From: Acidimicrobiales bacterium
Lineage (GTDB): Bacteria > Actinomycetota > Acidimicrobiia > Acidimicrobiales > Aldehydirespiratoraceae
Assembly: GCA_963662645.2 (NCBI GenBank)
Contig: OY759762.1
Coordinates: 1,933,160 to 1,997,159, forward strand
Length of the DNA: 64,000 nucleotides
Direction: 5' to 3'
The notes beneath the pieces were generated by a model that was not told the DNA's origin, searched no databases, and saw only the letters and a program-made list of their open reading frames with translations. Within the stretch, counting starts at the first letter, position 1. Each line of letters opens with the position of its first letter. Of this stretch, positions 1 through 64,000 are shown piece by piece. The position numbers and the translations under genes are program-made.

Positions 1-48
1 CGCCGTGTCCCCCGCTCCCGTTCGCTGTGCTCACCGGCCGCTCGGTCG

Positions 49-363
49 CTAGTCGGTGGCCGGCGCGACTTGCACTGTGATCGACTTCAAGCGATCAGTG
101 GACGACAGCTCGTTGACCCGTTCCAGCACCCGGTCCGAAAGCCATCTCACCTCGCTGGCCCACATCGGATCGGAGGCTGCCACCACCAAGCGATCACCCT
201 CCACTGCCACTGGTCTGCAGTGGCGAGCCACATCGGCGCCGACTACGTCCTCCCATCGGTGGAACACCGTCGACAGCAGGTCGGGCGGCGGTGCGCCCAG
301 CGAACCCAGGACGCGCTCAAGAGCATCGGCCAACTCGATGGGCTCATCGCCCGACACCATCAC
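49..363 (-). CDS. DUF721 / DciA-like small protein downstream of recF
   Basis: 104-aa ORF whose GTG start overlaps the recF stop (360-363). It occupies the recF -> DUF721 -> (gyrB expected) slot conserved in Actinobacteria. Size and Arg/Trp-rich composition fit DUF721. Confidence 0.6.
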   Translation of the reverse strand: MMVSGDEPIELADALERVLGSLGAPPPDLLSTVFHRWEDVVGADVARHCRPVAVEGDRLVVAASDPMWASEVRWLSDRVLERVNELSSTDRLKSITVQVAPATD

Positions 364-1460
364 TTGTCGGGGCCGACGACCATCCGCGCGGCACCATCCG
401 CCACGCGAATCACTCGGTCGGGTTGGACGCTCGCCGGCAGCACAGGCGACGCGGTGGTGAGGATTCGCTGGCCCGGCGGCAGCGTCTCCAGCAGGGCGGC
501 CGCACGACCGGCGTCAAGCTCGGATAACACATCGTCGAGCAACAGCACAGGCTCGACGCCTCGGCGATCGCGCACCTCGGAATCCACCGCCAGCCGCAGG
601 GCGAGAGCAAGAGACCTCTGCTCGCCCTGGGAGGCATGGCTCCGGGCCGGCAGCCCTCCAATCCGCAGCAGGACATCGTCCCGGTGGGGACCTACCGTGC
701 TCGTGGACCGCCTCAGATCCTCGCCCCGGGCTGCTGCCAGCGCATCAGCCAGCGATTCGTCGCCCCATGAGGACACATAAGTGACGCCAGCGTCGTCCTG
801 GCCTCGGGAGATGTGTCTGTAGTGGCGGTGGATCTCGGGTTCCATCGCCACGAGCAGGTTCCGGCGGCGCATTCGGAGCTCGTCGCCCACCGCGGTCAGC
901 TTGGCGTCCCAGACGTCCAGCGTGATGGCAACGTCGCCTACAGCACGGCCCTGTGCTTGACGCAGCAGGGCGTTGCGCTGACGAAGGATCCGGTCCAGTT
1001 CGCTGCGCAGGACTCCCCAGGACGGTCGCACTGCCGCGAGTGCGTCATCCATCCACCGCCGCCGAACCGCCGGCTCGCCCTTGACCAACTCAAGGTCCTC
1101 GGGTGAGAACGCCGTCACCGTCAACACGCCGAGCAGGTCCCGGCGGCGCGACACCGGGTGCTGGTTCACCCTCACCCGGTTCGGTCGGGCCCGGGCCAGT
1201 TCGACCTCGATCAAGATGGCTTGTCCGGTATCTCCCAGACCGGAACAGCGAATGACGGCCGAGGGCGCGCCGTCACGTATCAGGGCCGTGTCGGCGGCGC
1301 CCCTGAACGAACCCAGCCCGGCAGCAAATCCCACCGCCTCAAGCAGGTTGGTCTTGCCATGGCCGTTGGGTCCGACGATCGCCGTGAGCCCTGAAGCGAA
1401 GTCCACCTCGGTCTCGGCGTAGGACCGGAAGTCGAGAAGTGACAGCGAGCAGACACGCAC
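360..1460 (-). CDS. recF: DNA replication and repair protein RecF
   Basis: Walker A GPNGHGKTNLLEA, SMC-type signature SQGEQRSLALALRLA, Walker B VLLLDDVLSELD. Lies directly downstream of dnaN. Confidence 0.95.
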   Translation of the reverse strand: MRVCSLSLLDFRSYAETEVDFASGLTAIVGPNGHGKTNLLEAVGFAAGLGSFRGAADTALIRDGAPSAVIRCSGLGDTGQAILIEVELARARPNRVRVNQHPVSRRRDLLGVLTVTAFSPEDLELVKGEPAVRRRWMDDALAAVRPSWGVLRSELDRILRQRNALLRQAQGRAVGDVAITLDVWDAKLTAVGDELRMRRRNLLVAMEPEIHRHYRHISRGQDDAGVTYVSSWGDESLADALAAARGEDLRRSTSTVGPHRDDVLLRIGGLPARSHASQGEQRSLALALRLAVDSEVRDRRGVEPVLLLDDVLSELDAGRAAALLETLPPGQRILTTASPVLPASVQPDRVIRVADGAARMVVGPDK

Positions 1461-1497
1461 GGTACCCGTCCTCCGACCGTTCGCCCAGAAGCAGGGC

Positions 1498-2634
1498 TCA
1501 ACTCACTCGCACCGGCATCAACAGGTAGACGAAGCTCTCATCTCCCACCGAACGAAGCAAAGCCGGCTTCACTGCGTCAGCGGTCTCCAAGGTGACCTCC
1601 TCGCCGGCCGTGGCCTCGATGCCGTCGATGAGATACCCCGGATTGAATGCGACGGTCAGGTCCTCGCCCGCATAGGCGGCCTCCATCGACTCGTTCGCTT
1701 TGCCGACATCGTGGGTTATGGCGATGACCTCTAGGTTCTCCTCGCCCATAACCAGGCGGATCGGGGTCGAGTCCTGAGCCAGGAGCCGTACTCGCCGAAC
1801 GACTTCCAGCAGCTGCTCGCGATTCGCGGTCAAGCAGTTCGGATGGTCGGTGGGGATGAGTCCCTGGTAGTTGGGGAAGTCCCCGGGGATCAACCGTGTG
1901 GTCAGTTGAACGTTCCCCACCGCAAACTGGGCGTAGTGCTCTGCCAGCTTGAGGGTCACCTGGTCCGACTCGTCGATCAGGCGCTGGAGCTCGCCCAGGG
2001 CGCGGCTCGGTACCAGCACCCTCTGGTGCTCGCCAAGAATGGACGAGCCGTCGAGGTCCCTGACCGAGAGCCGATAGGAATCGGTCGAGACCAGTCGCAA
2101 CCGGCCCTCGCCCTCCGCGGCCATCAGCACGCCGGTGAGGATGGGCCGGGAGTCATCAGACGACGCTGACCGCACGACCTGGCTCAAGGCGTTCCGAAAC
2201 TCCGCACCGTTGAACGTCACGGCCTCACTGAACGCCGCAGAGCTGCCGTCGCCGCTCCCCTCCTGAGTGAAGGACAGCTGCGGATAGTCCTCCTCTGGGA
2301 TCAGCCTGATCGAGAACTCCGACGATCCGGCCGTGATCGTGGCCTCGCCCTCATCCACCGAGAACTCCACCGCCCCGGCTGGCACAGCCCTGACCACATC
2401 GGTGAGCAAGCGGGCCGGGGTCACCGCGGCCCCGGCCGCAGTCCCCAATACCTCCGCAGTCACCGACAGCGTCAGGTCGAGGTCGCTGCCGGTGACAGTG
2501 AGAACGCCATCGGTCAGGTCGAGGTGAGCTCCCGTCAGGGCGGCACGGCTCGAGCTGACGCCAGCCGCGGCTCGCACTGCGACCGTCAGGGCCTCCAACA
2601 GGGTGTCTCGCTCACAGCGGAACTTCATGCCCAT
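1498..2634 (-). CDS. dnaN: DNA polymerase III beta sliding clamp
   Basis: 378 aa with N-terminal MKFRCERD..L and C-terminal YLLMPVR motif typical of beta clamps. Position is dnaA-dnaN-recF. Confidence 0.95.
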   Translation of the reverse strand: MGMKFRCERDTLLEALTVAVRAAAGVSSSRAALTGAHLDLTDGVLTVTGSDLDLTLSVTAEVLGTAAGAAVTPARLLTDVVRAVPAGAVEFSVDEGEATITAGSSEFSIRLIPEEDYPQLSFTQEGSGDGSSAAFSEAVTFNGAEFRNALSQVVRSASSDDSRPILTGVLMAAEGEGRLRLVSTDSYRLSVRDLDGSSILGEHQRVLVPSRALGELQRLIDESDQVTLKLAEHYAQFAVGNVQLTTRLIPGDFPNYQGLIPTDHPNCLTANREQLLEVVRRVRLLAQDSTPIRLVMGEENLEVIAITHDVGKANESMEAAYAGEDLTVAFNPGYLIDGIEATAGEEVTLETADAVKPALLRSVGDESFVYLLMPVRVS

Positions 2635-2884
2635 GGTTTTGTTGCCTCTTCTCTAGCTGGATTCAAGAGTGTTGTAGAGGACACTAGGCACTGTGGATTG
2701 GGGATTTGTGTCAGCGCCCCCCGGAATTGCAGCACTCTCGGTGTGCCCAGGTTTGCTGTGCCAGTCAGTGAGGCGGCACGGCGTCACTGGGAGGGTGTTG
2801 ATCTCGGCGGAGTTGGCCACAGCCCGTCCAGAGGCTGCAAGTCAGTAGTCCCCACGGTTCTCCCCGGTGGCCGGTGGGCCGAGT
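2635..2884. promoter_or_regulatory. dnaN-dnaA spacer with two weak DnaA-box-like 9-mers (secondary box cluster / dnaN promoter region)
   Basis: TGTGGATTG at 2692-2700 (rc CAATCCACA) and TTGGCCACA at 2813-2821. 250 bp without a credible ORF. Confidence 0.4.
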
Positions 2885-4267
2885 TCATGAGACTTCCCCT
2901 ACCCGCTTCTGGAGATCTTGCACTTTGTCGAAGATGTCTTTGCGTTCGGCCATGTGGTGCTCGATCTTGCGCACGGCGTGGATGACTGTGGTGTGGTCGC
3001 GGTTGCCGAAGGCCCGGCCGATCTCCGGGTAGGACAGGTCGGTCATGTTCCGGGTGACGTACATGGCGATTTGACGGGCGTCCACGAGCGGCCTCCGCCG
3101 GCTACCTCCGGTGATTTGCTCCACTGAGAAGTTGAAGAGTTCGGCGGTGGCTTGGAGGATGCCCTTGACAGTGACCGGTGCCTTGACGGTATTGCCTATC
3201 AGATCGGCCAGGACGCGCTTGGCGAGCTCGTAGGAGCATCGCTGACCTGTGATGTTGGCGTACGCGGTGACCTTGATGAGCGCGCCTTCGAGTTCGCGGA
3301 TGGAGTCGGTGACGTTCTCAGCGATGAATGAGAGGACTTCGGATGGGATCTCGATGGCCGCCGATTCGGCCTTCTTCTCGAGGATGGCCAGCCGGGTCAC
3401 CAGATCGGGGGGTTGGATGTCGGTGATGAGGCCTGACTTGAACCGGCTGCGCAGCCGGTCTTCGAGAGTGGGGATGGCGTCTGGAGAGCGATCGGAGGAC
3501 AGGACGATCTGAGCGCCGTTCTGCAAGAGGTCGTTGAACGTGTGGAAGAACTCCTCTTGTAGCCCGTCCTTGCCCTCCATGAACTGGATGTCGTCGACCA
3601 GCAGGACGTCGTTGCTGCGGTACACCTGCTTGAACTCGGGCTGGGTGCTGTTGCGTATTGCCTGCACGAACTCGTTCAGGAAGGTTTCGCTGGTCACGTA
3701 GCGGACCTTGTAAGACGGGTAGTGGTTGTTCACATAGTGGGCGATGGCTCGTAGCAGGTGGGTCTTCCCGAGTCCGGAGTCGCCGTGTATGAACAGCGGG
3801 TTGTACGCCCCGGCCGGGGTCTCGGCTACTGCCAGCGCGGCGGCGTGCGAGAACCGGTTGGAGGTGCCGGTCACGAACTGCTCGAACGTCAGGCGGGTGT
3901 CGGGCCCCGAGTCTCCATTCGTTCCGTGCTCTCGGTCGGCGTCGGTCAACGCCCGGGCCTCGCCGAATGGTGCCACAGGCTCGGCAACGGAGAAGTCGTC
4001 GTTCGCATCCCAGTCCGGGTCGATCTCGATGCGGACCATCACGTCCGGCTCGGTCTCGTCGAGGGCGTCGGTGAGGAGGTCGAAGTAGCGGCGCTCGATG
4101 CGGGCCTTCTGCAGGCTGGTCGGCACCACGAGAGTCAGGGAGCCCTGGTCGAAGGCAGTCGCTCGGGCACCGCTGAAGGTCGTTCTCCAGACGGCGTCGC
4201 TCACCTGGCTGCGGATGCTCTGGGCGCAGCTAGTCCAGATCCGCTCCGCTTCGGGGTCGGTGTTCAC
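2885..4267 (-). CDS. dnaA: Chromosomal replication initiator DnaA
   Basis: AAA+ Walker A GDSGLGKTHLL, Walker B VLLVDDIQF, and C-terminal DNA-binding signature IAMYVTRNMTDLSYPEIGRAFGNRDHTTVIHAVRKI. Confidence 0.97.
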   Translation of the reverse strand: MNTDPEAERIWTSCAQSIRSQVSDAVWRTTFSGARATAFDQGSLTLVVPTSLQKARIERRYFDLLTDALDETEPDVMVRIEIDPDWDANDDFSVAEPVAPFGEARALTDADREHGTNGDSGPDTRLTFEQFVTGTSNRFSHAAALAVAETPAGAYNPLFIHGDSGLGKTHLLRAIAHYVNNHYPSYKVRYVTSETFLNEFVQAIRNSTQPEFKQVYRSNDVLLVDDIQFMEGKDGLQEEFFHTFNDLLQNGAQIVLSSDRSPDAIPTLEDRLRSRFKSGLITDIQPPDLVTRLAILEKKAESAAIEIPSEVLSFIAENVTDSIRELEGALIKVTAYANITGQRCSYELAKRVLADLIGNTVKAPVTVKGILQATAELFNFSVEQITGGSRRRPLVDARQIAMYVTRNMTDLSYPEIGRAFGNRDHTTVIHAVRKIEHHMAERKDIFDKVQDLQKRVGEVS

Positions 4268-4674
4268 CTATCGATCTCCTTTCTCCACAGATTGATCCAC
4301 AGTTGTGGACAGAGAGTTCTGTGGCCCGTAGTGGAGCAGGCCCGGACCCAGGCCAGACGGCGGTGGTGGCCTGCGGAACGTAGCAGCATCCACATCGGTC
4401 GCAAGTCCGCCGCCAGAAGCTCGGTAAACGACTAGTTCAGACTGGATTACGTTCCGGGTAACTACGTTTATGTAAGATATATGACATTAATGTCCTTTGT
4501 TCTGGCCCGGGATGGAGCCCCGGCTTGTAGCCGACCGCGGCTCTGTGGGCGGCGTGGTTGTCGTGGCGCAGGGTCAGCCCTACGGTGGACGCAGACCCGC
4601 CGTTCATCCACAGCATCGACCCGGATGACGGCTGTTGTGGCGTGCTCGAGCCGGAGCAAGCCGAGGAGGATCTC
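4268..4674. other. Candidate oriC: DnaA-box cluster plus AT-rich unwinding element between dnaA and rpmH
   Basis: Boxes TTCTCCACA 4281-4289, TGATCCACA 4293-4301, inverted TGTGGACAG 4304-4312, GCATCCACA 4386-4394, TCATCCACA 4604-4612. A 43-nt stretch at 4458-4500 has about 28% GC. Confidence 0.65.
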
Positions 4675-4809
4675 ATGAAGCGCACCTTTCAGCCGAATAT
4701 ACGAAAAAGATATAAGAAACACGGTTTTCGGGCCAGGATGAGCACCCGCGGCGGACGTGCCGTGTTGCGGGCGCGCCGCCGCAAGGGGCGAAGTCGACTG
4801 GCCGCGTGA
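4675..4809 (+). CDS. rpmH: 50S ribosomal protein L34
   Basis: [47 protein letters not shown] at 4675 lies inside the longer tracked ORF. Confidence 0.95.
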
Positions 4810-5129
4810 GCGGCTCGGCGATCAGCCGCAGCGTGAGTGACGGACTTTGCACGACCAGCGCTCGGCGCGGTCCCCTGAGAGTGTCACACAGCGCCGCTCC
4901 AGGGGCATCGCGAGTGCTGTTTGTGGTACCGAAATCGGTGGGGACTGCGGTGGTGCGCAACAGGGCTCGACGCCGTGTGCGGGGTGCTTTGCACGAGCTC
5001 GTCCGGGACCGAGCGGTGGTGCTCGCTGGCGGTGAGTACCGCCTGGGGATCTTTGCGCCGCTGGAAGCGTTGTCTGCAGCGGAGCTGCGAGCGACGGTGG
5101 GCGGACTCTTGAAGGACGTTCAGCGATGA
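4806..5129 (+). CDS. rnpA: Ribonuclease P protein component
   Basis: 107-aa basic protein with GTG start overlapping the rpmH stop. Contains [21 protein letters not shown], the RNase P protein RNR-type motif. Confidence 0.85.
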
Positions 5130-5515
5130 GGGGGTTCGCGGCACGGCTTGCCTGCCGTGCAATCCGGGAGTACCAGCTGGTTCGAGCAGGCCGCCCGCCG
5201 ACGTGCCGATACGCCCCGTCCTGCTCCGCTTACGCGTTGGAGGCTGTGCAGACGCACGGTGCGATGCGCGGCGTATGGCTGGCAGCTCGCCGTTTGGTCC
5301 GATGCCATCCGTGGGGGTCCACGGGCTGGGATCCCGTTCCGACCGCGCACGCTCTGAGAGGCCGAGCGGATAGGCGAGCGAATCCGGTGCATACGGGCGA
5401 GGCCGTGGCCCGAGCGGCCCGTGAGCGCAGCGAACAAGAGCGGGAAACACCCCGCCGCGACGCGACAGGCCGTCACCTATCCGCGCTCGCTCTAAGAAAG
5501 ACTGACGATGTTTGA
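5126..5515 (+). CDS. yidD: Membrane protein insertion efficiency factor YidD, with an atypical ~55-aa C-terminal extension
   Basis: Core [15 protein letters not shown]...RCHPWG..DPVP ends near 5341. ATGA overlap with rnpA. The ORF continues through a repeat element to 5515 and overlaps the yidC start. Confidence 0.8.
5357..5415 (+). repeat. Truncated copy of a short palindromic repeat element (partner at 13151-13223, opposite orientation)
   Basis: 59 nt with about 5 mismatches to the reverse complement of 13151-13223 (hand alignment). Confidence 0.75.
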
Positions 5516-6821
5516 TCCCCTGTTCGATGTCGTCACCGCGGTGCTCGCCTGGTTCTACTCCCTTGTGCCGTCCTACGGTATGGCGATTGCCCTGCTGACG
5601 CTGACTGCCGTGGTCGCGGTGACTCCGCTCACGTTGAAGATGACACGGAACATGCTGCAGATGCAGCAGCACATGCCGGAGCTGAAGAAGCTCCAGAACC
5701 AGCACAAGGGCGACCGGCAGGCCATGAACGAGGTCACCATGGCCTACTACAAGGAGCACGGGCTCAATCCGGTCGGGTGTCTGCTCCCGATGCTGGTCCA
5801 GGGCCCGATTTTCTTGGTGATGTACCGAGTCGTGGACGGGCTCACCAGGCGCACGACCGAAATTGGGACCCAGCTCGGCTTCACATCGCGTCGTTATGCC
5901 GACAGCGTGGCCGGAGGGGTGCCCGAGCACACTGAGACCCCGATCGTCAGAGGCGACCTGCCATTCGATCCCGACTTCCTGTCGAGGGACAGCGACCTCT
6001 ATGAGAATCTGAGCGCAGACGTTGAGATGGTCTCTTTGGGAGTCGATCTATCCCGGAGCGCGAGCTCTGTGATTTCCGAGAGCATCGTTGCGGCACTCCC
6101 CTACCTTCTGATGCTCCTGATTGTGCTGGTCACGAGCCTCTACCAGCAGCGCCAGATCCAGGGCCGGCAGAGCGGCGCGGCGATAAACCCGCAACAGCAG
6201 ATGATGATGAAGCTGATCCCCTACATGCTGCCGGTGTTCTCGTACGTGATGCCGGCAGCTGTCGTGACCTACTTCATCGTCTCGAACCTGGTCCGGATAG
6301 CGCAACAGGCCTACATCACCCGGTCCTTCTACAGGGGTGAGGACTCGCTCGGAGCCCAGGTAGCCAAGCAGCGAGCTGCAGCCGTGACCGAGGCGGACGA
6401 CGCGACTGGAGCCAAGGCCCGCTCGCCCAAGTCGATCACGGAGCGCAAGGGCGCTCCGACGCCGAAGCGGGACGCGAAATCTCCTCGAGCCAAGGCGCCG
6501 GCGCGCAAGAGGGCTCAGGGTGATGCCAAGGTGCCAGCGCGCAAGAGGACTCAAGATGGTGCCAAGGCGCCGGCGCGCAAGAAGGCTGAGGGTGATGCCG
6601 AGGCGCCGGCGCGCAAGAGGGCTCAAAGTGGTGCCAAGCCTTCAAGTCGGAAGGAGGCGGCTGCCAAGGCCAGTCCGGCAGGCAGGGGAGGACGGACCGG
6701 CAAGGCACCCTCGCGGAGTCGGTCCAGCAGCCGCCCCGGCGGCGGCCGCGTTACACCGCCCGGCTCGGGCGCGAGACGTCCCAGCCAGAACCGCAGCCGG
6801 AGCAAGAAGAAGAGGCGCTGA
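5508..6821 (+). CDS. yidC: Membrane protein insertase YidC with a long Lys/Arg-rich repetitive C-terminal tail
   Basis: 437 aa with multi-TM YidC/Oxa1 core ([24 protein letters not shown]). Position after rnpA-yidD. Basic tail carries 12-aa repeats. Confidence 0.9.
6489..6632 (+). repeat. 4 x 36-bp in-frame tandem repeat ([13 protein letters not shown] type) inside the yidC tail
   Basis: Units at 6489-6524, 6525-6560, 6561-6596 and 6597-6632, read directly from the sequence. Confidence 0.9.
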
Positions 6822-6854
6822 GGTTCGCGCCGCACGAAGGAGTTTCTTGTTGGA

Positions 6855-7772
6855 ATGGAATGGTTGGAGATCAGAGCAACGACAGTGGAGAGCGCCAAGG
6901 AGCAGGCGCTTGTTCATCTCGGTGTCGATGAGTCAGACGCCGAGTTCGAGGTGCTCACAGAACCAAGGACGGGACTGTTCGGAAGGATCAAGCAGGAGGC
7001 GCGGGTGAGGGCGCGAGTGCTCCCCACACCAGTGCGACCGAAAGACAGCAGAGGCCGAGGTCACAACAGCCGCAGGACGGGTTCGTCGAGACGGTCCGAG
7101 TCTGCGCGAACTCCCAGCGAGGCAGTGCCGGAATCAACGGCTCGTCCTGGCCGCAAGGATCCCGCCGCCCGGGATCGTCAACAGCCTGCCCGCGCGGCTA
7201 GAGCTGAGAATGGGACCAAGGACGGAACCCAAGGAGGAAACTGTGGCACCCGCCACATGAAAGAGGATGATAATACAATGATAATTGATCAAAATAGCGG
7301 TCCTTCACTCCTCGAGCAGGCCGAACTGGCGGAGTCCTTTGTCCGAGGCATTGCGACGGCATTGGACATCGCCGTCGAATTCAAGCGCCACGACCTGGAG
7401 AACGGGATCATGCGAATCGAGGCCAACGGAGAGGGAATCGGAGTCCTGATCGGTCGGCGAGGCGGGACAGCCCAAGCGATCGATGAACTGGTTCGAACGG
7501 TGTTGCAACGTTCTGGCGGGACTACAAGGGAGGGCAAGATCCGCATGGATATGGGCGGTGTTCGAGCCCGGCGCGCGTCGGCCCTGGCGGCTTTCGCTCG
7601 CGAGGTCGCTGAGGAGTCCGCCCTGACGCAATCCGAAATTGCCCTTGAGCCGATGAACCGGCTGGATCGCAAGATTGTCCACGACGTCATTTCTGGCATG
7701 GACAACGTGGAGAGTCGAAGCGAAGGAGAGGATCCGCACCGCAGGGTGATCATCGCGGCGGTTCGCAGCTGA
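6855..7772 (+). CDS. jag: Jag/KhpB-type RNA-binding protein (Jag_N + basic linker + KH + R3H)
   Basis: N-terminal MEWLEIRATTVESAKEQAL..EFEVL (Jag_N), KH-like GVLIGRRGGTAQAIDELV, and C-terminal R3H-like region (LDRKIVHDVI...DPHRRVII). Conserved position after yidC. Confidence 0.85.
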   Translation: MEWLEIRATTVESAKEQALVHLGVDESDAEFEVLTEPRTGLFGRIKQEARVRARVLPTPVRPKDSRGRGHNSRRTGSSRRSESARTPSEAVPESTARPGRKDPAARDRQQPARAARAENGTKDGTQGGNCGTRHMKEDDNTMIIDQNSGPSLLEQAELAESFVRGIATALDIAVEFKRHDLENGIMRIEANGEGIGVLIGRRGGTAQAIDELVRTVLQRSGGTTREGKIRMDMGGVRARRASALAAFAREVAEESALTQSEIALEPMNRLDRKIVHDVISGMDNVESRSEGEDPHRRVIIAAVRS

Positions 7773-7774
7773 AA

Positions 7775-8434
7775 GTGGGCGAGGCTCGGCCGCGCTCGCT
7801 AGCGGAGATCGATCCAGAACTCCTGGAGCGTCTGAATCGATCATGGGTACCGGCTCGGGCCGCCGGTGTCATGGGAAGCGCCTCCATCGAAGCTCTGCGC
7901 TTGCATGCCGGCGGCTACATCCTGGATGAATGGCGGACGCTGCCCGACGGACAGTTCGTGGACTGTGGGACTGGGGCAGGAGTGTTGGGGGTTCTCCTGG
8001 CCCTTGAGCTTCCGAACTCCAAGTGGTGTTTGGTAGATGCGAGGGATCGACGGTGCGAAATGGCGCGGCGGGCGGTGGTTGCGGCGGAACTCGCGGAGAG
8101 AGTGACTGTGGAGCACAGCCTTGTGGACGAAATGGCTCGCGGGGAACGTCGGGGAGGTTTCGACGGGGCGGTGGCACGCTCATTTGGTCCGGTTCCAGAA
8201 CTGGCAGAGTGTGCCCTGCCGCTATTGAAGACGAGTGGATCCCTGGTCATCTCGGTCTCTGATTCAACGGCACGGCACTGGCAGCAGATGCCGCTGACGG
8301 AGCGGATGGGCTGTGAGATATCGGGGGGCTGGACGACACCTCACGGCCGCTATCTCTCTGTCAGGCGATCAGAACCCAGCCCTCCGGAACTTCCTCGCCG
8401 CCGGCCTGCTCGAATTCGCTCCCCATTGGGGTAA
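7775..8434 (+). CDS. rsmG: 16S rRNA (guanine527-N7)-methyltransferase RsmG/GidB
   Basis: SAM motif VDCGTGAGVLGVLLAL. Conserved position between jag and parA. Confidence 0.85.
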   Translation: MGEARPRSLAEIDPELLERLNRSWVPARAAGVMGSASIEALRLHAGGYILDEWRTLPDGQFVDCGTGAGVLGVLLALELPNSKWCLVDARDRRCEMARRAVVAAELAERVTVEHSLVDEMARGERRGGFDGAVARSFGPVPELAECALPLLKTSGSLVISVSDSTARHWQQMPLTERMGCEISGGWTTPHGRYLSVRRSEPSPPELPRRRPARIRSPLG

Positions 8435-8441
8435 CGCTCTC

Positions 8442-8457
8442 TGTTTCACGTGAAACG
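8442..8457. promoter_or_regulatory. parS centromere-like site
   Basis: TGTTTCACGTGAAACG, 15/16 match to the palindromic parS consensus TGTTTCACGTGAAACA. Lies in the rsmG-parA gap. Confidence 0.85.
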
Positions 8458-8463
8458 TGAGGG

Positions 8464-9330
8464 ATGCTTGACTTCCTGAAGGCGGTATGGGACCGTACCG
8501 AGGAGTCTCTGCGAGCGCAGGGAGCCGAGGTCGTGCGTGGTATGAAGCAACAAGTTGACGGAAGTCGCGCTCGGGTCTTCGCAGTCGCCAACCAGAAGGG
8601 CGGCGTGGGCAAGACAACCGCGACCGTGAACCTTTCGGCGTGCTTTGCTGAGAAGCAGCTCAAGACGCTCCTCGTTGATCTCGACCCCCAGGCGAACGCA
8701 ACTACCGGCGTGGGACTGGATCCAAGGAATCTCGATGGGTCGATCTATGACGTGTTGCTACAGAATGTCGATCTTGACGAGATCATCGAGCCGACGATGA
8801 TCAAAGGTCTACATATAGCGCCCTCCAATCTTGATCTTGCTGGCGCGGAAATCGAGCTTGTTCCGGCCCTCAGCCGGGAACGGAGACTCCGAGACGCGAT
8901 GTCGGAAGCACTCACGGGTTATGACCTCGTCATGATCGACTGCCCGCCCTCGCTCGGATTGCTGACGATCAACGGCCTGACTGCAGCAGACGAAGTCATC
9001 GTCCCCGTTCAGACTGAGTACTTTGCGCTGGAGGGATTGACCCAGCTTGTCAGGAACATAGGAATGGTGCAGCGCAGCCTCAACCCCGGTCTGGAGTTGA
9101 CGAAGCTCATCCTCACCATGTACGACGCTCGCACGAATCTCTCGCGGGACGTTGCCCGAGAGGTTCGAGCACACTATGGGGACAAGGTCTGCTGGCAGGT
9201 TGTGCCGCGCACGGTCCGGCTCAGTGAGGCGCCGTCCTTCGGCCAGCCGATCATTCTCTACGATTCGTCATCCAAGGGTGCAAGAGCATTCCGCGACCTG
9301 GCAAAGGAGGTGCTCCGTGGTACGCCGTAG
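8464..9330 (+). CDS. parA: Chromosome partitioning ATPase ParA/Soj
   Basis: Deviant Walker A ANQKGGVGKTT, plus DCPPSLG and TMYDARTNL motifs. The start could instead be the internal ATG at 8542. Confidence 0.93.
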   Translation: MLDFLKAVWDRTEESLRAQGAEVVRGMKQQVDGSRARVFAVANQKGGVGKTTATVNLSACFAEKQLKTLLVDLDPQANATTGVGLDPRNLDGSIYDVLLQNVDLDEIIEPTMIKGLHIAPSNLDLAGAEIELVPALSRERRLRDAMSEALTGYDLVMIDCPPSLGLLTINGLTAADEVIVPVQTEYFALEGLTQLVRNIGMVQRSLNPGLELTKLILTMYDARTNLSRDVAREVRAHYGDKVCWQVVPRTVRLSEAPSFGQPIILYDSSSKGARAFRDLAKEVLRGTP

Positions 9331-10192
9331 TGGTCTTGGGAAGGGTCTGGGGGCTCTGATTCCAACCGATCCGGATCCGGAGGAGTCGGTCTTTCGGGAG
9401 ATCGACATCAGCCATATCGTCCCGAATCCCTATCAGCCGAGGGAACATTTCAACGAGGAAACGCTTGCTTCCTTGGCTGCTTCCATAGCTGAAGTGGGAG
9501 TCGTTCAACCCGTCATAGTGCGTAAAGCAATAGAAGGATATGAAATAGTCGCAGGAGAGCGCCGTTGGCGGGCCGCACAGCGAGCCGGTCTGAGAAATGT
9601 TCCTGCGCTCGTGCGCGATACCGACGACAAGGGAGCGCTGGAGGCTGCTGTCGTCGAGAACGTCCACCGCCAGGATCTCAATGCTCTTGAAGAAGCGGCC
9701 GCCTACCGCCAGTTGATGGATGACTTCGGTTTGACCCAGGAAGATGTTGCCGCTCGGGTCGGCCGCTCACGCTCCGCGGTAGCGAACACCGTGAGGCTCC
9801 TGAACCTGGTTCCCGCAGTTCAGCGCTTCGTTGTCGAGGGCCATCTCTCAGCCGGGCACGGTCGAGCGCTGCTGACTCTTGAGGACGAGACAACTCAGCA
9901 GGCCCTGGCCGAGGAGATTGTTCGAGAAGGTTTGACGGTGCGGGAAGCGGAGCGCCGTGCCGCCGAGCTTCATGCGGCGTCAGGGGAGGACTCAGCCGCC
10001 GATTCCAGCGATGCTGGGGAACCAACCGCCGATGAGGTCAAGGCCGGCATTCTGGAGCTTGAGGATCTTCTCTCAACCAGACTTGATACGCGTGTCTTGG
10101 TGAAGCTGGGCAGGGGCAGGGGCAGGGGCAAGATCATGATCCAGTTCAGCGGACTTGCCGACCTGGAGCGGATCTATCACCTCATTATGTAA
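9317..10192 (+). CDS. parB: Chromosome partitioning protein ParB/Spo0J
   Basis: GLGKGLGALIP N-terminus, ParB box IVAGERRWRAAQ, and HTH region. GTG at 9317 follows AAGGAGG (9304-9310) and overlaps the parA stop. The longer tracked ORF from 9152 lies inside parA. Confidence 0.92.
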   Translation: MVRRSGLGKGLGALIPTDPDPEESVFREIDISHIVPNPYQPREHFNEETLASLAASIAEVGVVQPVIVRKAIEGYEIVAGERRWRAAQRAGLRNVPALVRDTDDKGALEAAVVENVHRQDLNALEEAAAYRQLMDDFGLTQEDVAARVGRSRSAVANTVRLLNLVPAVQRFVVEGHLSAGHGRALLTLEDETTQQALAEEIVREGLTVREAERRAAELHAASGEDSAADSSDAGEPTADEVKAGILELEDLLSTRLDTRVLVKLGRGRGRGKIMIQFSGLADLERIYHLIM

Positions 10193-10193
10193 T

Positions 10194-10207
10194 CGATTAT
10201 ATAATCG
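10194..10207. repeat. Perfect 14-bp AT-rich palindrome CGATTATATAATCG in the parB / cwlM-like convergent gap
   Basis: Read directly. It is embedded in a ~65-nt stretch (10186-10250) of about 30% GC. Confidence 0.8.
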
Positions 10208-10240
10208 AGGTCCTCCAGTAGATCTTATTTTCACTGTATT

Positions 10241-11206
10241 TCATTGTAAACCTGGATCAACGCACCAGTCGGTTATCGCATCTGTGAGAACTCGCGCGAT
10301 GTGGGGGGCCCGGGGCACCACGACGTCCCCGGGTCCGATCCGGCACCACACGGCTGGCATCTTGGTCTCTCGGAGAATGGACAGTCGCATCGCCCTTGTT
10401 GGCGCGGGCTCGGCGAGCAAGGGTCCGAGCGCGGTCGAGCAACGCCGGGCCAGGGCTCGGCCTCCGACCGACTCGAATCCGCTCATGGAGAAGTACGAGA
10501 CACCGAAATTGTCGGCCGCCAGCGTTACTCCCAGATATATCTCGCCGTTCCACTGGTTCGAAGTTCGAGCCTGGTGATTGAGGTCGGGTGTGCTGAACGA
10601 CAGGACCTCGGCCCCGAGTTGGCGCAATCGGCGAGCAACGGCCTGAGCGATCACCGGGAGGTCGCCCGCGTCGCCCACCACGATCCGCCTGTCTTCCACC
10701 CGGTTCGGCTGGCGGCGGAGCCGTTCGTGCTCACGCACTTCAGCAATCGTCACTTGGCCGCTGGTTCGCCTTGAGAGCCTGTCCAGCGCGTCAATGGTGG
10801 AACGGCCGACCACGCCGTCGTCAGGAAGGCCCACATTCTGCTGGAACTGCTGGATCGCCTTGTGGGTCCGGGGACCGAGGATGCCGTCAACCCAGTGCGG
10901 GTCGAAACCGAGCTGGCCGAGCAGGCGCTGGAGCTCCGCCACGTCATCGCCCCTCATCATCGGGTCGCGGTAATAGAGGAGCCGGTCACCGAGGCGGTGG
11001 TCGGCCTCCACGAGGGCGTTCCAGGACTGTGGACCGCAGATCCCGTCGACCACCAGGCCGCGGTCGCTCTGAAAGCGGCGCAGCGAGGCCTCAGTCACGG
11101 TGCCGAACTCTTGTGAGTCTCCGTCGATGCTGTAACCGATCAGGGCCAGCCGACGCTGGAGGTCGCGAACGGCGTCACCCGCATGGCCGCGCCGCAGCGG
11201 CAACAC
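10241..11206 (-). CDS. CwlM-like protein: two peptidoglycan-binding (PG_binding_1) repeats plus a degenerate amidase_3-like domain
   Basis: Two copies of the G..V..LQ..L..LG...DG.FG..T motif. The C-terminal domain resembles amidase_3, but the expected metal-ligand positions appear substituted. Synteny next to trxA-trxB as in mycobacteria. Confidence 0.7.
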   Translation of the reverse strand: MLPLRRGHAGDAVRDLQRRLALIGYSIDGDSQEFGTVTEASLRRFQSDRGLVVDGICGPQSWNALVEADHRLGDRLLYYRDPMMRGDDVAELQRLLGQLGFDPHWVDGILGPRTHKAIQQFQQNVGLPDDGVVGRSTIDALDRLSRRTSGQVTIAEVREHERLRRQPNRVEDRRIVVGDAGDLPVIAQAVARRLRQLGAEVLSFSTPDLNHQARTSNQWNGEIYLGVTLAADNFGVSYFSMSGFESVGGRALARRCSTALGPLLAEPAPTRAMRLSILRETKMPAVWCRIGPGDVVVPRAPHIARVLTDAITDWCVDPGLQ

Positions 11207-11227
11207 GCTCAGCCTCTTGGGCCGCGA

Positions 11228-11578
11228 CTAGAGGTATTCCGCGAGGTCGTCCAGCAGAGCTGCCTTCGGTTTGGCTCCCACGACTCGCTTGGCGGGCTCT
11301 CCGCCGTCGAAGAGAATCATGGTCGGGATGCTCATGACTCCGAACCTGCGGGCGATGTCGGGCGCATCGTCCACGTTGAGCTTGGCCACCGTCAGCTTGC
11401 CTTCCTGCTCGGCGGCGATCTCCTCGAGAATGGGTGCGATCATCTTGCACGGGCCGCACCACTCGGCCCAGAAGTCCACGAGGATAGGTGTAGACGAGCT
11501 GTTGACCTCTTCGTCGAATGTCGTTGCGCTTAGGGTGATGGTTGGTCCAGACACGGTTCCCTCTTCCTTGTCCTGCAT
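11228..11578 (-). CDS. trxA: Thioredoxin
   Basis: WCGPC active site. 116 aa. Confidence 0.95.
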   Translation of the reverse strand: MQDKEEGTVSGPTITLSATTFDEEVNSSSTPILVDFWAEWCGPCKMIAPILEEIAAEQEGKLTVAKLNVDDAPDIARRFGVMSIPTMILFDGGEPAKRVVGAKPKAALLDDLAEYL

Positions 11579-11652
11579 CCTCGAATCATCGGCTGTCGTG
11601 CAGCTGTCCTGGCTGTGGCCACCCTACTTGCAGGTGCCGCCGCTCGGCGACG

Positions 11653-12690
11653 TCACGGATGAGACGACACGCGCGAGTGGAGGTCCTCGAGATACCTCTC
11701 GGCCTCGATCGCGGCCATGCATCCCGTTCCGGCGGCCGTTACAGCTTGACGGTAGTAGTCGTCCTGCACGTCTCCGCAGGCGAATACGCCCTCCACCGCT
11801 GTCTTGGTGGAGTCCGGTTCAGTGATGAGATAGCCGTTCTCCTTCATTTCCAGCTGGCCCTTGAAGATGTCCGTATTGGGCCGGTGCCCGATGGCGATGA
11901 AGCACCCGGTCACGTCCAGAACCGACGTCTCTCCGGACTTGGTGTCGCGGATCTGCAGGCCGGTGAGAGCGGACTCCCCGAGATACTCCTGCACCACGCT
12001 GTTCCACATGAAGTCGATTCGTTCGTTGTCGAAGGCGCGCTGTTGCATGATCTTGGATGCTCGGAGGGCGTCGCGGCGATGGATGATGGTGACTCGCGAC
12101 GCGAATCGGGTGAGGAAGATCGCCTCCTCCATCGCCGAGTCGCCCCCTCCGACCACCGCGATGTGCTGGTCGCGAAAGAAGAAGCCGTCGCAAGTTGCGC
12201 AGGTTGAGAGCCCATGCCCGACGAGTTCGATCTCTCGGTCAAGACCCAGCATGATCGACTGGGCGCCGGTCGACACGATCACAGTCGATGCTCTCAGAGT
12301 GGGGTCCTCAGAAGTGGCGTCGTCGACCCAGATGCCGTAGGGCTGCTCCGAGAGATCCACCCGAGAAGCCTTCGCCGTGTGAATCTGGGCGCCGAAACGG
12401 ACTGCCTGGTCGCGGAATCGCTGCATGAGTTCCGGTCCCATCACGCCGTCGGGAAACCCCGGGTAGTTCTCCACGTCGGTGGTGAGCATGAGCTGCCCGC
12501 CCGGCTGGTCGCTCGTCGAGCTCGGCTCGCCCTCCAGAACCACCGGATGAAGGTTGGCCCGGGCGGCGTAGATGGCCGCAGTGAGCCCAGCAGGGCCAGA
12601 TCCGATGATGGCCACCTCCACCTCGCGCCCGGCGCGGTCGTCAAGGCTCATCTCCTCCCACGCTCCTTTCACCGTTCGAATGTCGATCAT
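11653..12690 (-). CDS. trxB: Thioredoxin-disulfide reductase
   Basis: GSGPAGLTAAIYA FAD motif, CATCDG redox centre, GGGDSAMEEA NADPH motif. The true start may be the ATG at 12651. Confidence 0.95.
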   Translation of the reverse strand: MIDIRTVKGAWEEMSLDDRAGREVEVAIIGSGPAGLTAAIYAARANLHPVVLEGEPSSTSDQPGGQLMLTTDVENYPGFPDGVMGPELMQRFRDQAVRFGAQIHTAKASRVDLSEQPYGIWVDDATSEDPTLRASTVIVSTGAQSIMLGLDREIELVGHGLSTCATCDGFFFRDQHIAVVGGGDSAMEEAIFLTRFASRVTIIHRRDALRASKIMQQRAFDNERIDFMWNSVVQEYLGESALTGLQIRDTKSGETSVLDVTGCFIAIGHRPNTDIFKGQLEMKENGYLITEPDSTKTAVEGVFACGDVQDDYYRQAVTAAGTGCMAAIEAERYLEDLHSRVSSHP

Positions 12691-12706
12691 GGGGTGGCCG
12701 CGGTCG

Positions 12707-13138
12707 TCAGGCCACCGCCTCGATCACACCATAAAACACCACGCCCACAACGATGACAGCGTCGATGATCAACGCAGCGTAAATGGGCCTGGCCGATCCG
12801 ATCCGGGCTCGCCAAGCGCCAAGTCCGATTATCGAAACGAGCAACCCGATGAAGCCGTGGGCCGCCCACGTGGCCGAACCGACGCCTGCGCCTATCGGCA
12901 GGTAGGCGTCGGCCAAGCGCACCGCGACGATGGCAAGCAACACCACGGCCGCGATGGCAGCAACCGCAGCCACCAGGCAGTAGACGACAGCCCGGAGCAG
13001 GAACACGGCCCGGTCGGTGGTCTGCACCCGCACCGCATCGACGACCTCGACGATCTTGTCGGCGACGGTTGCCGGCCAGTCGTCGGACCCCAGGCTCAAC
13101 GCTGGCCGGTCACGATGGGCGGACTCGGCATCGGCCAT
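12707..13138 (-). CDS. Hypothetical membrane protein (about 3 TM helices)
   Basis: 143-aa ORF from ATG 13138 with hydrophobic segments. The upstream part of the tracked ORF (to 13438) overlaps the anti-sigma gene and the repeat element and is discarded. Confidence 0.5.
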   Translation of the reverse strand: MADAESAHRDRPALSLGSDDWPATVADKIVEVVDAVRVQTTDRAVFLLRAVVYCLVAAVAAIAAVVLLAIVAVRLADAYLPIGAGVGSATWAAHGFIGLLVSIIGLGAWRARIGSARPIYAALIIDAVIVVGVVFYGVIEAVA

Positions 13139-13150
13139 GGTCGTGCAGCC

Positions 13151-13223
13151 TAGAGGCCGAGCGGCTCGGGCCACGGCCTCGCCCGCATGGCGCGGATTCG
13201 CTCGCCTATTCGCTCGGCCTCTA
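13151..13223. repeat. 73-nt palindromic repeat element (REP/MITE-like) with perfect 13-nt terminal inverted repeats
   Basis: TAGAGGCCGAGCG (13151-13163) and CGCTCGGCCTCTA (13211-13223). The interior matches 5357-5415 in reverse orientation. Intergenic. Confidence 0.8.
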
Positions 13224-13233
13224 GGCGAGGGTT

Positions 13234-14316
13234 TCAGGAACCGCCGGAATCGGACTGTTCGTAGGTTCCGGTCTCGCAGTCGGGTGGCGTTGCGTAGATG
13301 ATGATGGCAGTGCCGTCGGCTCGGCGAGCGAGTTGGGCGTCGAAACGCAGGGGATCCTCGGCTATGACCCTGGCGACGAAGGGTTGCCCTGCTTCGATGC
13401 TCAACTCGAGTGCCGTCTCCTGCACTGCCGCGGCGCACATCCCGGAGTCAGCCATGACCCCGTCCTCCAGGGCGGCGGACCAGCGCGCCGCGATGTTGTC
13501 GAAGAGCGACTGGAGGCTTTCGAATGGGCCCAGATCCACGACTTGCTGAGCTGCATCGTCGAGGGCGCGCCGTTCGTCCTCGCCCTCCCGGCCGGCTTCG
13601 GCGGCTGCCGTCGGCGCGTCCGTACTCTCCTCCGTGAACGCTTCCATGGCCGACTCCGCTTCGGCTGCAGCGGCCTCAGCCGGGGCCATGGCGGCTTCAG
13701 CCGCGGCCATGGCGGCGTCAAGCTCGACAATTTCGGCCTCATCGACCGCATCGGCACCTGCGATGGCGGCCTCGCCCTCGGCCATAGGCTCCTCTTCCGC
13801 CATCTCGACGTAGGCAGCGGTGGTCGTCGCGGCCATGGCTTCTTCTGCGGCCATGGGCTCCTCTTCGACCATGGGTGCTGCTTCGGCCGCGGCCATGTCG
13901 GCGGCGGCCGTGCTCGCATCGTCCGTCGCTGCTGGAGCCTCGGCGGCCATTTCAGTGGACTCGTTGTTGCCCCTGCTGGCGATCAGGCCCGCACTGACGA
14001 TCGCCGCGAGAAGAATGGTCGCTGCGGCCGCCGTGAGCAGCGTTCGGTGGCGCCGGTGGATCGGAACGATTCTGGCTGCTTGTCGTTGGGGGCTCTCCGC
14101 GTCGGCCGCTGCCAGTGCAGCACCGATCATCTGGTCCCGCAACCCTGCGGGCATGGGTGCAACCGGCGCGGCCACCGCGTCGCGAACCGATCGCAGTTGC
14201 TCGACCCGAGCCAACCGCGCGTCGTCCTGCTCGACCTCGGCGATCTCCGCCGGGGTTGCCTCACCGTCGAGATAGGCCGAGACCAGTTCGTCTTCGCGGC
14301 GCTGTTCGTCACTCAT
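13234..14316 (-). CDS. Anti-sigma factor (single-pass membrane protein) with an Ala/Glu/Met-rich extracytoplasmic spacer
   Basis: N-terminal LVSAYLDGE..P motif typical of anti-sigma N-domains, and TM segment LLTAAAATILLAAIVSAGLIA. ATGA overlap with the upstream ECF sigma gene. Confidence 0.75.
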   Translation of the reverse strand: MSDEQRREDELVSAYLDGEATPAEIAEVEQDDARLARVEQLRSVRDAVAAPVAPMPAGLRDQMIGAALAAADAESPQRQAARIVPIHRRHRTLLTAAAATILLAAIVSAGLIASRGNNESTEMAAEAPAATDDASTAAADMAAAEAAPMVEEEPMAAEEAMAATTTAAYVEMAEEEPMAEGEAAIAGADAVDEAEIVELDAAMAAAEAAMAPAEAAAAEAESAMEAFTEESTDAPTAAAEAGREGEDERRALDDAAQQVVDLGPFESLQSLFDNIAARWSAALEDGVMADSGMCAAAVQETALELSIEAGQPFVARVIAEDPLRFDAQLARRADGTAIIIYATPPDCETGTYEQSDSGGS

Positions 14317-14996
14317 GGCTGCTTGCCTCGTCGTGTTCGACGTTCGGCAGCGACGCCATGGTTCCCGCCGTTGGCTGTCACCGCCTCCGCTAGCCGGGCT
14401 CGGCCTCTCGCGATCCGGGATCTCACCGTTCCTGGGGGGATTTGCAGGATCGATCCGATCTCTGCGTAGTCGCAGCCGGCCACGTCCCGAAGCACAACCG
14501 GTGCTCGGAACTCCTCGGGCAGCTGGGCCAGCGCAGCATCAAGGTCGAGCCGCGCCACCACCGCGTGCGAGTCGTCGGAAGCGGGGATGTCCGCGAAGCG
14601 GTCGCTTGCGTCAATCATCGTGGGCACCGGGCGGCGGCCACGTCGCCGCAGTTCGTCGAGCGCGGCGTTGGTTGCCACCCGATAGGCCCAGGTTGAGAAC
14701 TTGGCCCTCCCACCGAAGCGGGGCAGTCCCCTGACGATGGCAATGAGCGCTTCCTGGGTGGCGTCCTGTCCGTCGGCATCGTTGCCGGCCAGGCGCTGGC
14801 AGATGGCGTGAATCTGGTCGTGGTGGCGCCGCAGCAACTTCTCGAGTGCAGGCCGGTCTCCGGCCTGTGCGGCCCGGATGAGCTTGGCGTCGTCGAGGTC
14901 GCTGCGAATCGTCGGATCCCCGGCTGCTCGTATGTCCGCCCGACCTCGCCGGGCTCTTCTAAGCGGCAGGAACCTGGTAGGCCATCCCCAGCACAC
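14313..14996 (-). CDS. ECF-type RNA polymerase sigma factor (SigM-like by position)
   Basis: Region 2 (QEALIAIVRGLPRF...FSTWAYRVATNAALDELRRR) and region 4 (LPEEFRAPVVLRDVAGCDYAEIGSILQIPPGTVRSRIARGR). The stop is certain. The start is uncertain, and GTG 14996 is the only canonical candidate. The rest of the 495-aa tracked ORF is an artefact overlapping degV. Confidence 0.8.
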   Translation of the reverse strand: MCWGWPTRFLPLRRARRGRADIRAAGDPTIRSDLDDAKLIRAAQAGDRPALEKLLRRHHDQIHAICQRLAGNDADGQDATQEALIAIVRGLPRFGGRAKFSTWAYRVATNAALDELRRRGRRPVPTMIDASDRFADIPASDDSHAVVARLDLDAALAQLPEEFRAPVVLRDVAGCDYAEIGSILQIPPGTVRSRIARGRARLAEAVTANGGNHGVAAERRTRRGKQP

Positions 14997-15807
14997 CCTG
15001 GCCGGCGTGGGTTCCCACAATCGGCCCGACCTTGCACACCCGGATGTCGCCGGAGTGCACTTCGGCGAGCATCTCGCAGAAGTCGCCCACATCCGGCGCC
15101 TCGCCGTGCAGGACGGCGAGATGCTCCACCGGCCCAGCCTCCCGCACTGTGTCGCGCAGCCAACCGAGCGCCTTGCGACGGGTCCGCTGCTTGGCTGCCT
15201 CCTCCACCTCGCCGCTTGAAATGTCGACGATGGGCTTGATGGACAGCATCGAGCCGAGCAGAGCCCGGGCACCGCCGATGCGCCCGCCCTTGCGGAGGTT
15301 CTCCAGCGTGTCGAGAGTGCCGAACACGTGAGTTCGCTCCGAGGCGTCCGCCACGAAAGCCTCGATGGCGTCCGCGCTCGCACCGTCAGCGGCCATATGG
15401 GCCGCCTGCAAGACCAGTGTGCCCAGTCCGGCGGTGACCGACCGGCTGTCGAGGACCCGAATGTCGGCACTGTCGCCCGCCGCCCCGATAGTGCTGGCGG
15501 CCTGCACCGCGGATTGCATCGTGGCCGAGATGGCTGCAGACAGGTTGATGCACACCACAGCCTCGCAGCCGGCATCCAGGCATCGCCGGAAGGCCTGCTC
15601 GAAGCGTCCGGGTGGCGGAGCTGCGGTCTGCGGCAACTCTTCGGCCGAAGCCATCCGGCGGTAGAAGTCCTCGACCGTGATCTGTTCGCGGTCAACGAAC
15701 TCGTCGGTTCCGAAGCGGATGAACAGGGGAACGATCTCGATGCCGGTCCCGTCCAAGTCGTCGTCGTGCAGGTCGCAGGAGCTGTCGGTGACGATGCCAA
15801 CGGTCAT
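14959..15807 (-). CDS. DegV family fatty-acid-binding protein
   Basis: MTVGIVTDSSCDL N-terminus and overall DegV pattern (TAAPPPG.F, GTLDTLENLRKGGRIG). Confidence 0.88.
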   Translation of the reverse strand: MTVGIVTDSSCDLHDDDLDGTGIEIVPLFIRFGTDEFVDREQITVEDFYRRMASAEELPQTAAPPPGRFEQAFRRCLDAGCEAVVCINLSAAISATMQSAVQAASTIGAAGDSADIRVLDSRSVTAGLGTLVLQAAHMAADGASADAIEAFVADASERTHVFGTLDTLENLRKGGRIGGARALLGSMLSIKPIVDISSGEVEEAAKQRTRRKALGWLRDTVREAGPVEHLAVLHGEAPDVGDFCEMLAEVHSGDIRVCKVGPIVGTHAGQGVLGMAYQVPAA

Positions 15808-15935
15808 GTCAGATCCTCGTGTCGCTGGTTGTGGAGGGTAGGCGCCAACCCCGCTTCAGTTCTCGGCGGCGCTGGAGCCGGGTGAAGCGACGGTAGCACC
15901 GCCGGCGTCAGCTTGTGGTGCAGGGCGGCGAGCGG

Positions 15936-16658
15936 TCACGTCAGGTTGCGGTGCAGGATCGTGAGCGGAGCGGGCTCGATGCGGAAGCCGCATCGCTGGT
16001 ACAGAGAGATGGCTCTCTCGTTGTCAGGCGGCGTGTTGACCAGCACGGTCCGTGCTCCTCCCCGTTGCAGCCACGCCAGCGCGTCCGACACCAGCACAGT
16101 TCCCAGGCCTTGGCCTTGGCAGTGGACGGCCACCGCCAGCCGTTGCAGGTAACCCATCGACCCCGCCCGGCCCGTGATGCTGTAGGCCGTCACCTCCGGG
16201 CTCCGGATCACTCGCCATCGACTGGACGGAGTGGCGGTGCGGGCCTCGCGGAGCCCGTCGGCGTCGAGTCGCCAGAACGAGGAGAAGGCCCCGGCATCAA
16301 CCCGCAGGACACCGTCGGTGTCTCGGTGCCGGGCCCTGTCGGTGCGACGGCCGGGGTGCGGGAGCCGGGGGGAGGTTGCGAGATCCCGGCTCAGAGCAGT
16401 GAGTTCGGATCGAATGCTGAAACCGTCGGCGGCGAGTTGGTCGCGCACCAACGGGGCAACCGCCGCGGTCATGACGGCCTGATATCCGAGACGCTGCAGC
16501 CGATCACGCACCGCGGCCATCACCAGGGGTGCGAGAGTGGCCGCGGCGGTGACGGGGGCCAGATACGCGACGTCATGGCGGCCCTGCCAGGATCCGACGC
16601 GAAATCGCGCCGGGCCGATCCTCAGCGAGGTCACAGGCACGCGCTCAACGATATGCAT
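15936..16658 (-). CDS. GNAT family N-acetyltransferase
   Basis: Acetyl-CoA motif LAVAVHCQGQGLGTVLV and C-terminal NERAISLYQRCGF. Start set at ATG 16658 because the longer ORF (to 16778) would overlap the divergent deacetylase gene. Confidence 0.8.
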   Translation of the reverse strand: MHIVERVPVTSLRIGPARFRVGSWQGRHDVAYLAPVTAAATLAPLVMAAVRDRLQRLGYQAVMTAAVAPLVRDQLAADGFSIRSELTALSRDLATSPRLPHPGRRTDRARHRDTDGVLRVDAGAFSSFWRLDADGLREARTATPSSRWRVIRSPEVTAYSITGRAGSMGYLQRLAVAVHCQGQGLGTVLVSDALAWLQRGGARTVLVNTPPDNERAISLYQRCGFRIEPAPLTILHRNLT

Positions 16659-16724
16659 CCCCCGGATCGGCGCCCTCGTTCGCCCGGCCTCCTGGCCGAT
16701 CAGCCGCCAGGTACGATCCGAGCC

Positions 16725-17774
16725 GTGCTGGTGGTCACCGACGAGCGCTTCCTCGATCACGACACCGGATTCCGTCATCCCGAGAGGCCCGACCGGTTGA
16801 GGGCGGCCCTGGCCGGCGTGACCGCGATTGATGCCGAGCTTCTCGCGGGCAGCTGCGCGCCGAGGCGAGCGGACCGATCAGAGCTGGAACTGGTGCACAG
16901 CCCGGAGATGGTCGACCGGGTAGCCGTAATCGCGGAGCGCGGCGGCGGCCACTTGGATCCCGACACTCCCATGGGGGAGGCCAGCTTCGATGCGGCACTC
17001 CTCGCGGCCGGAGCGGTGCTGTCGGCTGTGGAGCAGCTCAGGCCCGAGATTTCGGCGCAGGACGGGATCGAGCATCGTGATGCCGGCCCGGCGAGCAGCG
17101 AAGCCGAGGCCTACTGCATCGTGCGGCCACCGGGGCACCACGCCACGCCGGAGGCATCGATGGGCTTCTGTCTGTTCAACTCGGTTGCCGTGGCCGCGGC
17201 GTCGCTGGCTGCGAGGGGCCAGCGGGTCGCTGTCGTTGATGTCGATGCCCATCACGGCAACGGCACCCAGGACGTGTTCTTTCGTCGTAACGACGTTCTC
17301 TATGCCTCGATTCACCAATATCCCCTCTATCCGGGCACGGGAGCGCTCGAAGAACGAGGTGCCGGGCCCGGGGAGGGCTTGACCATCAACGTGCCCCTGC
17401 CTCCGGGCGCCACCGGCGAGGTGGCTCGGGCTGCCCTGGACGAAGCGATCATTCCGGCGGTGGAGCGGTTCACCCCGGACTGGCTGTTGATATCGGCGGG
17501 TTACGACGGGCACCGGGCCGACCCTCTCACCGGGTTGTGCTATTCGTCGTCGGACTACGGCGACTTCGTCCGGCGGCTGATGCCGCTGGCGCCGAGGACG
17601 GTGGCGGTACTCGAGGGGGGCTACGACCTGGAGGCAACACGCGCCTCGTCATATGCGGTGGCCGGAGCATTGCTGGGCCTCGACTTGCGCCCCGAGCCTG
17701 CCAGCAGCGCCGGCCCGGGCATGGAGGTCGTGCGAGCCGCGGCCCGCCTCGCGGCTCGCGACGGCGCGCGGTGA
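16725..17774 (+). CDS. Histone deacetylase / acetoin-utilisation (AcuC-like) family deacetylase
   Basis: HPERP..L, RPPGHHA and DVDAHHGNGTQ motifs. Only the C-terminal 350 aa of the 619-aa tracked ORF are credible. GTG start at 16725. Confidence 0.88.
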   Translation: MLVVTDERFLDHDTGFRHPERPDRLRAALAGVTAIDAELLAGSCAPRRADRSELELVHSPEMVDRVAVIAERGGGHLDPDTPMGEASFDAALLAAGAVLSAVEQLRPEISAQDGIEHRDAGPASSEAEAYCIVRPPGHHATPEASMGFCLFNSVAVAAASLAARGQRVAVVDVDAHHGNGTQDVFFRRNDVLYASIHQYPLYPGTGALEERGAGPGEGLTINVPLPPGATGEVARAALDEAIIPAVERFTPDWLLISAGYDGHRADPLTGLCYSSSDYGDFVRRLMPLAPRTVAVLEGGYDLEATRASSYAVAGALLGLDLRPEPASSAGPGMEVVRAAARLAARDGAR

Positions 17775-19045
17775 GGCCCGAGACCCGCGAAGCGCTCTCG
17801 GCCGCGTTGTCCGCCGCTTCGGGGTTGATGCGGCTCTTCGATGCTGCTGGACATCGACTGTTCCTCGTGGGTGGCGTCGTGCGGGAGGCCGTCGCCGGTC
17901 GCTTTCTCACCGGAGCGGACCTCGACTGCACGACCGACGCCCGCCCGGCGACAGTTCGGCTGATCGTCGGCCGCGTGGCCACGTCGCTGTGGACCCAGGG
18001 GGAGCGATTCGGCACCATCGGCTGCGTCGTGGACGGGCAGGCCTTCGAGATCACCACCCACCGAGCCGAGCACTATGAGGTGCACTCGCGCAAGCCCGCG
18101 GTGGCCTTCGGGGACGACGTGGTCCAGGACCTCGCCCGTCGCGACTTCACCATCAACGCCATGGCCGTCGACACCGCCGACGGCACCCTGGTCGACCCGT
18201 ACGGCGGGCGCGGCGACCTGGCCGCCCGAGTGCTGCGCACGCCGCTCGATCCCACCGTCTCGTTCAGTGACGATCCCCTGCGGATGTTGCGAGCGGCACG
18301 GTTCATCGCCAGCCACAGGCTGGTACCCGATGGCGCCCTCACCGGTGCGGTGCAGGCGATGGCCGGTCGGTTGGACATCGTCGCGGTGGAGCGGGTCCGC
18401 GACGAGTTCGAGAAGCTGCTGCTGCTCAACGATCCGTCGGAGGGTTTCCGCTTCCTGTGCCGCACCGGCCTGATCGAGCGGGCAATCGCCGATCTGACTT
18501 GCGACAACCCCACAGAGATCGGCCGCGTTGTGGCCGCCGTACCCGCCGAGCCGGCTCTTCGCTGGGCTTCGCTCTTCGCCCGCGACTCAGCTGAGACCGC
18601 GGCTGCCTGCTTGCGCAAACTGCGCTGCTCGAACGCACTGGTCTCGTCGGCGGCCGCGCTGCTGTCGGCTCGGGCCCGACTGGCGGAGACCGGGAGCAGC
18701 CGCCCCGACGTGCGCCGGTTCGTCCACGCATGTCCGGTGCCGGTGGATGCCGCGCTCGCCTTCGCCGAAGCGGTGGCCGCGGCGTCCGGCGAGTCCAGAG
18801 ATCGGCTGCTCGACTTCGCGGACACCCTCGCCGAACTGCGGAGAATGGAGGACGTCGACAACTTCGCTCTCCCCGTCGACGGTGACGAGGTGATGGCGGT
18901 GCTCGGTCTCGACCCCGGTCCCGAGGTCGGTCGGGCCCTTGCCTTCCTGCGCGAGCGAGCCCTCGAGCAGGGCGTGCCCAGCAAGCGCGACGCGGTGGAA
19001 GCCCTGCGGCGGTGGCAAGCGACGGACTACTGTGCCGAACCGTGA
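17771..19045 (+). CDS. CCA-adding enzyme / poly(A) polymerase family tRNA nucleotidyltransferase
   Basis: LVGGVVREAV...DLD nucleotidyltransferase head, ERFGTI, RRDFTINAMA and DPLRMLRAARF motifs. GTGA overlap with the deacetylase stop. Confidence 0.88.
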   Translation: MRPETREALSAALSAASGLMRLFDAAGHRLFLVGGVVREAVAGRFLTGADLDCTTDARPATVRLIVGRVATSLWTQGERFGTIGCVVDGQAFEITTHRAEHYEVHSRKPAVAFGDDVVQDLARRDFTINAMAVDTADGTLVDPYGGRGDLAARVLRTPLDPTVSFSDDPLRMLRAARFIASHRLVPDGALTGAVQAMAGRLDIVAVERVRDEFEKLLLLNDPSEGFRFLCRTGLIERAIADLTCDNPTEIGRVVAAVPAEPALRWASLFARDSAETAAACLRKLRCSNALVSSAAALLSARARLAETGSSRPDVRRFVHACPVPVDAALAFAEAVAAASGESRDRLLDFADTLAELRRMEDVDNFALPVDGDEVMAVLGLDPGPEVGRALAFLRERALEQGVPSKRDAVEALRRWQATDYCAEP

Positions 19046-19149
19046 AGCCGAATCCGTACAGCCTGGCCGCCGGCGGCCGTGCCGCGCCAGACGGGTCGGT
19101 TCCCGACACTGAGAGCACGGTCGGGCCGAACGGATCGACCGCCGCGACC

Positions 19150-19500
19150 GTGGATTACCGGCTTTCGAAGGCGGCCACTTTGCGGGCATGGAAGTCAGGC
19201 CAGCTGGGCCGGCACGAGGTCTGTGACGCTCAACGCGAGCTGCACCGCAACGCGGAGTTCTGCGGTCAGCCCACCGGGCGCCAATGTCCGGTATGCGCGA
19301 CGGCGGGCCTCGTCGAGGTCACATATGTGTTCGGTTCGCGGCTGCCCAAACACGGCCGTTGCGTCACGACCCGTGCGGAGATGCAGCGCTTGCAGCACCG
19401 CGCCAGCCTGTCGACGGGCTATGTCGTCGAAGTCTGCACGGACTGCGGTTGGAACCACTTGGTGCGCCGTTACACGCTCGGCGGTAAGCGCTCGGCCTGA
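19150..19500 (+). CDS. DUF5318 family protein (actinobacterial, CxxC...CxxC)
   Basis: VDY.L......L.....G.....EVCDA......A...G......CPVC........V.G..L......EVC..CGWNHL pattern recalled for DUF5318. The start is uncertain and GTG 19150 was chosen. Confidence 0.65.
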   Translation: MDYRLSKAATLRAWKSGQLGRHEVCDAQRELHRNAEFCGQPTGRQCPVCATAGLVEVTYVFGSRLPKHGRCVTTRAEMQRLQHRASLSTGYVVEVCTDCGWNHLVRRYTLGGKRSA

Positions 19501-19611
19501 CAGCTTCGGTCGCCCGCTTGGCGGTCGCCCGCTTGCGGTCGTGGCGCGGCGAGCGATAGCCTGCGGACACCGCCGGCAGCCGCTGCGCGCTGGACGGGAA
19601 AGGAGCATCCG

Positions 19612-20457
19612 ATGGGCACGCTCTCCGCGCCCGCCATACGGGTACGCAAGGTTCGGGATGGTGCTGATCCGCTGGTGATGGTTACGGCGTACGACGCGCC
19701 GAGTGCCCGGGTCGTGAACGAGGCCGGCGCCGACTTGATCCTGGTCGGCGACTCTGTGGCCATGGTCGTGCTCGGCTACGACGACACCCTGCAGGTAACG
19801 GTCAAGGACATGGCACATCACGTCGCCGCGGTGGCCAGAACCAAGCCCGATGCCCACGTAGTGGCCGACCTGCCATGGATGAGCTATCACGTGTCGGCTT
19901 CCAAGACGGTGCAGAACGCGGCGCTGCTGGTCAGGGCCGGCGCCCATTCAGTGAAGCTCGAGGGTGGCCGAAAGCGCTTGCCGATGATCGAGCACATCTG
20001 CGACGCCGAGATCCCGGTGATGGGCCATATCGGCCTCACGCCCCAGTCGGTGCACGCCATGGGCGGGTTCAAAGTACAGGGCCGCAAAGCTGAGGCGGCT
20101 CGCCGGCTGGTGCAGGCGGCCAAGTCGCTGGCGCACGCCGGTTGCTACGCGATCGTCCTCGAGGGCGTTCCGGTGCAGGTGGCCGAGATGGTCACCGAGG
20201 CGGTGGAGATTCCCACGATCGGCATCGGCGCCGGCCCCCACTGTGACGGCCAGGTGCTCGTCTACCACGACTTGCTGGGCTTCGAACAGAGGCTGGTGCC
20301 GAAGTTCGTACGCCGCTATGCGGATCTGCATTGCGCCGCGACCGAGGCTGTGCGGCGCTTCGCCGACGATGTGCGCTCCGGTTCTTTCCCGACCCGGGAG
20401 GAGTCGTATCACCTGTCGGAGGCGGAACTGGCCGCGCTCGGAGCCGCCGGCTTCTAG
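19612..20457 (+). CDS. panB: 3-methyl-2-oxobutanoate hydroxymethyltransferase
   Basis: MVTAYD...AGAD.ILVGDS..MVVLGYD.TL.VT...M..H, VKLEGG and GHIGLTPQS motifs. Confidence 0.93.
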   Translation: MGTLSAPAIRVRKVRDGADPLVMVTAYDAPSARVVNEAGADLILVGDSVAMVVLGYDDTLQVTVKDMAHHVAAVARTKPDAHVVADLPWMSYHVSASKTVQNAALLVRAGAHSVKLEGGRKRLPMIEHICDAEIPVMGHIGLTPQSVHAMGGFKVQGRKAEAARRLVQAAKSLAHAGCYAIVLEGVPVQVAEMVTEAVEIPTIGIGAGPHCDGQVLVYHDLLGFEQRLVPKFVRRYADLHCAATEAVRRFADDVRSGSFPTREESYHLSEAELAALGAAGF

Positions 20458-20587
20458 GACCGGCGACCCTCTGGGACGTCTGGGGATAGCTTTGTGGATG
20501 GCTGGGGATGGGGCATCGGTCGGTTGGGATGGTCTCAGCGGTCGGTACCCTGAGCCTGACAGTGTGATCGGCTCCCGTTCCCCAGAT

Positions 20588-20633
20588 CGGGGCAGGTCCG
20601 TTTCGACAACACAGATCCCCCGACCCTGCCCCG
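20588..20633 (+). promoter_or_regulatory. Stem-loop in the rpsF 5' leader (possible autoregulatory leader)
   Basis: CGGGGCAGG (20588-20596) pairs perfectly with CCTGCCCCG (20625-20633). It ends 46 nt upstream of the rpsF start. Confidence 0.3.
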
Positions 20634-20679
20634 ACGAGGGGCCCCGGCTCTGCCGGGTCCAGAGGGAGGTGCTTGCCCC

Positions 20680-21024
20680 GTGCTGCGGGCCTACGAACTG
20701 ATGATCATCATCGATTCCGATGTCGGCCCGGCCGATGTGGACTCGGTGATCGCCCGAGTTGCCGCCCTCGTCGCCGACGAGGGCGGGACGATTGCGTCCA
20801 CCGACAACTGGGGTCGGCGCAAGTTCGCCTACAAGATCAACCACAAGACCGAGGGCACGTACGTGGTCTGGGAGATCGTGACGGCCACGGCCGGTCTTCC
20901 CGACACCGAACGGCGGCTGCGGCTCGCGGACGACATCGTTCGCCACAAGCTATTCAGGCTTCCCGACGACGAGACCGAGCGCCGCGGCCTCTTCGGGGAG
21001 GCCGCGCCGGCTGCGGCCGGCTGA
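20680..21024 (+). CDS. rpsF: 30S ribosomal protein S6
   Basis: LRAYELMIIID...NWGRRKFAYKI.....G.Y pattern. First gene of rpsF-ssb-rpsR-rplI. Confidence 0.93.
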   Translation: MLRAYELMIIIDSDVGPADVDSVIARVAALVADEGGTIASTDNWGRRKFAYKINHKTEGTYVVWEIVTATAGLPDTERRLRLADDIVRHKLFRLPDDETERRGLFGEAAPAAAG

Positions 21025-21042
21025 GATCCGGAGGTTTCTCTA

Positions 21043-21513
21043 ATGGGATTCGACAACACCGTAACAGTCGTAGGCAACGTCACTCGGGATCCCGAGTTGC
21101 GGTTCGCCCAGTCGGGGATGGCCATCGCCCAGTTCGGGGTGGCTTGGAACCGCAGGCGCCAGGATCAGGAGGACGAAGTGTCGTTCTTCGACGTCACCTG
21201 CTTCCGTCAGCTTGCCGAGAACGTCGCCGAGTCGATTCGCAAGGGTGCCCGGGTGGTGATCTATGGCACCCTTCAGCAGCGCAGTTGGGAGACGGACAGC
21301 GGCGACCGCCGCTCGAAGGTGGAGATACTGGCCGACGATGTGGCGCCCAGCCTGAAGTGGGCCACAGCCGCGGTCACCAAGAATGAACGGTCCTCCGGCG
21401 GCGACTACGGCCGCGGCGGCGGCTTCCGCGGCGACCGGGCCCCGAGGCCGGCGCCGAACCGCGGCGACAGTCGTTCGGCCGGTCATGCCGACCCCGACGA
21501 CGAGCCGTTCTAG
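21043..21513 (+). CDS. ssb: Single-stranded DNA-binding protein
   Basis: OB-fold N-terminus NTVTVVGNVTRDPELRF, Gly-rich linker, and acidic tip DDEPF. Confidence 0.95.
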   Translation: MGFDNTVTVVGNVTRDPELRFAQSGMAIAQFGVAWNRRRQDQEDEVSFFDVTCFRQLAENVAESIRKGARVVIYGTLQQRSWETDSGDRRSKVEILADDVAPSLKWATAAVTKNERSSGGDYGRGGGFRGDRAPRPAPNRGDSRSAGHADPDDEPF

Positions 21514-21543
21514 GCGGCCGGGAGGACAGGGAAGGAGACGCGA

Positions 21544-21975
21544 GTGCCCAAGAGCAAAGTGCGGGGCAAGAACCGCGACAACAACCGCCGCGCCAAGAAG
21601 AAAGTGAGCTTCCTCACCACTGAGGGAATCACTTACGTCGATTGGAAGAACGAGAAGCTGCTGCGGAAGTTCATGTCCGAGCGGGCGAAGATTCGAGCGC
21701 GGCGCGTCACCGGCAACAACGCCCAGCAGCAGAAGCTTGTCGCCGATGCCATCAAGCTGGCCCGCGAGATGGCCCTGGTTCCCTACTCGAACAGAGTTAC
21801 GACCCAGCGCCAGAACAAGGACCGTGACGGCCGGTCCCGGGCAGCCGGTCCGGTGCCCCGTCCGTCGACGCCGCCGCCGGCGGGTGCGTCGCCCGAGGAG
21901 ATGGACCATGCCGTCGCAGCCGAAGGGGAACTCGTCGATGTCACGGCTGGCGGCGCGGACGAGGACCAGGCATGA
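21544..21975 (+). CDS. rpsR: 30S ribosomal protein S18 with a ~60-aa C-terminal extension
   Basis: Core [30 protein letters not shown]...[20 protein letters not shown]. The ORF continues to an ATGA overlap with rplI. Confidence 0.9.
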
Positions 21976-22421
21976 AGGTCGTGCTGCGCGCTGACGTGGA
22001 CGGGCTGGGCCGCAAGGGAGACATCTGCGAGGTTGCCGCGGGCTACGCACGCAACTACCTGGTTCCCAAGGGCTTGGCCCTGAGGTCCTCGCCCGGCGCG
22101 GCGCGGCAGGCCGAAGCGATGCGGCGCAGCGCGGCGATGCGCAGGGCGGCCGACCGCGCCGACGCCGAGGAGATCGCGGTGAGGCTGGCGCCGGCCGTTC
22201 TGACGGTGTCGGCCCGGGCTGCGGAGTCCGGGCACCTCTACGGCTCGGTGGGACCGGCCGACATCGTGGCCGCGGTGGAGGCCCAAGTGGGAGCGGTGGT
22301 CGACGACAAGGCCGTGGCGCTTGAAGCCCCCATCAGGGAGGTAGGCGCCCACACCGTGCTGTTCCAGTTGCACGCCGATGTGGAGGTGCCCGTGACTGTC
22401 GAGGTAACGGCACTGGACTGA
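21972..22421 (+). CDS. rplI: 50S ribosomal protein L9
   Basis: [37 protein letters not shown]-terminus. Confidence 0.95.
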
Positions 22422-22592
22422 TCCGCCCACAGCCTTCCACACTCGAGCGGCGAGATCCCCCGACGAATCCCCCGCGGCAGCACGATTTCAACAGGTCTCG
22501 TCCACCGCGGGCCGACGAATGTGTCACACCCGGTCGGTACCGTCGTGATGTCGCATCGGGCTTTGCGTGGGAGACATGAAGGGCGTCGATTC

Positions 22593-23987
22593 GTGAGCGT
22601 TACCGACAGCGCGCCGTGGCCCAGTGGGGGCACCAGCACCGTGGCCGAGCGGCGTGACGTGCGGGTGCCTCCGCACAACCTTGTGGCCGAGGAGTCCCTG
22701 CTGGGCGCGATGCTGCTGTCGCGCGACGCCATCGCCGACGTGCTGGAGACAGTGACGGCGGAGCACTTCTACCGGCCTGCGCACGCGCGAGTGTTCGAAG
22801 CGGTTCACAGCCTCTACAGCGCGGGCGATCCGGCCGATGCGGTGACAGTGGCCGAGATTCTGGAGCGCAACGAGACGCTGGAGGCCATCGGAGGCCTGGA
22901 CGGCCTGCTCTCGTTGCAGATGAACACCCCGGCCACTTCGAACGCGGCCTCCTATGCCCGCATCGTGAGGGAGAATCACACGCTGCGCCGCCTCATCGAG
23001 GTGGCGGGCGAGATCGCCGAGCTGGGCTACGGCCGCCCCGACGATGTGACCAAGGCCGTGGACTGGGCCGAGAACCTGATGTACCAGGTGGCCCAGGGCC
23101 AGGTGGGCGACAACACGGTCCAACTGTCGGACTTGCTGGACGGCACGCTGGACAGGCTCGAGGAGCTCTATGAGCGCGGCGGAACGATCACCGGCACCGC
23201 CACCGGCTACAAGGACCTCGACAAGCTGCTGTCAGGCCTGCAGCCGTCCTCGCTGTACGTGGTCGGTGGCAGACCGTCCATGGGCAAGACCTCGTTCGCG
23301 CTGGGCATGGCCGCGCATGCGGCCATACGGGGGCAGCGGCCGGTGCTCGTCTTCTCTTTGGAGATGGGCCACATGGAGCTGACCCAGCGGCTGCTCTGCT
23401 CTGAGGCGCGGGTCGACTCCACCAAGATGCGCGACGGTCGCCTCGACGACGGCGACTGGAACGGGATCAACGCCGCCATCGGACGGCTGGCGGAAGCCCC
23501 CATCTGGATCGACGACAACCCCAACGTGACGGTCATGGAGATCAGGGCCCGGGCGCGGCGCCTGAAGAGCCAGGTCGGCGATCTCGCCATGGTCGTCGTG
23601 GACTACCTGCAGTTGATGACCGGCCGTCAGAGCGCTGACAACCGCCAGGTTGAGGTGGCCGAGATCTCGCGTGGCCTGAAGATTCTCGCCCGCGAGCTTG
23701 AATGCCCGGTCGTGGCGTTGTCGCAGCTCTCCCGCAACCTCGAGATGCGCCAGCAGAAGCGTCCCATTCTCGCCGACCTGCGAGAGTCCGGCGCCATCGA
23801 GCAAGATGCCGACGTGGTGATGTTCATCTATCGCGACGAGGTTTACAACCCCGACAACACCGACACCGCGGGCACGGCCGAGGTGATCGTGGCCAAGAAC
23901 CGCAACGGTCCGACCGCCACCACCACGCTGGCCTTCCTGTCGCGGTTCACCACGTTCGCCAACTTCGCGGCCCGGCAGGGCATCTAG
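22593..23987 (+). CDS. dnaB: Replicative DNA helicase DnaB (no intein)
   Basis: PPHNLVAEESLLGAMLL N-domain, Walker A GGRPSMGKTSFAL, Walker B VVVDYLQLM, and RESGAIEQDADVV. The start is uncertain (ORF opens at 22521, ATG 22548 or GTG 22593). Confidence 0.93.
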   Translation: MSVTDSAPWPSGGTSTVAERRDVRVPPHNLVAEESLLGAMLLSRDAIADVLETVTAEHFYRPAHARVFEAVHSLYSAGDPADAVTVAEILERNETLEAIGGLDGLLSLQMNTPATSNAASYARIVRENHTLRRLIEVAGEIAELGYGRPDDVTKAVDWAENLMYQVAQGQVGDNTVQLSDLLDGTLDRLEELYERGGTITGTATGYKDLDKLLSGLQPSSLYVVGGRPSMGKTSFALGMAAHAAIRGQRPVLVFSLEMGHMELTQRLLCSEARVDSTKMRDGRLDDGDWNGINAAIGRLAEAPIWIDDNPNVTVMEIRARARRLKSQVGDLAMVVVDYLQLMTGRQSADNRQVEVAEISRGLKILARELECPVVALSQLSRNLEMRQQKRPILADLRESGAIEQDADVVMFIYRDEVYNPDNTDTAGTAEVIVAKNRNGPTATTTLAFLSRFTTFANFAARQGI

Positions 23988-24196
23988 TGTTCCTGGGCCA
24001 GAACCTCTTGGCGTGGCTGGTGCTAGCCCTGGGCGCGTCGATGGCCGCCGGCAACCTTGCGGCTCTGCTGCGGCCGAGACCGCAGCGGAGAGACCCGGCC
24101 GATCTGGATCGCGCTCCGCTGGGTCGCAGCATTCTCTACATCGTCATCGGTTCGGTGGCTGCGCTCTGGGCCGTAGCATCGTTGCTGTCGTCTTGA
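23987..24196 (+). CDS. Hypothetical small membrane protein (2 TM)
   Basis: 69-aa ORF with a GTG start overlapping the dnaB stop. Two hydrophobic helices flank a basic loop. Confidence 0.4.
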   Translation: MFLGQNLLAWLVLALGASMAAGNLAALLRPRPQRRDPADLDRAPLGRSILYIVIGSVAALWAVASLLSS

Positions 24197-24215
24197 CCAC
24201 CGAGAGGCCGCCTGC

Positions 24216-25526
24216 ATGACACCGTCAGCCTTGATCGGCAATGTAGATCCTGCCTCGCTCGACCTCGCGATGTCGTCACAGGCCCGCGCGCTGTATGACC
24301 GGGTAGTCGACTTCGTGGCCACGGAGGTGGAGCCGGTCACCGCCGAGTTCTTCAGGCTCGGCGAAGGCCGGGAGGAGCGCTGGGGCTACGGAGATGGCCA
24401 GCTCGAGTTGCTCGACGGCCTCAAGGCGCGGGCCAAGGACGCGGGGCTGTGGAACTTTTTCCTGCCCGACGCTGAGAGCGGCGAGGGTCTCAGCAACCTC
24501 GACTACGCCTACATCGCGGCCGAACTCGGCAAGAACCCCATCGCCCCGGAGTGTCTCAATTGCAGCGCGCCCGACACGGGCAACATGGAAGTGCTCGAAC
24601 GGGTGGGCACGCCCGAGCAGAAGAGGCGGTGGCTCGAGCCGCTCTTGGCCGGGGAGATCAGGTCCTGCTACGCCATGACGGAGCCCGCGCTGGCGTCGTC
24701 GGACGCCAAGAACATCGCCACACAGGCCGTGCTCGACGGCGAGGAGTGGGTCATAAGCGGTGAGAAGTTCTTCATCTCGGGGGCAGGGGACCCGCGCTGC
24801 AAGATCATGATCTGCATGGTGCAGACGAACCCCGACGGCCCCCCGCATCGCCGCCAGTCTCAGATCCTCGTACCGATGGACACACCGGGCATGGAAGTGA
24901 TCGGCCCGATGCGCGTCTTCGGCGAGGACGACGCGCCTCACGGTCACATGCACATCCGCCTCACCGATGTGAGGGTGCCGGCATCGAACATCCTGCTGGG
25001 CGAGGGCCGCGGCTTCGAGATCTCCCAGTTGCGCCTAGGACCGGGCCGCATCCACCACTGCATGCGCTCCATCGGCGCGGCCGAGAAGGCCTTGAACCTG
25101 ATGGTGCGCCGCGGCCTGAGCCGGGAAGCCTTCGGCCGCCCGCTGGCCCAACTCGGCGGCAACATGGAGATCGTCGCCCGGGCCCGGGTTGAGATCGAGG
25201 CCATGCGGCTCATGGTGCTGCGGGCGGCCAAGGCCATGGACACCCTGGGCAACGCCGAGGCCCGCATATGGGTGAGCGCGGTGAAGGCCTTGGTTCCCGA
25301 ACGGGTCTGCCACATCATCGACCAGGCCATTCAGATGCACGGCGCCGCCGGGGTATCGCAGTGGACGCCGCTGGCTCAGATGTACACCAACCAGCGAACC
25401 CTTCGCCTGGCTGACGGTCCCGACGAGGTTCATTGGTTTGTGGTGGGCCGGGCGGAGCTGGCGGCCCACGAAGGGCTCGGCGATCCGACCGAGGAGGCGC
25501 GGCAGCGACAGCTTGCCGGCAATTGA
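24216..25526 (+). CDS. Acyl-CoA dehydrogenase family protein (FadE / ACAD10-11-like)
   Basis: CYAMTEP..ASSDA, FISGAGDPRC and RLADGPDEVH motifs. Confidence 0.88.
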   Translation: MTPSALIGNVDPASLDLAMSSQARALYDRVVDFVATEVEPVTAEFFRLGEGREERWGYGDGQLELLDGLKARAKDAGLWNFFLPDAESGEGLSNLDYAYIAAELGKNPIAPECLNCSAPDTGNMEVLERVGTPEQKRRWLEPLLAGEIRSCYAMTEPALASSDAKNIATQAVLDGEEWVISGEKFFISGAGDPRCKIMICMVQTNPDGPPHRRQSQILVPMDTPGMEVIGPMRVFGEDDAPHGHMHIRLTDVRVPASNILLGEGRGFEISQLRLGPGRIHHCMRSIGAAEKALNLMVRRGLSREAFGRPLAQLGGNMEIVARARVEIEAMRLMVLRAAKAMDTLGNAEARIWVSAVKALVPERVCHIIDQAIQMHGAAGVSQWTPLAQMYTNQRTLRLADGPDEVHWFVVGRAELAAHEGLGDPTEEARQRQLAGN

Positions 25527-25578
25527 AGTAGCGTTCGCCCCGCAGAGACCGCTTGCAGAGCGTGAAGGAGGTCGACGC

Positions 25579-27465
25579 GTGACGATTACCTCGGAGCGAC
25601 CCACCCCCAACGTGCCGCTGCCCGGCGATGGCGAGCCTGGCGCCACGACGGTGGCGTCGTTGGCCCGGGACTGGGCCCGGCGCCGGCCCCAGCAGGTCGC
25701 CATGCGGGAGAAGGACTTCGGCATCTGGCAGGAGTACGCCTGGGACGAGACCTGGGACCTGATCGAGACCGCGGCCCATGGCCTGCTGGAGTTGGGCGTC
25801 GAGGTCGGCGACCGCGTGGCGATCCACTCCGAGGACCGGCCCGAGTGGGTCATCCTCGACCTGGCCACGGTGGCGGTGCGGGGCATCACGGTGGGGCTGT
25901 ACCCGACCAACCCCACCGCCGAGGTCGAGTACCTCATCGGGGACTGCACTCCGACGGTGTTCTTCGCTGAGGACCAGGAGCAGGCCGACAAGGTCCTGGA
26001 GGTCTCGTCGGAGGCGGCCTCGTCGGTCCGGCGCATCATCTTTACCGAGCCGAGGGGCTTCGGTGACTACGACGATCCCCGCCTGCTGTTCTGGGACACC
26101 TTCCTTGAGATGGGCCGCGGTCACCGCGAAGCCCACCCACAAGCGGTGGCCGATCGGATGGCGGCCGCCGCCGATGCCGATGTAATGACACTGGTGTACA
26201 CCTCGGGCACCACCGGTCCGCCGAAGGGCGCCATGCTGACCAACGCCAACGCGGCCTTCTGCATCGACAAGATCGTCAACGAGGTCGAGCGCCTCCCCGA
26301 CGGCACCGGCCCCAACTCGAAGGACCTCATCGTCACCTACCTGCCGCTGTGCCATGTGGCCGAGCGGATCTTCTCCACTTGGACGCTCGTCGGCGCCGGT
26401 CCGTCGCTGAACTTCGCCGAGTCGATCGAGACCGTCACCGAGAACCTGCGCGAGGTTCAGCCGACGCTGTTCTTCGCCGTGCCGAGGATTTGGGAGCGCC
26501 TGCACGCCCTGGTCACCATCAAGGGCAGCGATGCGACGCCGCTCAAGCGGGTTTTTCTGCGCTTTGCGATGGCCCTCGCCAGCATCATCGGGCGGAAGAA
26601 GGTGGCCAACGGCGGCAGCCACACGCTGGTGACCCGCCTGCTGTACGCGGTGGGCCAGCCTCTCGTGTTCCGGGCATTGAAGGAGCGGATCGGCCTGCGT
26701 CGCTGCCGCCACGCCGGTTCGGGCGCGGCCGCCATCGCACCCGAGGTGCTCGAGTTCTTCATCGGCCTCGGCGTGCCGGTGTACGAGCTCTACGGCATGA
26801 CCGAGAACTCGGCCGTGGCCACGTGCAACTTCGCGGGGCGCATGAAGCTGGGCACGGTGGGCGAGCCCTACTCCGATATCGGCCTGCGCATCGACGAGGC
26901 GACCGGCGAGATCCAGACCAAGCACCCCGGCGTGTTCGCGGGCTACTGGAACAAGCCCGACAAGACCGCCGAGACGTTCACCGACGACGGCTGGTTGATG
27001 ACCGGCGACGTCGGGGTGTGGGTGGACGGCACCCACGTGAAGATCGTCGACCGCATCAAGCACATCATCATCACCTCCGGCGGCAAGAACATCTCTCCCT
27101 CGGAGATCGAGAACAGCCTGAAGACCTCGCCCTACGTGAAGGAGGCGATGGTCATCGGCGACGGCCGCAGGTACGTGAGCGCGCTGATCGGCATCGAGCT
27201 CGAGACGGTGGGCGACTGGGCCCAGCGCAACAACATCCCCTACACGACCTACCGGGACCTCTCCGAGAAGGAGGAGGTCATCGAGCTGGTCTCCAAGGTG
27301 GTGGACGAGACCAACAAGAAATTCGCGCGGGTCGAGCAGATCAAGAAGTTCAAGATGCTGCCCAAGGAGCTCGACCACGAGGACGGGGAGCTGACCGCCA
27401 CCCAGAAGCTCAAGCGCAACGCCATGGAGGACATGTTCCGCGATCTGGTGGAGTCGATGTACTGA
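25579..27465 (+). CDS. AMP-dependent (long-chain-type) acyl-CoA synthetase
   Basis: AMP-binding motifs LVYTSGTTGPPKGAML, YGMTE, GWLMTGDVG and SGGKNISPSEIE. GTG 25579 follows GAAGGAGG. The upstream part of the tracked ORF overlaps the ACAD gene. Confidence 0.9.
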   Translation: MTITSERPTPNVPLPGDGEPGATTVASLARDWARRRPQQVAMREKDFGIWQEYAWDETWDLIETAAHGLLELGVEVGDRVAIHSEDRPEWVILDLATVAVRGITVGLYPTNPTAEVEYLIGDCTPTVFFAEDQEQADKVLEVSSEAASSVRRIIFTEPRGFGDYDDPRLLFWDTFLEMGRGHREAHPQAVADRMAAAADADVMTLVYTSGTTGPPKGAMLTNANAAFCIDKIVNEVERLPDGTGPNSKDLIVTYLPLCHVAERIFSTWTLVGAGPSLNFAESIETVTENLREVQPTLFFAVPRIWERLHALVTIKGSDATPLKRVFLRFAMALASIIGRKKVANGGSHTLVTRLLYAVGQPLVFRALKERIGLRRCRHAGSGAAAIAPEVLEFFIGLGVPVYELYGMTENSAVATCNFAGRMKLGTVGEPYSDIGLRIDEATGEIQTKHPGVFAGYWNKPDKTAETFTDDGWLMTGDVGVWVDGTHVKIVDRIKHIIITSGGKNISPSEIENSLKTSPYVKEAMVIGDGRRYVSALIGIELETVGDWAQRNNIPYTTYRDLSEKEEVIELVSKVVDETNKKFARVEQIKKFKMLPKELDHEDGELTATQKLKRNAMEDMFRDLVESMY

Positions 27466-28586
27466 TGACTGGCGCCACCGCCAGACTCGCAGGGATCGAC
27501 ATCCGGCGAGGTGCGCCGATGGGCTTCCTGGCGGGTGCTCTGGGCGCGTCGCTGATCTTTGGCGCGGTGCAACTCGCCAACGATCCGGCGCTGTTCTTCC
27601 AGACCTTCATGAAGTCGATGGGGCTCGGCTCGGTCTATGCACTGATCGCTCTGGGCTTCGTGCTCATCTTCAAGGCCACCCAGACCGTCAACTTCGCTCA
27701 GGGTGCCCTCGCGGCCACCGGAGCGCTGTTCGTGGCGTTCCTGGTGCAGGAGCGCAGCGTCTTCTCCGAGGGCCAGAGCTCTCTCGAGAGAGACGGCCAC
27801 ATCCCCTTCACCAGCATCAGCAACCCCCTCAACGCCTTGGGCGGCCCGGACTGGGTGTACTGGACGCTCAGCGCCTTAGTGGCGCTGGTGTTCGCGGCTG
27901 CCGTCGGCCTGGTGGTGGAGCGCTTGGCGATCCGTCCGATGATCGGTGAGCCGCTGTTCTCGGTGGCGGTGATCACCCTCGGGCTCGAGATCATGTTCCG
28001 GGTGTTCAACAACGACGCCGTCGTCATCGAGTACCGCTCAGTGGGGGCGCCCTGGGACCTCGGCGGGTTCAGATTGGGCGGTGAGTTGATCAACTGGAGC
28101 TTCGTGGCCGCCATGGTCACCGCGGCGGCCGCCTTCGTGGCGGTGTACATCTTCTACCGGTCGCGGCTCGGCATCGCGATGCGAGCCGTGGCCTTCGACC
28201 AGGAGGCGGCCATGGCCCAGGGCATCAATGTGGGCCGCGTCTTCGCCATCGCCTGGGCCGCGGGCGCGGTCCTGGCCGCAATCGGCGGGATCTTCGCCAC
28301 CCAGCCGCCGGTGGATCAGACGATCTCCGTAGATCAGGAGACGGCCAACATCGCCTTCCGGGCCTTGCCCGCCGTGATCCTGGGAGGCCTCGACTCGGTG
28401 ACGGGCGCCCTGCTGGGCGGGCTGGTCGTGGGGGTGGCCGAGATCTATGCGGGCCAGTACGCCGCAGCCAACACGTCCTGGCTCGGTGCCGGCTATCCGC
28501 TGATCGTGCCCTACGTGGTCATGGTCATCGGCCTGCTGGTGCGCCCCTACGGGCTTTTTGGCACGCCCGAGATCCAGAGGGTCTGA
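27465..28586 (+). CDS. Branched-chain-amino-acid-type ABC transporter permease (LivH family)
   Basis: LivH-like TM pattern (GLGSVYALIALGFVLIF, GGLDSVTGALLGG). ATG overlaps the synthetase stop (TGATG). Confidence 0.88.
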   Translation: MTGATARLAGIDIRRGAPMGFLAGALGASLIFGAVQLANDPALFFQTFMKSMGLGSVYALIALGFVLIFKATQTVNFAQGALAATGALFVAFLVQERSVFSEGQSSLERDGHIPFTSISNPLNALGGPDWVYWTLSALVALVFAAAVGLVVERLAIRPMIGEPLFSVAVITLGLEIMFRVFNNDAVVIEYRSVGAPWDLGGFRLGGELINWSFVAAMVTAAAAFVAVYIFYRSRLGIAMRAVAFDQEAAMAQGINVGRVFAIAWAAGAVLAAIGGIFATQPPVDQTISVDQETANIAFRALPAVILGGLDSVTGALLGGLVVGVAEIYAGQYAAANTSWLGAGYPLIVPYVVMVIGLLVRPYGLFGTPEIQRV

Positions 28587-28592
28587 AGGTGC

Positions 28593-28646
28593 TGGGCGGT
28601 CACCGGATGTTGGGCGGTCACCGGATGTTGGGCGGTCACCGGATGA
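28593..28646 (+). repeat. 3 x 18-bp perfect/near-perfect tandem repeat TGGGCGGTCACCGGATGT between livH- and livM-type genes
   Basis: Units at 28593-28610, 28611-28628 and 28629-28646, read directly. Confidence 0.9.
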
Positions 28647-28660
28647 GGACGGGCTGAGCG

Positions 28661-29911
28661 GTGCTCGGTCGCCCGCGCCTGTACACGGCCTACCGCCAGG
28701 AAGCGCAGATGCTGCCAACGTGGACCCAGAAAGCGGTGTTCACGATATTTCTGGCGGTGCTCTTCCTGCTGCCCTTCGACTTGCCCGTGATCAGCCACAT
28801 TCCGGTGGTGCGCTTCCTGGGCGACGGCGACTGGCTGCTGATCGTGGCGCGGATGCTGGTGTTCGCCATTGCTGCTCTGGGCCTCAACCTGCTCAGCGGC
28901 CTGGGGGGCCAGGTGTCTCTCGGCCATGCCTTCTTCATGGGGGTGGGGGCCTGTGCCGCGGTGTATCTCGGCGGAACGAGCGGTGAGGCGACCTGGGGAC
29001 ATTCGCTGCCGATCTGGATCTGGCTGCCCGGCGCGGGCGTCACCGCGGCGCTGGTGGGCGTGGTCGTGTCTCCGGTGGCGGTGAGGCTGCGCGGCCTGTA
29101 CCTGGCCATCGTCACGCTGGGTCTGGTCTTTCTGGGACTCCACTTCGGCAATACCAGCTGGGGCAGCAAGATCGCCGGCGCTCCCGCGTACGGCCGCAAG
29201 TTCCCCGAGCTCGACATACGGCTGTGGAAGGAGGAGACGCCGCTGGTCGACGTCAGCAGCGACGGCCGCTGGCTCTGGTTCGACGTCACCGACTTGCAGA
29301 AGCTGTACCTGTTCCTGCTCGTGCTGACCGTCCTGTTCGCGGTGGTGGCCAAGAACCTGGCCCGCTCCCGCACAGGGCGGGCTTTGCAGGCCATCCGCGA
29401 CCGCGACATCGCCGCCGAGGTGATGGGGGTGGCCGAGTTCCGCTACAAGCTCATCGGCTTCGCGGTGTCGTCGTTCTTCGCGGGCGTCGCCGGAGCGCTG
29501 TTCGCAGCGCTGCTCCAGAGACTGCAGGTCGATCAGTTCGGCCTGTTCCTGTCGGTGGAGTTCATCGCCATCCTGTTGATCGGTGGGGCGGGCACAACCG
29601 CGGGCCCTCTGATCGGCAGCTTCTTTGTTGTAATGGTGCCCGAGTTCGTGAAAGCGTTCACCAAGTGGCTCGAAGGCGCCGAGGGAGGTCCCGCCGAAGT
29701 CCTCTCGCGCGTCGTGCTCACGGAGGGGGACGACTTCGGAGTCATCAACACCGCCATCCAGACGCCGGGATGGACGCTGAGCGTGGACGCTTGGAACATC
29801 GTGCTCTTCGGCGCGCTCATCGTCGTGTTCCTGATAGCGGAGCCGCTCGGGATCTTCGGCATCTGGGTACGCATCCGCAACTACTGGAAGAGGTGGCCGT
29901 TCAGCTATTGA
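28661..29911 (+). CDS. Branched-chain-amino-acid-type ABC transporter permease (LivM family)
   Basis: LNLLSGLGGQVSLGHAFFMGVGA and LivM-like topology. Confidence 0.88.
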   Translation: MLGRPRLYTAYRQEAQMLPTWTQKAVFTIFLAVLFLLPFDLPVISHIPVVRFLGDGDWLLIVARMLVFAIAALGLNLLSGLGGQVSLGHAFFMGVGACAAVYLGGTSGEATWGHSLPIWIWLPGAGVTAALVGVVVSPVAVRLRGLYLAIVTLGLVFLGLHFGNTSWGSKIAGAPAYGRKFPELDIRLWKEETPLVDVSSDGRWLWFDVTDLQKLYLFLLVLTVLFAVVAKNLARSRTGRALQAIRDRDIAAEVMGVAEFRYKLIGFAVSSFFAGVAGALFAALLQRLQVDQFGLFLSVEFIAILLIGGAGTTAGPLIGSFFVVMVPEFVKAFTKWLEGAEGGPAEVLSRVVLTEGDDFGVINTAIQTPGWTLSVDAWNIVLFGALIVVFLIAEPLGIFGIWVRIRNYWKRWPFSY

Positions 29912-29985
29912 TATGCCAACCTCCGTCAAGATGTGAGCACCATCCCGGTGCTCATGGCCCAATGGACAACCTTGGAGGCAACACC

Positions 29986-31635
29986 GTGAAACGAACCAAA
30001 TGGCTGCTAGCAGTGCTGTGCGCCGTGGCCCTGGTAGCCGCGGCCTGCGGTGACGACGAGCCGGAAGCGCCGGACACGGCTGCCGCCGACGCGGCAGCCG
30101 CGGCCGCGCAAGCGGAGGCTGAGGCGGCTGAGGCGGAGAGGGCCGCGGCCCAGGCGGAAGCCGACGCGGCCCAGGCGGCTGCGGCCGACGCAGCTGCGGC
30201 CGCAGAGGAGGCCGAGGCGAGGCTGGCCGAGGCTGAGGCGGCCGCGGCCGCGGCCAGCGCCGAACAGCAGGCCGAGGCACAGGCGGCGCTGGAGGCGGCC
30301 CAGGCCGAGGCTGAGGCGGCTGCGGCTGAGGCGGCTGCGGCCCAGGCCGAGGCTGAGGCGGCTGCGGCCGACGCCGCTGCGGCTCAGGAAGCCCTTGCCG
30401 CCGCCGAGGGGGTTATTGCCCACGACTTCGGTGTCGACGTCGAGAATCAGGTCATCCGTGTCGGCCTGAACACCGACCTGACCGGCATCTTCGCCCCGCT
30501 CACGACCAAGATCACCGACGGCCACGAGGCCTACTGGGAGTGGGTCAACGACAACGGCGGGATCCAGGGCTGGACGATCGAGCCGGTAGTGCTCGACAAC
30601 GCCTATGACGTGCCCACCCACGTAGAGAACTACGAGATCATGGCGGGCGACGGGCCCGAGAGCGTGGTGATGTTCGCCACGTCCACCGGTTCGCCCCACT
30701 CGGCCGCCATCGCGCAGCGGCTGATCGAGGACAACATCGCCGCCATCCCGCTGTCGTGGTACTCGGGCTGGGCTGACCCGTCGATCGGCAAGAACCTGTT
30801 CGAGGTGCAGACCAACTACTGCATCGAGGCCATGAACGGCGCCACCTACATGACCGAGACCTACGGTCCGAACGTGGCCATCGCCACCTTCCCCGGCGAC
30901 TACGGCCAGGACGGGGCCAGAGGCGTCAAGGTCGCGGCCGAGTCTCTGGGCCTCAACATCGTCTACGACGGCGAGGGCGCGGTCATCCCCGGCGCCGACC
31001 AGACCCCGGTCATCACCGGCATTGCCGAGTCCGGCGCCGACTGGGTATGGGTCACCCTCAACCCGGGCCACACCGCCGAGATCATGGGCGGCGCGGTGGC
31101 GGCCGGCTTCACCGGCCAGTGGATCGGCAGCGCGCCGAGCTGGAACCCGGCCCTGCTCAACACTGCGGTCGGCCCGATCGCCGACGCCTACTACACCCAC
31201 TCCACCTACACCGTGCTGTGGGGCGTGGGCGAAGCCGAGGGCATGCAGGAGATGATCGACGTGATGCGGGAGTACCGCCCGGAGGCCCCGTTCGACGACT
31301 TCTACATCATCAGCTTCATCCAGGGCTACGTCGTGCACCAGATCCTGGACAAGGCCATCAGCAACGGCAACATCACCCGGGCTGGCGTGCTGGCCGCGGC
31401 CAACTCGGTCACCGCGGACTTGAAGGGCCTGGCCCCCAGCCAGAGTTGGCGGGGCAATCCCAACGACAACGTCGTGCGCGAGACCTACCTCTACGACGTC
31501 GACCTGTCGCTGTACACGCCCGGCGCCACCGTGCTGGACGAGGACGGCAACAGCGGCTACCGGCTGATCAAGGGGCCCTACGCCTCCGAGGCAGCCTTGA
31601 ACTGGGAGTACGAGCCCTGCTTCGTCGCTTCCTAG
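29986..31635 (+). CDS. ABC transporter substrate-binding lipoprotein (Leu/Ile/Val-binding-protein fold) with a ~110-aa Ala/Glu-rich spacer
   Basis: Signal peptide plus lipobox LVAAAC. GTG 29986 lies 7 nt after GGAGG. The mature domain resembles the type-I periplasmic binding fold. Operon context with livHM/FG-type genes. Confidence 0.82.
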   Translation: MKRTKWLLAVLCAVALVAAACGDDEPEAPDTAAADAAAAAAQAEAEAAEAERAAAQAEADAAQAAAADAAAAAEEAEARLAEAEAAAAAASAEQQAEAQAALEAAQAEAEAAAAEAAAAQAEAEAAAADAAAAQEALAAAEGVIAHDFGVDVENQVIRVGLNTDLTGIFAPLTTKITDGHEAYWEWVNDNGGIQGWTIEPVVLDNAYDVPTHVENYEIMAGDGPESVVMFATSTGSPHSAAIAQRLIEDNIAAIPLSWYSGWADPSIGKNLFEVQTNYCIEAMNGATYMTETYGPNVAIATFPGDYGQDGARGVKVAAESLGLNIVYDGEGAVIPGADQTPVITGIAESGADWVWVTLNPGHTAEIMGGAVAAGFTGQWIGSAPSWNPALLNTAVGPIADAYYTHSTYTVLWGVGEAEGMQEMIDVMREYRPEAPFDDFYIISFIQGYVVHQILDKAISNGNITRAGVLAAANSVTADLKGLAPSQSWRGNPNDNVVRETYLYDVDLSLYTPGATVLDEDGNSGYRLIKGPYASEAALNWEYEPCFVAS

Positions 31636-31654
31636 CCAACTGATGCCCACTGGT

Positions 31655-31684
31655 GGGGCGGTGCTGCCTGTGTGGCACCGCCCC
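31655..31684 (+). terminator. Intra-operon GC stem-loop after the binding-protein gene (attenuator / mRNA stabiliser candidate; no U-tract)
   Basis: GGGGCGGTGC (31655-31664) pairs perfectly with GCACCGCCCC (31675-31684), with a 10-nt loop. Confidence 0.4.
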
Positions 31685-31731
31685 GCCGGGGGACCGCGGA
31701 ACGACTGCCGCCTTCTCATTGGTGAATCCCC

Positions 31732-32523
<792 letters not shown>

Positions 32524-32557
32524 CGCACGGGCGCGGAGCTTGGGAAGCACGGCTGTC

Positions 32558-33367
32558 ATGAATGCCATCGAAGATTCGGCTCGCGCCCTGCTCGAGGTGG
32601 ACGACATATCGCTGCGATTCGGCGGGGTCACGGCCATCGACTCGGTTTCGTTCGAGGTCCGTCCGGGCGAGCTGTTCGCCATCATCGGACCGAACGGGGC
32701 CGGGAAGACCTCCATCTTCAACTCGATCTCGCAGGTGTATCGGCCCCAGTCGGGCGACATTCGCTGGAAGGGCTCGTCGATCATGGGCACCCGGCCCGAC
32801 CGGGTGGCCCAGCTCGGCGTGGCCCGGACATTCCAGAACATCGAGCTGTTCTCCCACATGACCGTGCTCGACAATCTCCTGACCGGACGCCATATCCGCA
32901 TGAGCGGGTCCTTCTTGGCCGGCGCGCTATGGGTGGGCAAGGCCAAGCGGGAGGAGATGGAGCACCGGCGCAAGGTGGAGGACATCATCGACTTTCTGGA
33001 GATCGAAGGCTGGCGGAAGCACCCGGTGGCACTGCTGCCCTACGGCGTCCAGAAGCGGGTGGAACTGGGCCGGGCGCTGGCCATGGAGCCCGAGCTGCTC
33101 ATGCTCGACGAACCCGTGGCCGGGATGAACCTCGAGGAGACCGAGGACATGGCCCGCTTCATCCTCGACATTCGCCGCGAGCTCGGCATCACCCTGCTGA
33201 TGGTGGAGCATGACATGGGCCTGGTCATGGACATCGCTGACCGGGTGATGGTGCTGGACTTCGGTCGCAGGATCTCCGAGGGGACCCCGGCCACAGTGCA
33301 GCGCGATCCGAACGTGATCGCGGCCTACCTGGGCAGCACTGAACTGGATGTGCAGGCCTCCGAGTGA
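32558..33367 (+). CDS. ABC transporter ATP-binding protein (LivG-type)
   Basis: Walker A GPNGAGKTS with FN motif, LPYGVQKRVELGRAL, Walker B LLMLDEPVAGM. ATG 32558 lies inside the longer tracked ORF. Confidence 0.9.
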   Translation: MNAIEDSARALLEVDDISLRFGGVTAIDSVSFEVRPGELFAIIGPNGAGKTSIFNSISQVYRPQSGDIRWKGSSIMGTRPDRVAQLGVARTFQNIELFSHMTVLDNLLTGRHIRMSGSFLAGALWVGKAKREEMEHRRKVEDIIDFLEIEGWRKHPVALLPYGVQKRVELGRALAMEPELLMLDEPVAGMNLEETEDMARFILDIRRELGITLLMVEHDMGLVMDIADRVMVLDFGRRISEGTPATVQRDPNVIAAYLGSTELDVQASE

Positions 33368-34362
33368 CTGAGCTCGCGATCCGGAACGCCTCCGCGGCGC
33401 TGCTCGACGAGCGCCGCCAGCTCACGGCGAGCGAGCTGGCGGATCTGGTCGCGGTCGCCGAGGCGGCCGTTCCGTCGCTCGCCGCGCTGGCCCACGAGGT
33501 CCGCCTGGCCTGGGCCGGCCCGACAGTCGAGGTGGAGGGCATCCTGTCGGCCAAGACGGGGGGATGCCCCGAGGACTGTCACTTCTGCAGCCAGTCGGCT
33601 GCGTTTGACACGCAGGTCAAGGCCACGCCGTTCCTCGACACCGAGGAGGTGCTGGCCGCGGCCCGCGAGACCGAGGCGCTGGGGGCCAGCGAGTTCTGCA
33701 TGGTGCTGGCGGTGCGCGGCCCGGACCGCCGCACTATGGACCGGCTCATCGAGCTGACCGCGCTGGTGTCGGCCGAGACCGGCCTGAACGTCGCGGTGAG
33801 CGCCGGCATCCTCGCCCGGGAGCAGGCCTTCGAGCTGGCCGCGGCCGGAGTGCACCGCTACAACCACAACCTGGAGACGAGCCGGTCCTTCTTCGGCCGA
33901 GTAGTTACCACTCACAGCTTCGACGAGCGGGTGGACACCTGCGCTTACGTGCGGGAGGCGGGCATGGAGCTGTGCTGCGGGGTGCTGCTGGGCATGGGCG
34001 AGACTGTGGAGCAGCGACTGGAGCTGATCGAGCAGATACGGGCAGTTCGGCCCTGCGAGGTGCCCATCAACTTCCTGAACCCTCGTCCGGGCACGCCGCT
34101 GCAGCTCCGCAAGCCGGTGGGCGCCCTGGAGGCCATCCGCTGGATCGCCATGTTCAGGCTGGCGCTGCCGTCGGTGATCCTGCGTTACGCCGGCGGCCGG
34201 GAGATCACCCTGCGCGACCTGCAGGCCATGGGAATGACTTCCGGGATGAACGCCTTGATCGTGGGCAACTACCTGACCACTCTGGGACGGTCGCCCCAGC
34301 AGGACCTGGACATGCTCGCCGACCTGCGCATGCCCATCGGCAGCCTGTCTGCCGCAGTTTGA
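33364..34362 (+). CDS. bioB: Biotin synthase
   Basis: Radical-SAM CPEDCHFCSQS, YNHNLETS, and overall BioB length. GTGA overlap with the preceding ATPase gene. Confidence 0.93.
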   Translation: MTELAIRNASAALLDERRQLTASELADLVAVAEAAVPSLAALAHEVRLAWAGPTVEVEGILSAKTGGCPEDCHFCSQSAAFDTQVKATPFLDTEEVLAAARETEALGASEFCMVLAVRGPDRRTMDRLIELTALVSAETGLNVAVSAGILAREQAFELAAAGVHRYNHNLETSRSFFGRVVTTHSFDERVDTCAYVREAGMELCCGVLLGMGETVEQRLELIEQIRAVRPCEVPINFLNPRPGTPLQLRKPVGALEAIRWIAMFRLALPSVILRYAGGREITLRDLQAMGMTSGMNALIVGNYLTTLGRSPQQDLDMLADLRMPIGSLSAAV

Positions 34363-34538
34363 TCGAGCAGGCGCCGCACTGCACCGGCTGCGGCCGGGCC
34401 GACTGCGCCGGCTGCCTGCCCGAGTTGGATCCGCCCCGCTACTGCGTCCGCTGCGGCGCCTGGCTGGCCACGTCGGTCACCCCCGCAGGCTGGACGGCCA
34501 GATGCCGCCACTGCGGCACGATCCGCTCAGGCTCGTAG
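34359..34538 (+). CDS. Small Cys-rich (4 x CxxC-like) protein directly downstream of bioB, a possible biotin synthase auxiliary protein
   Basis: 59 codons from TTG 34359, overlapping the bioB stop: HCTGCGRADCAGC...YCVRCG...RCRHCG. The start codon is non-ATG and the assignment is tentative. Confidence 0.45.
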   Translation: MIEQAPHCTGCGRADCAGCLPELDPPRYCVRCGAWLATSVTPAGWTARCRHCGTIRSGS

Positions 34539-34997
34539 CACCTCCACAACCTCATTGCAGGTCGTACAGCGATGCACGGCCCGGCACCGAGCGGGACCGA
34601 ACGGCGACTGCTCCACCAGTGCCGCCGCTCCGCATCGGGGGCACTCGGACGGCTTGCCGGGCACTGTCACCGCCACGGTGAAGTCGCGCGCCATGACGGC
34701 GCGAGCATGCTCGCTGAGCCTCGAGGTGTCCCAGGCCTCGGTGCTGCGCCGGACGTCGACGTCGGTGACTCCGTCCAGTGCCCCGACTGCGTTGGCGATC
34801 TCGGATGAGATGACTTCAAGAGCGGGACAGCCGCTGAAGGTGGTGATCAACTCGATCGCGACCCGTCCGCCGGCGAGCTCGACTGCACCGATCATGCCCA
34901 TGTCGACCACGCTGACACCGGGATACTCGGGGTCGTCCACGGCTCTGAGAGCTTCGATGATGCCGGTGTCGCGGGTCGAGCAGACGTCTGGTGCCAC
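34527..34997 (-). CDS. PaaD-like protein (DUF59/MIP18 Fe-S-related domain + C-terminal zinc ribbon)
   Basis: DPEYPGVSVVDMGMI...TFSGCPA (DUF59), then CPRCG...CTTC, as in the phenylacetate-CoA oxygenase PaaD/PaaJ subunit. No other paa genes are nearby. Confidence 0.7.
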   Translation of the reverse strand: MAPDVCSTRDTGIIEALRAVDDPEYPGVSVVDMGMIGAVELAGGRVAIELITTFSGCPALEVISSEIANAVGALDGVTDVDVRRSTEAWDTSRLSEHARAVMARDFTVAVTVPGKPSECPRCGAAALVEQSPFGPARCRAVHRCTTCNEVVEVLRA

Positions 34998-35052
34998 CCT
35001 CCAACCCTACGGCGTCAGCACTTGTCCGGGCGGTCTGCCCCGCCGACCATTA

Positions 35053-35874
35053 GTGTCGCGAACTGTGTCGGTCGCAACCGCGCCCGAGTCCGGTCAGCGG
35101 TTGCTGGCCTGGAGGACGCTGCATCCGTCGGGATGGGTCGCGGTGGCGACACTGCTGGGGGCTCTAGTCGCCCACCTGTTCACCGACACGTCCTACCTGA
35201 TCGGCCGCTTCGAATGGTGGTGGTGGATCCTTCTCCTGGCCGGCGTGGCCGTGTCGGCGTGGCACGACGGGCTTCATCGCCTGCGACTGTGGATCGAGGC
35301 CATCCCGAAGTTCACGCTGAAGCTGGCGATGATCCTGGCCTGGGCTGTCTTCATCCTTCAGTTCTTCAACGTGATCACCCGTTACAGCAACGAGTACGTG
35401 GCGCAGGACATCCTCTACGGAGAGGTCGTCAGCCTGGCCTGGCAGTCTTTCGGCCTGATGTTCCTGCTGGCCATAAACGTCGGCGTCCGCGACGGCGTCA
35501 ACCCCCGCATCGACTTCTGGTGGGTGAACTTCCGCAACAAGACCAAGGCGGCTCTCGATTTCGCGATGCACACCGTGCTGCTGCTCCCCTTCATCTTCAT
35601 GAGCGTCCGCATCCTTCAGCACTACACGGCGGCCGCCCTCGGTCGGCGCCACAACGGCGAATGGCCCGCCGGCTGGCGGGTGTGGCAGAGCTGGGAGGAG
35701 GCCGTGGACGCGGGCGGTCTCGCGGTGGGTCCGATCAAGGCGATGCTGCTCGTGGGCTTCTTCCTGTTCGGCCTGCAACTGCTGGCTGAGGTCATCAAGA
35801 CCGGGTTCGTGCTGATCGGTCGAGACGACTACGGCGACATCATGGAGCGCGACGTCCCGCAGAGGATCGAGTAG
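35053..35874 (+). CDS. TRAP transporter small permease (DctQ-type)
   Basis: Four hydrophobic helices immediately upstream of a DctM-type gene. The start is uncertain (GTG 35053 or 35065). The upstream part of the tracked ORF is antisense to the PaaD-like gene. Confidence 0.75.
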   Translation: MSRTVSVATAPESGQRLLAWRTLHPSGWVAVATLLGALVAHLFTDTSYLIGRFEWWWWILLLAGVAVSAWHDGLHRLRLWIEAIPKFTLKLAMILAWAVFILQFFNVITRYSNEYVAQDILYGEVVSLAWQSFGLMFLLAINVGVRDGVNPRIDFWWVNFRNKTKAALDFAMHTVLLLPFIFMSVRILQHYTAAALGRRHNGEWPAGWRVWQSWEEAVDAGGLAVGPIKAMLLVGFFLFGLQLLAEVIKTGFVLIGRDDYGDIMERDVPQRIE

Positions 35875-35936
35875 GTGCGGCTGTGAGAGGCTCGCGGAGG
35901 ATGTGGGTGCGGCCGTGAGGGGCTCGCGGGGGATCG
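35874..35936 (+). repeat. 2 x ~31-bp imperfect tandem repeat in the dctQ-dctM gap
   Basis: GGTGCGGCTGTGAGAGGCTCGCGGAGGATGT followed by GGGTGCGGCCGTGAGGGGCTCGCGGGGGATCG. Confidence 0.8.
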
Positions 35937-35948
35937 GGTAGAGCGGCG

Positions 35949-37553
35949 ATGCTGCTGGCGCTCGAGACGATCTTCGGCATGGATGCGGGGGTGTTCCTGG
36001 CCCTGACGATGTTCGGGGTGTTCATGCTGGTGATCCTGTCGGGCTACAACGTGGCCTTCTCGTTCGCGGCCACCGCGCTGTTCTTCAGCTTCGTGGGCGA
36101 CTGGCTGGACGTCTTCGACCCGAACACGCTGAACACGCTGCCGGGACGGTGGTACAAGGCGATCAGCGACCCGACGCTGCTGGCCGTGCCGCTGTTCGTG
36201 CTGATGGGCGCCATCCTCGAGCGGTCGGGCATGGCCGAGCGGCTGCTCAACGCGTTCGGAATGCTCATGGGCCGGCTGCGGGGCGGCGTGGCGGCCGCCG
36301 TCGTGGTGGTCGGCACCCTGCTGGCGGCGGCCACCGGTGTGGTGGCCGCCACGGTGATCGTGATGGGCCTGCTGTCGCTGCCCGCCATGGTGCGACTCGG
36401 CTACGACAACAAGCTCTCCACCGGCGCCATCATCGCTTCCGGCACCCTGGCCCAGCTGCTGCCGCCCAGCATCGTGCTGATCCTGCTGGCCCAGCAGCTG
36501 GGCGTGGGCATCCTCGGTCTGTTCGCCGGCGCGCTGCTGCCCGGTCTGCTGCTCAGCGGGCTCTACGTGGCCTACGTGCTGATTCTGGCGTGGCTGAGGC
36601 CCAAGACGGGGCCGGCCATGCCCAAGGAGCAGCGCACGCTCTCCGGCGATCCGTCACTGCGGACGAAGCTGTTGATCGCGTTGATCCTGGCCTTGATGGT
36701 GGGGGCGGTGACGCTGCTGGCCAGGGCGAGCGGGATGGGTTTCCTGGCCAGCGCCTGGTCGCCGCTTGTGGTGGCTGTGATCCACTTCGGTGCGTTCCTC
36801 GCGATCCTGCTGCGCACCCGGATGCTGGCCGCCGAGGTGTTGGTCGCCATCGTGCCCATATTGACGCTGATCTTCGGGGTGCTGCTGTCCATCTTCGCTG
36901 GCATCGCCACCCCGTCGGAGTCGGGCGCGGTGGGAGTGTTCGGGGCGCTGGTGCTGACCGTGTTGAACTGGCTGTTCGACGATCTGATGGTCAAGGGGGG
37001 CGCCACCCACATCACCAAGGGCTGGCGACTCGACTGGCAGGCGGTCAAGGACGCGGCCCGCTCCACCACCAACGTGGTGGTGCTGGTCATGACCCTGCTG
37101 TTCTGCTCGACATTCTTCAGCGCCATGTTCTTCCAGCTCGGCGGGTCGGACCAGACCTCCGAGTGGCTGACCTCGATCGGCGGAGGCAAGTGGGGCTTCG
37201 TGGTCATCGCCATGGTCGCGGTGTTCCTCCTCGGCATCAACCTGGAGTTCCTGGAGATCACTTTCATCGTGGTGCCGATCTTCGTCCCCGCCATGGACTT
37301 CCTTGGGTTCACTCCAGACGAGAAGATCTGGTTCGCGGTGTTGATGGCGGTGAACCTCAACATGGCGTTCATCTCGCCGCCCGTGGGGTTCTCGCTGTTC
37401 TACCTGCAGAGCGTGGCGCCACCGGAGGTGAAGACGGCCGACATCCACAAGGGCGCCTTCCCGTTCATGGGCCTGCAGGCGCTGGCCCTGGTGATCCTGG
37501 CCGTCTTTCCCGCCATCACCTACACGTCGATCGAGGCGTTCAAGTTCGGTTGA
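35949..37553 (+). CDS. TRAP transporter large permease (DctM-type)
   Basis: 534-aa polytopic protein with DctM-like repeats ([31 protein letters not shown]). Confidence 0.88.
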
Positions 37554-37672
37554 CCCCGGCATGCTGCGAATTGGTGGCCTAATGTTCGGGTCGCCGATGG
37601 TGCCTGCCCGGGAGCTCTCGACCCGGACCAGCCGCCACGGCAGCAAGAATGTCCTACACGGAGGGATTACAA

Positions 37673-38968
37673 ATGACTCAGGAAGGAAGCTCGGCTTCAA
37701 CTGACGGTTCGGCTGCCGACATGATCCTCGACGAGGCCGACTCTTCGAGCCTGGCCAGACGAGGATTCATAAAGGGCGGACTCGGGGTAGCCGGGTTCGC
37801 GGCTGCCACCGCGATCCTGGCCGCGTGCGGCGACGACGACGAAGAGGCTCCGGCGCCCACTGCCACGGATGCGCCCGACGCCGCCGAGACCACCACGACG
37901 GCCGCGGCCGCTGAGCCCACCGACACCGTGGCCGTGACCGCGGAGGGTCCCGAGCTTGAGTGGCAGATGGCCACCAGCTGGCCCACCGCCCTGGTGACGC
38001 TGTTCGGATCGGCGCAGTACTTCGCTAGGAGGGTGGGCGAGCTCACCGGCGGGCGCTTCGTCATCCATGCTCGCCCCGCGGGCGAGATCGTCGGTGGCCT
38101 CGAGGTGCTGCAGACGGTCCGCGACCTCGGTGTGGAGATGGGTCACACCGCCTCCTACTACTACGTCGGGATAAGCCCCGTTCAGCAGTTCGGCACCGCG
38201 GTCCCGTTCGGGCTCAGCCAGCGCCAGCAGAACGCCTGGCTGTACGGCACCTTCGACAACGAGGGCCGCCAGAGCGGTACCGACATGCTCAACGAGTTCT
38301 ACGCGGCCGAACACGGCATCATCGCCTTCCCCGGCGGCGGCACGGGCTGCCAGATGGGCGGCTGGTTCACCAAGGAGATCAACGCGGTCTCTGATCTGAA
38401 CGGCCTCAAGATGCGCATCCCCGGCCTGGCCGGCCGGGTGCTGGAGAACCTCGGCGGCGAGCAGGTGACCCTGGCCGGCGGCGAGATCCTGCAGGCCATC
38501 CAGACCGGCGCCATCGACGGCGCCGAGTTCGTCGGCCCGACCGACGACCTGATCCTGGGCCTGGACCAGTTCGAGGGCCAGTTGTACTACTACCACCCGG
38601 GCTGGTGGGAGCCGGGCACGGCGCTCGAGGTCCAGATCTCCCTGGAGAGGTGGAACGAGCTGCCGCCGGAGTACCAGGCAGCCATCCGGGTTGCCGCGGC
38701 GGACGCCAACATGAGAACCATGGCCACCTACGACGTGCTCAACCAGGCAGACCTGCAGCGGGTCAAGCAGTTCGCGGAGATCCGCGAGTTCTCGCCCGAC
38801 CTGATGGCCGCGTTCAAGGCCGAGACCGAGAATGTTCTCGACACGGTGGCCGCCGACGACGAGCACTTCGCCCGGATACTCGGGCCGTGGCGCGAGTTCC
38901 GCGACGGCATCGCGGAGTGGCACGGTCTGGCCGAGAGGTCGTTCCTCAGCCAGCAGACCCAGGTCTGA
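37673..38968 (+). CDS. TRAP transporter substrate-binding protein with Tat-type signal and lipobox
   Basis: SLARRGFIKGGLGVAGFAAATAILAAC. ATG 37673 lies 7 nt after GGAGGG. Mature domain is DctP-type (TRAP mannitol/chloroaromatic-type by recollection). Confidence 0.8.
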   Translation: MTQEGSSASTDGSAADMILDEADSSSLARRGFIKGGLGVAGFAAATAILAACGDDDEEAPAPTATDAPDAAETTTTAAAAEPTDTVAVTAEGPELEWQMATSWPTALVTLFGSAQYFARRVGELTGGRFVIHARPAGEIVGGLEVLQTVRDLGVEMGHTASYYYVGISPVQQFGTAVPFGLSQRQQNAWLYGTFDNEGRQSGTDMLNEFYAAEHGIIAFPGGGTGCQMGGWFTKEINAVSDLNGLKMRIPGLAGRVLENLGGEQVTLAGGEILQAIQTGAIDGAEFVGPTDDLILGLDQFEGQLYYYHPGWWEPGTALEVQISLERWNELPPEYQAAIRVAAADANMRTMATYDVLNQADLQRVKQFAEIREFSPDLMAAFKAETENVLDTVAADDEHFARILGPWREFRDGIAEWHGLAERSFLSQQTQV

Positions 38969-38980
38969 TCCACACCCGGA

Positions 38981-40138
38981 GTGAGAGAGCAGGGCGACCC
39001 CGCCGAGAGCAAGCCGCTCAACGCTCCGAAGTTCGGTACTGACCGCAGCCACTATCAGGCCGCGCTTCAGCAATGGATGCGAGAGGCCTTTCCGGCCAGG
39101 CATGGCCTCGCCGTGACCGACATCGAAGTTCCGGTGAGCACCGGGTTCTCCAACGAGACGGTGATCCTCGACGCGGCCTGGACCGAGAGCGGCTCGGATC
39201 GCCGGGAGCGCTACGCGGTGAGGATCGAACCCGCCGACGGCGGAATGTTCCCGCCCCAGACGCCGCATTGCGCGGTGTCGGTGGAGCTCCAGTACCGGGC
39301 GATGAAGGCGGTGGCGGAGGCAGGCGTGGCCCCGGTGCCGCCGCTGTTCGGCTATGAGCCCGACCCCGCAGTGCTGGGCGCGCCGTTCTTCGTGATGGGG
39401 TTCGTGCCGGGACGCATCCCCGCGGACGTGCCCCGCTACACCGAGGCGGGCTTCGTGGTGGACGAGGCGACGCCGCAGGAGCGACGGCGCATGGTGCTCT
39501 CGGCCATCGACACCATCGCCGGCATTCACCGCCTGGACTGGCGCGAGGCAGGTCTGGACTGGCTGGACGCCAGCGGCACGGGCACGCCTACGACCGACCT
39601 GCAGATCGACCTGTACCGCAACCATGTGACCTCGGAGTTGGCGGGGAGGGAGCATCCCGTGCTGCACGCCGCGCTCGACTGGCTGGAGGCCAACGACCCC
39701 GGCGACGAGCGGGTCGGGCTGACGTGGGGCGACGCCCGGCTGGGCAACATCATCCTGCAGGACTACCGGACCGCGGCCGTGCTCGACTGGGAGGTGTGCG
39801 CCCTGAGCCCGACGGAGGCCGACGTGGGATGGTGGCTGATGTTCGACCGGATGTCCTTCGACGACATGGGCATCGCACGACTCGAGGGCTACCCCGGCCG
39901 CGATGAGATGATTGCCCGCTACGAGCAGGTCTCGGGCCGAGCCGTGCGGGAACCCCACTACTGGGAGGTGTTCGCCACGATGCGGTTCTGCGCCATCTTC
40001 ATCCGCTTGGGCGACCGCCTCACCGCGTCCGGCCTCCTCCCGCCGGAGCGGAACCCTGCCGTCGGCAATCAGGTCACGGTCGCGCTGGCTGCATTGCTCG
40101 GCATGGACAACCCCACCCCCGACCTGCTGGCCCAATGA
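38981..40138 (+). CDS. Phosphotransferase (APH / choline-kinase-like) family protein
   Basis: Catalytic loop WGDARLGNIIL followed by AVLDWE. N-terminal FSNETV nucleotide-binding-type region. Confidence 0.8.
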   Translation: MREQGDPAESKPLNAPKFGTDRSHYQAALQQWMREAFPARHGLAVTDIEVPVSTGFSNETVILDAAWTESGSDRRERYAVRIEPADGGMFPPQTPHCAVSVELQYRAMKAVAEAGVAPVPPLFGYEPDPAVLGAPFFVMGFVPGRIPADVPRYTEAGFVVDEATPQERRRMVLSAIDTIAGIHRLDWREAGLDWLDASGTGTPTTDLQIDLYRNHVTSELAGREHPVLHAALDWLEANDPGDERVGLTWGDARLGNIILQDYRTAAVLDWEVCALSPTEADVGWWLMFDRMSFDDMGIARLEGYPGRDEMIARYEQVSGRAVREPHYWEVFATMRFCAIFIRLGDRLTASGLLPPERNPAVGNQVTVALAALLGMDNPTPDLLAQ

Positions 40139-40172
40139 CCGGCTCCGGCGACGGCACGCAGGGGGTGGCGGG

Positions 40173-41165
40173 GTGAAGTTCGGACTCTGGTATGACTTCC
40201 GCAATCCTCTGAAGCAACCGTGGTCGCAGCTGTACGAGGAGCTGCTCGACCAGATCGTCTGGGCGGACTCAGCCGGCTTCGAATCGGTCTGGCTGTCGGA
40301 GCACCATGTCACCGACGATGGCTACATGCCGTCGGTGTTTGTGATGCTGGCCGCCATCGCGGCTCGGACACAGCACCTGCGGCTTGGTACCGCCGTGTGC
40401 CTGGCGCCTCTCCACCATCCTGTCCGCCTGGCAGAGGACGTGGCGGTGGTGGACATTCTCTCCGGCGGTCGCGTCGAGCTCGGCCTTGCGCCCGGGTACC
40501 GGCCTTTCGAGTTCGAGGCGTTGGGCGTGCCTCGGCGCGAGCGTGGCCTCCGCACAGACGAGACGGTCGACATCCTGCGCCTGGCCTGGGCCGGTGAGCG
40601 CTTCTCGTATTCGGGCAGAGTGTTCGATCTGCAGGATGTCGTTGTTCAGCCGGTTCCGCGGCGCGGTCCCGAACTACCGATCCACATCGGTGGCTCCAGT
40701 TCGGCCGCGGCCGTCCGGGCAGGACGCCACGGCTGCAACTTCATGCCCGATGTCGGCACGGGTATAGGTCTCCACAACCAGTACCGGTCAGCGCGGGCCG
40801 AGAATGGTTTCAATGCTGACACCGGCGCCATAACGATGAATGGCTGCGTATTCGTCTGCGAGGAACCCGACCGCGGGCGTGCTCAGGTCCATCGTTCTCT
40901 CACTTACATGTACGAGCGCTATGACGCCTGGGAGAGGGAGGACGACTCCGAAGTCACCGCTTTCGAGCCCATCGACATACAGCGGCTGGACGAATTGTGC
41001 ATCATCGGGACGCCTCAAGAAGTGACCCGCCGGATGAGAGCCATTCGCGATGAGTTCTCACCCGACCGCTTCATATTCTGGGGCAGGCTGCCGGGAATGC
41101 CAATAGAGGACGCGAGCCGATCACTCCAACTGTTCGCCAACGAGGTGATGCCGACCCTCGTTTGA
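40173..41165 (+). CDS. LLM-class (luciferase-like) flavin/F420-dependent oxidoreductase
   Basis: VKFGLWYDF...AGFESVWLSEHH TIM-barrel N-terminus typical of luciferase-like monooxygenases. GTG 40173. Confidence 0.8.
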   Translation: MKFGLWYDFRNPLKQPWSQLYEELLDQIVWADSAGFESVWLSEHHVTDDGYMPSVFVMLAAIAARTQHLRLGTAVCLAPLHHPVRLAEDVAVVDILSGGRVELGLAPGYRPFEFEALGVPRRERGLRTDETVDILRLAWAGERFSYSGRVFDLQDVVVQPVPRRGPELPIHIGGSSSAAAVRAGRHGCNFMPDVGTGIGLHNQYRSARAENGFNADTGAITMNGCVFVCEEPDRGRAQVHRSLTYMYERYDAWEREDDSEVTAFEPIDIQRLDELCIIGTPQEVTRRMRAIRDEFSPDRFIFWGRLPGMPIEDASRSLQLFANEVMPTLV

Positions 41166-43463
41166 GACTAGATCCGCAATCTGCTCAGGCCGGATCGGAA
41201 CCCGGTCGATCTCATGCCCGGTTGCATCCTCCACGGCATTGGCCAGAGCGGCCACCGCAGCGTGCAATCCGGCCTCGCCGATCCCGCGCATCCCTCCCGG
41301 ATGCTCCGACGGAGACTGGATGTGAACGATCCTCATCTGAGGAACGACATCCCACTCTCTGGGCAGCAGGTAGTGGATGAGACTGGACGTGAGCAGGGCG
41401 CCCTGCCGGTCGTAGTCGACAGCCTCCAGGAAGACCGACCCCACACCCTGGGCTACTCCACCCCGTACCTGGCCCTCCACGATCGACGGATTGATGATCA
41501 CGCCGCCGTCCTGAACAACCACATACTCAAGGACCTTGAATGCTCCGGTCGCCTCGAACAACTGGACGACGGCGACATGGCAGCCGTTGGCTGTGGTGTA
41601 GTAGCGGTGGTTCAGGTAACGGTTGGTTGACTCTAGCCCCGGTTCCATGCCAGCCGGAAGGGACTGGGCCTGCAGATGGGACCTCATCGCAATCTCGTCG
41701 AGAGTGATCGCGGCGGACGGCACGCCACGAACTGTTGCCCGACCAGCCGCGAGGTCGATGTCATCGGGACTTGCCTCCAACAGATGCGCGGCGATGGCCC
41801 GCATCTTGGTTGCCACCGCGGCTGCAGCCGTCTTGGTGGCCGCCCCTCCTAGCACTCCTGCCCGGCTGCCGTGGGTGCCTCCGCTGTAGGGGCACATGAG
41901 CGTGTCTCCGGCCCGGACCGTGATCCGGTTCACAGCCACGCCGAGTTCGTCGGCTGCGATCTGCGCCAGTGTCGTCTCCAAGCCCTGACCTTGACTCGAA
42001 ACGCCGGCGAGAATGGTCGCGTCACCGGAGGGCTCGATTCGCACCGTTGTTGAGTCGAAGGGTATGGCGACCGATGGATCGGGACCCATCACGCCGGCCG
42101 CCGTGGGGGCGACATAGCTGGCGATGCCCAGGCCGATGTGTCGGCCCTCGGACGCGGCCGCAGCCCGCCGCTTCTCCCAGGCGTCGAAGCCGATGTGATC
42201 AAGTGCGGTTTCCAGTGCTTCGAGGTGGGTCCCGGTGTCGATTTCGAGACCCCCGTGGGTTGCGAACGGGATTTCCGAGGCGGTGATCATGTTGCGGCGC
42301 CTCAACTCCGCCCGGTCGATGCCCAGGCGGCGGGCGGCCCGATCCAGCAACGATTCGGTGATCCACGTGGCTGCCGGCCCTCCGGTGGCTCGGTAGGCGC
42401 TGGTTGGGGTGGTGTTGGTCAGTACTCCCCTGCACCGGTAGCCGTAATGACCTATGCGGTACGGTCCCGGGAGCGACGTTGATCCGATGAACGTCTCAAC
42501 CAGGGCCCCCGACCACGGCACCGCGAAGAAGGCTCCTGCGGGGCAGGTGAGTTCTACACCCAACCCGGTCCAGGTGCCGTCGCGTTCGAAGGCTGCTATG
42601 GCCTGGTAGCTGGATCCCCGGCACTGGTAGTCGCTGGTGAAGGCCTCGTACCGGTCGCAAATCCACTTCACCGGACGCTGTAAGCGGCGGGCTGCGAGGG
42701 CAACCACAAGATCCTCGGGATAGACAGCCAGCTTCACGCCAAAGGCCCCTCCCACGTCGGGAGTGACGATCCGCACCGCAGTCTGGGGCAGTTCCAGGAG
42801 AGCGGCGAGCGCGTCCCGCAGGATGTGGGGCATCTGTGTGCCCGTGTGCAGGGTGAGCCCCCCACCGTTCGGATCCGGTACGGCCAGGACGCCCCGCGTC
42901 TCCATCGGCATGGCCGTCTGCCGCTCGGTCCGGTATTCGGCCTCAACCACCAGATGGGCAGAAGCGATGGCCTCATCGAGTTGAGCTGGCCAGGAGTCGT
43001 TGATCAGAACGACATTGGTCTCTTCTCCGGCGTGAACCGTAGTGCCACCTTGAAGGCTCTCGTCGATCTCGGTCACGGCAGCGAGGGGCTCGATGTCGAC
43101 GGGCACCTGCTCGGTGAGGTCCTCCGCGACGTAGCGATTGGACGCCATGACGACCGCTATCGGCTGACCGACGTAGGTGACCTCGCCGCCGGCGAGCAGT
43201 GGCTGGCGGGGACCTGAGTCGTTGGTCAGCTCGTGGGGCAGGTCCGTATGGCCCAGAACGGCGATCACTCTCGGATCGTCGCGGACGGCGTCCAAGCCCA
43301 CGTTCAAGATCCGTCCGTGTGGAACCGGACTGCGCACGAAGGCGGCATGGGTGGTGTGAGCTGGTTCGAGATCGGCCACGAAACGGCCGCGGCCCCGCAG
43401 GAGCCTTTCATCCTCCAGCCGGGCCAGCCGGGTGCCGACTACAGGCGTCGTACGACTCGTCAC
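41121..43463 (-). CDS. Xanthine dehydrogenase family molybdopterin-binding large subunit (module A; not a CO dehydrogenase signature)
   Basis: RLEDERLLRG N-terminus, ETRG, GGAFG, AYRATGGP active-site loop, GIGEAG near the C-terminus. ATGA overlap with the 2Fe-2S subunit gene. Confidence 0.9.
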   Translation of the reverse strand: MTSRTTPVVGTRLARLEDERLLRGRGRFVADLEPAHTTHAAFVRSPVPHGRILNVGLDAVRDDPRVIAVLGHTDLPHELTNDSGPRQPLLAGGEVTYVGQPIAVVMASNRYVAEDLTEQVPVDIEPLAAVTEIDESLQGGTTVHAGEETNVVLINDSWPAQLDEAIASAHLVVEAEYRTERQTAMPMETRGVLAVPDPNGGGLTLHTGTQMPHILRDALAALLELPQTAVRIVTPDVGGAFGVKLAVYPEDLVVALAARRLQRPVKWICDRYEAFTSDYQCRGSSYQAIAAFERDGTWTGLGVELTCPAGAFFAVPWSGALVETFIGSTSLPGPYRIGHYGYRCRGVLTNTTPTSAYRATGGPAATWITESLLDRAARRLGIDRAELRRRNMITASEIPFATHGGLEIDTGTHLEALETALDHIGFDAWEKRRAAAASEGRHIGLGIASYVAPTAAGVMGPDPSVAIPFDSTTVRIEPSGDATILAGVSSQGQGLETTLAQIAADELGVAVNRITVRAGDTLMCPYSGGTHGSRAGVLGGAATKTAAAAVATKMRAIAAHLLEASPDDIDLAAGRATVRGVPSAAITLDEIAMRSHLQAQSLPAGMEPGLESTNRYLNHRYYTTANGCHVAVVQLFEATGAFKVLEYVVVQDGGVIINPSIVEGQVRGGVAQGVGSVFLEAVDYDRQGALLTSSLIHYLLPREWDVVPQMRIVHIQSPSEHPGGMRGIGEAGLHAAVAALANAVEDATGHEIDRVPIRPEQIADLVSNEGRHHLVGEQLE

Positions 43464-43939
43464 GGCGCTGGCTCTTGCCGGGGCCGCATCGCGGCCTCGA
43501 TGGCGGTAATGATCGGCTCGTAGCCGGTGCAGCGGCAGATGTGGCCCGATACGGCCTCGCGAACATCGATCTCTTCATTCCCCAATGACTCGAGTAGGGC
43601 TTGGGCGGTCATCAGCAGCCCGGGTGTGCAGAAGCCGCACTGCAGGGCGTGATTGTCACGGAACGACTTCTGCAGATCGCTGAGTTCGACGCCGGCCAGG
43701 CTCTCGACGGTTCGAACCGTCGAGCCGTGGGCCGACGCCGCGAGCATCAAGCAACTGCGTACCGGCAGGTCGTCGACCAAGACAGTGCAGGACCCGCAGA
43801 CGCCGTGCTCGCAGCCGATCTTGGTGCCGACCAACCCGCAGCCGTCCCGGATGAAGTCGGCCAGCGTTGTTCGCGCATCGACTCGACCGTCGATCGTTGC
43901 CCCGTTGACGACTATCTCCAGCGAGACGGGTGCACTCAT
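43460..43939 (-). CDS. (2Fe-2S)-binding small subunit of the Mo-hydroxylase (module A)
   Basis: GCEHGVCGSCTV and CGFCTPG...CRCTGY motifs. 159 aa from ATG 43939. The longer tracked ORF upstream is discarded. Confidence 0.92.
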   Translation of the reverse strand: MSAPVSLEIVVNGATIDGRVDARTTLADFIRDGCGLVGTKIGCEHGVCGSCTVLVDDLPVRSCLMLAASAHGSTVRTVESLAGVELSDLQKSFRDNHALQCGFCTPGLLMTAQALLESLGNEEIDVREAVSGHICRCTGYEPIITAIEAAMRPRQEPAP

Positions 43940-44808
43940 CGATTCATCTTTCTGCGGGAGCCTCGTGGAGATGAAGCGGCCTGGCCGAAGGCATCCGCGG
44001 CCAGGTGCTGAATCAGGCGACGGTGATACCGGTCGTGGTCGGCGGTGGCGCTGTCCGCTGTCGCTTGCGCGGCAAGTCCGACATCCAATCCCGTGGCCCC
44101 CTCGGCGGTTATGCGTTCCTCCGCGGCATGGTGGCGGCGCACGGGACCGCCGGCGGCGAAGGTCACAACCCGGCATCCGGTGACAACTCCGCTCTCGTGG
44201 GAGTGAACCTGGCACGCAACGCCGGCGGAGGCATAGTCTCCAGGTCGGCGCGAATACTCGGAGAAGCCGTGGCCGGTGCCGGCCCCGGACCGCGGGAATC
44301 GGACCGCTTCGACGAGTTCATCGTCGGAGATCGTCGTGGTGTAGGCCTCGGCCAGGAAGTCGTCGATCAACACGGAGCGGCTGCCGCGCACTGACTTCAG
44401 CCGTACCTCCGCGCCCAGCGCCAGCGCGACGGCCGGGAGTTCGCCCGCAGGGTCGTTGTGGGCAATGCTCCCGACAACGGTTCCACGATTGCGAATCGGC
44501 ATGTGTCCAACGTGGCTGATCGCTCGGGCGATGATCGGGAACTGGCCGATGGCTCCGTACTCGATGACTCGCCGGTATGTGGCCGCGGCGCCCACTTCGA
44601 GACCCTGGGCGTCAGCCTCGATGGCCATCAGATCGGCCGTCTTGGAGATGTCGATCAGATGACTCGGTGCCACTATGCGCAGGTTCATCATCGGCAACAG
44701 GGATTGGCCGCCCGCCAGAATCCTGGCTTCGTCACCGAACTGCGCCAGCACCTCTACGGCGTGCGCTGCCGCTTCAGCCCGGTGGTACGTGAACGGCGCG
44801 GGCTTCAT
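43936..44808 (-). CDS. FAD-binding medium subunit of the Mo-hydroxylase (module A, CoxM/XdhB-like)
   Basis: ILAGGQSLLPMMNLR and NRGTVVGSIAHNDPAGE FAD-binding motifs. Confidence 0.9.
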   Translation of the reverse strand: MKPAPFTYHRAEAAAHAVEVLAQFGDEARILAGGQSLLPMMNLRIVAPSHLIDISKTADLMAIEADAQGLEVGAAATYRRVIEYGAIGQFPIIARAISHVGHMPIRNRGTVVGSIAHNDPAGELPAVALALGAEVRLKSVRGSRSVLIDDFLAEAYTTTISDDELVEAVRFPRSGAGTGHGFSEYSRRPGDYASAGVACQVHSHESGVVTGCRVVTFAAGGPVRRHHAAEERITAEGATGLDVGLAAQATADSATADHDRYHRRLIQHLAADAFGQAASSPRGSRRKMNR

Positions 44809-44824
44809 GGACTGCCTGCTGCGC

Positions 44825-46963
44825 TCAGCGAGAGGCCAGCGCGAGGATGTGGCTCATGTCCTGGCGATCCCGGGCCACCCGACGCTCCCGGATGAACGGG
44901 AGCGGGACCGCGGGATCCTCGCTGTCGATCTCGCGTGCCAACCGGTGGCCGTCGAAGATGGCGTCGGCGACCAGCATGCGGGGGGAGACGCAATCCCCGA
45001 TGCGGAAGAGTTGTGGCCGGGACTCCTCCGGAGCCGATGACACGGCCTGCTGCACGCCGTCCCACAGGGCTGTGTTGGGGATCCGCTGGGTTGTCATGAC
45101 CGTCGCGGCACCGATGGTCCGAACCGTGCTGTTGAAGCCGTGCTCGACGGTCACTTCACCCGCGGTGACATCCGTGACCATGTACTCCATCAGGAGTTCC
45201 ACCCCCAGTTCTTCGAGCAGTGGCCTCATGTGAACGTTCTCACCGGTCATGCGCATGTAGGGGCCTGGCTCCATGTGAGGTGTCACGAAACAGACACGGT
45301 GGCCGCGCCGGGCGAGGACCTCGGCGATACTCACCCCCATGAAGTAGCCCTCGATGTCGAAGACCACCACCTGTTCCTGGTCGACGGAGCGCTCGTCGGC
45401 CAGTATGTCCTCGGGCGTGAACACCGGAGCCGACTCCCAGCCGGCGACCTCCGAGTGGGTGAAGCCGTTCAGGCCGGACCGGTCCCAGACGGATCCATTG
45501 GCGACCACGACGATGTCGGCGCCGTAGTCGAGGATGTCGGAGGCGCTCAACTCCGAGTTGGTGATCAACGCGACCTGTGGGAGTTTGTCGATCTGCCCCT
45601 GGCGCCAGTTGATCACGCGACGCCAGGTCGACATTCCGGGAATGGTCGAGACCCACCGCAGATGGCCGCCGATCTCAGGCTCGGCCTCCACGACGTGCAC
45701 ATTCTCGAAGCCGCGCTTGCCCAGAACCATCCCACATTCGAGCCCGGCGCCTCCGGCTCCGACGATTAGGACGCTGGCGTCGCGGTTCGACGCCGGTGAG
45801 TAGTTCTCCGGATGCCAGCCGCGCTTGTACTCTTCGCCGGCCGTGGCGTTCTGGGTGCACAGCAGGGTCCAGCGAAGATTGACACGCGACACGCAGGCGT
45901 TGCAGCCGATGCACTCTCGAATGTCCTCGAATCGACCCTCTTCGATCTTGCGGGGGAGGAACGGATCCGAGATGGAGGGTCTGGCCGCCCCGATGATGTC
46001 GAGTTGGCCACTTGTGACCGCATCCAGCATGGTGTCCGGGCTGGTGAAACGGCCCACGCCCACGATCGGCTTGCCGGTGTGGGGGCGAACTTGGCGGACC
46101 CATTCCGCTTGGAAGTTCTCCTTGTAGAACCGAGCCGGTCCTGCATCCTTGATCCATAGCTCAACGTTCTCCCCTCCAACCTGGAGATCCCAGAAGTCGA
46201 CGAGGTGGTCGGCCAGCTCGATGAATCCCACGCCCTCCTCCGCGACCCGGATTCCGGCGTCTGTGCCATGGAGCGAATCGACGCAGAACCGGGCTGCCAC
46301 CGACAATTCGTCACCGACCTCTTCCTTCACAATCTCCAGCGTCTCCATCCAGAAGCGGGCTCTATTGACGAGCGATCCGCCGTACTCGTCGGTGCGGGAG
46401 TTGTGTACGTTCATGAGGAACTGGACTGGCACGGCCCCGATCTCGGCGCCGTGTATGTTCACTATGTCGAAGCCTGCACTTCGCGCTCTTCTGGCTGCTT
46501 CCAAGTAGAGTTGCTGCACTTCCCGGATGTCTGCTCTAGTCATGGCCCGTACCGAGCCGAAGTACGCGGCCTCCTCGATTCTTCCGTGAATGTGCCGCGC
46601 CGGTATGCGGCTGTCGATGTTTGTGGAGAACGCCCCGCCTGCATGAAGCTCGATGCCTGCGAGCGAATCATGCTCATGGATCTTGTCGGTCATCCATGCC
46701 CAGTTGGCCACATCGTCGTCGTCCCAGATCCGGGACGGCGTCATCTGGCCCGCCCAGTCAAACTCGGGGGCGATGGTGGTCGCCTCGGTGTTGACGACAG
46801 CCCAGCCGCCTTCAGCCTTGATGCCGCGGTGGTAAGCCTGACCGCCCGGAAACACGTCGCCAAATCCGGTGCATTGGGGTGTCTGATAGAAGCGATTCCT
46901 CATTGTCTTGGGTCCGATCCTGACTGGCTCGAACAGGACGTCGAATCGCTTGGGACGGCTCAT
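44825..46963 (-). CDS. Trimethylamine/dimethylamine/histamine dehydrogenase-family flavoprotein (FMN + [4Fe-4S] + ADP/NAD-type domain), paralogue A
   Basis: FDVLFEPVRIGPKTMRNRFYQTPQCTGFG (Cys at the covalent-FMN position), RTDEYGGSLVNRARF, IIGAARPSISDPFLP, CIGCNACVS...LCTQN, VLIVGAGGAGLE. Confidence 0.8.
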   Translation of the reverse strand: MSRPKRFDVLFEPVRIGPKTMRNRFYQTPQCTGFGDVFPGGQAYHRGIKAEGGWAVVNTEATTIAPEFDWAGQMTPSRIWDDDDVANWAWMTDKIHEHDSLAGIELHAGGAFSTNIDSRIPARHIHGRIEEAAYFGSVRAMTRADIREVQQLYLEAARRARSAGFDIVNIHGAEIGAVPVQFLMNVHNSRTDEYGGSLVNRARFWMETLEIVKEEVGDELSVAARFCVDSLHGTDAGIRVAEEGVGFIELADHLVDFWDLQVGGENVELWIKDAGPARFYKENFQAEWVRQVRPHTGKPIVGVGRFTSPDTMLDAVTSGQLDIIGAARPSISDPFLPRKIEEGRFEDIRECIGCNACVSRVNLRWTLLCTQNATAGEEYKRGWHPENYSPASNRDASVLIVGAGGAGLECGMVLGKRGFENVHVVEAEPEIGGHLRWVSTIPGMSTWRRVINWRQGQIDKLPQVALITNSELSASDILDYGADIVVVANGSVWDRSGLNGFTHSEVAGWESAPVFTPEDILADERSVDQEQVVVFDIEGYFMGVSIAEVLARRGHRVCFVTPHMEPGPYMRMTGENVHMRPLLEELGVELLMEYMVTDVTAGEVTVEHGFNSTVRTIGAATVMTTQRIPNTALWDGVQQAVSSAPEESRPQLFRIGDCVSPRMLVADAIFDGHRLAREIDSEDPAVPLPFIRERRVARDRQDMSHILALASR

Positions 46964-46999
46964 GAGATTTGGCTCCTTCTATCGGCAGCGCAGGGTATG

Positions 47000-47899
47000 T
47001 CAGAGGTGGAGAGCGAACCAGTGGGCGCATAGAGCGGCCGCTTCGTCACGTCTGTGCCTGTCCTTGTAGATGGTTTGGTGTGTCGACTTGCGGATGACCT
47101 CGAGCCGCTTGTCGCGGCAACCGATGGCGTGGTAGGCGTCGAGAGCGAGATCCCAATGGGTGTGGTCGTCGCCCTCGGCCAGCACCATCAGGGTGGCGCA
47201 TCTGTCGATCCGTTCGGCGTAGGGGCGGACGTTGTACTCGAGCAGCCATTCGGTTGATCGGGTGGTGGCCTTGCCGACATAGTTGGGCCCTTCGATGACG
47301 AACTCGCGGAACATGTCGGCGCTGGTCGGAAACGGCCACGTCGAGAGGCCCTGCGGTTCCTGGGGGTTGTGATCGAGGTAGCCGGGATCTGCGCCGCCGA
47401 ACTGGGCGGACCGGTCCGCCTCGACGGCTCCCAGCAGCTCCCGGAAAGAGATCGTGCCGTGAGCCAGACGCAGGTTCTCGTAGCCGTTGATCACCGGCAC
47501 AACGGAGCTGGTCGCCTTGATTCGCCGGTCAGTGGCGGCCAGCTGGAGAACGTGGCCGCCGCTGTAGGAGATCCCCCAGACACCGATTCGTTCGGGGTCG
47601 ACGCCGTCGATCTGTTGGGCGAAGGAGATGGCGTTCTTGTAGTCCTCGATCTGATCCCACGGATTGATTCTCTGCCGGGGTTCGCCTTCGGATTCTCCCA
47701 GGTAGCGGTAATCGAAGACTAGAGCGGCCATCCCTCGAGAGTTGAATTCTCTCGCGAAGGACGGTTGCACGATCTCCTTCACATAGCACCAACCACCCCC
47801 CTGCACGATGATCGGGAGTTCGCTGCCATCGGACTTGTCGGGAAGATACAGGTCGGCTGAGATTCTCAGGCCGTCACTGAGGAATGTGACATGTTCCAT
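47000..47899 (-). CDS. Alpha/beta hydrolase
   Basis: Nucleophile elbow GISYSGG. 299 aa. Overall alpha/beta-hydrolase spacing with late Asp/His (EGDDHTH). Confidence 0.75.
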   Translation of the reverse strand: MEHVTFLSDGLRISADLYLPDKSDGSELPIIVQGGGWCYVKEIVQPSFAREFNSRGMAALVFDYRYLGESEGEPRQRINPWDQIEDYKNAISFAQQIDGVDPERIGVWGISYSGGHVLQLAATDRRIKATSSVVPVINGYENLRLAHGTISFRELLGAVEADRSAQFGGADPGYLDHNPQEPQGLSTWPFPTSADMFREFVIEGPNYVGKATTRSTEWLLEYNVRPYAERIDRCATLMVLAEGDDHTHWDLALDAYHAIGCRDKRLEVIRKSTHQTIYKDRHRRDEAAALCAHWFALHL

Positions 47900-47992
47900 T
47901 GCAACAACTCCGTGTGTGGTCGCTCTACGTGTTCTGCTCTGCGTTCGACGTTGAGGCGGTTTGCCTTCGATAAGCGAGTCCGAACCACCCGT

Positions 47993-49039
47993 CTATTCTC
48001 GTGGAGGCGCACGCAAACTAGCGGCGGCTCGGCGCGCCAACCCGGCTGCATCGAGCGTCTGGGCACCGATGGCAACTGCGATGACAGCGGCCTCGATCAG
48101 AAGCTGGGCCGATGTCGGCAGACCCAGAGACAGCACAAGTTGGGACAGCTGGCTAAGGAAGAGCGCTCCGACGGCTGTGCCGACGATGTAGCCGCGCCCG
48201 CCGACGAAGGAATTGCCGCCGACCACCACGGCTGCGATCGACGGGAGCAGGTACCGGTTGCCGGACCCGACGTTGGGTGTGCTGACGTAGCCAGCAAGGA
48301 GCACGCCAGCGGCACTGAAGCACAGCGCTCCGGCCACGTAAGCGGATACCTTGACGCGGTTGGCGTGCAGGCCGACGGCTTGTGCTGCCCGCTCGCTCGA
48401 TCCGACGCTCATCAGCTGGCGGCCCCACACGGTGCGTGATGTCGCGAACCCCACGATGATGACGAACACCAGCGAGACGAGCACGGTGTTGGAGACTCCC
48501 ATGGTCTTGGACAGCGCGAAGTCGGCGAGGCTCTCGGGGGCACGCACCGGTCTTCCGCCCGAGTAGAACAGGGCCACGCCGACGAGGAGCGTGTTGAGCG
48601 CGAACGTGGCAACGAGGGGCGTCACCTCGGCATAGGCGACGACGACACCGTTGACCGACCCGATTATCACTGCGACCGCGGCCACGATCAGGAACCCGAC
48701 CCAGAGATTGCCGCCCTGGCCGGTGGCGTAGTTGCTGCCGATGAGCGCGGCGAGGGTCATGGTGCCGGCCACGGAGAGGTCCACGCCGCGGCTCATGACG
48801 ACGAGCGTCTGCCCGATGGACGCAACCGCGAGGATCCCGGCGAATGGCAGCATCGCGTCGATGGCGGTGCTGTTCACGCTGTCGGGCTGGATTGTCCAGC
48901 TGAGGACGAACAGGCCGATGGTCGACCACCAGATCGGCGCGAGCTTGATTCGAAGTCGGCGCGAGAAGCCGGAGGCCTCGTCGGTGGGCGGTTCGGCCGC
49001 CGGCGCAGCCGTCTCGTCCGCTGCGGTCGTCTCAGCCAC
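47993..49039 (-). CDS. Sugar (CUT2, ribose-type) ABC transporter permease
   Basis: RGVDLSVAGTMTLAA and polytopic RbsC/AraH-like pattern. 8-nt overlap with the upstream gene. Confidence 0.85.
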   Translation of the reverse strand: MAETTAADETAAPAAEPPTDEASGFSRRLRIKLAPIWWSTIGLFVLSWTIQPDSVNSTAIDAMLPFAGILAVASIGQTLVVMSRGVDLSVAGTMTLAALIGSNYATGQGGNLWVGFLIVAAVAVIIGSVNGVVVAYAEVTPLVATFALNTLLVGVALFYSGGRPVRAPESLADFALSKTMGVSNTVLVSLVFVIIVGFATSRTVWGRQLMSVGSSERAAQAVGLHANRVKVSAYVAGALCFSAAGVLLAGYVSTPNVGSGNRYLLPSIAAVVVGGNSFVGGRGYIVGTAVGALFLSQLSQLVLSLGLPTSAQLLIEAAVIAVAIGAQTLDAAGLARRAAASLRAPPRE

Positions 49040-51599
49040 GATGTGTCCGCAACTTCGAGTATGCGGCGGCAGCCAGAATGGTGAGTCCGCCGAGGAGATA
49101 CAGCTGCCACTCCCGGTCCCAGCCCCGGAACTGGACGACGGTGTTGACCTGGATGATCAGCCCCGCACCGAACAGTGCGCCGAGAAACGATCCCCGGCCG
49201 CCGAAGATGCTCGCTCCGCCCAGCACGACCGCGCCGACGCTGGACAGGGTGAACCCGTTGCCGATCAGGGCGTTGCCGCTGGTGGCCTGGGCCATCAGCA
49301 TGAACGCCCCCAGCGTGGCGAAGGTCGAGGCCGCAACGAAGGACAGCAGCGACATCGCCTTGGTGCGCACCCCGACCTTCTGGGCGACCAGCACGTTCGA
49401 CCCTGACGCTCGGAGACGCACTCCCAGCAGCGTCCTGTACATGGCCACCTCGCACGCCGCGGCCAGCGCCGCGGCCACGATCAGCGTGACCGGCATGAAG
49501 CCGATTGTCGACTTCAAGAAGTCGGTCATGCCTCTCGAGATCTGCCCGCCGGGCGTCGGCCGGACGTACAGCGCGACCCCTTGCAGCGCGCCGAACGTCA
49601 CGAGCGTCGCAATCAGCGGATTGATGCGCACGATCGTCGACAGCACCCAATTCAACGTCCCCACCGCGGCACCGATCACGAAGATGAGCACGATGCCCAA
49701 GGCCAGTCCGACGCTGTGGATCTCGGGGGTGAGCACGAACGAGGCCACGACGACAGCCACGCTCGCGAGCGGGCCCACCGACAGGTCGATGGCGCCGTTG
49801 AGCATCACCATCTGCTGGCCGAGCCCGAAGAAGGCCAGCGTGGCGACGAGCGGGAGCATGAGCGAGAAGTTCCGGGTCGTCAGGTAGAACTCGTTCGCCT
49901 GGATGGCGATCAGCGCGAGGACGATCAGGGCAGGTATCAGCGCGAGCGTCGGCGCGAAGTCGCTCGCCGCGAGACGGCGGAGCCGAGGCCAGCGAGTAGC
50001 CCGCCTGGACGGTGCGTGGTCGCTGCGCTGTGCCGTGGCGGTCAGCGCCGCGCCGGTGATGGCGCGCTCGGTGACCGCGTCGCCGCTGAGTTCTTCGACG
50101 ATGCGCCCCCGCGAGAAGATGGCGACGCGATCGCAGAGACCGGCCAACTCGGCCGCGTCGGCCGATACCACGATCACAGTGCTGCCGTCGCGCGCTTGTT
50201 CGCGCAGCACGCCGTACAGATCCGCTCGGGCGCCCACGTCGACGCCCTGGGTAGGCTCGTCGGCGAGGAGCACCTTCGACGCGGCCAGCTTGACCCGGCT
50301 GAACATCACCTTCTGCTGGTTCCCGCCCGACAGGGTCTCGATGCCGGCGTCGAGAGACGGGGTCTTCACACCCAGCGCGTCGAACTCCCGCCCCACATCT
50401 TCGCGCTCCCTGCCGGCCGAGACGACGCCGGCAGTCGCCCATTGGGGCAGCGCCGCGGTGGCGGCGTTCTCCCGCACGTTCAGGCCGGGAAGGATGCCCT
50501 CGCGGTGGCGGTCGTGGCTGAGGTACACCATCCCGTTGCGCATCGCGGCCGTCGTGTTGCGGACACGGACCGGCCGGCCCGCCACCATGATCCGGCCGTG
50601 ACTGCGCTGCAGGCCGGCGAGGGCGCGCAGGAACTCGCGCTGGCCTTGGCCCTCGATGCCCGCCAGTCCGAGTATCTCGCCCTGCCTGGCCACAAGCTCG
50701 GCGTCCCAGAATCCACTGCCGCTGAGTCCCTCCACTCGCAGTATCTCGGGCCCGAGGTCTTCGGGACTCAACTTGGGAGGGAACCTGGTCTCGAGTCGCC
50801 GCCCGACGATCGAATCGACGATGTCGTGCTCGGTCAGGTTGTCCGCGTCGTCGGCCAAGACCAGCCGCCCGTCTCGCAGTACCGAGATCCGATCAGCGAT
50901 CGACTTCACCTCGTGGATCCGGTGAGAGATGTACACGACCGCACCATCGCGGCGGCAGACCTCCGCGATCAGGCGGAAGAGTTCCTCGACTCCGGCTGGC
51001 ACGAGGTGCTCGGTCGGCTCGTCGAGAACCAGCACGGCGGGTTCTTCGGAAACCGCTCGGGCGATCGCCACCACGAAGCGCTCGTCAGGCTGGAGGTCGC
51101 GGACGTAGGTTCTCGGGTCGATGTCGGCCACGGCCCGCCAATCCGCGAGGATCGACCGCGCCCGCTCGTTCTGCTCGCGCACGGTCGGGCGCCGGTGTTC
51201 GGGGGCGCTGAGCCGCATGTTCTCAGCGACCGTGAGATCGGGGAGCAGCGCAGGCTCCTGGAAGACGATGGCCAGTCCGGCCTCCCGGACCACATCGGGG
51301 TGCGCCCCGTCCATCGGCTGGCCGTTGATCTCGACCGAGCCGCGGTCGGCGCGAACCGTGCTGGCCGCCACGCCGACCAGCGTCGACTTGCCCGCGCCGT
51401 TCTCGCCGACGAGCCCGTGCACCTCGCCTCTGCGTACCGACAGGCTGACGTCGGCGAGGGCCTGAACGCCGGGATAGTGCTTGTAGATGCCGTCGAGTCT
51501 CAGTACCTGGGCGTGACCGTCACCAGATGCTGCGGGGGTACTGGGTGACTCCTGACGATTTGCAACGGTCACCTCCAGTCTGCCTTCTCGACTCCTCAA
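49032..51599 (-). CDS. Fused sugar ABC transporter ATPase (two NBDs) + permease domain
   Basis: One uninterrupted 855-aa ORF. It has NBD1 GENGAGKST, NBD2 signature LSGGNQQKV, then a ~340-aa RbsC-like membrane domain (GAIDLSVGPLASVA). Confidence 0.85.
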   Translation of the reverse strand: MRSREGRLEVTVANRQESPSTPAASGDGHAQVLRLDGIYKHYPGVQALADVSLSVRRGEVHGLVGENGAGKSTLVGVAASTVRADRGSVEINGQPMDGAHPDVVREAGLAIVFQEPALLPDLTVAENMRLSAPEHRRPTVREQNERARSILADWRAVADIDPRTYVRDLQPDERFVVAIARAVSEEPAVLVLDEPTEHLVPAGVEELFRLIAEVCRRDGAVVYISHRIHEVKSIADRISVLRDGRLVLADDADNLTEHDIVDSIVGRRLETRFPPKLSPEDLGPEILRVEGLSGSGFWDAELVARQGEILGLAGIEGQGQREFLRALAGLQRSHGRIMVAGRPVRVRNTTAAMRNGMVYLSHDRHREGILPGLNVRENAATAALPQWATAGVVSAGREREDVGREFDALGVKTPSLDAGIETLSGGNQQKVMFSRVKLAASKVLLADEPTQGVDVGARADLYGVLREQARDGSTVIVVSADAAELAGLCDRVAIFSRGRIVEELSGDAVTERAITGAALTATAQRSDHAPSRRATRWPRLRRLAASDFAPTLALIPALIVLALIAIQANEFYLTTRNFSLMLPLVATLAFFGLGQQMVMLNGAIDLSVGPLASVAVVVASFVLTPEIHSVGLALGIVLIFVIGAAVGTLNWVLSTIVRINPLIATLVTFGALQGVALYVRPTPGGQISRGMTDFLKSTIGFMPVTLIVAAALAAACEVAMYRTLLGVRLRASGSNVLVAQKVGVRTKAMSLLSFVAASTFATLGAFMLMAQATSGNALIGNGFTLSSVGAVVLGGASIFGGRGSFLGALFGAGLIIQVNTVVQFRGWDREWQLYLLGGLTILAAAAYSKLRTHRG

Positions 51600-51640
51600 T
51601 CGGTGTGTCGACGAAAGCTATCAGAGCGCGCCGTCGTGGA

Positions 51641-53836
51641 TCATTCGAACAACTCCTTGAGCTGTTCGACGCTGAGCCCCGACGACAGGTCCGCGTCGGG
51701 CGGCAGGTCCGGCTCGCACGGAGGCTCGAGATCATTCAGGGTGTCCATGAACGTGAAGAGCTCGAAGACGTCCGGGTCGCCCGTGGGGACGCCGCTGAGC
51801 TCGGACAGTGCGAGACGGCCTGCGAGGCGCACGACCTGGGTTGTGCCGTCGATGGACAGGAGTTCGAAGTCGGGGTTGTCGGCGACGAGCTCCTGGTAGA
51901 CGCAGCCCAACTCGTTGGAGCTGGCGTAGGTCGCGAGCGGGGGTATCGGGTAGTTGGCGTTCAGCATGGATCGAATGCCGCCGACTGACGCCACGCCGTA
52001 GTCCGAGACCACGCCTTGCATCTGGTCGCCGTACTGGGTGAGCGTTCCGGCCATGACGCGCTGCGCTTCGGCCGGATCCCAGTTGGTGTCGATCGGCTCG
52101 TCGTTGAGGAACGTGAGCCCACCGCCCAGTTCCTCGGCTCTCGCCTCGAATCCGCCCATCGCTCCAATGCTGGAGGGGTTGCCGGGGATGCCGCCCACAA
52201 AGATCAGCTGGCCCTCGCCATCGAGGACCTCGTGGAACCACTCAGCCCAGATCGCCGACGCCACCGGGGTGTTCATGGGAATGAACTTGGTGTAATCCTC
52301 ACCGTCGACGCCGCTGGGATCCGCAATGTAAGGCACCACAACGACGCCCGCTTCGTAGGCTGACCTGAGCGCATCGAGAGCTTGGTTGCCGAAGTCGTCG
52401 TAGACCACGATGGCGTCGAAGCCCTGCGCGACGTACGAGTTGATGGCACTGATGAAGGTGGGCAGGTCGAAGTCGGCCTGCGTGTACTCGACGGTCACGT
52501 TCGGGCACACCGACAGCTCGTCTCGCAGCTCCGCCGCGGTGATCTGCCGCCAAGTGTTCGCACCGAAGCCGTCTATGTGCGCGACGCGAATGTCACCCTC
52601 ACCGCACAGTGCCTCGGTCGGCACCGGCCCGTCGGCCGCGGCATCGTCATCCATTGCCGTGTCGTCGGCGGCCGGGGCGTCCTCGTCCATTGCCATGCCT
52701 CCGAACAACTCCTGCAGTTGTTGGACGGTCAGTGCCGACGAGAGATCCGCGTCCGGTGGCAGCGACGGCTCGCACGGCGGGTCGATCCCGTTGGCGGTGT
52801 CGATGAAGGGGATCAGTTCAGCCAACTCGGGCTCGTTGTCCGGCAGTCCGTTCAGGGCAGCCAGTGCCTTCCGGCCCGCGATCCGAACCACACTGGTAGT
52901 GCCGTCCAGGGACAGCAGCTCGAAGTCGGGGTTGGTCGGTCGGAGCTCCTGCCAGAGGCAGCCGAGCTCGTTGTCGCTGGCCGAGGTCGCCAGCGGCGGC
53001 AAGGGCACTCCTGCGTTGACGAAGGCCCGGATGCCGCCCTTGGACGCCACGCCGTAGTCGGAGGCGAGCATGTTGAGGGTGGGGTACTGGGTCAGTACGC
53101 CGGCCATCACCCGCTGCTCCTCGGCCGGGTCCCAGTTCGTGTCGATCGGGGTCTCGTTGAGGATCACGATCGAGCTGCCGATCTCCTCGAGCCGCGCTTC
53201 GATGAGGTCGTACAAGGCCTGCGACGCCGGGTTGCCGGGGATCCCGCCGACGAACACCAGCTGGCCCTCACCGTCATAGAGGTCATTGAGCCAGTCGGCC
53301 ATGTCCGCGCCCTCCTTGGCGAAGTCGTACTCGACATAGCCGTCGTAATCCTCGCCCACGACGCCGCCGGGATCGGAGATGTAGGGCACGACGACGACGC
53401 CCGCCTCGTGCGCCTGCCGGAGCGTGTCCAGGGCCTGGTTGCCGAAGTCGTTGTACGTGATGATGGCGTCGAAGCCCTGGGCCACGTACGAGTTGATCGC
53501 GCTGATGTAGGTCGGAAGGTCGAAGTCCGCCTGCGCGTACTCGAGCGTGACGTTCGGGCACTGCGACAACTCGTCACGCAACTCGGCCGCGGTGATCTGC
53601 CGCCACGTGTTCGCACCGAAGCCGTCGACGTGCGCGATCCGAAGCTCGCGGTCGCCGCACAGCTCGTTGCCCGCCGCTGCGGGTTCCTCCGCCGCTGCGG
53701 GTTCCTCCATCGAAGAGTCGGCGGCGTCGGTGTCGGCGTCGGTGTCATCGTCGCCTCCGCACGCGGCGGCAAGGAGTGCCGTCGCGACGAGCGCGACGAC
53801 GATCCGCACAAGGTGGCTAGAGCGAATTGCTCTCAT
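51641..53836 (-). CDS. Sugar-type ABC substrate-binding lipoprotein consisting of two tandem full-length binding domains
   Basis: Lipobox LLAAAC. ATG 53836 follows GGGGGAGAAG. Two ~320-aa halves are clearly homologous (both start CG..(E/D)(L/I)R(I/V)AH(V/I)DGFGANTWRQITAAELRDEL and end CEP.LPPDADLSS.L.V.QL.ELF). Confidence 0.85.
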   Translation of the reverse strand: MRAIRSSHLVRIVVALVATALLAAACGGDDDTDADTDAADSSMEEPAAAEEPAAAGNELCGDRELRIAHVDGFGANTWRQITAAELRDELSQCPNVTLEYAQADFDLPTYISAINSYVAQGFDAIITYNDFGNQALDTLRQAHEAGVVVVPYISDPGGVVGEDYDGYVEYDFAKEGADMADWLNDLYDGEGQLVFVGGIPGNPASQALYDLIEARLEEIGSSIVILNETPIDTNWDPAEEQRVMAGVLTQYPTLNMLASDYGVASKGGIRAFVNAGVPLPPLATSASDNELGCLWQELRPTNPDFELLSLDGTTSVVRIAGRKALAALNGLPDNEPELAELIPFIDTANGIDPPCEPSLPPDADLSSALTVQQLQELFGGMAMDEDAPAADDTAMDDDAAADGPVPTEALCGEGDIRVAHIDGFGANTWRQITAAELRDELSVCPNVTVEYTQADFDLPTFISAINSYVAQGFDAIVVYDDFGNQALDALRSAYEAGVVVVPYIADPSGVDGEDYTKFIPMNTPVASAIWAEWFHEVLDGEGQLIFVGGIPGNPSSIGAMGGFEARAEELGGGLTFLNDEPIDTNWDPAEAQRVMAGTLTQYGDQMQGVVSDYGVASVGGIRSMLNANYPIPPLATYASSNELGCVYQELVADNPDFELLSIDGTTQVVRLAGRLALSELSGVPTGDPDVFELFTFMDTLNDLEPPCEPDLPPDADLSSGLSVEQLKELFE
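51644..52606 (-). repeat. Second (C-terminal) copy of the internal binding-domain duplication
   Basis: Codons 429-749 of the tracked ORF, homologous to 52700-53659. Confidence 0.85.
52700..53659 (-). repeat. First (N-terminal) copy of the internal binding-domain duplication
   Basis: Codons 78-397 of the tracked ORF, homologous to 51644-52606. Confidence 0.85.
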
Positions 53837-54107
53837 CTGTTCTTCTCCCCCATCTGACGAACGCCTTGAGCGGCGTTTTCGTCCGTTCACACTACCGTCG
53901 AGCCGTCATCCGGCGCAAGACTCGGGGGATTCTGCCGTTCGACGCTATGGTCGAAACAAGCCATTATAGGAGGTCACAGCATGTTTATGGATGGGCACAA
54001 TCGCGGCGCGGCGCCCCTTGACGCCCGACGGCGACCTTGTTACGGTGAGCGAATCGGCGTATCGATGAGCGAGGTGCGTCGAAGCGAATCTGACGGGGAC
54101 GGCCGGC
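53837..54107. promoter_or_regulatory. Shared divergent control region of the two long catabolic operons
   Basis: 270 bp between two divergently oriented first genes, with lower GC than the flanks. Contains inverted repeat TTCGAC-N6-GTCGAA (53938-53955) and a strong AGGAGG (53968-53973). Confidence 0.55.
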
Positions 54108-55430
54108 GTGGATCATGAATACGCCAGGCGAACGCCTTCATCAGGCCGCACTTGGTCCGATGCTCTCGACGTCTTCCCACAGGGAGTATCCGGTCAGGCC
54201 AAGGTGGTGTCGCCTCATCCGATCTTTGTGGAGTCTGCCTGTGGCGCTCATGTGACCGACGTCGACGGCCGCGATTATGTTGACTTGCTCATGGGTGCAG
54301 GTCCCCTGCTGATCGGGCACTCGCATCCCGACGTTGTCACCGCAATCCAACGTCAGGTCGCCAGGATGACGAACCCGATGATGCCGACCCCGCTGTCGCT
54401 CGACTACGCCAGGCAACTTCAGGATCACATGCCTTATCTTGAGAGGCTGCGCTTCACCAACACCGGTTCCGAGGCCACTCGCTCGGCCGTGCGGGTGGCC
54501 CGGGCGGCGACCGGGCGCACGAAGATCGCCAAGTTCGAGGGCAACTATCACGGGTCCGACGACTGGGCGCTCGTGTCGACCCACGTTGCCTCGCCCAGCG
54601 GGCCGAGGCTGCGTCCCGAGGCGGTCGTCGACTACGCCGGGATGTCGCCCCGCCTGGTCGACGAGGTCCTAGTGCTGCCCTTCAACGAGACCGAGGCGGT
54701 TAGGGGCCTGCTGGACGAGCACGGGCCGGATCTGGCCGCGGTGATCCTTGAGCCGGTGGCCTTCTCCAGCGGGGGCGGGGTGCTGGCCGAGCGGGGATTC
54801 GTTCGGGCCGTCCGCGAGGCCGCCGACAAGCACGGGATCGTCCTGATCTTCGACGAGGTGTTGTGCGCGTTCCGGCTGGGTCTGGGCGGCGCCCCCTCCT
54901 ACCTCGGAGTGGTTCCCGACCTCGCGGCCGCCGGCAAGGCGATCGGCGGCGGCATGCCCCTGGCCCTGTTCGGCGGTCGCCGCGATCTGATGGAGGCGAC
55001 CCTTGGATCCGGTTCCGGCGACCGGCGCATCTTCCAGTCTGGAACCTTCACCGAGAACCCGGTGTCCATCGTGGCGGGAGCGGCCACGCTGAGCGTGCTG
55101 GAGACGACCGACGCCCTCGCTCGGGCGGACGGTACGGCGGAGGCCATCAGGCAAGGACTCCGCGACATCTTCGCCCACCACGGCATCCCGGCAGCCGTGA
55201 ACGGAGTTGCCTCCATCATCCAGATGCACGCTGGCGTCGAATCGGTGCGAGACCGGCGCGATGTACTGGCTGGCGACATCGAGCTGACCCGCCGGATCCT
55301 GTTGGGGATGACGGCCGGAGGCGTGCTGTGGCCGCCGGTGCATCCCGCGGTCACCTCTGGAGCCCATTCCGACCACGACGTCGACAGGGTTCTCTCCGTC
55401 TTCGACGACGTGCTGTCGCAGCTGGCATGA
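54108..55430 (+). CDS. Class-III PLP-dependent aminotransferase (glutamate-1-semialdehyde aminomutase-like)
   Basis: D.DG..YVD, NTGSEATRSAVRVARAATGR, FDEV..AFRLG, and PLP-lysine context AAAGKAIGGGMP. GTG start. Confidence 0.85.
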   Translation: MDHEYARRTPSSGRTWSDALDVFPQGVSGQAKVVSPHPIFVESACGAHVTDVDGRDYVDLLMGAGPLLIGHSHPDVVTAIQRQVARMTNPMMPTPLSLDYARQLQDHMPYLERLRFTNTGSEATRSAVRVARAATGRTKIAKFEGNYHGSDDWALVSTHVASPSGPRLRPEAVVDYAGMSPRLVDEVLVLPFNETEAVRGLLDEHGPDLAAVILEPVAFSSGGGVLAERGFVRAVREAADKHGIVLIFDEVLCAFRLGLGGAPSYLGVVPDLAAAGKAIGGGMPLALFGGRRDLMEATLGSGSGDRRIFQSGTFTENPVSIVAGAATLSVLETTDALARADGTAEAIRQGLRDIFAHHGIPAAVNGVASIIQMHAGVESVRDRRDVLAGDIELTRRILLGMTAGGVLWPPVHPAVTSGAHSDHDVDRVLSVFDDVLSQLA

Positions 55431-56428
55431 GAATCGGTCTCTGGCTACCCACCTTCGCCGCCGACACCGTGGCGACCGCCGACACCAAGGTGGTGGAGCT
55501 GGCCCGGCTGGCCGAACGCTGCGAGCTCGAGGGCCTCTGGGTGATCGACCACATGCTGCCCACCACCGGCGAGGTCCATTCTGGCTCGTGGTACGACCCG
55601 ATCGTGTCGCTGGCGGCCGCGGCCGCGGTTACCGAGCGCCTGGAATTGGGCACCGCGTCGCTGGTGGCCGGACCACGGCACCCGGTCCTGCTGGCCAAGC
55701 AGGTGGCCAGCCTGGCCGCTCTGGCCGGACCCCGGGTCACCATCGGCTTGAGCTCGGGATGGGCGCCCGAGGAGTACGAGTGCTTCGGCTACCGGCTGGC
55801 GGAGCGGGGCGAGCGCACCGACGAAGTGGCCGAGGTGCTGCGGCGACTGCTCGAGACCGTCCCGGTCGATTCCGCCGGACCCAGCTACCCGTTCGAGAAT
55901 GTCAGGCTCGTGCCCCGTCCGCGGTGGCGGATACCGATCCTCGTTGGTGGCGGGAGCCGCGTTCCTGAGTCCGGGTCGGCTGCAGACCGTCCCTATATGG
56001 CTACCGCCGTCTTGGAGCGGATCAAGCGCTTCGACGGCTGGCTGGCTCCCTGCGCGGGCGACGAGTCGATGACCCTCGCCGATCTTGCTCTCGTCAACGA
56101 GGCTGTCGGCGACCGCAAGTTCCGGCGTGTCCACGTGCAGTGGACCCACATCGTCGACACGGACGACACCGAGCGGGCCCTCGCGGAGCAGGTACCCGCG
56201 TTCGGCCGGGTAATGGGCGATCGCAGCGTCGAGAACCTGCGTGCCTCTTACCTGGCCGGGTCGTTGACGGACATCACCGATCGCGTCTCCCGCATCGCCG
56301 CGGCTGGCTTCGACGACATGATTGTCGGACCGGTGGAATCGACGGCCGCACAGGTGGAGCTGATCTCCGAGTTGGCATCTGCGGCGGATGGAACTATGAG
56401 GGTTCCGTCCGGCGCCTCCTGCGAATAG
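55427..56428 (+). CDS. LLM-class (luciferase-like) flavin/F420-dependent oxidoreductase
   Basis: MRIGLWLPTF...LEGLWVIDHM N-terminus. ATGA overlap with the aminotransferase stop. Only the C-terminal 333 aa of the tracked ORF are credible. Confidence 0.8.
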   Translation: MRIGLWLPTFAADTVATADTKVVELARLAERCELEGLWVIDHMLPTTGEVHSGSWYDPIVSLAAAAAVTERLELGTASLVAGPRHPVLLAKQVASLAALAGPRVTIGLSSGWAPEEYECFGYRLAERGERTDEVAEVLRRLLETVPVDSAGPSYPFENVRLVPRPRWRIPILVGGGSRVPESGSAADRPYMATAVLERIKRFDGWLAPCAGDESMTLADLALVNEAVGDRKFRRVHVQWTHIVDTDDTERALAEQVPAFGRVMGDRSVENLRASYLAGSLTDITDRVSRIAAAGFDDMIVGPVESTAAQVELISELASAADGTMRVPSGASCE

Positions 56429-56434
56429 GGGTCC

Positions 56435-58564
56435 ATGCTGATGAGAGATCCCCGCTACGACATTCTGTTCGAACCGATAAGGATCGGCCCCAAAGTGCTG
56501 AAGAACCGGTTCGTGCAGGTTCCTCACTGCACCAACTTCGGAACGGATCTGCCCGCAAGCCAGGCCGGTGTGCGGGCCATGAAGGCAGAGGGCGGATGGG
56601 CTCTGGTCAACACTGAGTACTGCTCGATCCACCCTGAATCGGATGACTATCCCCGCAATTTCTGCCGTCTGTGGGACGACACCGACGTGAGCAACCTCTC
56701 GGTCATGACCGAGGCAGTGCACGCTCACGGCGGGCTCGCCGGGGTCGAGTTGTGGTACGGGGCGGCCCACTCCGGCAGCTACGAGTCCAGAATCCCCGTC
56801 CGGGGGGTATCACAGCTCAACTCCGAGGACTTCTACGACCAGTCCTGCTATGAGATGTCGGTGGAGGAGATCCACGAACTGCAAGGGTTCTATGTGGATG
56901 CGGCCCGGCGAGCGGTGCGGGCCGGGTTCGATGTCATCAATGTCTATGCCGGCCACTTCCACACGATCGCCCTGCAGTTCCTCGGCCCGTTCTACAACAA
57001 GCGGACGGACCAGTACGGCGGCAGCTTCGAGAACCGCGCCCGGTTCCTGAAGGAGACGCTGGAGAAGGTGCGCGAGGCGGTCGGCGAGGAGGCCGCCGTC
57101 GGCACCCGCTTCAACATCGACAGCCTCAGAGGCTCCGATGGCATAGAGGTAGACAAGGACGGCTTGAAGCTGATCGAGCATCTCGACCACCTCGTGGACT
57201 TCTGGGACCTGCACATCGGCAGCATCACCAACTGGGAGGAGGACACCGGCCCCTCCCGGATGCGCGAAGAGAACTGGTGCGCGCCCTGGATCGGCAGGGC
57301 CCGCTCGGTGTCGTCCAAGCCGATCATCGCGGTCGGGCGCTACGTCAGCCCCGACGTGATGGTGGATGTGATCCGCTCCGGCACCGCTGACATCATCGGG
57401 GCCGCCCGCCCCTCCATCGCCGACCCGTTCCTGCCGAAGAAGATCGAGGAGGGCCGGATCGAGGACATCCGCGAGTGCATCGGCTGCAACGTATGCATCG
57501 CGGTGGTGTGGGGGGTCGGCTCGCGGCTGGTCTGCACCCAGAACCCCACGGCCGGCGAGGAGTACCGCCGCGGTTGGCACCCCGAGAAGTACTCGCGAGC
57601 CTCCAACCACACCAGGACCGTCCTGGTGGTGGGCGCCGGGATGGCCGGGCTCGAATGCGGGATGGTGCTCGGCGCGCGGGGCATGGCGGGGGTGCACATC
57701 GTCGAGGCCCGTTCCGAGCCCGGCGGCACCATGGCGTGGATCCCGAACCTGCCGGGATTGGGGGAGTGGCGCCGTGCCGTGGGCTGGCGCGAGTCGCAGA
57801 TCGAGAGGCTCGACAACGTCGAAGTGATTCTCAATCGCCGGCTCGACGTTGACGACGTGCTCGACTACGGCGCCGAGATTGTTGTGGTCGCCACCGGATC
57901 GGAATGGGCCTCCGACGGCGTCAATCCGCTCACCCACGAAGCGATTCCGGGCGCGGACGCCGGCCTGCGGAATGTGTTGACGCCCGAGCAGATAATGATC
58001 GACGGCAAGCCGGTGCCCGGTACCTCGGTGGTGATCTACGACACCGACGGGTATTTCGTCGGCCCCTCCCTGGCGGAGATGCTCGCGGCCCAAGGCCATG
58101 CTGTGCGCCTCGTGTCGCCCCAGGCCGAGCCCGGGCACTTTCTTCACATGACCGGCGAGTTCGGCCACGTCACCAGCCGCATCTACGAACTCGGTGGCGA
58201 CATCGCAGGCAACTGCTCCATCAGCCGGATCGAGCCCGGCCGTGTCCTCGCCGAACACCACTACCGGGAAGGCTGCGCCGAATGGGAGGCGGACGCGGTC
58301 GTTCTTGTAACCCAACGGATCTCCCGAGACGGGCTGTATCGCCACCTGATCGCCGACCAGGCCCGACTAGCTGAAGCCGGGATCGTGGCCGTCCACCGCG
58401 CCGGTGACTGCATCGTTCCCGGGATCGTGGCCGATGCCGTCTTCTCGGGCCACCGGCTGGCTCGCGAGATCGACACCAACAATCCCGACCAGCATCAGCC
58501 CTTCGAGCGCGAGCGGCTCGTCCTGCCCGTGCGGGCGCCGCTCAGAATCGGCAGTGCAGCGTGA
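56435..58564 (+). CDS. Trimethylamine/dimethylamine/histamine dehydrogenase-family flavoprotein, paralogue B
   Basis: YDILFEPIRIGPKVLKNRFVQVPHCTNFG, KAEGGWALVNTEYCSIHPESDD, RTDQYGGSFENRARF, IIGAARPSIADPFLPKKIEEGR, CIGCNVCI...VCTQNPTAGEEYRRGWHPE, VLVVGAGMAGLE. Confidence 0.85.
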   Translation: MLMRDPRYDILFEPIRIGPKVLKNRFVQVPHCTNFGTDLPASQAGVRAMKAEGGWALVNTEYCSIHPESDDYPRNFCRLWDDTDVSNLSVMTEAVHAHGGLAGVELWYGAAHSGSYESRIPVRGVSQLNSEDFYDQSCYEMSVEEIHELQGFYVDAARRAVRAGFDVINVYAGHFHTIALQFLGPFYNKRTDQYGGSFENRARFLKETLEKVREAVGEEAAVGTRFNIDSLRGSDGIEVDKDGLKLIEHLDHLVDFWDLHIGSITNWEEDTGPSRMREENWCAPWIGRARSVSSKPIIAVGRYVSPDVMVDVIRSGTADIIGAARPSIADPFLPKKIEEGRIEDIRECIGCNVCIAVVWGVGSRLVCTQNPTAGEEYRRGWHPEKYSRASNHTRTVLVVGAGMAGLECGMVLGARGMAGVHIVEARSEPGGTMAWIPNLPGLGEWRRAVGWRESQIERLDNVEVILNRRLDVDDVLDYGAEIVVVATGSEWASDGVNPLTHEAIPGADAGLRNVLTPEQIMIDGKPVPGTSVVIYDTDGYFVGPSLAEMLAAQGHAVRLVSPQAEPGHFLHMTGEFGHVTSRIYELGGDIAGNCSISRIEPGRVLAEHHYREGCAEWEADAVVLVTQRISRDGLYRHLIADQARLAEAGIVAVHRAGDCIVPGIVADAVFSGHRLAREIDTNNPDQHQPFERERLVLPVRAPLRIGSAA

Positions 58565-59412
58565 CTGCGGCAGTCCAGGCCTACCGGCGCCCGACCGATC
58601 TCGATGCAGCCCTCGCGTTGCTGGCCGCCGCTGGCAGTCTCCCCCTGGCCGGAGGCACGGACTTCGTGCCCATGCAGCGCTCGCGCTCGATCAACCCCGC
58701 CACCATCATCGATCTGAAGCACGTCCCCGAGTTGCGCCGGGTCGAGGCCCGCAACGACCACGTGACTGTCGGCGGCTGCGTGACCATGGCTGAGATCGGT
58801 GCGCTCCGAGGAGTTGGGATCGGCGCGCTCACCGATGGCGCCAACTATGTGGGCGGCCGCCAGACGCGGGCCCGGGCAACTCTGGGGGGAAACGTGGCCC
58901 GCTCCTCGCCCGCGGGCGACACGCTGGCGCCCCTGCTGGCTCTGGACGCGGTCGCACGGGTGGCTGGGGTCAGCCACGGCGGCCGAGACATGCCGCTGAG
59001 CAGTTTCTTCGTCGGCCCCGGCCAGAACCGGCTGGAACCGGGCGAGATCATCACCGAGATCGTGGTTCCGGCCGCGGGGGCGTCGGCCTATCTCCGTTTC
59101 ACCTACCGGTCCTGGATGGACTTGGCGGTGTCCGGCGTAGCCGTCTGGATCCGACCGGACGGTGCCGGCTTGGCCGAGGCCCGGGTGGCCTTGTGCGGCG
59201 TCGGACCCACCCCGCTGCTGGTTCCGGCGGCCGCCGCGGCCCTCGTCGGCCCGGAGCCCGACATGGCCGAGGCGTCGAGGGCGCTCGAGGCGGCCGCGCA
59301 GCCCATTGATGACGTCAGGGGGACGGCTGAGTACCGGCTGGCCTCGCTTCAGCCGCTGCTCTCCCGCGCGCTGGCCACCGCGATGTCTCGGGGCAGGGAG
59401 GAATGGCCGTGA
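58561..59412 (+). CDS. FAD-binding medium subunit of the Mo-hydroxylase (module B)
   Basis: LAGGTDFVPM and ATLGGNVARSSPAGD FAD motifs. GTGA overlap with the upstream gene. Confidence 0.88.
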   Translation: MTAAVQAYRRPTDLDAALALLAAAGSLPLAGGTDFVPMQRSRSINPATIIDLKHVPELRRVEARNDHVTVGGCVTMAEIGALRGVGIGALTDGANYVGGRQTRARATLGGNVARSSPAGDTLAPLLALDAVARVAGVSHGGRDMPLSSFFVGPGQNRLEPGEIITEIVVPAAGASAYLRFTYRSWMDLAVSGVAVWIRPDGAGLAEARVALCGVGPTPLLVPAAAAALVGPEPDMAEASRALEAAAQPIDDVRGTAEYRLASLQPLLSRALATAMSRGREEWP

Positions 59413-59915
59413 CGAGTAGTCCCGCCGGTAGCTCTATCTTGACCCTCGAAGTCAACGCGGAACCGCGCCGGGTCACCGTCGCCGCGACGACACTGCTGGT
59501 GGACGCCCTTCGGGACGGGCTCGGTCTGACCGGAGTCAAGCATGGGTGCGGAACCGGCGATTGCGGGTCGTGCACCGCCATGGTCGATGGCCAGGCGGTG
59601 ACCACCTGCCTCGTTTACGCGATGGAGTGTGACGACATGGCCATCGTTACCCCTGAACACGTCGCCGAGTCGGTCATTGGACGCATCCTGGTCGAGGAGT
59701 TCGTTACAGCCGGTGCAGTGCAGTGCGGCATCTGCATTCCCGGCTTCATCGTCCAGGCCGCCGCCGTGCTCGATGAGCTGGGGCCCGCTCCGGCACCGGC
59801 AGAGATCAAGGACGCCCTCGCGGGGAACATCTGCAGGTGCACCGGGTACTACCCGATCATAGCGGCCGTCATCGCGGCCGCTGCTCGCCTCGCCGCCGAG
59901 GGAGGTGCGTCGTGA
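59403..59915 (+). CDS. (2Fe-2S)-binding small subunit of the Mo-hydroxylase (module B)
   Basis: GCGTGDCGSCT and CGICIPG...CRCTGY motifs. Confidence 0.92.
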   Translation: MAVTSSPAGSSILTLEVNAEPRRVTVAATTLLVDALRDGLGLTGVKHGCGTGDCGSCTAMVDGQAVTTCLVYAMECDDMAIVTPEHVAESVIGRILVEEFVTAGAVQCGICIPGFIVQAAAVLDELGPAPAPAEIKDALAGNICRCTGYYPIIAAVIAAAARLAAEGGAS

Positions 59916-62179
59916 CAGCGCCCCATTCCCGATTCGGCGGCCGCTCCGACGCCGGTGCCAAGGCCGGCGGGCGGGCCGGATACACGGAGGATCTAGCACC
60001 CCCCGACGCGCTGGTGGGCGTGGTGGTGCGGGCCCGGTCGGCGCCATCGCGGGTCGCGGAGCTCGACGTCGACGCGGCCGCCGCCGTCGCCGGCGTCCGC
60101 TGCGTGCTCACCGCGGCCGATGTCCCGAAGGTGAGGATGGGCATCGTCGAGCAGGACGAGCCTGTTCTGGCCACCGACGTCCGCTATGTGGGCGAGCCCA
60201 TCGCCCTCATAGCGGCCACCGATCTCGACGCCGCCGAGGCCGGCGCGGTCGCGCTGGCCCCCACGCTGGCGGATACCGGGCCGCCGGCCGTGAGCATCGA
60301 GTCGGCCATGGCCGAAGGGGCTCCGCAAGTGGTGGCCGGGGAGGGCAACGTCAAGGAACCCTCCGCAGTAGAGCGCCTCGATGTCGATCGCGCTTTCGCG
60401 GACGCCCATGCCGTGGTGTCCACCACCGTTCGCACCGCCCGCGTCCACCAGGGCTACATCGAGCGCCGGGCCGCCATCGCCGCGTTCACGGAGGAGGGTC
60501 AATTGGTGGTCACCATGTGCTCGCAGGCGCCGTTCCAGGTTCGCCAGACCCTGGCCAGCCTGTTCTCGATGCCGCTGAACCGCGTCACCGTCAGGGTGCC
60601 CGCCTTCGGGGGTGGATTCGGCGGGAAGCTTCACAACGGTATGGCCCCTTACGCAGCCTGCCTGGCCCGGGTGACGGGTCAGACCGTTCGGGTCGCATCC
60701 ACCCGAAGCGACGAGCTTCAAGCGTCGAACCCGCGCGAGGCGTCCATCGTCACCCTGGAGACCGCGGTCAACGAGTCCGGCGATCTCCAGGCCCGCCGCG
60801 CCGTGGGTTACTACGACTCGGGGGCCTACGCCGTGGACACCGCCTTCATCACCTCCATGGGCGCGTTGCAGTCTGGCGGCCCCTACCAGATCCCGGCCGT
60901 GCGGGCCAGGATTCACGCCGTCCGGACCCACCTTCACTCCACCGGCTCGTTCCGGGCGCCGTCGGGTCCCCAGATGTGCTTCGCCAACGAGGTCCACATC
61001 GAGGACATCGCGGCCGGACTGGGTTTGTCGCCGGTGGAGCTTCGGCGGCGGAACTTGATGAGGGCGGGAGGTCTCGGGCCCACCGGGCAGTCCATCGAGT
61101 CGGACGCGGCTCTCGCCGTCCTCGATGAGGCCGAGGCGGTGATGGCGGCCTGGCAGGGTTCTCCGACACCGCCGCCCGACCCCCAGACGAAGGTCGGGAT
61201 CGGTCTGGCCATGAGTTGGTGGTTCACCGCTCCGGGCCACTCGTCAGCCACATTGCGGATGGAGGAAGACGGCAGCGCGACGCTCTTCACGGGGAGCACC
61301 GAGATCGGCACCGGCGCGGTGGTGAGCGGCGTAAGGGTCATAGTGGCCCGCCGGCTCGGCCTTGTCCCCGAGCAGGTCCACGTGGTGTCGGGCAACACGG
61401 AGACCACACCGCCCGACTTCGGCTCGGAGGGGTCGCGCACCCTCTACGGCGCGGGTACCGCGGCCATGCGGGCTGCCGACGAGGTCAGGGCCATCCTTGC
61501 CGAGGAATACGCCCGCCGGCTCGAGGCCAGCCTCTCCGACGTCCGTTTCACCGACGGCGCTCTGCAGATTGCGGGCAGCCCCGAGACGGCGGTCGCCATA
61601 AGCGAGTTGGTCGGGGCGGTGTCCATGGCGTCAGGGCCGGTCGTGGGAACCGGCCGGTTCCAGGCCGAGCCGGTGGCTTTCGACTCGGCCTGCGCGACCA
61701 ACATGCCCCTGCCCACCTTCAATGAGCCCACGTTCCACTGCCACGTCGCCGAGGTGCATCTCGATACTGGGCTGGGCCGCATATCGATACCCCGGTACCT
61801 GGCGGTCCATGACACGGGCACGGTCGTGGACCGCCAGAGCGTCATCGGCCAGATTGAGGGCGGGGTCGTGCAGGGCATAGGCCAGGCCCTGTTCGAGGAG
61901 ATCATGGTTGGCGAGAACGGGGCGACGGTGAACGACAGCCTCGTCGACTACCGGATGCCCACTATCTGCGACATTCCCCACGAGCTTGTGGTCAAGACGG
62001 TCGAGGACTTCCCGTCCAGGACCGGGCCGCTGGGCGCCAAGGGCATCGGGGAGGCCCCCGTGATGCTCGCTCCCGCCGCCCTGGCGTCGGCCATCCGGAA
62101 CGCGGCCGGCGTTCGCCTGACCGCGCTGCCACTGTCGGCGGACCGGGTGCTGGCCGCACTGAGGGAGCAGCGGCCTTGA
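59912..62179 (+). CDS. Xanthine dehydrogenase / aldehyde oxidase family molybdopterin-binding large subunit (module B)
   Basis: GGGFGGK, GSFRAPSGPQ and GAKGIGEAP motifs. GTG 59912 overlaps the small-subunit stop. Confidence 0.9.
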   Translation: MTAPHSRFGGRSDAGAKAGGRAGYTEDLAPPDALVGVVVRARSAPSRVAELDVDAAAAVAGVRCVLTAADVPKVRMGIVEQDEPVLATDVRYVGEPIALIAATDLDAAEAGAVALAPTLADTGPPAVSIESAMAEGAPQVVAGEGNVKEPSAVERLDVDRAFADAHAVVSTTVRTARVHQGYIERRAAIAAFTEEGQLVVTMCSQAPFQVRQTLASLFSMPLNRVTVRVPAFGGGFGGKLHNGMAPYAACLARVTGQTVRVASTRSDELQASNPREASIVTLETAVNESGDLQARRAVGYYDSGAYAVDTAFITSMGALQSGGPYQIPAVRARIHAVRTHLHSTGSFRAPSGPQMCFANEVHIEDIAAGLGLSPVELRRRNLMRAGGLGPTGQSIESDAALAVLDEAEAVMAAWQGSPTPPPDPQTKVGIGLAMSWWFTAPGHSSATLRMEEDGSATLFTGSTEIGTGAVVSGVRVIVARRLGLVPEQVHVVSGNTETTPPDFGSEGSRTLYGAGTAAMRAADEVRAILAEEYARRLEASLSDVRFTDGALQIAGSPETAVAISELVGAVSMASGPVVGTGRFQAEPVAFDSACATNMPLPTFNEPTFHCHVAEVHLDTGLGRISIPRYLAVHDTGTVVDRQSVIGQIEGGVVQGIGQALFEEIMVGENGATVNDSLVDYRMPTICDIPHELVVKTVEDFPSRTGPLGAKGIGEAPVMLAPAALASAIRNAAGVRLTALPLSADRVLAALREQRP

Positions 62180-64000
62180 AGCGCATCGGTATCGATGTCG
62201 GCGGTACCTTCACCGATGTCGTCGTGCTGGACGAGGACAGCGGCGCCACGTCGTGGTTCAAGTCCTCCACCGACTACGACAACCCGGCCGAGGGTGTTCT
62301 GGATGTCGTATCCGCCGCGTGCGGGCCCGGCGACCCCGTGTCGCAGATAAAGCTCGGAACCACCCTAGGTCTCAACGCCATCCTGACCCGCAGCGGTGCG
62401 GCCACCGGCCTGCTCACGACTCGCGGGTTCCGCGACGTCTTGGAGATCCGCCGGACCCACCGCAAACGACTCTTCGACCTGAACGAGACCGTGCCCGAGC
62501 CGCTCGTGCTGAGGAACCGCCGCGTGGAGATAACCGAGCGGATGTCGTCCTCGGGCGAGGTGGTGACCCCCCTCGACGAGGACGAGGTGCGACGGGCGTG
62601 GCGGCATCTGCGCAGCCAGGGCGTGACCGCGGTGGCGATCGTCTATCTGTTCGCCTTCGAGAATCCAGCCCACGAGCAGCGCACTTCAGAGATCGTCGTC
62701 GAGGAGGGCGGCGCCGAGGTGGTGCTCACTTCGACGGAAGTGCTTCCGGTGCTGAGGGAGTACGAGCGCACGTCCACCACCGTGGTGGCGGCCTACGTGA
62801 CCCCGGCCGTCCGGGGATACCTGGCCGATCTCGAGGCCAAGCTCGCCGGGCAGGGATACGGCGAGGGCCGCATATCGGTCATGACCAACTCGGGCGGCGC
62901 CATGGCCGCCGACATGGCGTCGAGGGCGCCGGTGCCAACACTGATGTCAGGGCCCGCTGGCGGTGTCGCCGCGGCCAAGTGGCTGGCTGAGCGGGCCGGC
63001 ATCACCAGCCTGCTCACGCTCGACATGGGCGGTACGAGCTGCGATGTGTCGGGCATAGTGGACGGCGTCCCCGACGAGCGCCTCGACATGGAGGTCGGCG
63101 GCATCGACGTCGCCTACCCGACCTTCGACATCCACACCATCGGCGCGGGCGGGGGCTCCATAGCGTGGATCGACTCCGGGGGCGCGCTGCGGGTCGGCCC
63201 CCAGTCCGCGGGCAGCACCCCGGGCCCGGCCTGCTACCGGAGGGGCGGCACGAGCCCGACGGTCACCGACGCCAACCTGGTGCTGGGACGGTACGACGCC
63301 AAGACCGTGCTCGGCGGGTCACTCACCCTCGACGCCGACGCCGCTCACGCCGCCATCTCCGAGCACATCGCGTCCCGGTTGGGCGTGAGCGTCGAGCAGG
63401 CTGCGGCCGGGATCCTGCGGATCGTCAACGCCCACATGGTGAACGCGGTCCGCGCGATCTCGGTGGAGCGGGGCCGCGACTCGCGCCGGTTCGCGTTGAG
63501 CGCCTTCGGCGGGGGAGGCCCGGTGCACGCCACCGACATCGCCCGCGAGCTTCACATACCGACGGTGCTCATCCCGCCGTTCCCCGGATGCACGTCGGCC
63601 TTCGGCGCGGCCATCTCGGTGTCGCGACAGGACATCCTCCGGTCGGTGGCCCGCGATGTCGACGAGCTCGATGTGGGCCATCTCCGGGATCAGCTGGAGT
63701 CGATGTCGGCCGAGGCCCGGGGCTCCCTCGCGCAGGAGGGATACCCGCAGGATCGCATGCGGACCGAGGTCTGGTTCAACTACCGCTACGCCGGGCAGGC
63801 CCATGACCTGGCCGTGCGGATGCCGGAGGGGGACCTCGACGCTGCTCGTCTGGCGACGTCGGTGGAGGACTTTCACCGCCTCCACGAGCAGCTCTACGGG
63901 CACTCGTTCCAGGACGTCTCCGTGGATCTAGTGACCATGCGCGTCGCGGGGTTCGCAATTCCCGATGATCCCGAGATGTGGTGGGACTGGGACTGGGCCG
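62176..64000 (+). CDS. Hydantoinase/oxoprolinase family protein (HyuA-type), 3' end outside the window
   Basis: Hand-translated frame-1 ORF absent from the track (open to the window end). Reads LKRIGIDVGGTFTDVV..., TNSGG, LTLDMGGTSCDV, IGAGGGSIAW, GPACYRRGG..PTVTDANLVLGR. TTG start overlaps the upstream stop (TTGA). Confidence 0.85.
   Translation, partial: MKRIGIDVGGTFTDVVVLDEDSGATSWFKSSTDYDNPAEGVLDVVSAACGPGDPVSQIKLGTTLGLNAILTRSGAATGLLTTRGFRDVLEIRRTHRKRLFDLNETVPEPLVLRNRRVEITERMSSSGEVVTPLDEDEVRRAWRHLRSQGVTAVAIVYLFAFENPAHEQRTSEIVVEEGGAEVVLTSTEVLPVLREYERTSTTVVAAYVTPAVRGYLADLEAKLAGQGYGEGRISVMTNSGGAMAADMASRAPVPTLMSGPAGGVAAAKWLAERAGITSLLTLDMGGTSCDVSGIVDGVPDERLDMEVGGIDVAYPTFDIHTIGAGGGSIAWIDSGGALRVGPQSAGSTPGPACYRRGGTSPTVTDANLVLGRYDAKTVLGGSLTLDADAAHAAISEHIASRLGVSVEQAAAGILRIVNAHMVNAVRAISVERGRDSRRFALSAFGGGGPVHATDIARELHIPTVLIPPFPGCTSAFGAAISVSRQDILRSVARDVDELDVGHLRDQLESMSAEARGSLAQEGYPQDRMRTEVWFNYRYAGQAHDLAVRMPEGDLDAARLATSVEDFHRLHEQLYGHSFQDVSVDLVTMRVAGFAIPDDPEMWWDWDWA

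Follow-up and report, generated by a model that had tools for sequence, protein, structure and literature searches.

Gene organization of two divergent operons

Pfam scans of the window, a 64,000 nt stretch of an Acidimicrobiales chromosome, revealed two divergent operons, each carrying genes for a TMADH-like flavoprotein and for a Mo hydroxylase. The features are listed below, with the basis of the assignment in parentheses.

about 40173..41165, plus strand: second luciferase-like oxidoreductase (LLM; Bac_luciferase)
41121..43463, minus strand: Mo hydroxylase A molybdopterin (large, L) subunit (Ald_Xan_dh_C, MoCoBD_1/2)
43460..43939, minus strand: Mo hydroxylase A 2x[2Fe-2S] (small, S) subunit (Fer2, Fer2_2)
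43936..44808, minus strand: Mo hydroxylase A FAD (medium, M) subunit (FAD_binding_5)
44825..46963, minus strand: TMADH-family flavoprotein A (Oxidored_FMN, Pyr_redox_2)
47000..47899, minus strand: alpha/beta hydrolase of about 300 aa (Pfam, Peptidase_S15/BD-FAE type)
47993..49039, minus strand: second ABC permease (BPD_transp_2)
49032..51599, minus strand: ABC importer, two fused ATPase domains plus a permease domain (ABC_tran twice, BPD_transp_2)
51641..53836, minus strand: tandem Peripla_BP_4 lipoprotein with two solute-binding modules, CUT2-type ABC importer (two Pfam stretches)
53837..54107, no strand: divergent intergenic spacer (read from the sequence)
54108..55430, plus strand: class-III (GSA-aminomutase-like) aminotransferase (Aminotran_3)
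55427..56428, plus strand: luciferase-like oxidoreductase B (LLM; Bac_luciferase)
56435..58564, plus strand: TMADH-family flavoprotein B (Pfam)
58561..59412, plus strand: Mo hydroxylase B FAD subunit (FAD_binding_5, CO_deh_flav_C)
59403..59915, plus strand: Mo hydroxylase B 2x[2Fe-2S] subunit (Fer2, Fer2_2)
59912..62179, plus strand: Mo hydroxylase B molybdopterin subunit (Pfam)
62176..64000, plus strand: HyuA-type subunit of an ATP-dependent lactamase/hydantoinase, truncated at the window end (Hydant_A_N, Hydantoinase_A)

Gene content and order of both arms match those given in an earlier note on this DNA, and the 270-bp spacer lies where the note had placed it. The tight junctions of the plus strand, described there as overlaps or gaps of at most 6 nt, are borne out by the coordinates: the aminotransferase and LLM B genes share ATGA (55427-55430), a 6-nt gap (56429-56434) precedes flavoprotein B, GTGA (58561-58564) joins this gene to the FAD subunit, which overlaps the 2Fe-2S subunit by 10 nt (59403-59412), and GTGA (59912-59915) and TTGA (62176-62179) join the molybdopterin subunit to its two neighbours. 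On the minus arm 16 nt separate the flavoprotein A gene from the Mo hydroxylase A genes downstream.

The two halves of the tandem binding protein are 67% identical; it has an LLAAACGG lipobox and, at 53890, a second possible start codon (GTG). The B-type locus of N. cavernae encodes a homologue with only one module (42% identical), and N. cavernae L005 has the same 841-aa ATPase-permease fusion. The alpha/beta hydrolase may act on an ester, lactone or amide; it matches the UilS lactonase family in part, with a score below cut-off. No NCBIfam equivalog was reached for the aminotransferase. LLM B has orthologues in two related loci, L007 and L003. The second LLM oxidoreductase is probably F420/FMN-dependent and passes the TIGR03619 cut-off (167.8 versus 166.9). 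It converges on the minus-arm Mo subunit with a 45-nt overlap of the 3' ends, an arrangement also seen in L001; whether it is a member of the pathway is uncertain.

The spacer presumably holds the promoters for both arms. Searches of it gave neither a sigma-70-like site nor an inverted repeat nor an Rfam match, and a short block at about 53924-53947 is common to the spacer and the region upstream of the L007 aminotransferase. None of the gene-sized ORFs from 34.5 to 64 kb gave a transcription factor or an ETF domain, and the intergenic gaps there are too short for a further gene. The lack of a regulator gene and of an ETF gene, both pointed out in the earlier note, thus holds for this region. 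However, the missing regulator is peculiar to this locus: an IclR gene is part of the cluster in several relatives (L002-L005, L087), while none was present within the stretch read of the two closest relatives, L001 and L007. ETF genes were also absent from the relatives' loci of about 20 kb with Pfam-annotated genes.

Flavoproteins and Mo hydroxylases of the two arms

Flavoproteins A and B reached TMADH scores of 610 and 732 bits, respectively, and 2,4-dienoyl-CoA reductase scores of only 118–125 bits, which places them in the TMADH clade as the note had supposed. They share the three-domain architecture, the 6-S-cysteinyl-FMN cysteine, the 4Fe-4S cysteines, Arg222 and Asp267 with TMADH of Methylophilus methylotrophus W3A1 (1djn/2tmd) and histamine dehydrogenase (3k30, 6de6). 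A is 43% identical to TMADH (1djn) and B 49%; identity between A and B is 49%, within the 40-50% similarity estimated by eye. Both retain the four cluster cysteines and the cysteine that bears the covalent FMN in TMADH; the latter is absent from 6l6j, probably the structure of Pno. Flavoprotein A keeps Cys30, Arg222, Asp267 and Trp264 and differs from TMADH by Y60A, W105H, Y169H, H172E, Y174G and W355V. This remodelled pocket is kept throughout its clade, and we predict A to be an amine dehydrogenase with FMN and 4Fe-4S cofactors whose substrate pocket is altered. Flavoprotein B retains Cys30, Tyr60, Trp105, Tyr169, His172 and Trp264, with the Trp at 355 shifted by a one-residue insertion and with the substitutions S74F and Y174H; its predicted pocket is near that of TMADH.

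Both Mo hydroxylases have the complete L/M/S domain set and no signal peptide. Their large subunits are only 28% identical and, by sequence, fall into different subfamilies, A being Qor/Kdh/CoxL-like and B 4-hydroxybenzoyl-CoA-reductase-like. It is therefore established that the quartets of flavoprotein and three hydroxylase subunits did not arise by block duplication; the view that they represent a conserved functional pairing and no recent duplication is stronger than first stated. The best solved relative of large subunit A is quinoline 2-oxidoreductase (Qor, 1t3q; 468 bits), followed by 6-hydroxypseudooxynicotine dehydrogenase (Kdh, 7dqx; 382 bits) and aldehyde oxidoreductase 4zoh (336 bits). 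Subunit A also scores 559 bits with the glyceraldehyde dehydrogenase alpha profile. This archaeal glyceraldehyde (aldehyde) oxidoreductase profile scores about equal to other profiles, and no match was at equivalog level. The FAD subunit of A matches the glyceraldDH_beta profile over residues 1-268, below cut-off. Among solved structures, large subunit B comes closest to 4-hydroxybenzoyl-CoA reductase alpha (265 bits). The GIGEAP motif of B aligns with GIGEAG of A, and the Glu in both subunits corresponds to residue 743 of the Qor chain, presumably the catalytic Glu of Qor.

Conservation of the flavoprotein/Mo hydroxylase pairing

Of the 99 TMADH-family proteins placed in a tree (8 clade-A, 5 clade-B and 86 others), 8/8 members of clade A and 4/5 of clade B (12/13 jointly) had a Mo hydroxylase encoded within 10 kb of the flavoprotein gene, versus only 1/86 of the remaining proteins. 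The quartet is thus a conserved neighbourhood in relatives, as the earlier note had expected. The paired members belong to several actinobacterial lineages (Acidimicrobiales, Nocardioides, Prauserella, Pseudonocardia) or lie on unclassified metagenome contigs. The Mo hydroxylase genes follow the flavoprotein gene immediately, within a few bases, in 10 of the 13 loci; they stand about 1.7 kb after it in L050 and upstream of it in L084. L003, which has a 75% orthologue of B, has lost the S and L subunits and keeps a 181-aa FAD fragment together with flavoprotein and HyuAB. Clade-A flavoproteins occur with either type of Mo hydroxylase and either subunit order, and close adjacency persists despite the switch in order (M-S-L or S-L-M) and subfamily. 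Unlike TMADH, neither flavoprotein is found in a methylotrophy context.

The wider module in relatives comprises a variable transporter, the alpha/beta hydrolase (adjoining clade-A flavoproteins in L001, L087 and L088, and present in L002 and L003), flavoprotein, Mo hydroxylase, HyuA/HyuB of the ATP-dependent lactamase type, a class-III aminotransferase (in 5/5 clade-B loci) or a DAP_DH_C dehydrogenase, E1alpha/E1beta/E2 and, in most cases, IclR. HyuA/HyuB genes were found in 9/13 loci, counting the arms of the window apart and the plus arm by its cut HyuA. In L050 and L084, sister loci of clade A, M20 amidohydrolases and DUF1028 stand in their place, so that amide hydrolysis again appears beside the flavoprotein/Mo pair. 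In two other loci (L041, L052) a TMADH-like gene stands with HyuAB and an aminotransferase, and the 10 kb around it encode no Mo hydroxylase. The HyuB gene was seen only in relatives, as it falls outside the window. In a 94%-identical relative the plus arm runs on from HyuA to HyuB, E1alpha, E1beta and E2, the order seen behind the L007 HyuA (91% identical). HyuA scored 443 bits with N-methylhydantoinase, 363 bits with 6yra and 211–260 bits with carboxylases. As judged by these scores it is nearer to lactam/hydantoin hydrolases, and it shares the HyuA family with 5-oxoprolinase and N-methylhydantoinase. The PDB file names 6yra a 5-oxoprolinase; we take it to be the P. jessenii caprolactamase.

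The missing ETF gene and the overlapping or closely spaced flavoprotein and hydroxylase subunit genes would fit a trimer that replaces ETF, mainly as electron exit (2Fe-2S and FAD), and itself does hardly any hydroxylation or none. We consider this very improbable. Both types keep a complete molybdopterin subunit, including the Glu that corresponds to Qor 743, ETF genes may lie elsewhere in the genome, and in L087 a gene for the cofactor-insertion chaperone XdhC stands beside the Mo hydroxylase genes, which argues for a catalytically active Mo site.

A putative amine-to-lactam route and its alternatives

The cluster is probably a catabolic island for at least one organic nitrogen compound. A possible route, to which we give somewhat less than an even chance, leads from an amine via iminium, lactam, amino acid and oxo compound to acyl-CoA; we infer each chemical step, the step order and the substrate class. 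Each arm would form one two-enzyme oxidation unit. The TMADH-family FMN/4Fe-4S dehydrogenase would carry out a two-electron oxidation of a C-N bond in a secondary or tertiary amine, probably a cyclic one, and the Mo/FAD/2Fe-2S hydroxylase would put a water-derived oxygen on the electrophilic C=N carbon of the resulting iminium, giving a lactam or amide. HyuA/HyuB would open the lactam at the expense of ATP, the class-III aminotransferase (in paralogous modules elsewhere, the DAP_DH_C dehydrogenase) would take off the amino group of the amino acid, and the E1alpha/E1beta/E2 complex, encoded past the window end, would turn the oxo compound into acyl-CoA. The ABC importer, alpha/beta hydrolase and LLM oxidoreductases would serve uptake and side groups. 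The arms may be paralogous branches of entry that differ in their substrate pockets; the minus arm would have lost its downstream genes and presumably feeds the lactamase and dehydrogenase set of the plus arm. The order flavoprotein, M-S-L, HyuA-HyuB, E1a-E1b-E2, found in the plus arm and its orthologues, parallels the proposed reaction order.

Qor and 6-hydroxypseudooxynicotine dehydrogenase hydroxylate the carbon beside a ring nitrogen to give a lactam tautomer, and mammalian aldehyde oxidase converts nicotine iminium to cotinine. Hydroxylase A shares the L/M/S organization and the aligned Glu with Qor and Kdh; unlike theirs, the proposed substrate is a non-aromatic iminium and not a heteroaromatic ring, and large subunit B lies on another branch. 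As for CapAB, the caprolactamase of P. jessenii, a HyuA-family protein shares an operon with a class-III aminotransferase (PMC6061476, PMC8453981). In contrast, the operon here runs on, in relatives and beyond the window, with 2-oxoacid-dehydrogenase-type E1/E2 genes, and the lactam would arise in the cell via the flavoprotein/Mo pair instead of being imported. The logic of cyclic amine, lactam and omega-amino acid is also that of azepane conversion to caprolactam in Gulosibacter (PMC9477822). The actinobacterial routes for azepane, piperidine and pyrrolidine depend on an alcohol dehydrogenase and a P450 that requires O2, whereas the oxidations proposed here, by a flavin/FeS dehydrogenase and a water-using Mo hydroxylase, would be O2-independent.

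As the main rival we see aldehyde oxidation by the Mo enzyme after C-N cleavage, which we regard as rather unlikely. The TMADH-like enzyme would cleave the C-N bond, the iminium would hydrolyse spontaneously to aldehyde and amine, and the Mo enzyme would oxidise the aldehyde to the acid; HyuAB would come before them and open a lactam or hydantoin taken up from outside, giving an N-alkyl amino acid for the flavoprotein, and the aminotransferase would handle the released primary amine. TMADH and histamine dehydrogenase release aldehydes, and in the N-methylpyrrolidone pathway a HyuAB-type lactamase is followed by an amine oxidase and a semialdehyde dehydrogenase. In known pathways, the corresponding amino-aldehydes are removed by ordinary aldehyde dehydrogenases with no ATP spent, which speaks against the lactam route. 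Heterotetrameric E1alpha/beta enzymes are usually of the pyruvate, branched-chain or acetoin type; they are not obviously a sequel to a simple lactam-derived amino acid, and this also counts against that route. Pno likewise releases an aldehyde (PMC7688666). The xanthine-oxidase family includes aldehyde oxidoreductases, and the 559-bit profile score of large subunit A counts against a lactam-forming enzyme. Loss of the Mo subunits in L003, with the rest kept, suggests that the Mo enzyme may be dispensable, which is tolerable if a generic aldehyde dehydrogenase substitutes, and the gene set of L041 and L052 fits a lactam-first order. However, Mo genes a few bases past the flavoprotein stop in 10/13 loci, in any subunit order, are placed more tightly than one would expect of a replaceable aldehyde dehydrogenase. 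Furthermore, among solved structures subunit A matches N-heterocycle hydroxylases best, ahead of aldehyde oxidoreductase 4zoh (468 and 382 versus 336 bits), and HyuAB is positioned after the flavoprotein/Mo pair, not before it.

The earlier note had pointed to Pno of A. tumefaciens S33 and guessed at an N-heterocycle or alkaloid-type substrate. The guess is plausible and the precedent is real: exactly this pair of enzyme families serves the hybrid nicotine pathway, at steps that do not follow one another (PMC6122326, PMC7688666), and the Ndh-Pno complex is a precedent for the pairing (PMC6122326). In an N-heteroaromatic pathway the Mo hydroxylase would act first, beside the ring nitrogen, as in the nicotinate, quinoline and nicotine pathways, and the TMADH-like enzyme, as Pno, on a separate aliphatic amine side chain or a later intermediate; the two would be neighbours only through their common pathway. 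The resemblance of subunit A to Qor and Kdh is consistent with this, but we consider it improbable. Pfam analysis of the 11 annotated loci and the window gave no ring-cleavage dioxygenase, no pyridone-type flavin monooxygenase and none of the VPP genes (paz, etfAB, euo, hno, hsh, hpo, nfo, ami, iso). NdhAB of the VPP pathway is a periplasmic two-subunit enzyme without FAD that uses pseudoazurin, and Pno uses EtfAB/Euo encoded within its cluster (PMC7688666). The hydroxylases described here, by contrast, have three subunits, including an FAD subunit, and no signal peptides.

Literature searches yielded no described pathway with the gene set of the cluster, no curated family describes it, and none of its proteins reaches an NCBIfam equivalog cut-off. 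None of the three findings named in the earlier note as contradicting it (no conserved neighbourhood, a known pathway, flavoproteins among 2,4-dienoyl-CoA reductases) was obtained. If the amine-to-lactam reading is true, these operons would encode a breakdown route for a nitrogen compound that has no prior description.

Gene content and setting of the two divergent operons

The two divergent operons form a catabolic cluster in which known enzyme families occur in an undescribed and evolutionarily recurrent combination. An earlier note on this DNA had listed the genes of both arms with their coordinates, and Pfam scans bore out every gene. The positions are as follows:

34527-34997, minus strand, ORF for a PaaD-like Fe-S assembly protein
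41121-53836, minus strand, minus arm, with flavoprotein A and Mo hydroxylase A
53837-54107, divergent spacer, located as the note had it
54108 to beyond 64000, plus strand, plus arm, with flavoprotein B and Mo hydroxylase B

The plus-arm genes had been described as tightly joined, and the junctions were found as claimed: ATGA at 55427-55430, a 6-nt gap before 56435, GTGA at 58561-58564, a 10-nt overlap at 59403-59412, GTGA at 59912-59915 and TTGA at 62176-62179. None of the intergenic gaps within 34.5-64 kb is big enough for an extra gene. The absence of regulator and ETF genes was also confirmed, since Pfam detected no transcription-factor or ETF domain within 34.5-64 kb; the loci of the relatives likewise contain no ETF genes by Pfam. 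The missing regulator gene is a local peculiarity. Several related loci (L002-L005, L087) have an IclR gene inside the cluster, and none was present within the stretch read in the two closest relatives, L001 and L007.

The nearest public relatives of the window proteins belong to Acidimicrobiales, and among the matches listed the region of flavoprotein B shares 94% identity with that of Candidatus Aldehydirespirator sp. (OZ244866.1). The GC content of the window is 60-70%. Genes for dnaN plus dnaA (minus strand), yidC and dnaB are found at 1498-4267, 5508-6821 and 22521-23987, which puts the window at a chromosomal origin region. By these genes, no more than about 40-60 kb separate the catabolic island from the probable replication origin.

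No sigma-70-like promoter, inverted repeat or Rfam family (Moco riboswitch included) was found in the spacer, and the sole terminator-like match is just outside of it, within the start of the binding-protein gene. A short block, GGGAtTCTGCCnnttGACnCTA, at about 53924-53947 of the spacer recurs in L007, the Ca. Aldehydirespirator sp. locus, ahead of the orthologous aminotransferase gene (about 7500-7530), despite differing upstream genes. This block may be a promoter or operator element. The spacer also contains an ORF of 45 codons (53968-54118, plus strand) with a perfect AGGAGG 7 nt 5′ of its ATG. The last 11 nt of this ORF fall within the aminotransferase gene, and it has no Pfam match. Its GC3 is about 60% (counted by eye) versus 80-90% in coding genes, and it could be a leader peptide or due to chance.

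The solute-binding protein (51641-53890, minus strand) has arisen by tandem duplication within the gene. Behind one lipoprotein signal it has two Peripla_BP_4 modules with 67% identity and an acidic Ala/Asp-rich linker between them, compared to only one module in the homologue of Nocardioides cavernae (an isolate genome, source of L002 and L005). A CUT2-type transporter with an ATPase-permease fusion is present in the window and in N. cavernae, a HAAT-type transporter in L001 and L088, and an Opp-type transporter in L004, L087 and L089. Since the transporter type differs among the relatives, the transporters do not identify the substrate.

At the other end of the minus arm, the Mo large-subunit gene and a convergent gene for a luciferase-like oxidoreductase (LLM) overlap with their 3′ ends by 45 nt (41121-41165). 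The same 45-nt overlap occurs in L001 (15802-15846), whose flavoprotein is 92% identical. An APH-family kinase-like gene (38981-40138, plus strand), which has no NCBIfam match, separates the convergent LLM gene from TRAP transporter genes; the order LLM, APH, TRAP is kept in L001, and the APH gene may therefore belong to the island. An ORF of 803 aa (29224-31635, plus strand) has its Peripla_BP_6 match confined to residues 411-760. Either the high GC content has led to a start called too far 5′, or this binding protein has a long unrecognised N-terminal extension.

Flavoproteins and molybdenum hydroxylases

Both flavoproteins consist of an OYE-like FMN barrel followed by two Rossmann-type domains (Oxidored_FMN, OYE-like_second_a-b and Pyr_redox_2/NAD_binding_8 in Pfam). 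The note had estimated their similarity at 40-50%, and A and B are indeed 49% identical. It had also assigned them to the TMADH family, and the scores agree with this.

Comparison of flavoproteins A and B with structures of the family, and of the two sets of proteins with each other
Bits to TMADH (1djn): A 610, B 732
Bits to histamine dehydrogenase (6de6): A 474, B 547
Bits to 6l6j: A 454, B 524
Bits to 2,4-dienoyl-CoA reductase (1ps9): A 118, B 125
Identity to TMADH: A 43%, B 49%
Identity of A versus B: large subunit (L) 28%, FAD subunit (M) 28%, Fe-S subunit (S) 42%, flavoproteins 49%

A 2,4-dienoyl-CoA reductase is thus ruled out for both proteins by scores far below those to TMADH, and a mycofactocin OYE is ruled out by scores under the cut-offs. 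The structure 6l6j has no FMN-linking Cys, which fits with the Pno structure described in PMC7688666.

We aligned 99 family members and used the TMADH numbering. The cysteines of the 4Fe-4S cluster (C345, C348, C351, C364) and Cys30 are kept in A, in B and in every clade member, so that a covalent FMN at Cys30 and a 4Fe-4S cluster are predicted for both proteins. Arg222 and Asp267 are also kept in both. The retained TMADH residues identify A and B as bona fide TMADH-family enzymes. B retains Tyr60, Trp105, Tyr169, His172 and Trp264, has a Trp one residue off position 355, and carries the substitutions S74F and Y174H. In A, the substitutions are Y60A, W105H, Y169H, H172E, Y174G and W355V, and the same or similar replacements in the pocket occur in all eight clade-A members. 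Of the aromatic bowl that takes a methylammonium head group in TMADH (Tyr60, Trp264, Trp355) and the triad (Tyr169-His172-Asp267), only W264 and D267 are left in A. Judged from these residues, B may bind small N-alkyl groups and A probably binds something else; the substrate of A would surely differ from methylamines, and that of B probably does.

The two Mo hydroxylases each have the full complement of domains in Pfam, with a hammerhead and two Moco-binding domains in the large subunit, two 2Fe-2S domains in the small subunit and FAD_binding_5 in the medium subunit. The best relative of large subunit A is quinoline 2-oxidoreductase (Qor) with 468 bits, ahead of Kdh with 382 and CoxL with 372-374 bits, and the best relative of large subunit B is the alpha subunit of 4-hydroxybenzoyl-CoA reductase (265 bits). 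The catalytic Glu of Qor is near the C-terminus, at chain position 743. Here Qor has GMGES and subunit A has GIGEAG, with which GIGEAP of subunit B aligns, and both large subunits have a Glu at this position. As the note had remarked, the active-site loops of the large subunits differ (SAYRATGG in A versus GSFRAPSG in B). Its view that the arms do not stem from a recent duplication is supported by the differing best relatives and the low identity of the large subunits. The low identity between all three pairs of hydroxylase subunits, compared to the flavoproteins, argues that the quartets (flavoprotein, M, S and L genes) are not copies of one block, and block duplication is ruled out.

Two known enzymes of the xanthine oxidase/CODH family, to which both hydroxylases belong by their domains, were also rejected. 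The active-site loop of form I CoxL is VAYRCSFR with a Cu-binding cysteine; this signature of aerobic CO dehydrogenase is missing, and scores of 429-577 bits compare with cut-offs of 950-991. The beta subunit of 4-hydroxybenzoyl-CoA reductase has an extra 4Fe-4S insertion. FAD subunit B, with 283 aa, has only FAD_binding_5 and CO_deh_flav_C in Pfam, and subunit B reaches 404 bits versus a cut-off of 995 for this reductase. No NCBIfam cut-off was reached by large subunit A or B, and there was no NCBIfam equivalog for any of ten proteins.

Conservation of the pairing in relatives

The note had proposed that the quartet is a conserved neighbourhood. Neighbourhoods of homologues were read from called genes with Pfam matches, and a census by tblastn covered 80 loci from species-representative genomes, the top-scoring 80 among more than 600 matches. 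We built a neighbour-joining tree from 99 proteins of the family. In this tree, clade A comprises flavoprotein A of the window and those of L001, L088, L002, L089, L087, L050 and L084, and clade B comprises flavoprotein B, L007, L003, L005 and L004. A Mo hydroxylase is encoded within 10 kb in 8/8 loci of clade A and 4/5 of clade B, which upholds the proposal. Among the remaining 86 proteins, which include methylotroph TMADH-like genes, this applies to a single one (L042), in a census limited to those 80 top-scoring loci.

The first hydroxylase gene starts at most a few bases away from the stop codon of the flavoprotein gene in ten of the 13 loci of the two clades, independent of gene order (M-S-L or S-L-M) and of the type of large subunit (A or B). 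A clade-A flavoprotein is combined with a B-type large subunit in L002, L087 and L089. The hydroxylase genes are about 1.7 kb downstream of the flavoprotein in L050 and upstream of it in L084. The clade-B exception, L003 from an Acidimicrobiales MAG, has a 181-aa fragment of the FAD subunit (6326-6871) directly followed by HyuA in operon register. From this arrangement we infer that the rest of M, S and L was deleted, and it looks like a clean deletion. Both types of module occur in three genomes. The window has them back to back, in ENA contig_22529 one adjoins the other (L087 runs into L004), and in N. cavernae about 19 kb lie between them. In the plasmid collection we found no orthologues, only homologues of at most 52% identity; these are mostly proteobacterial and include amine utilisers such as Paracoccus and Aminobacter aminovorans.

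The conserved unit is larger than the quartet. The order in clade B is (IclR), aminotransferase, (LLM), flavoprotein, M, S, L, HyuA, HyuB, E1alpha, E1beta, E2, and L003 has two SDRs and a Peptidase_S15 hydrolase in addition. Clade-A loci contain an alpha/beta hydrolase, the flavoprotein, the Mo hydroxylase, HyuAB, E1alpha/beta and E2, and also a DAP_DH_C dehydrogenase, SDR, LLM, XdhC and IclR; in L050 and L084, M20 amidohydrolases and DUF1028 replace HyuAB. HyuA of the window has the domains Hydant_A_N and Hydantoinase_A (Pfam), as expected of an ATP-dependent lactamase/hydantoinase. It scores 443 bits to N-methylhydantoinase and 363 to 6yra versus 211-260 to acetophenone and acetone carboxylases, and a ketone carboxylase is less likely because the hydrolases score higher. 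The PDB file of 6yra names it 5-oxoprolinase; the protein is the caprolactamase of P. jessenii. HyuB follows HyuA in L003, L004, L005 and L007. Its gene is outside the window, and judged from L007 (flavoprotein 94% identical) and other relatives the plus arm very probably continues with HyuB-E1alpha-E1beta-E2 beyond base 64000.

Putative route and its meaning

Mo hydroxylases attack the carbon adjacent to a nitrogen and generate the lactam tautomer. Together with the iminium product of TMADH-type enzymes and the gene order, this suggests a linear route from an amine to acyl-CoA, in which we infer all chemical steps. The TMADH-type flavoprotein would convert an amine to an iminium, the Mo hydroxylase would convert the iminium to a lactam, and the lactam would be processed via an amino acid and an oxo compound to acyl-CoA. 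There is precedent for one half of the route in caprolactamase and a class-III aminotransferase (PMC6061476, PMC8453981). An actinobacterium converts a cyclic amine to a lactam by a P450 and a dehydrogenase (PMC9477822), and a physical complex of a Mo hydroxylase with the TMADH-family Pno was reported (PMC6122326).

The main rival explanation is that the Mo enzyme oxidises an aldehyde freed by C-N cleavage, and that HyuAB acts first, on an imported lactam. This is supported by three loci without a Mo hydroxylase (L003, L041, L052), and also by subunit A, which resembles an archaeal aldehyde oxidoreductase profile. Neither the aldehyde explanation nor the lactam route accounts well for the heterotetrameric-type E1. 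As substrates one may speculate on pipecolate/proline-type imino acids, N-methylpyrrolidine-type amines, polyamines, iminosugars or opine-like compounds. We give only a small chance to a more far-reaching version, in which flavoprotein and Mo hydroxylase would be one four-subunit machine. It would turn a cyclic or tertiary amine directly into a lactam or amide with no need of O2, channel the reactive iminium between the active sites, and release the electrons of both oxidations by the 2Fe-2S/FAD chain of the hydroxylase instead of ETF. Such a machine would have arisen two or more times, from Mo hydroxylases that are not orthologous.

The note had not recognised the gene set as a described pathway, and neither a description in the literature nor a curated NCBIfam model was found for the gene set. 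The operons are distinct from the hybrid (VPP) nicotine cluster, which encodes pseudoazurin, etfAB/euo, hno, hsh, hpo/nfo/ami/iso and pyridine-ring enzymes (PMC7688666). Pfam detected no member of these families in 33-64 kb. Its hydroxylase NdhAB is periplasmic and without FAD (PMC7688666), whereas the hydroxylases of the window have FAD subunits.

If the proposed chemistry is true, it would constitute an O2-independent bacterial route from saturated amines via lactams to amino acids, built on two enzyme families so far linked only in the hybrid nicotine pathway. The enzymes could serve as biocatalysts for amine-to-lactam oxidation and mild lactam hydrolysis. The repeated recruitment of differing Mo hydroxylases by one flavoprotein lineage is a clean case for the assembly of a two-enzyme unit. 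The proposed chemistry, if true, would also provide a function for two uncharacterised clades of considerable size among the proteins annotated as 'dimethylamine/trimethylamine dehydrogenase' in Actinomycetota, which stem from soil, sediment and marine metagenomes and whose genes are now counted under methylamine metabolism.
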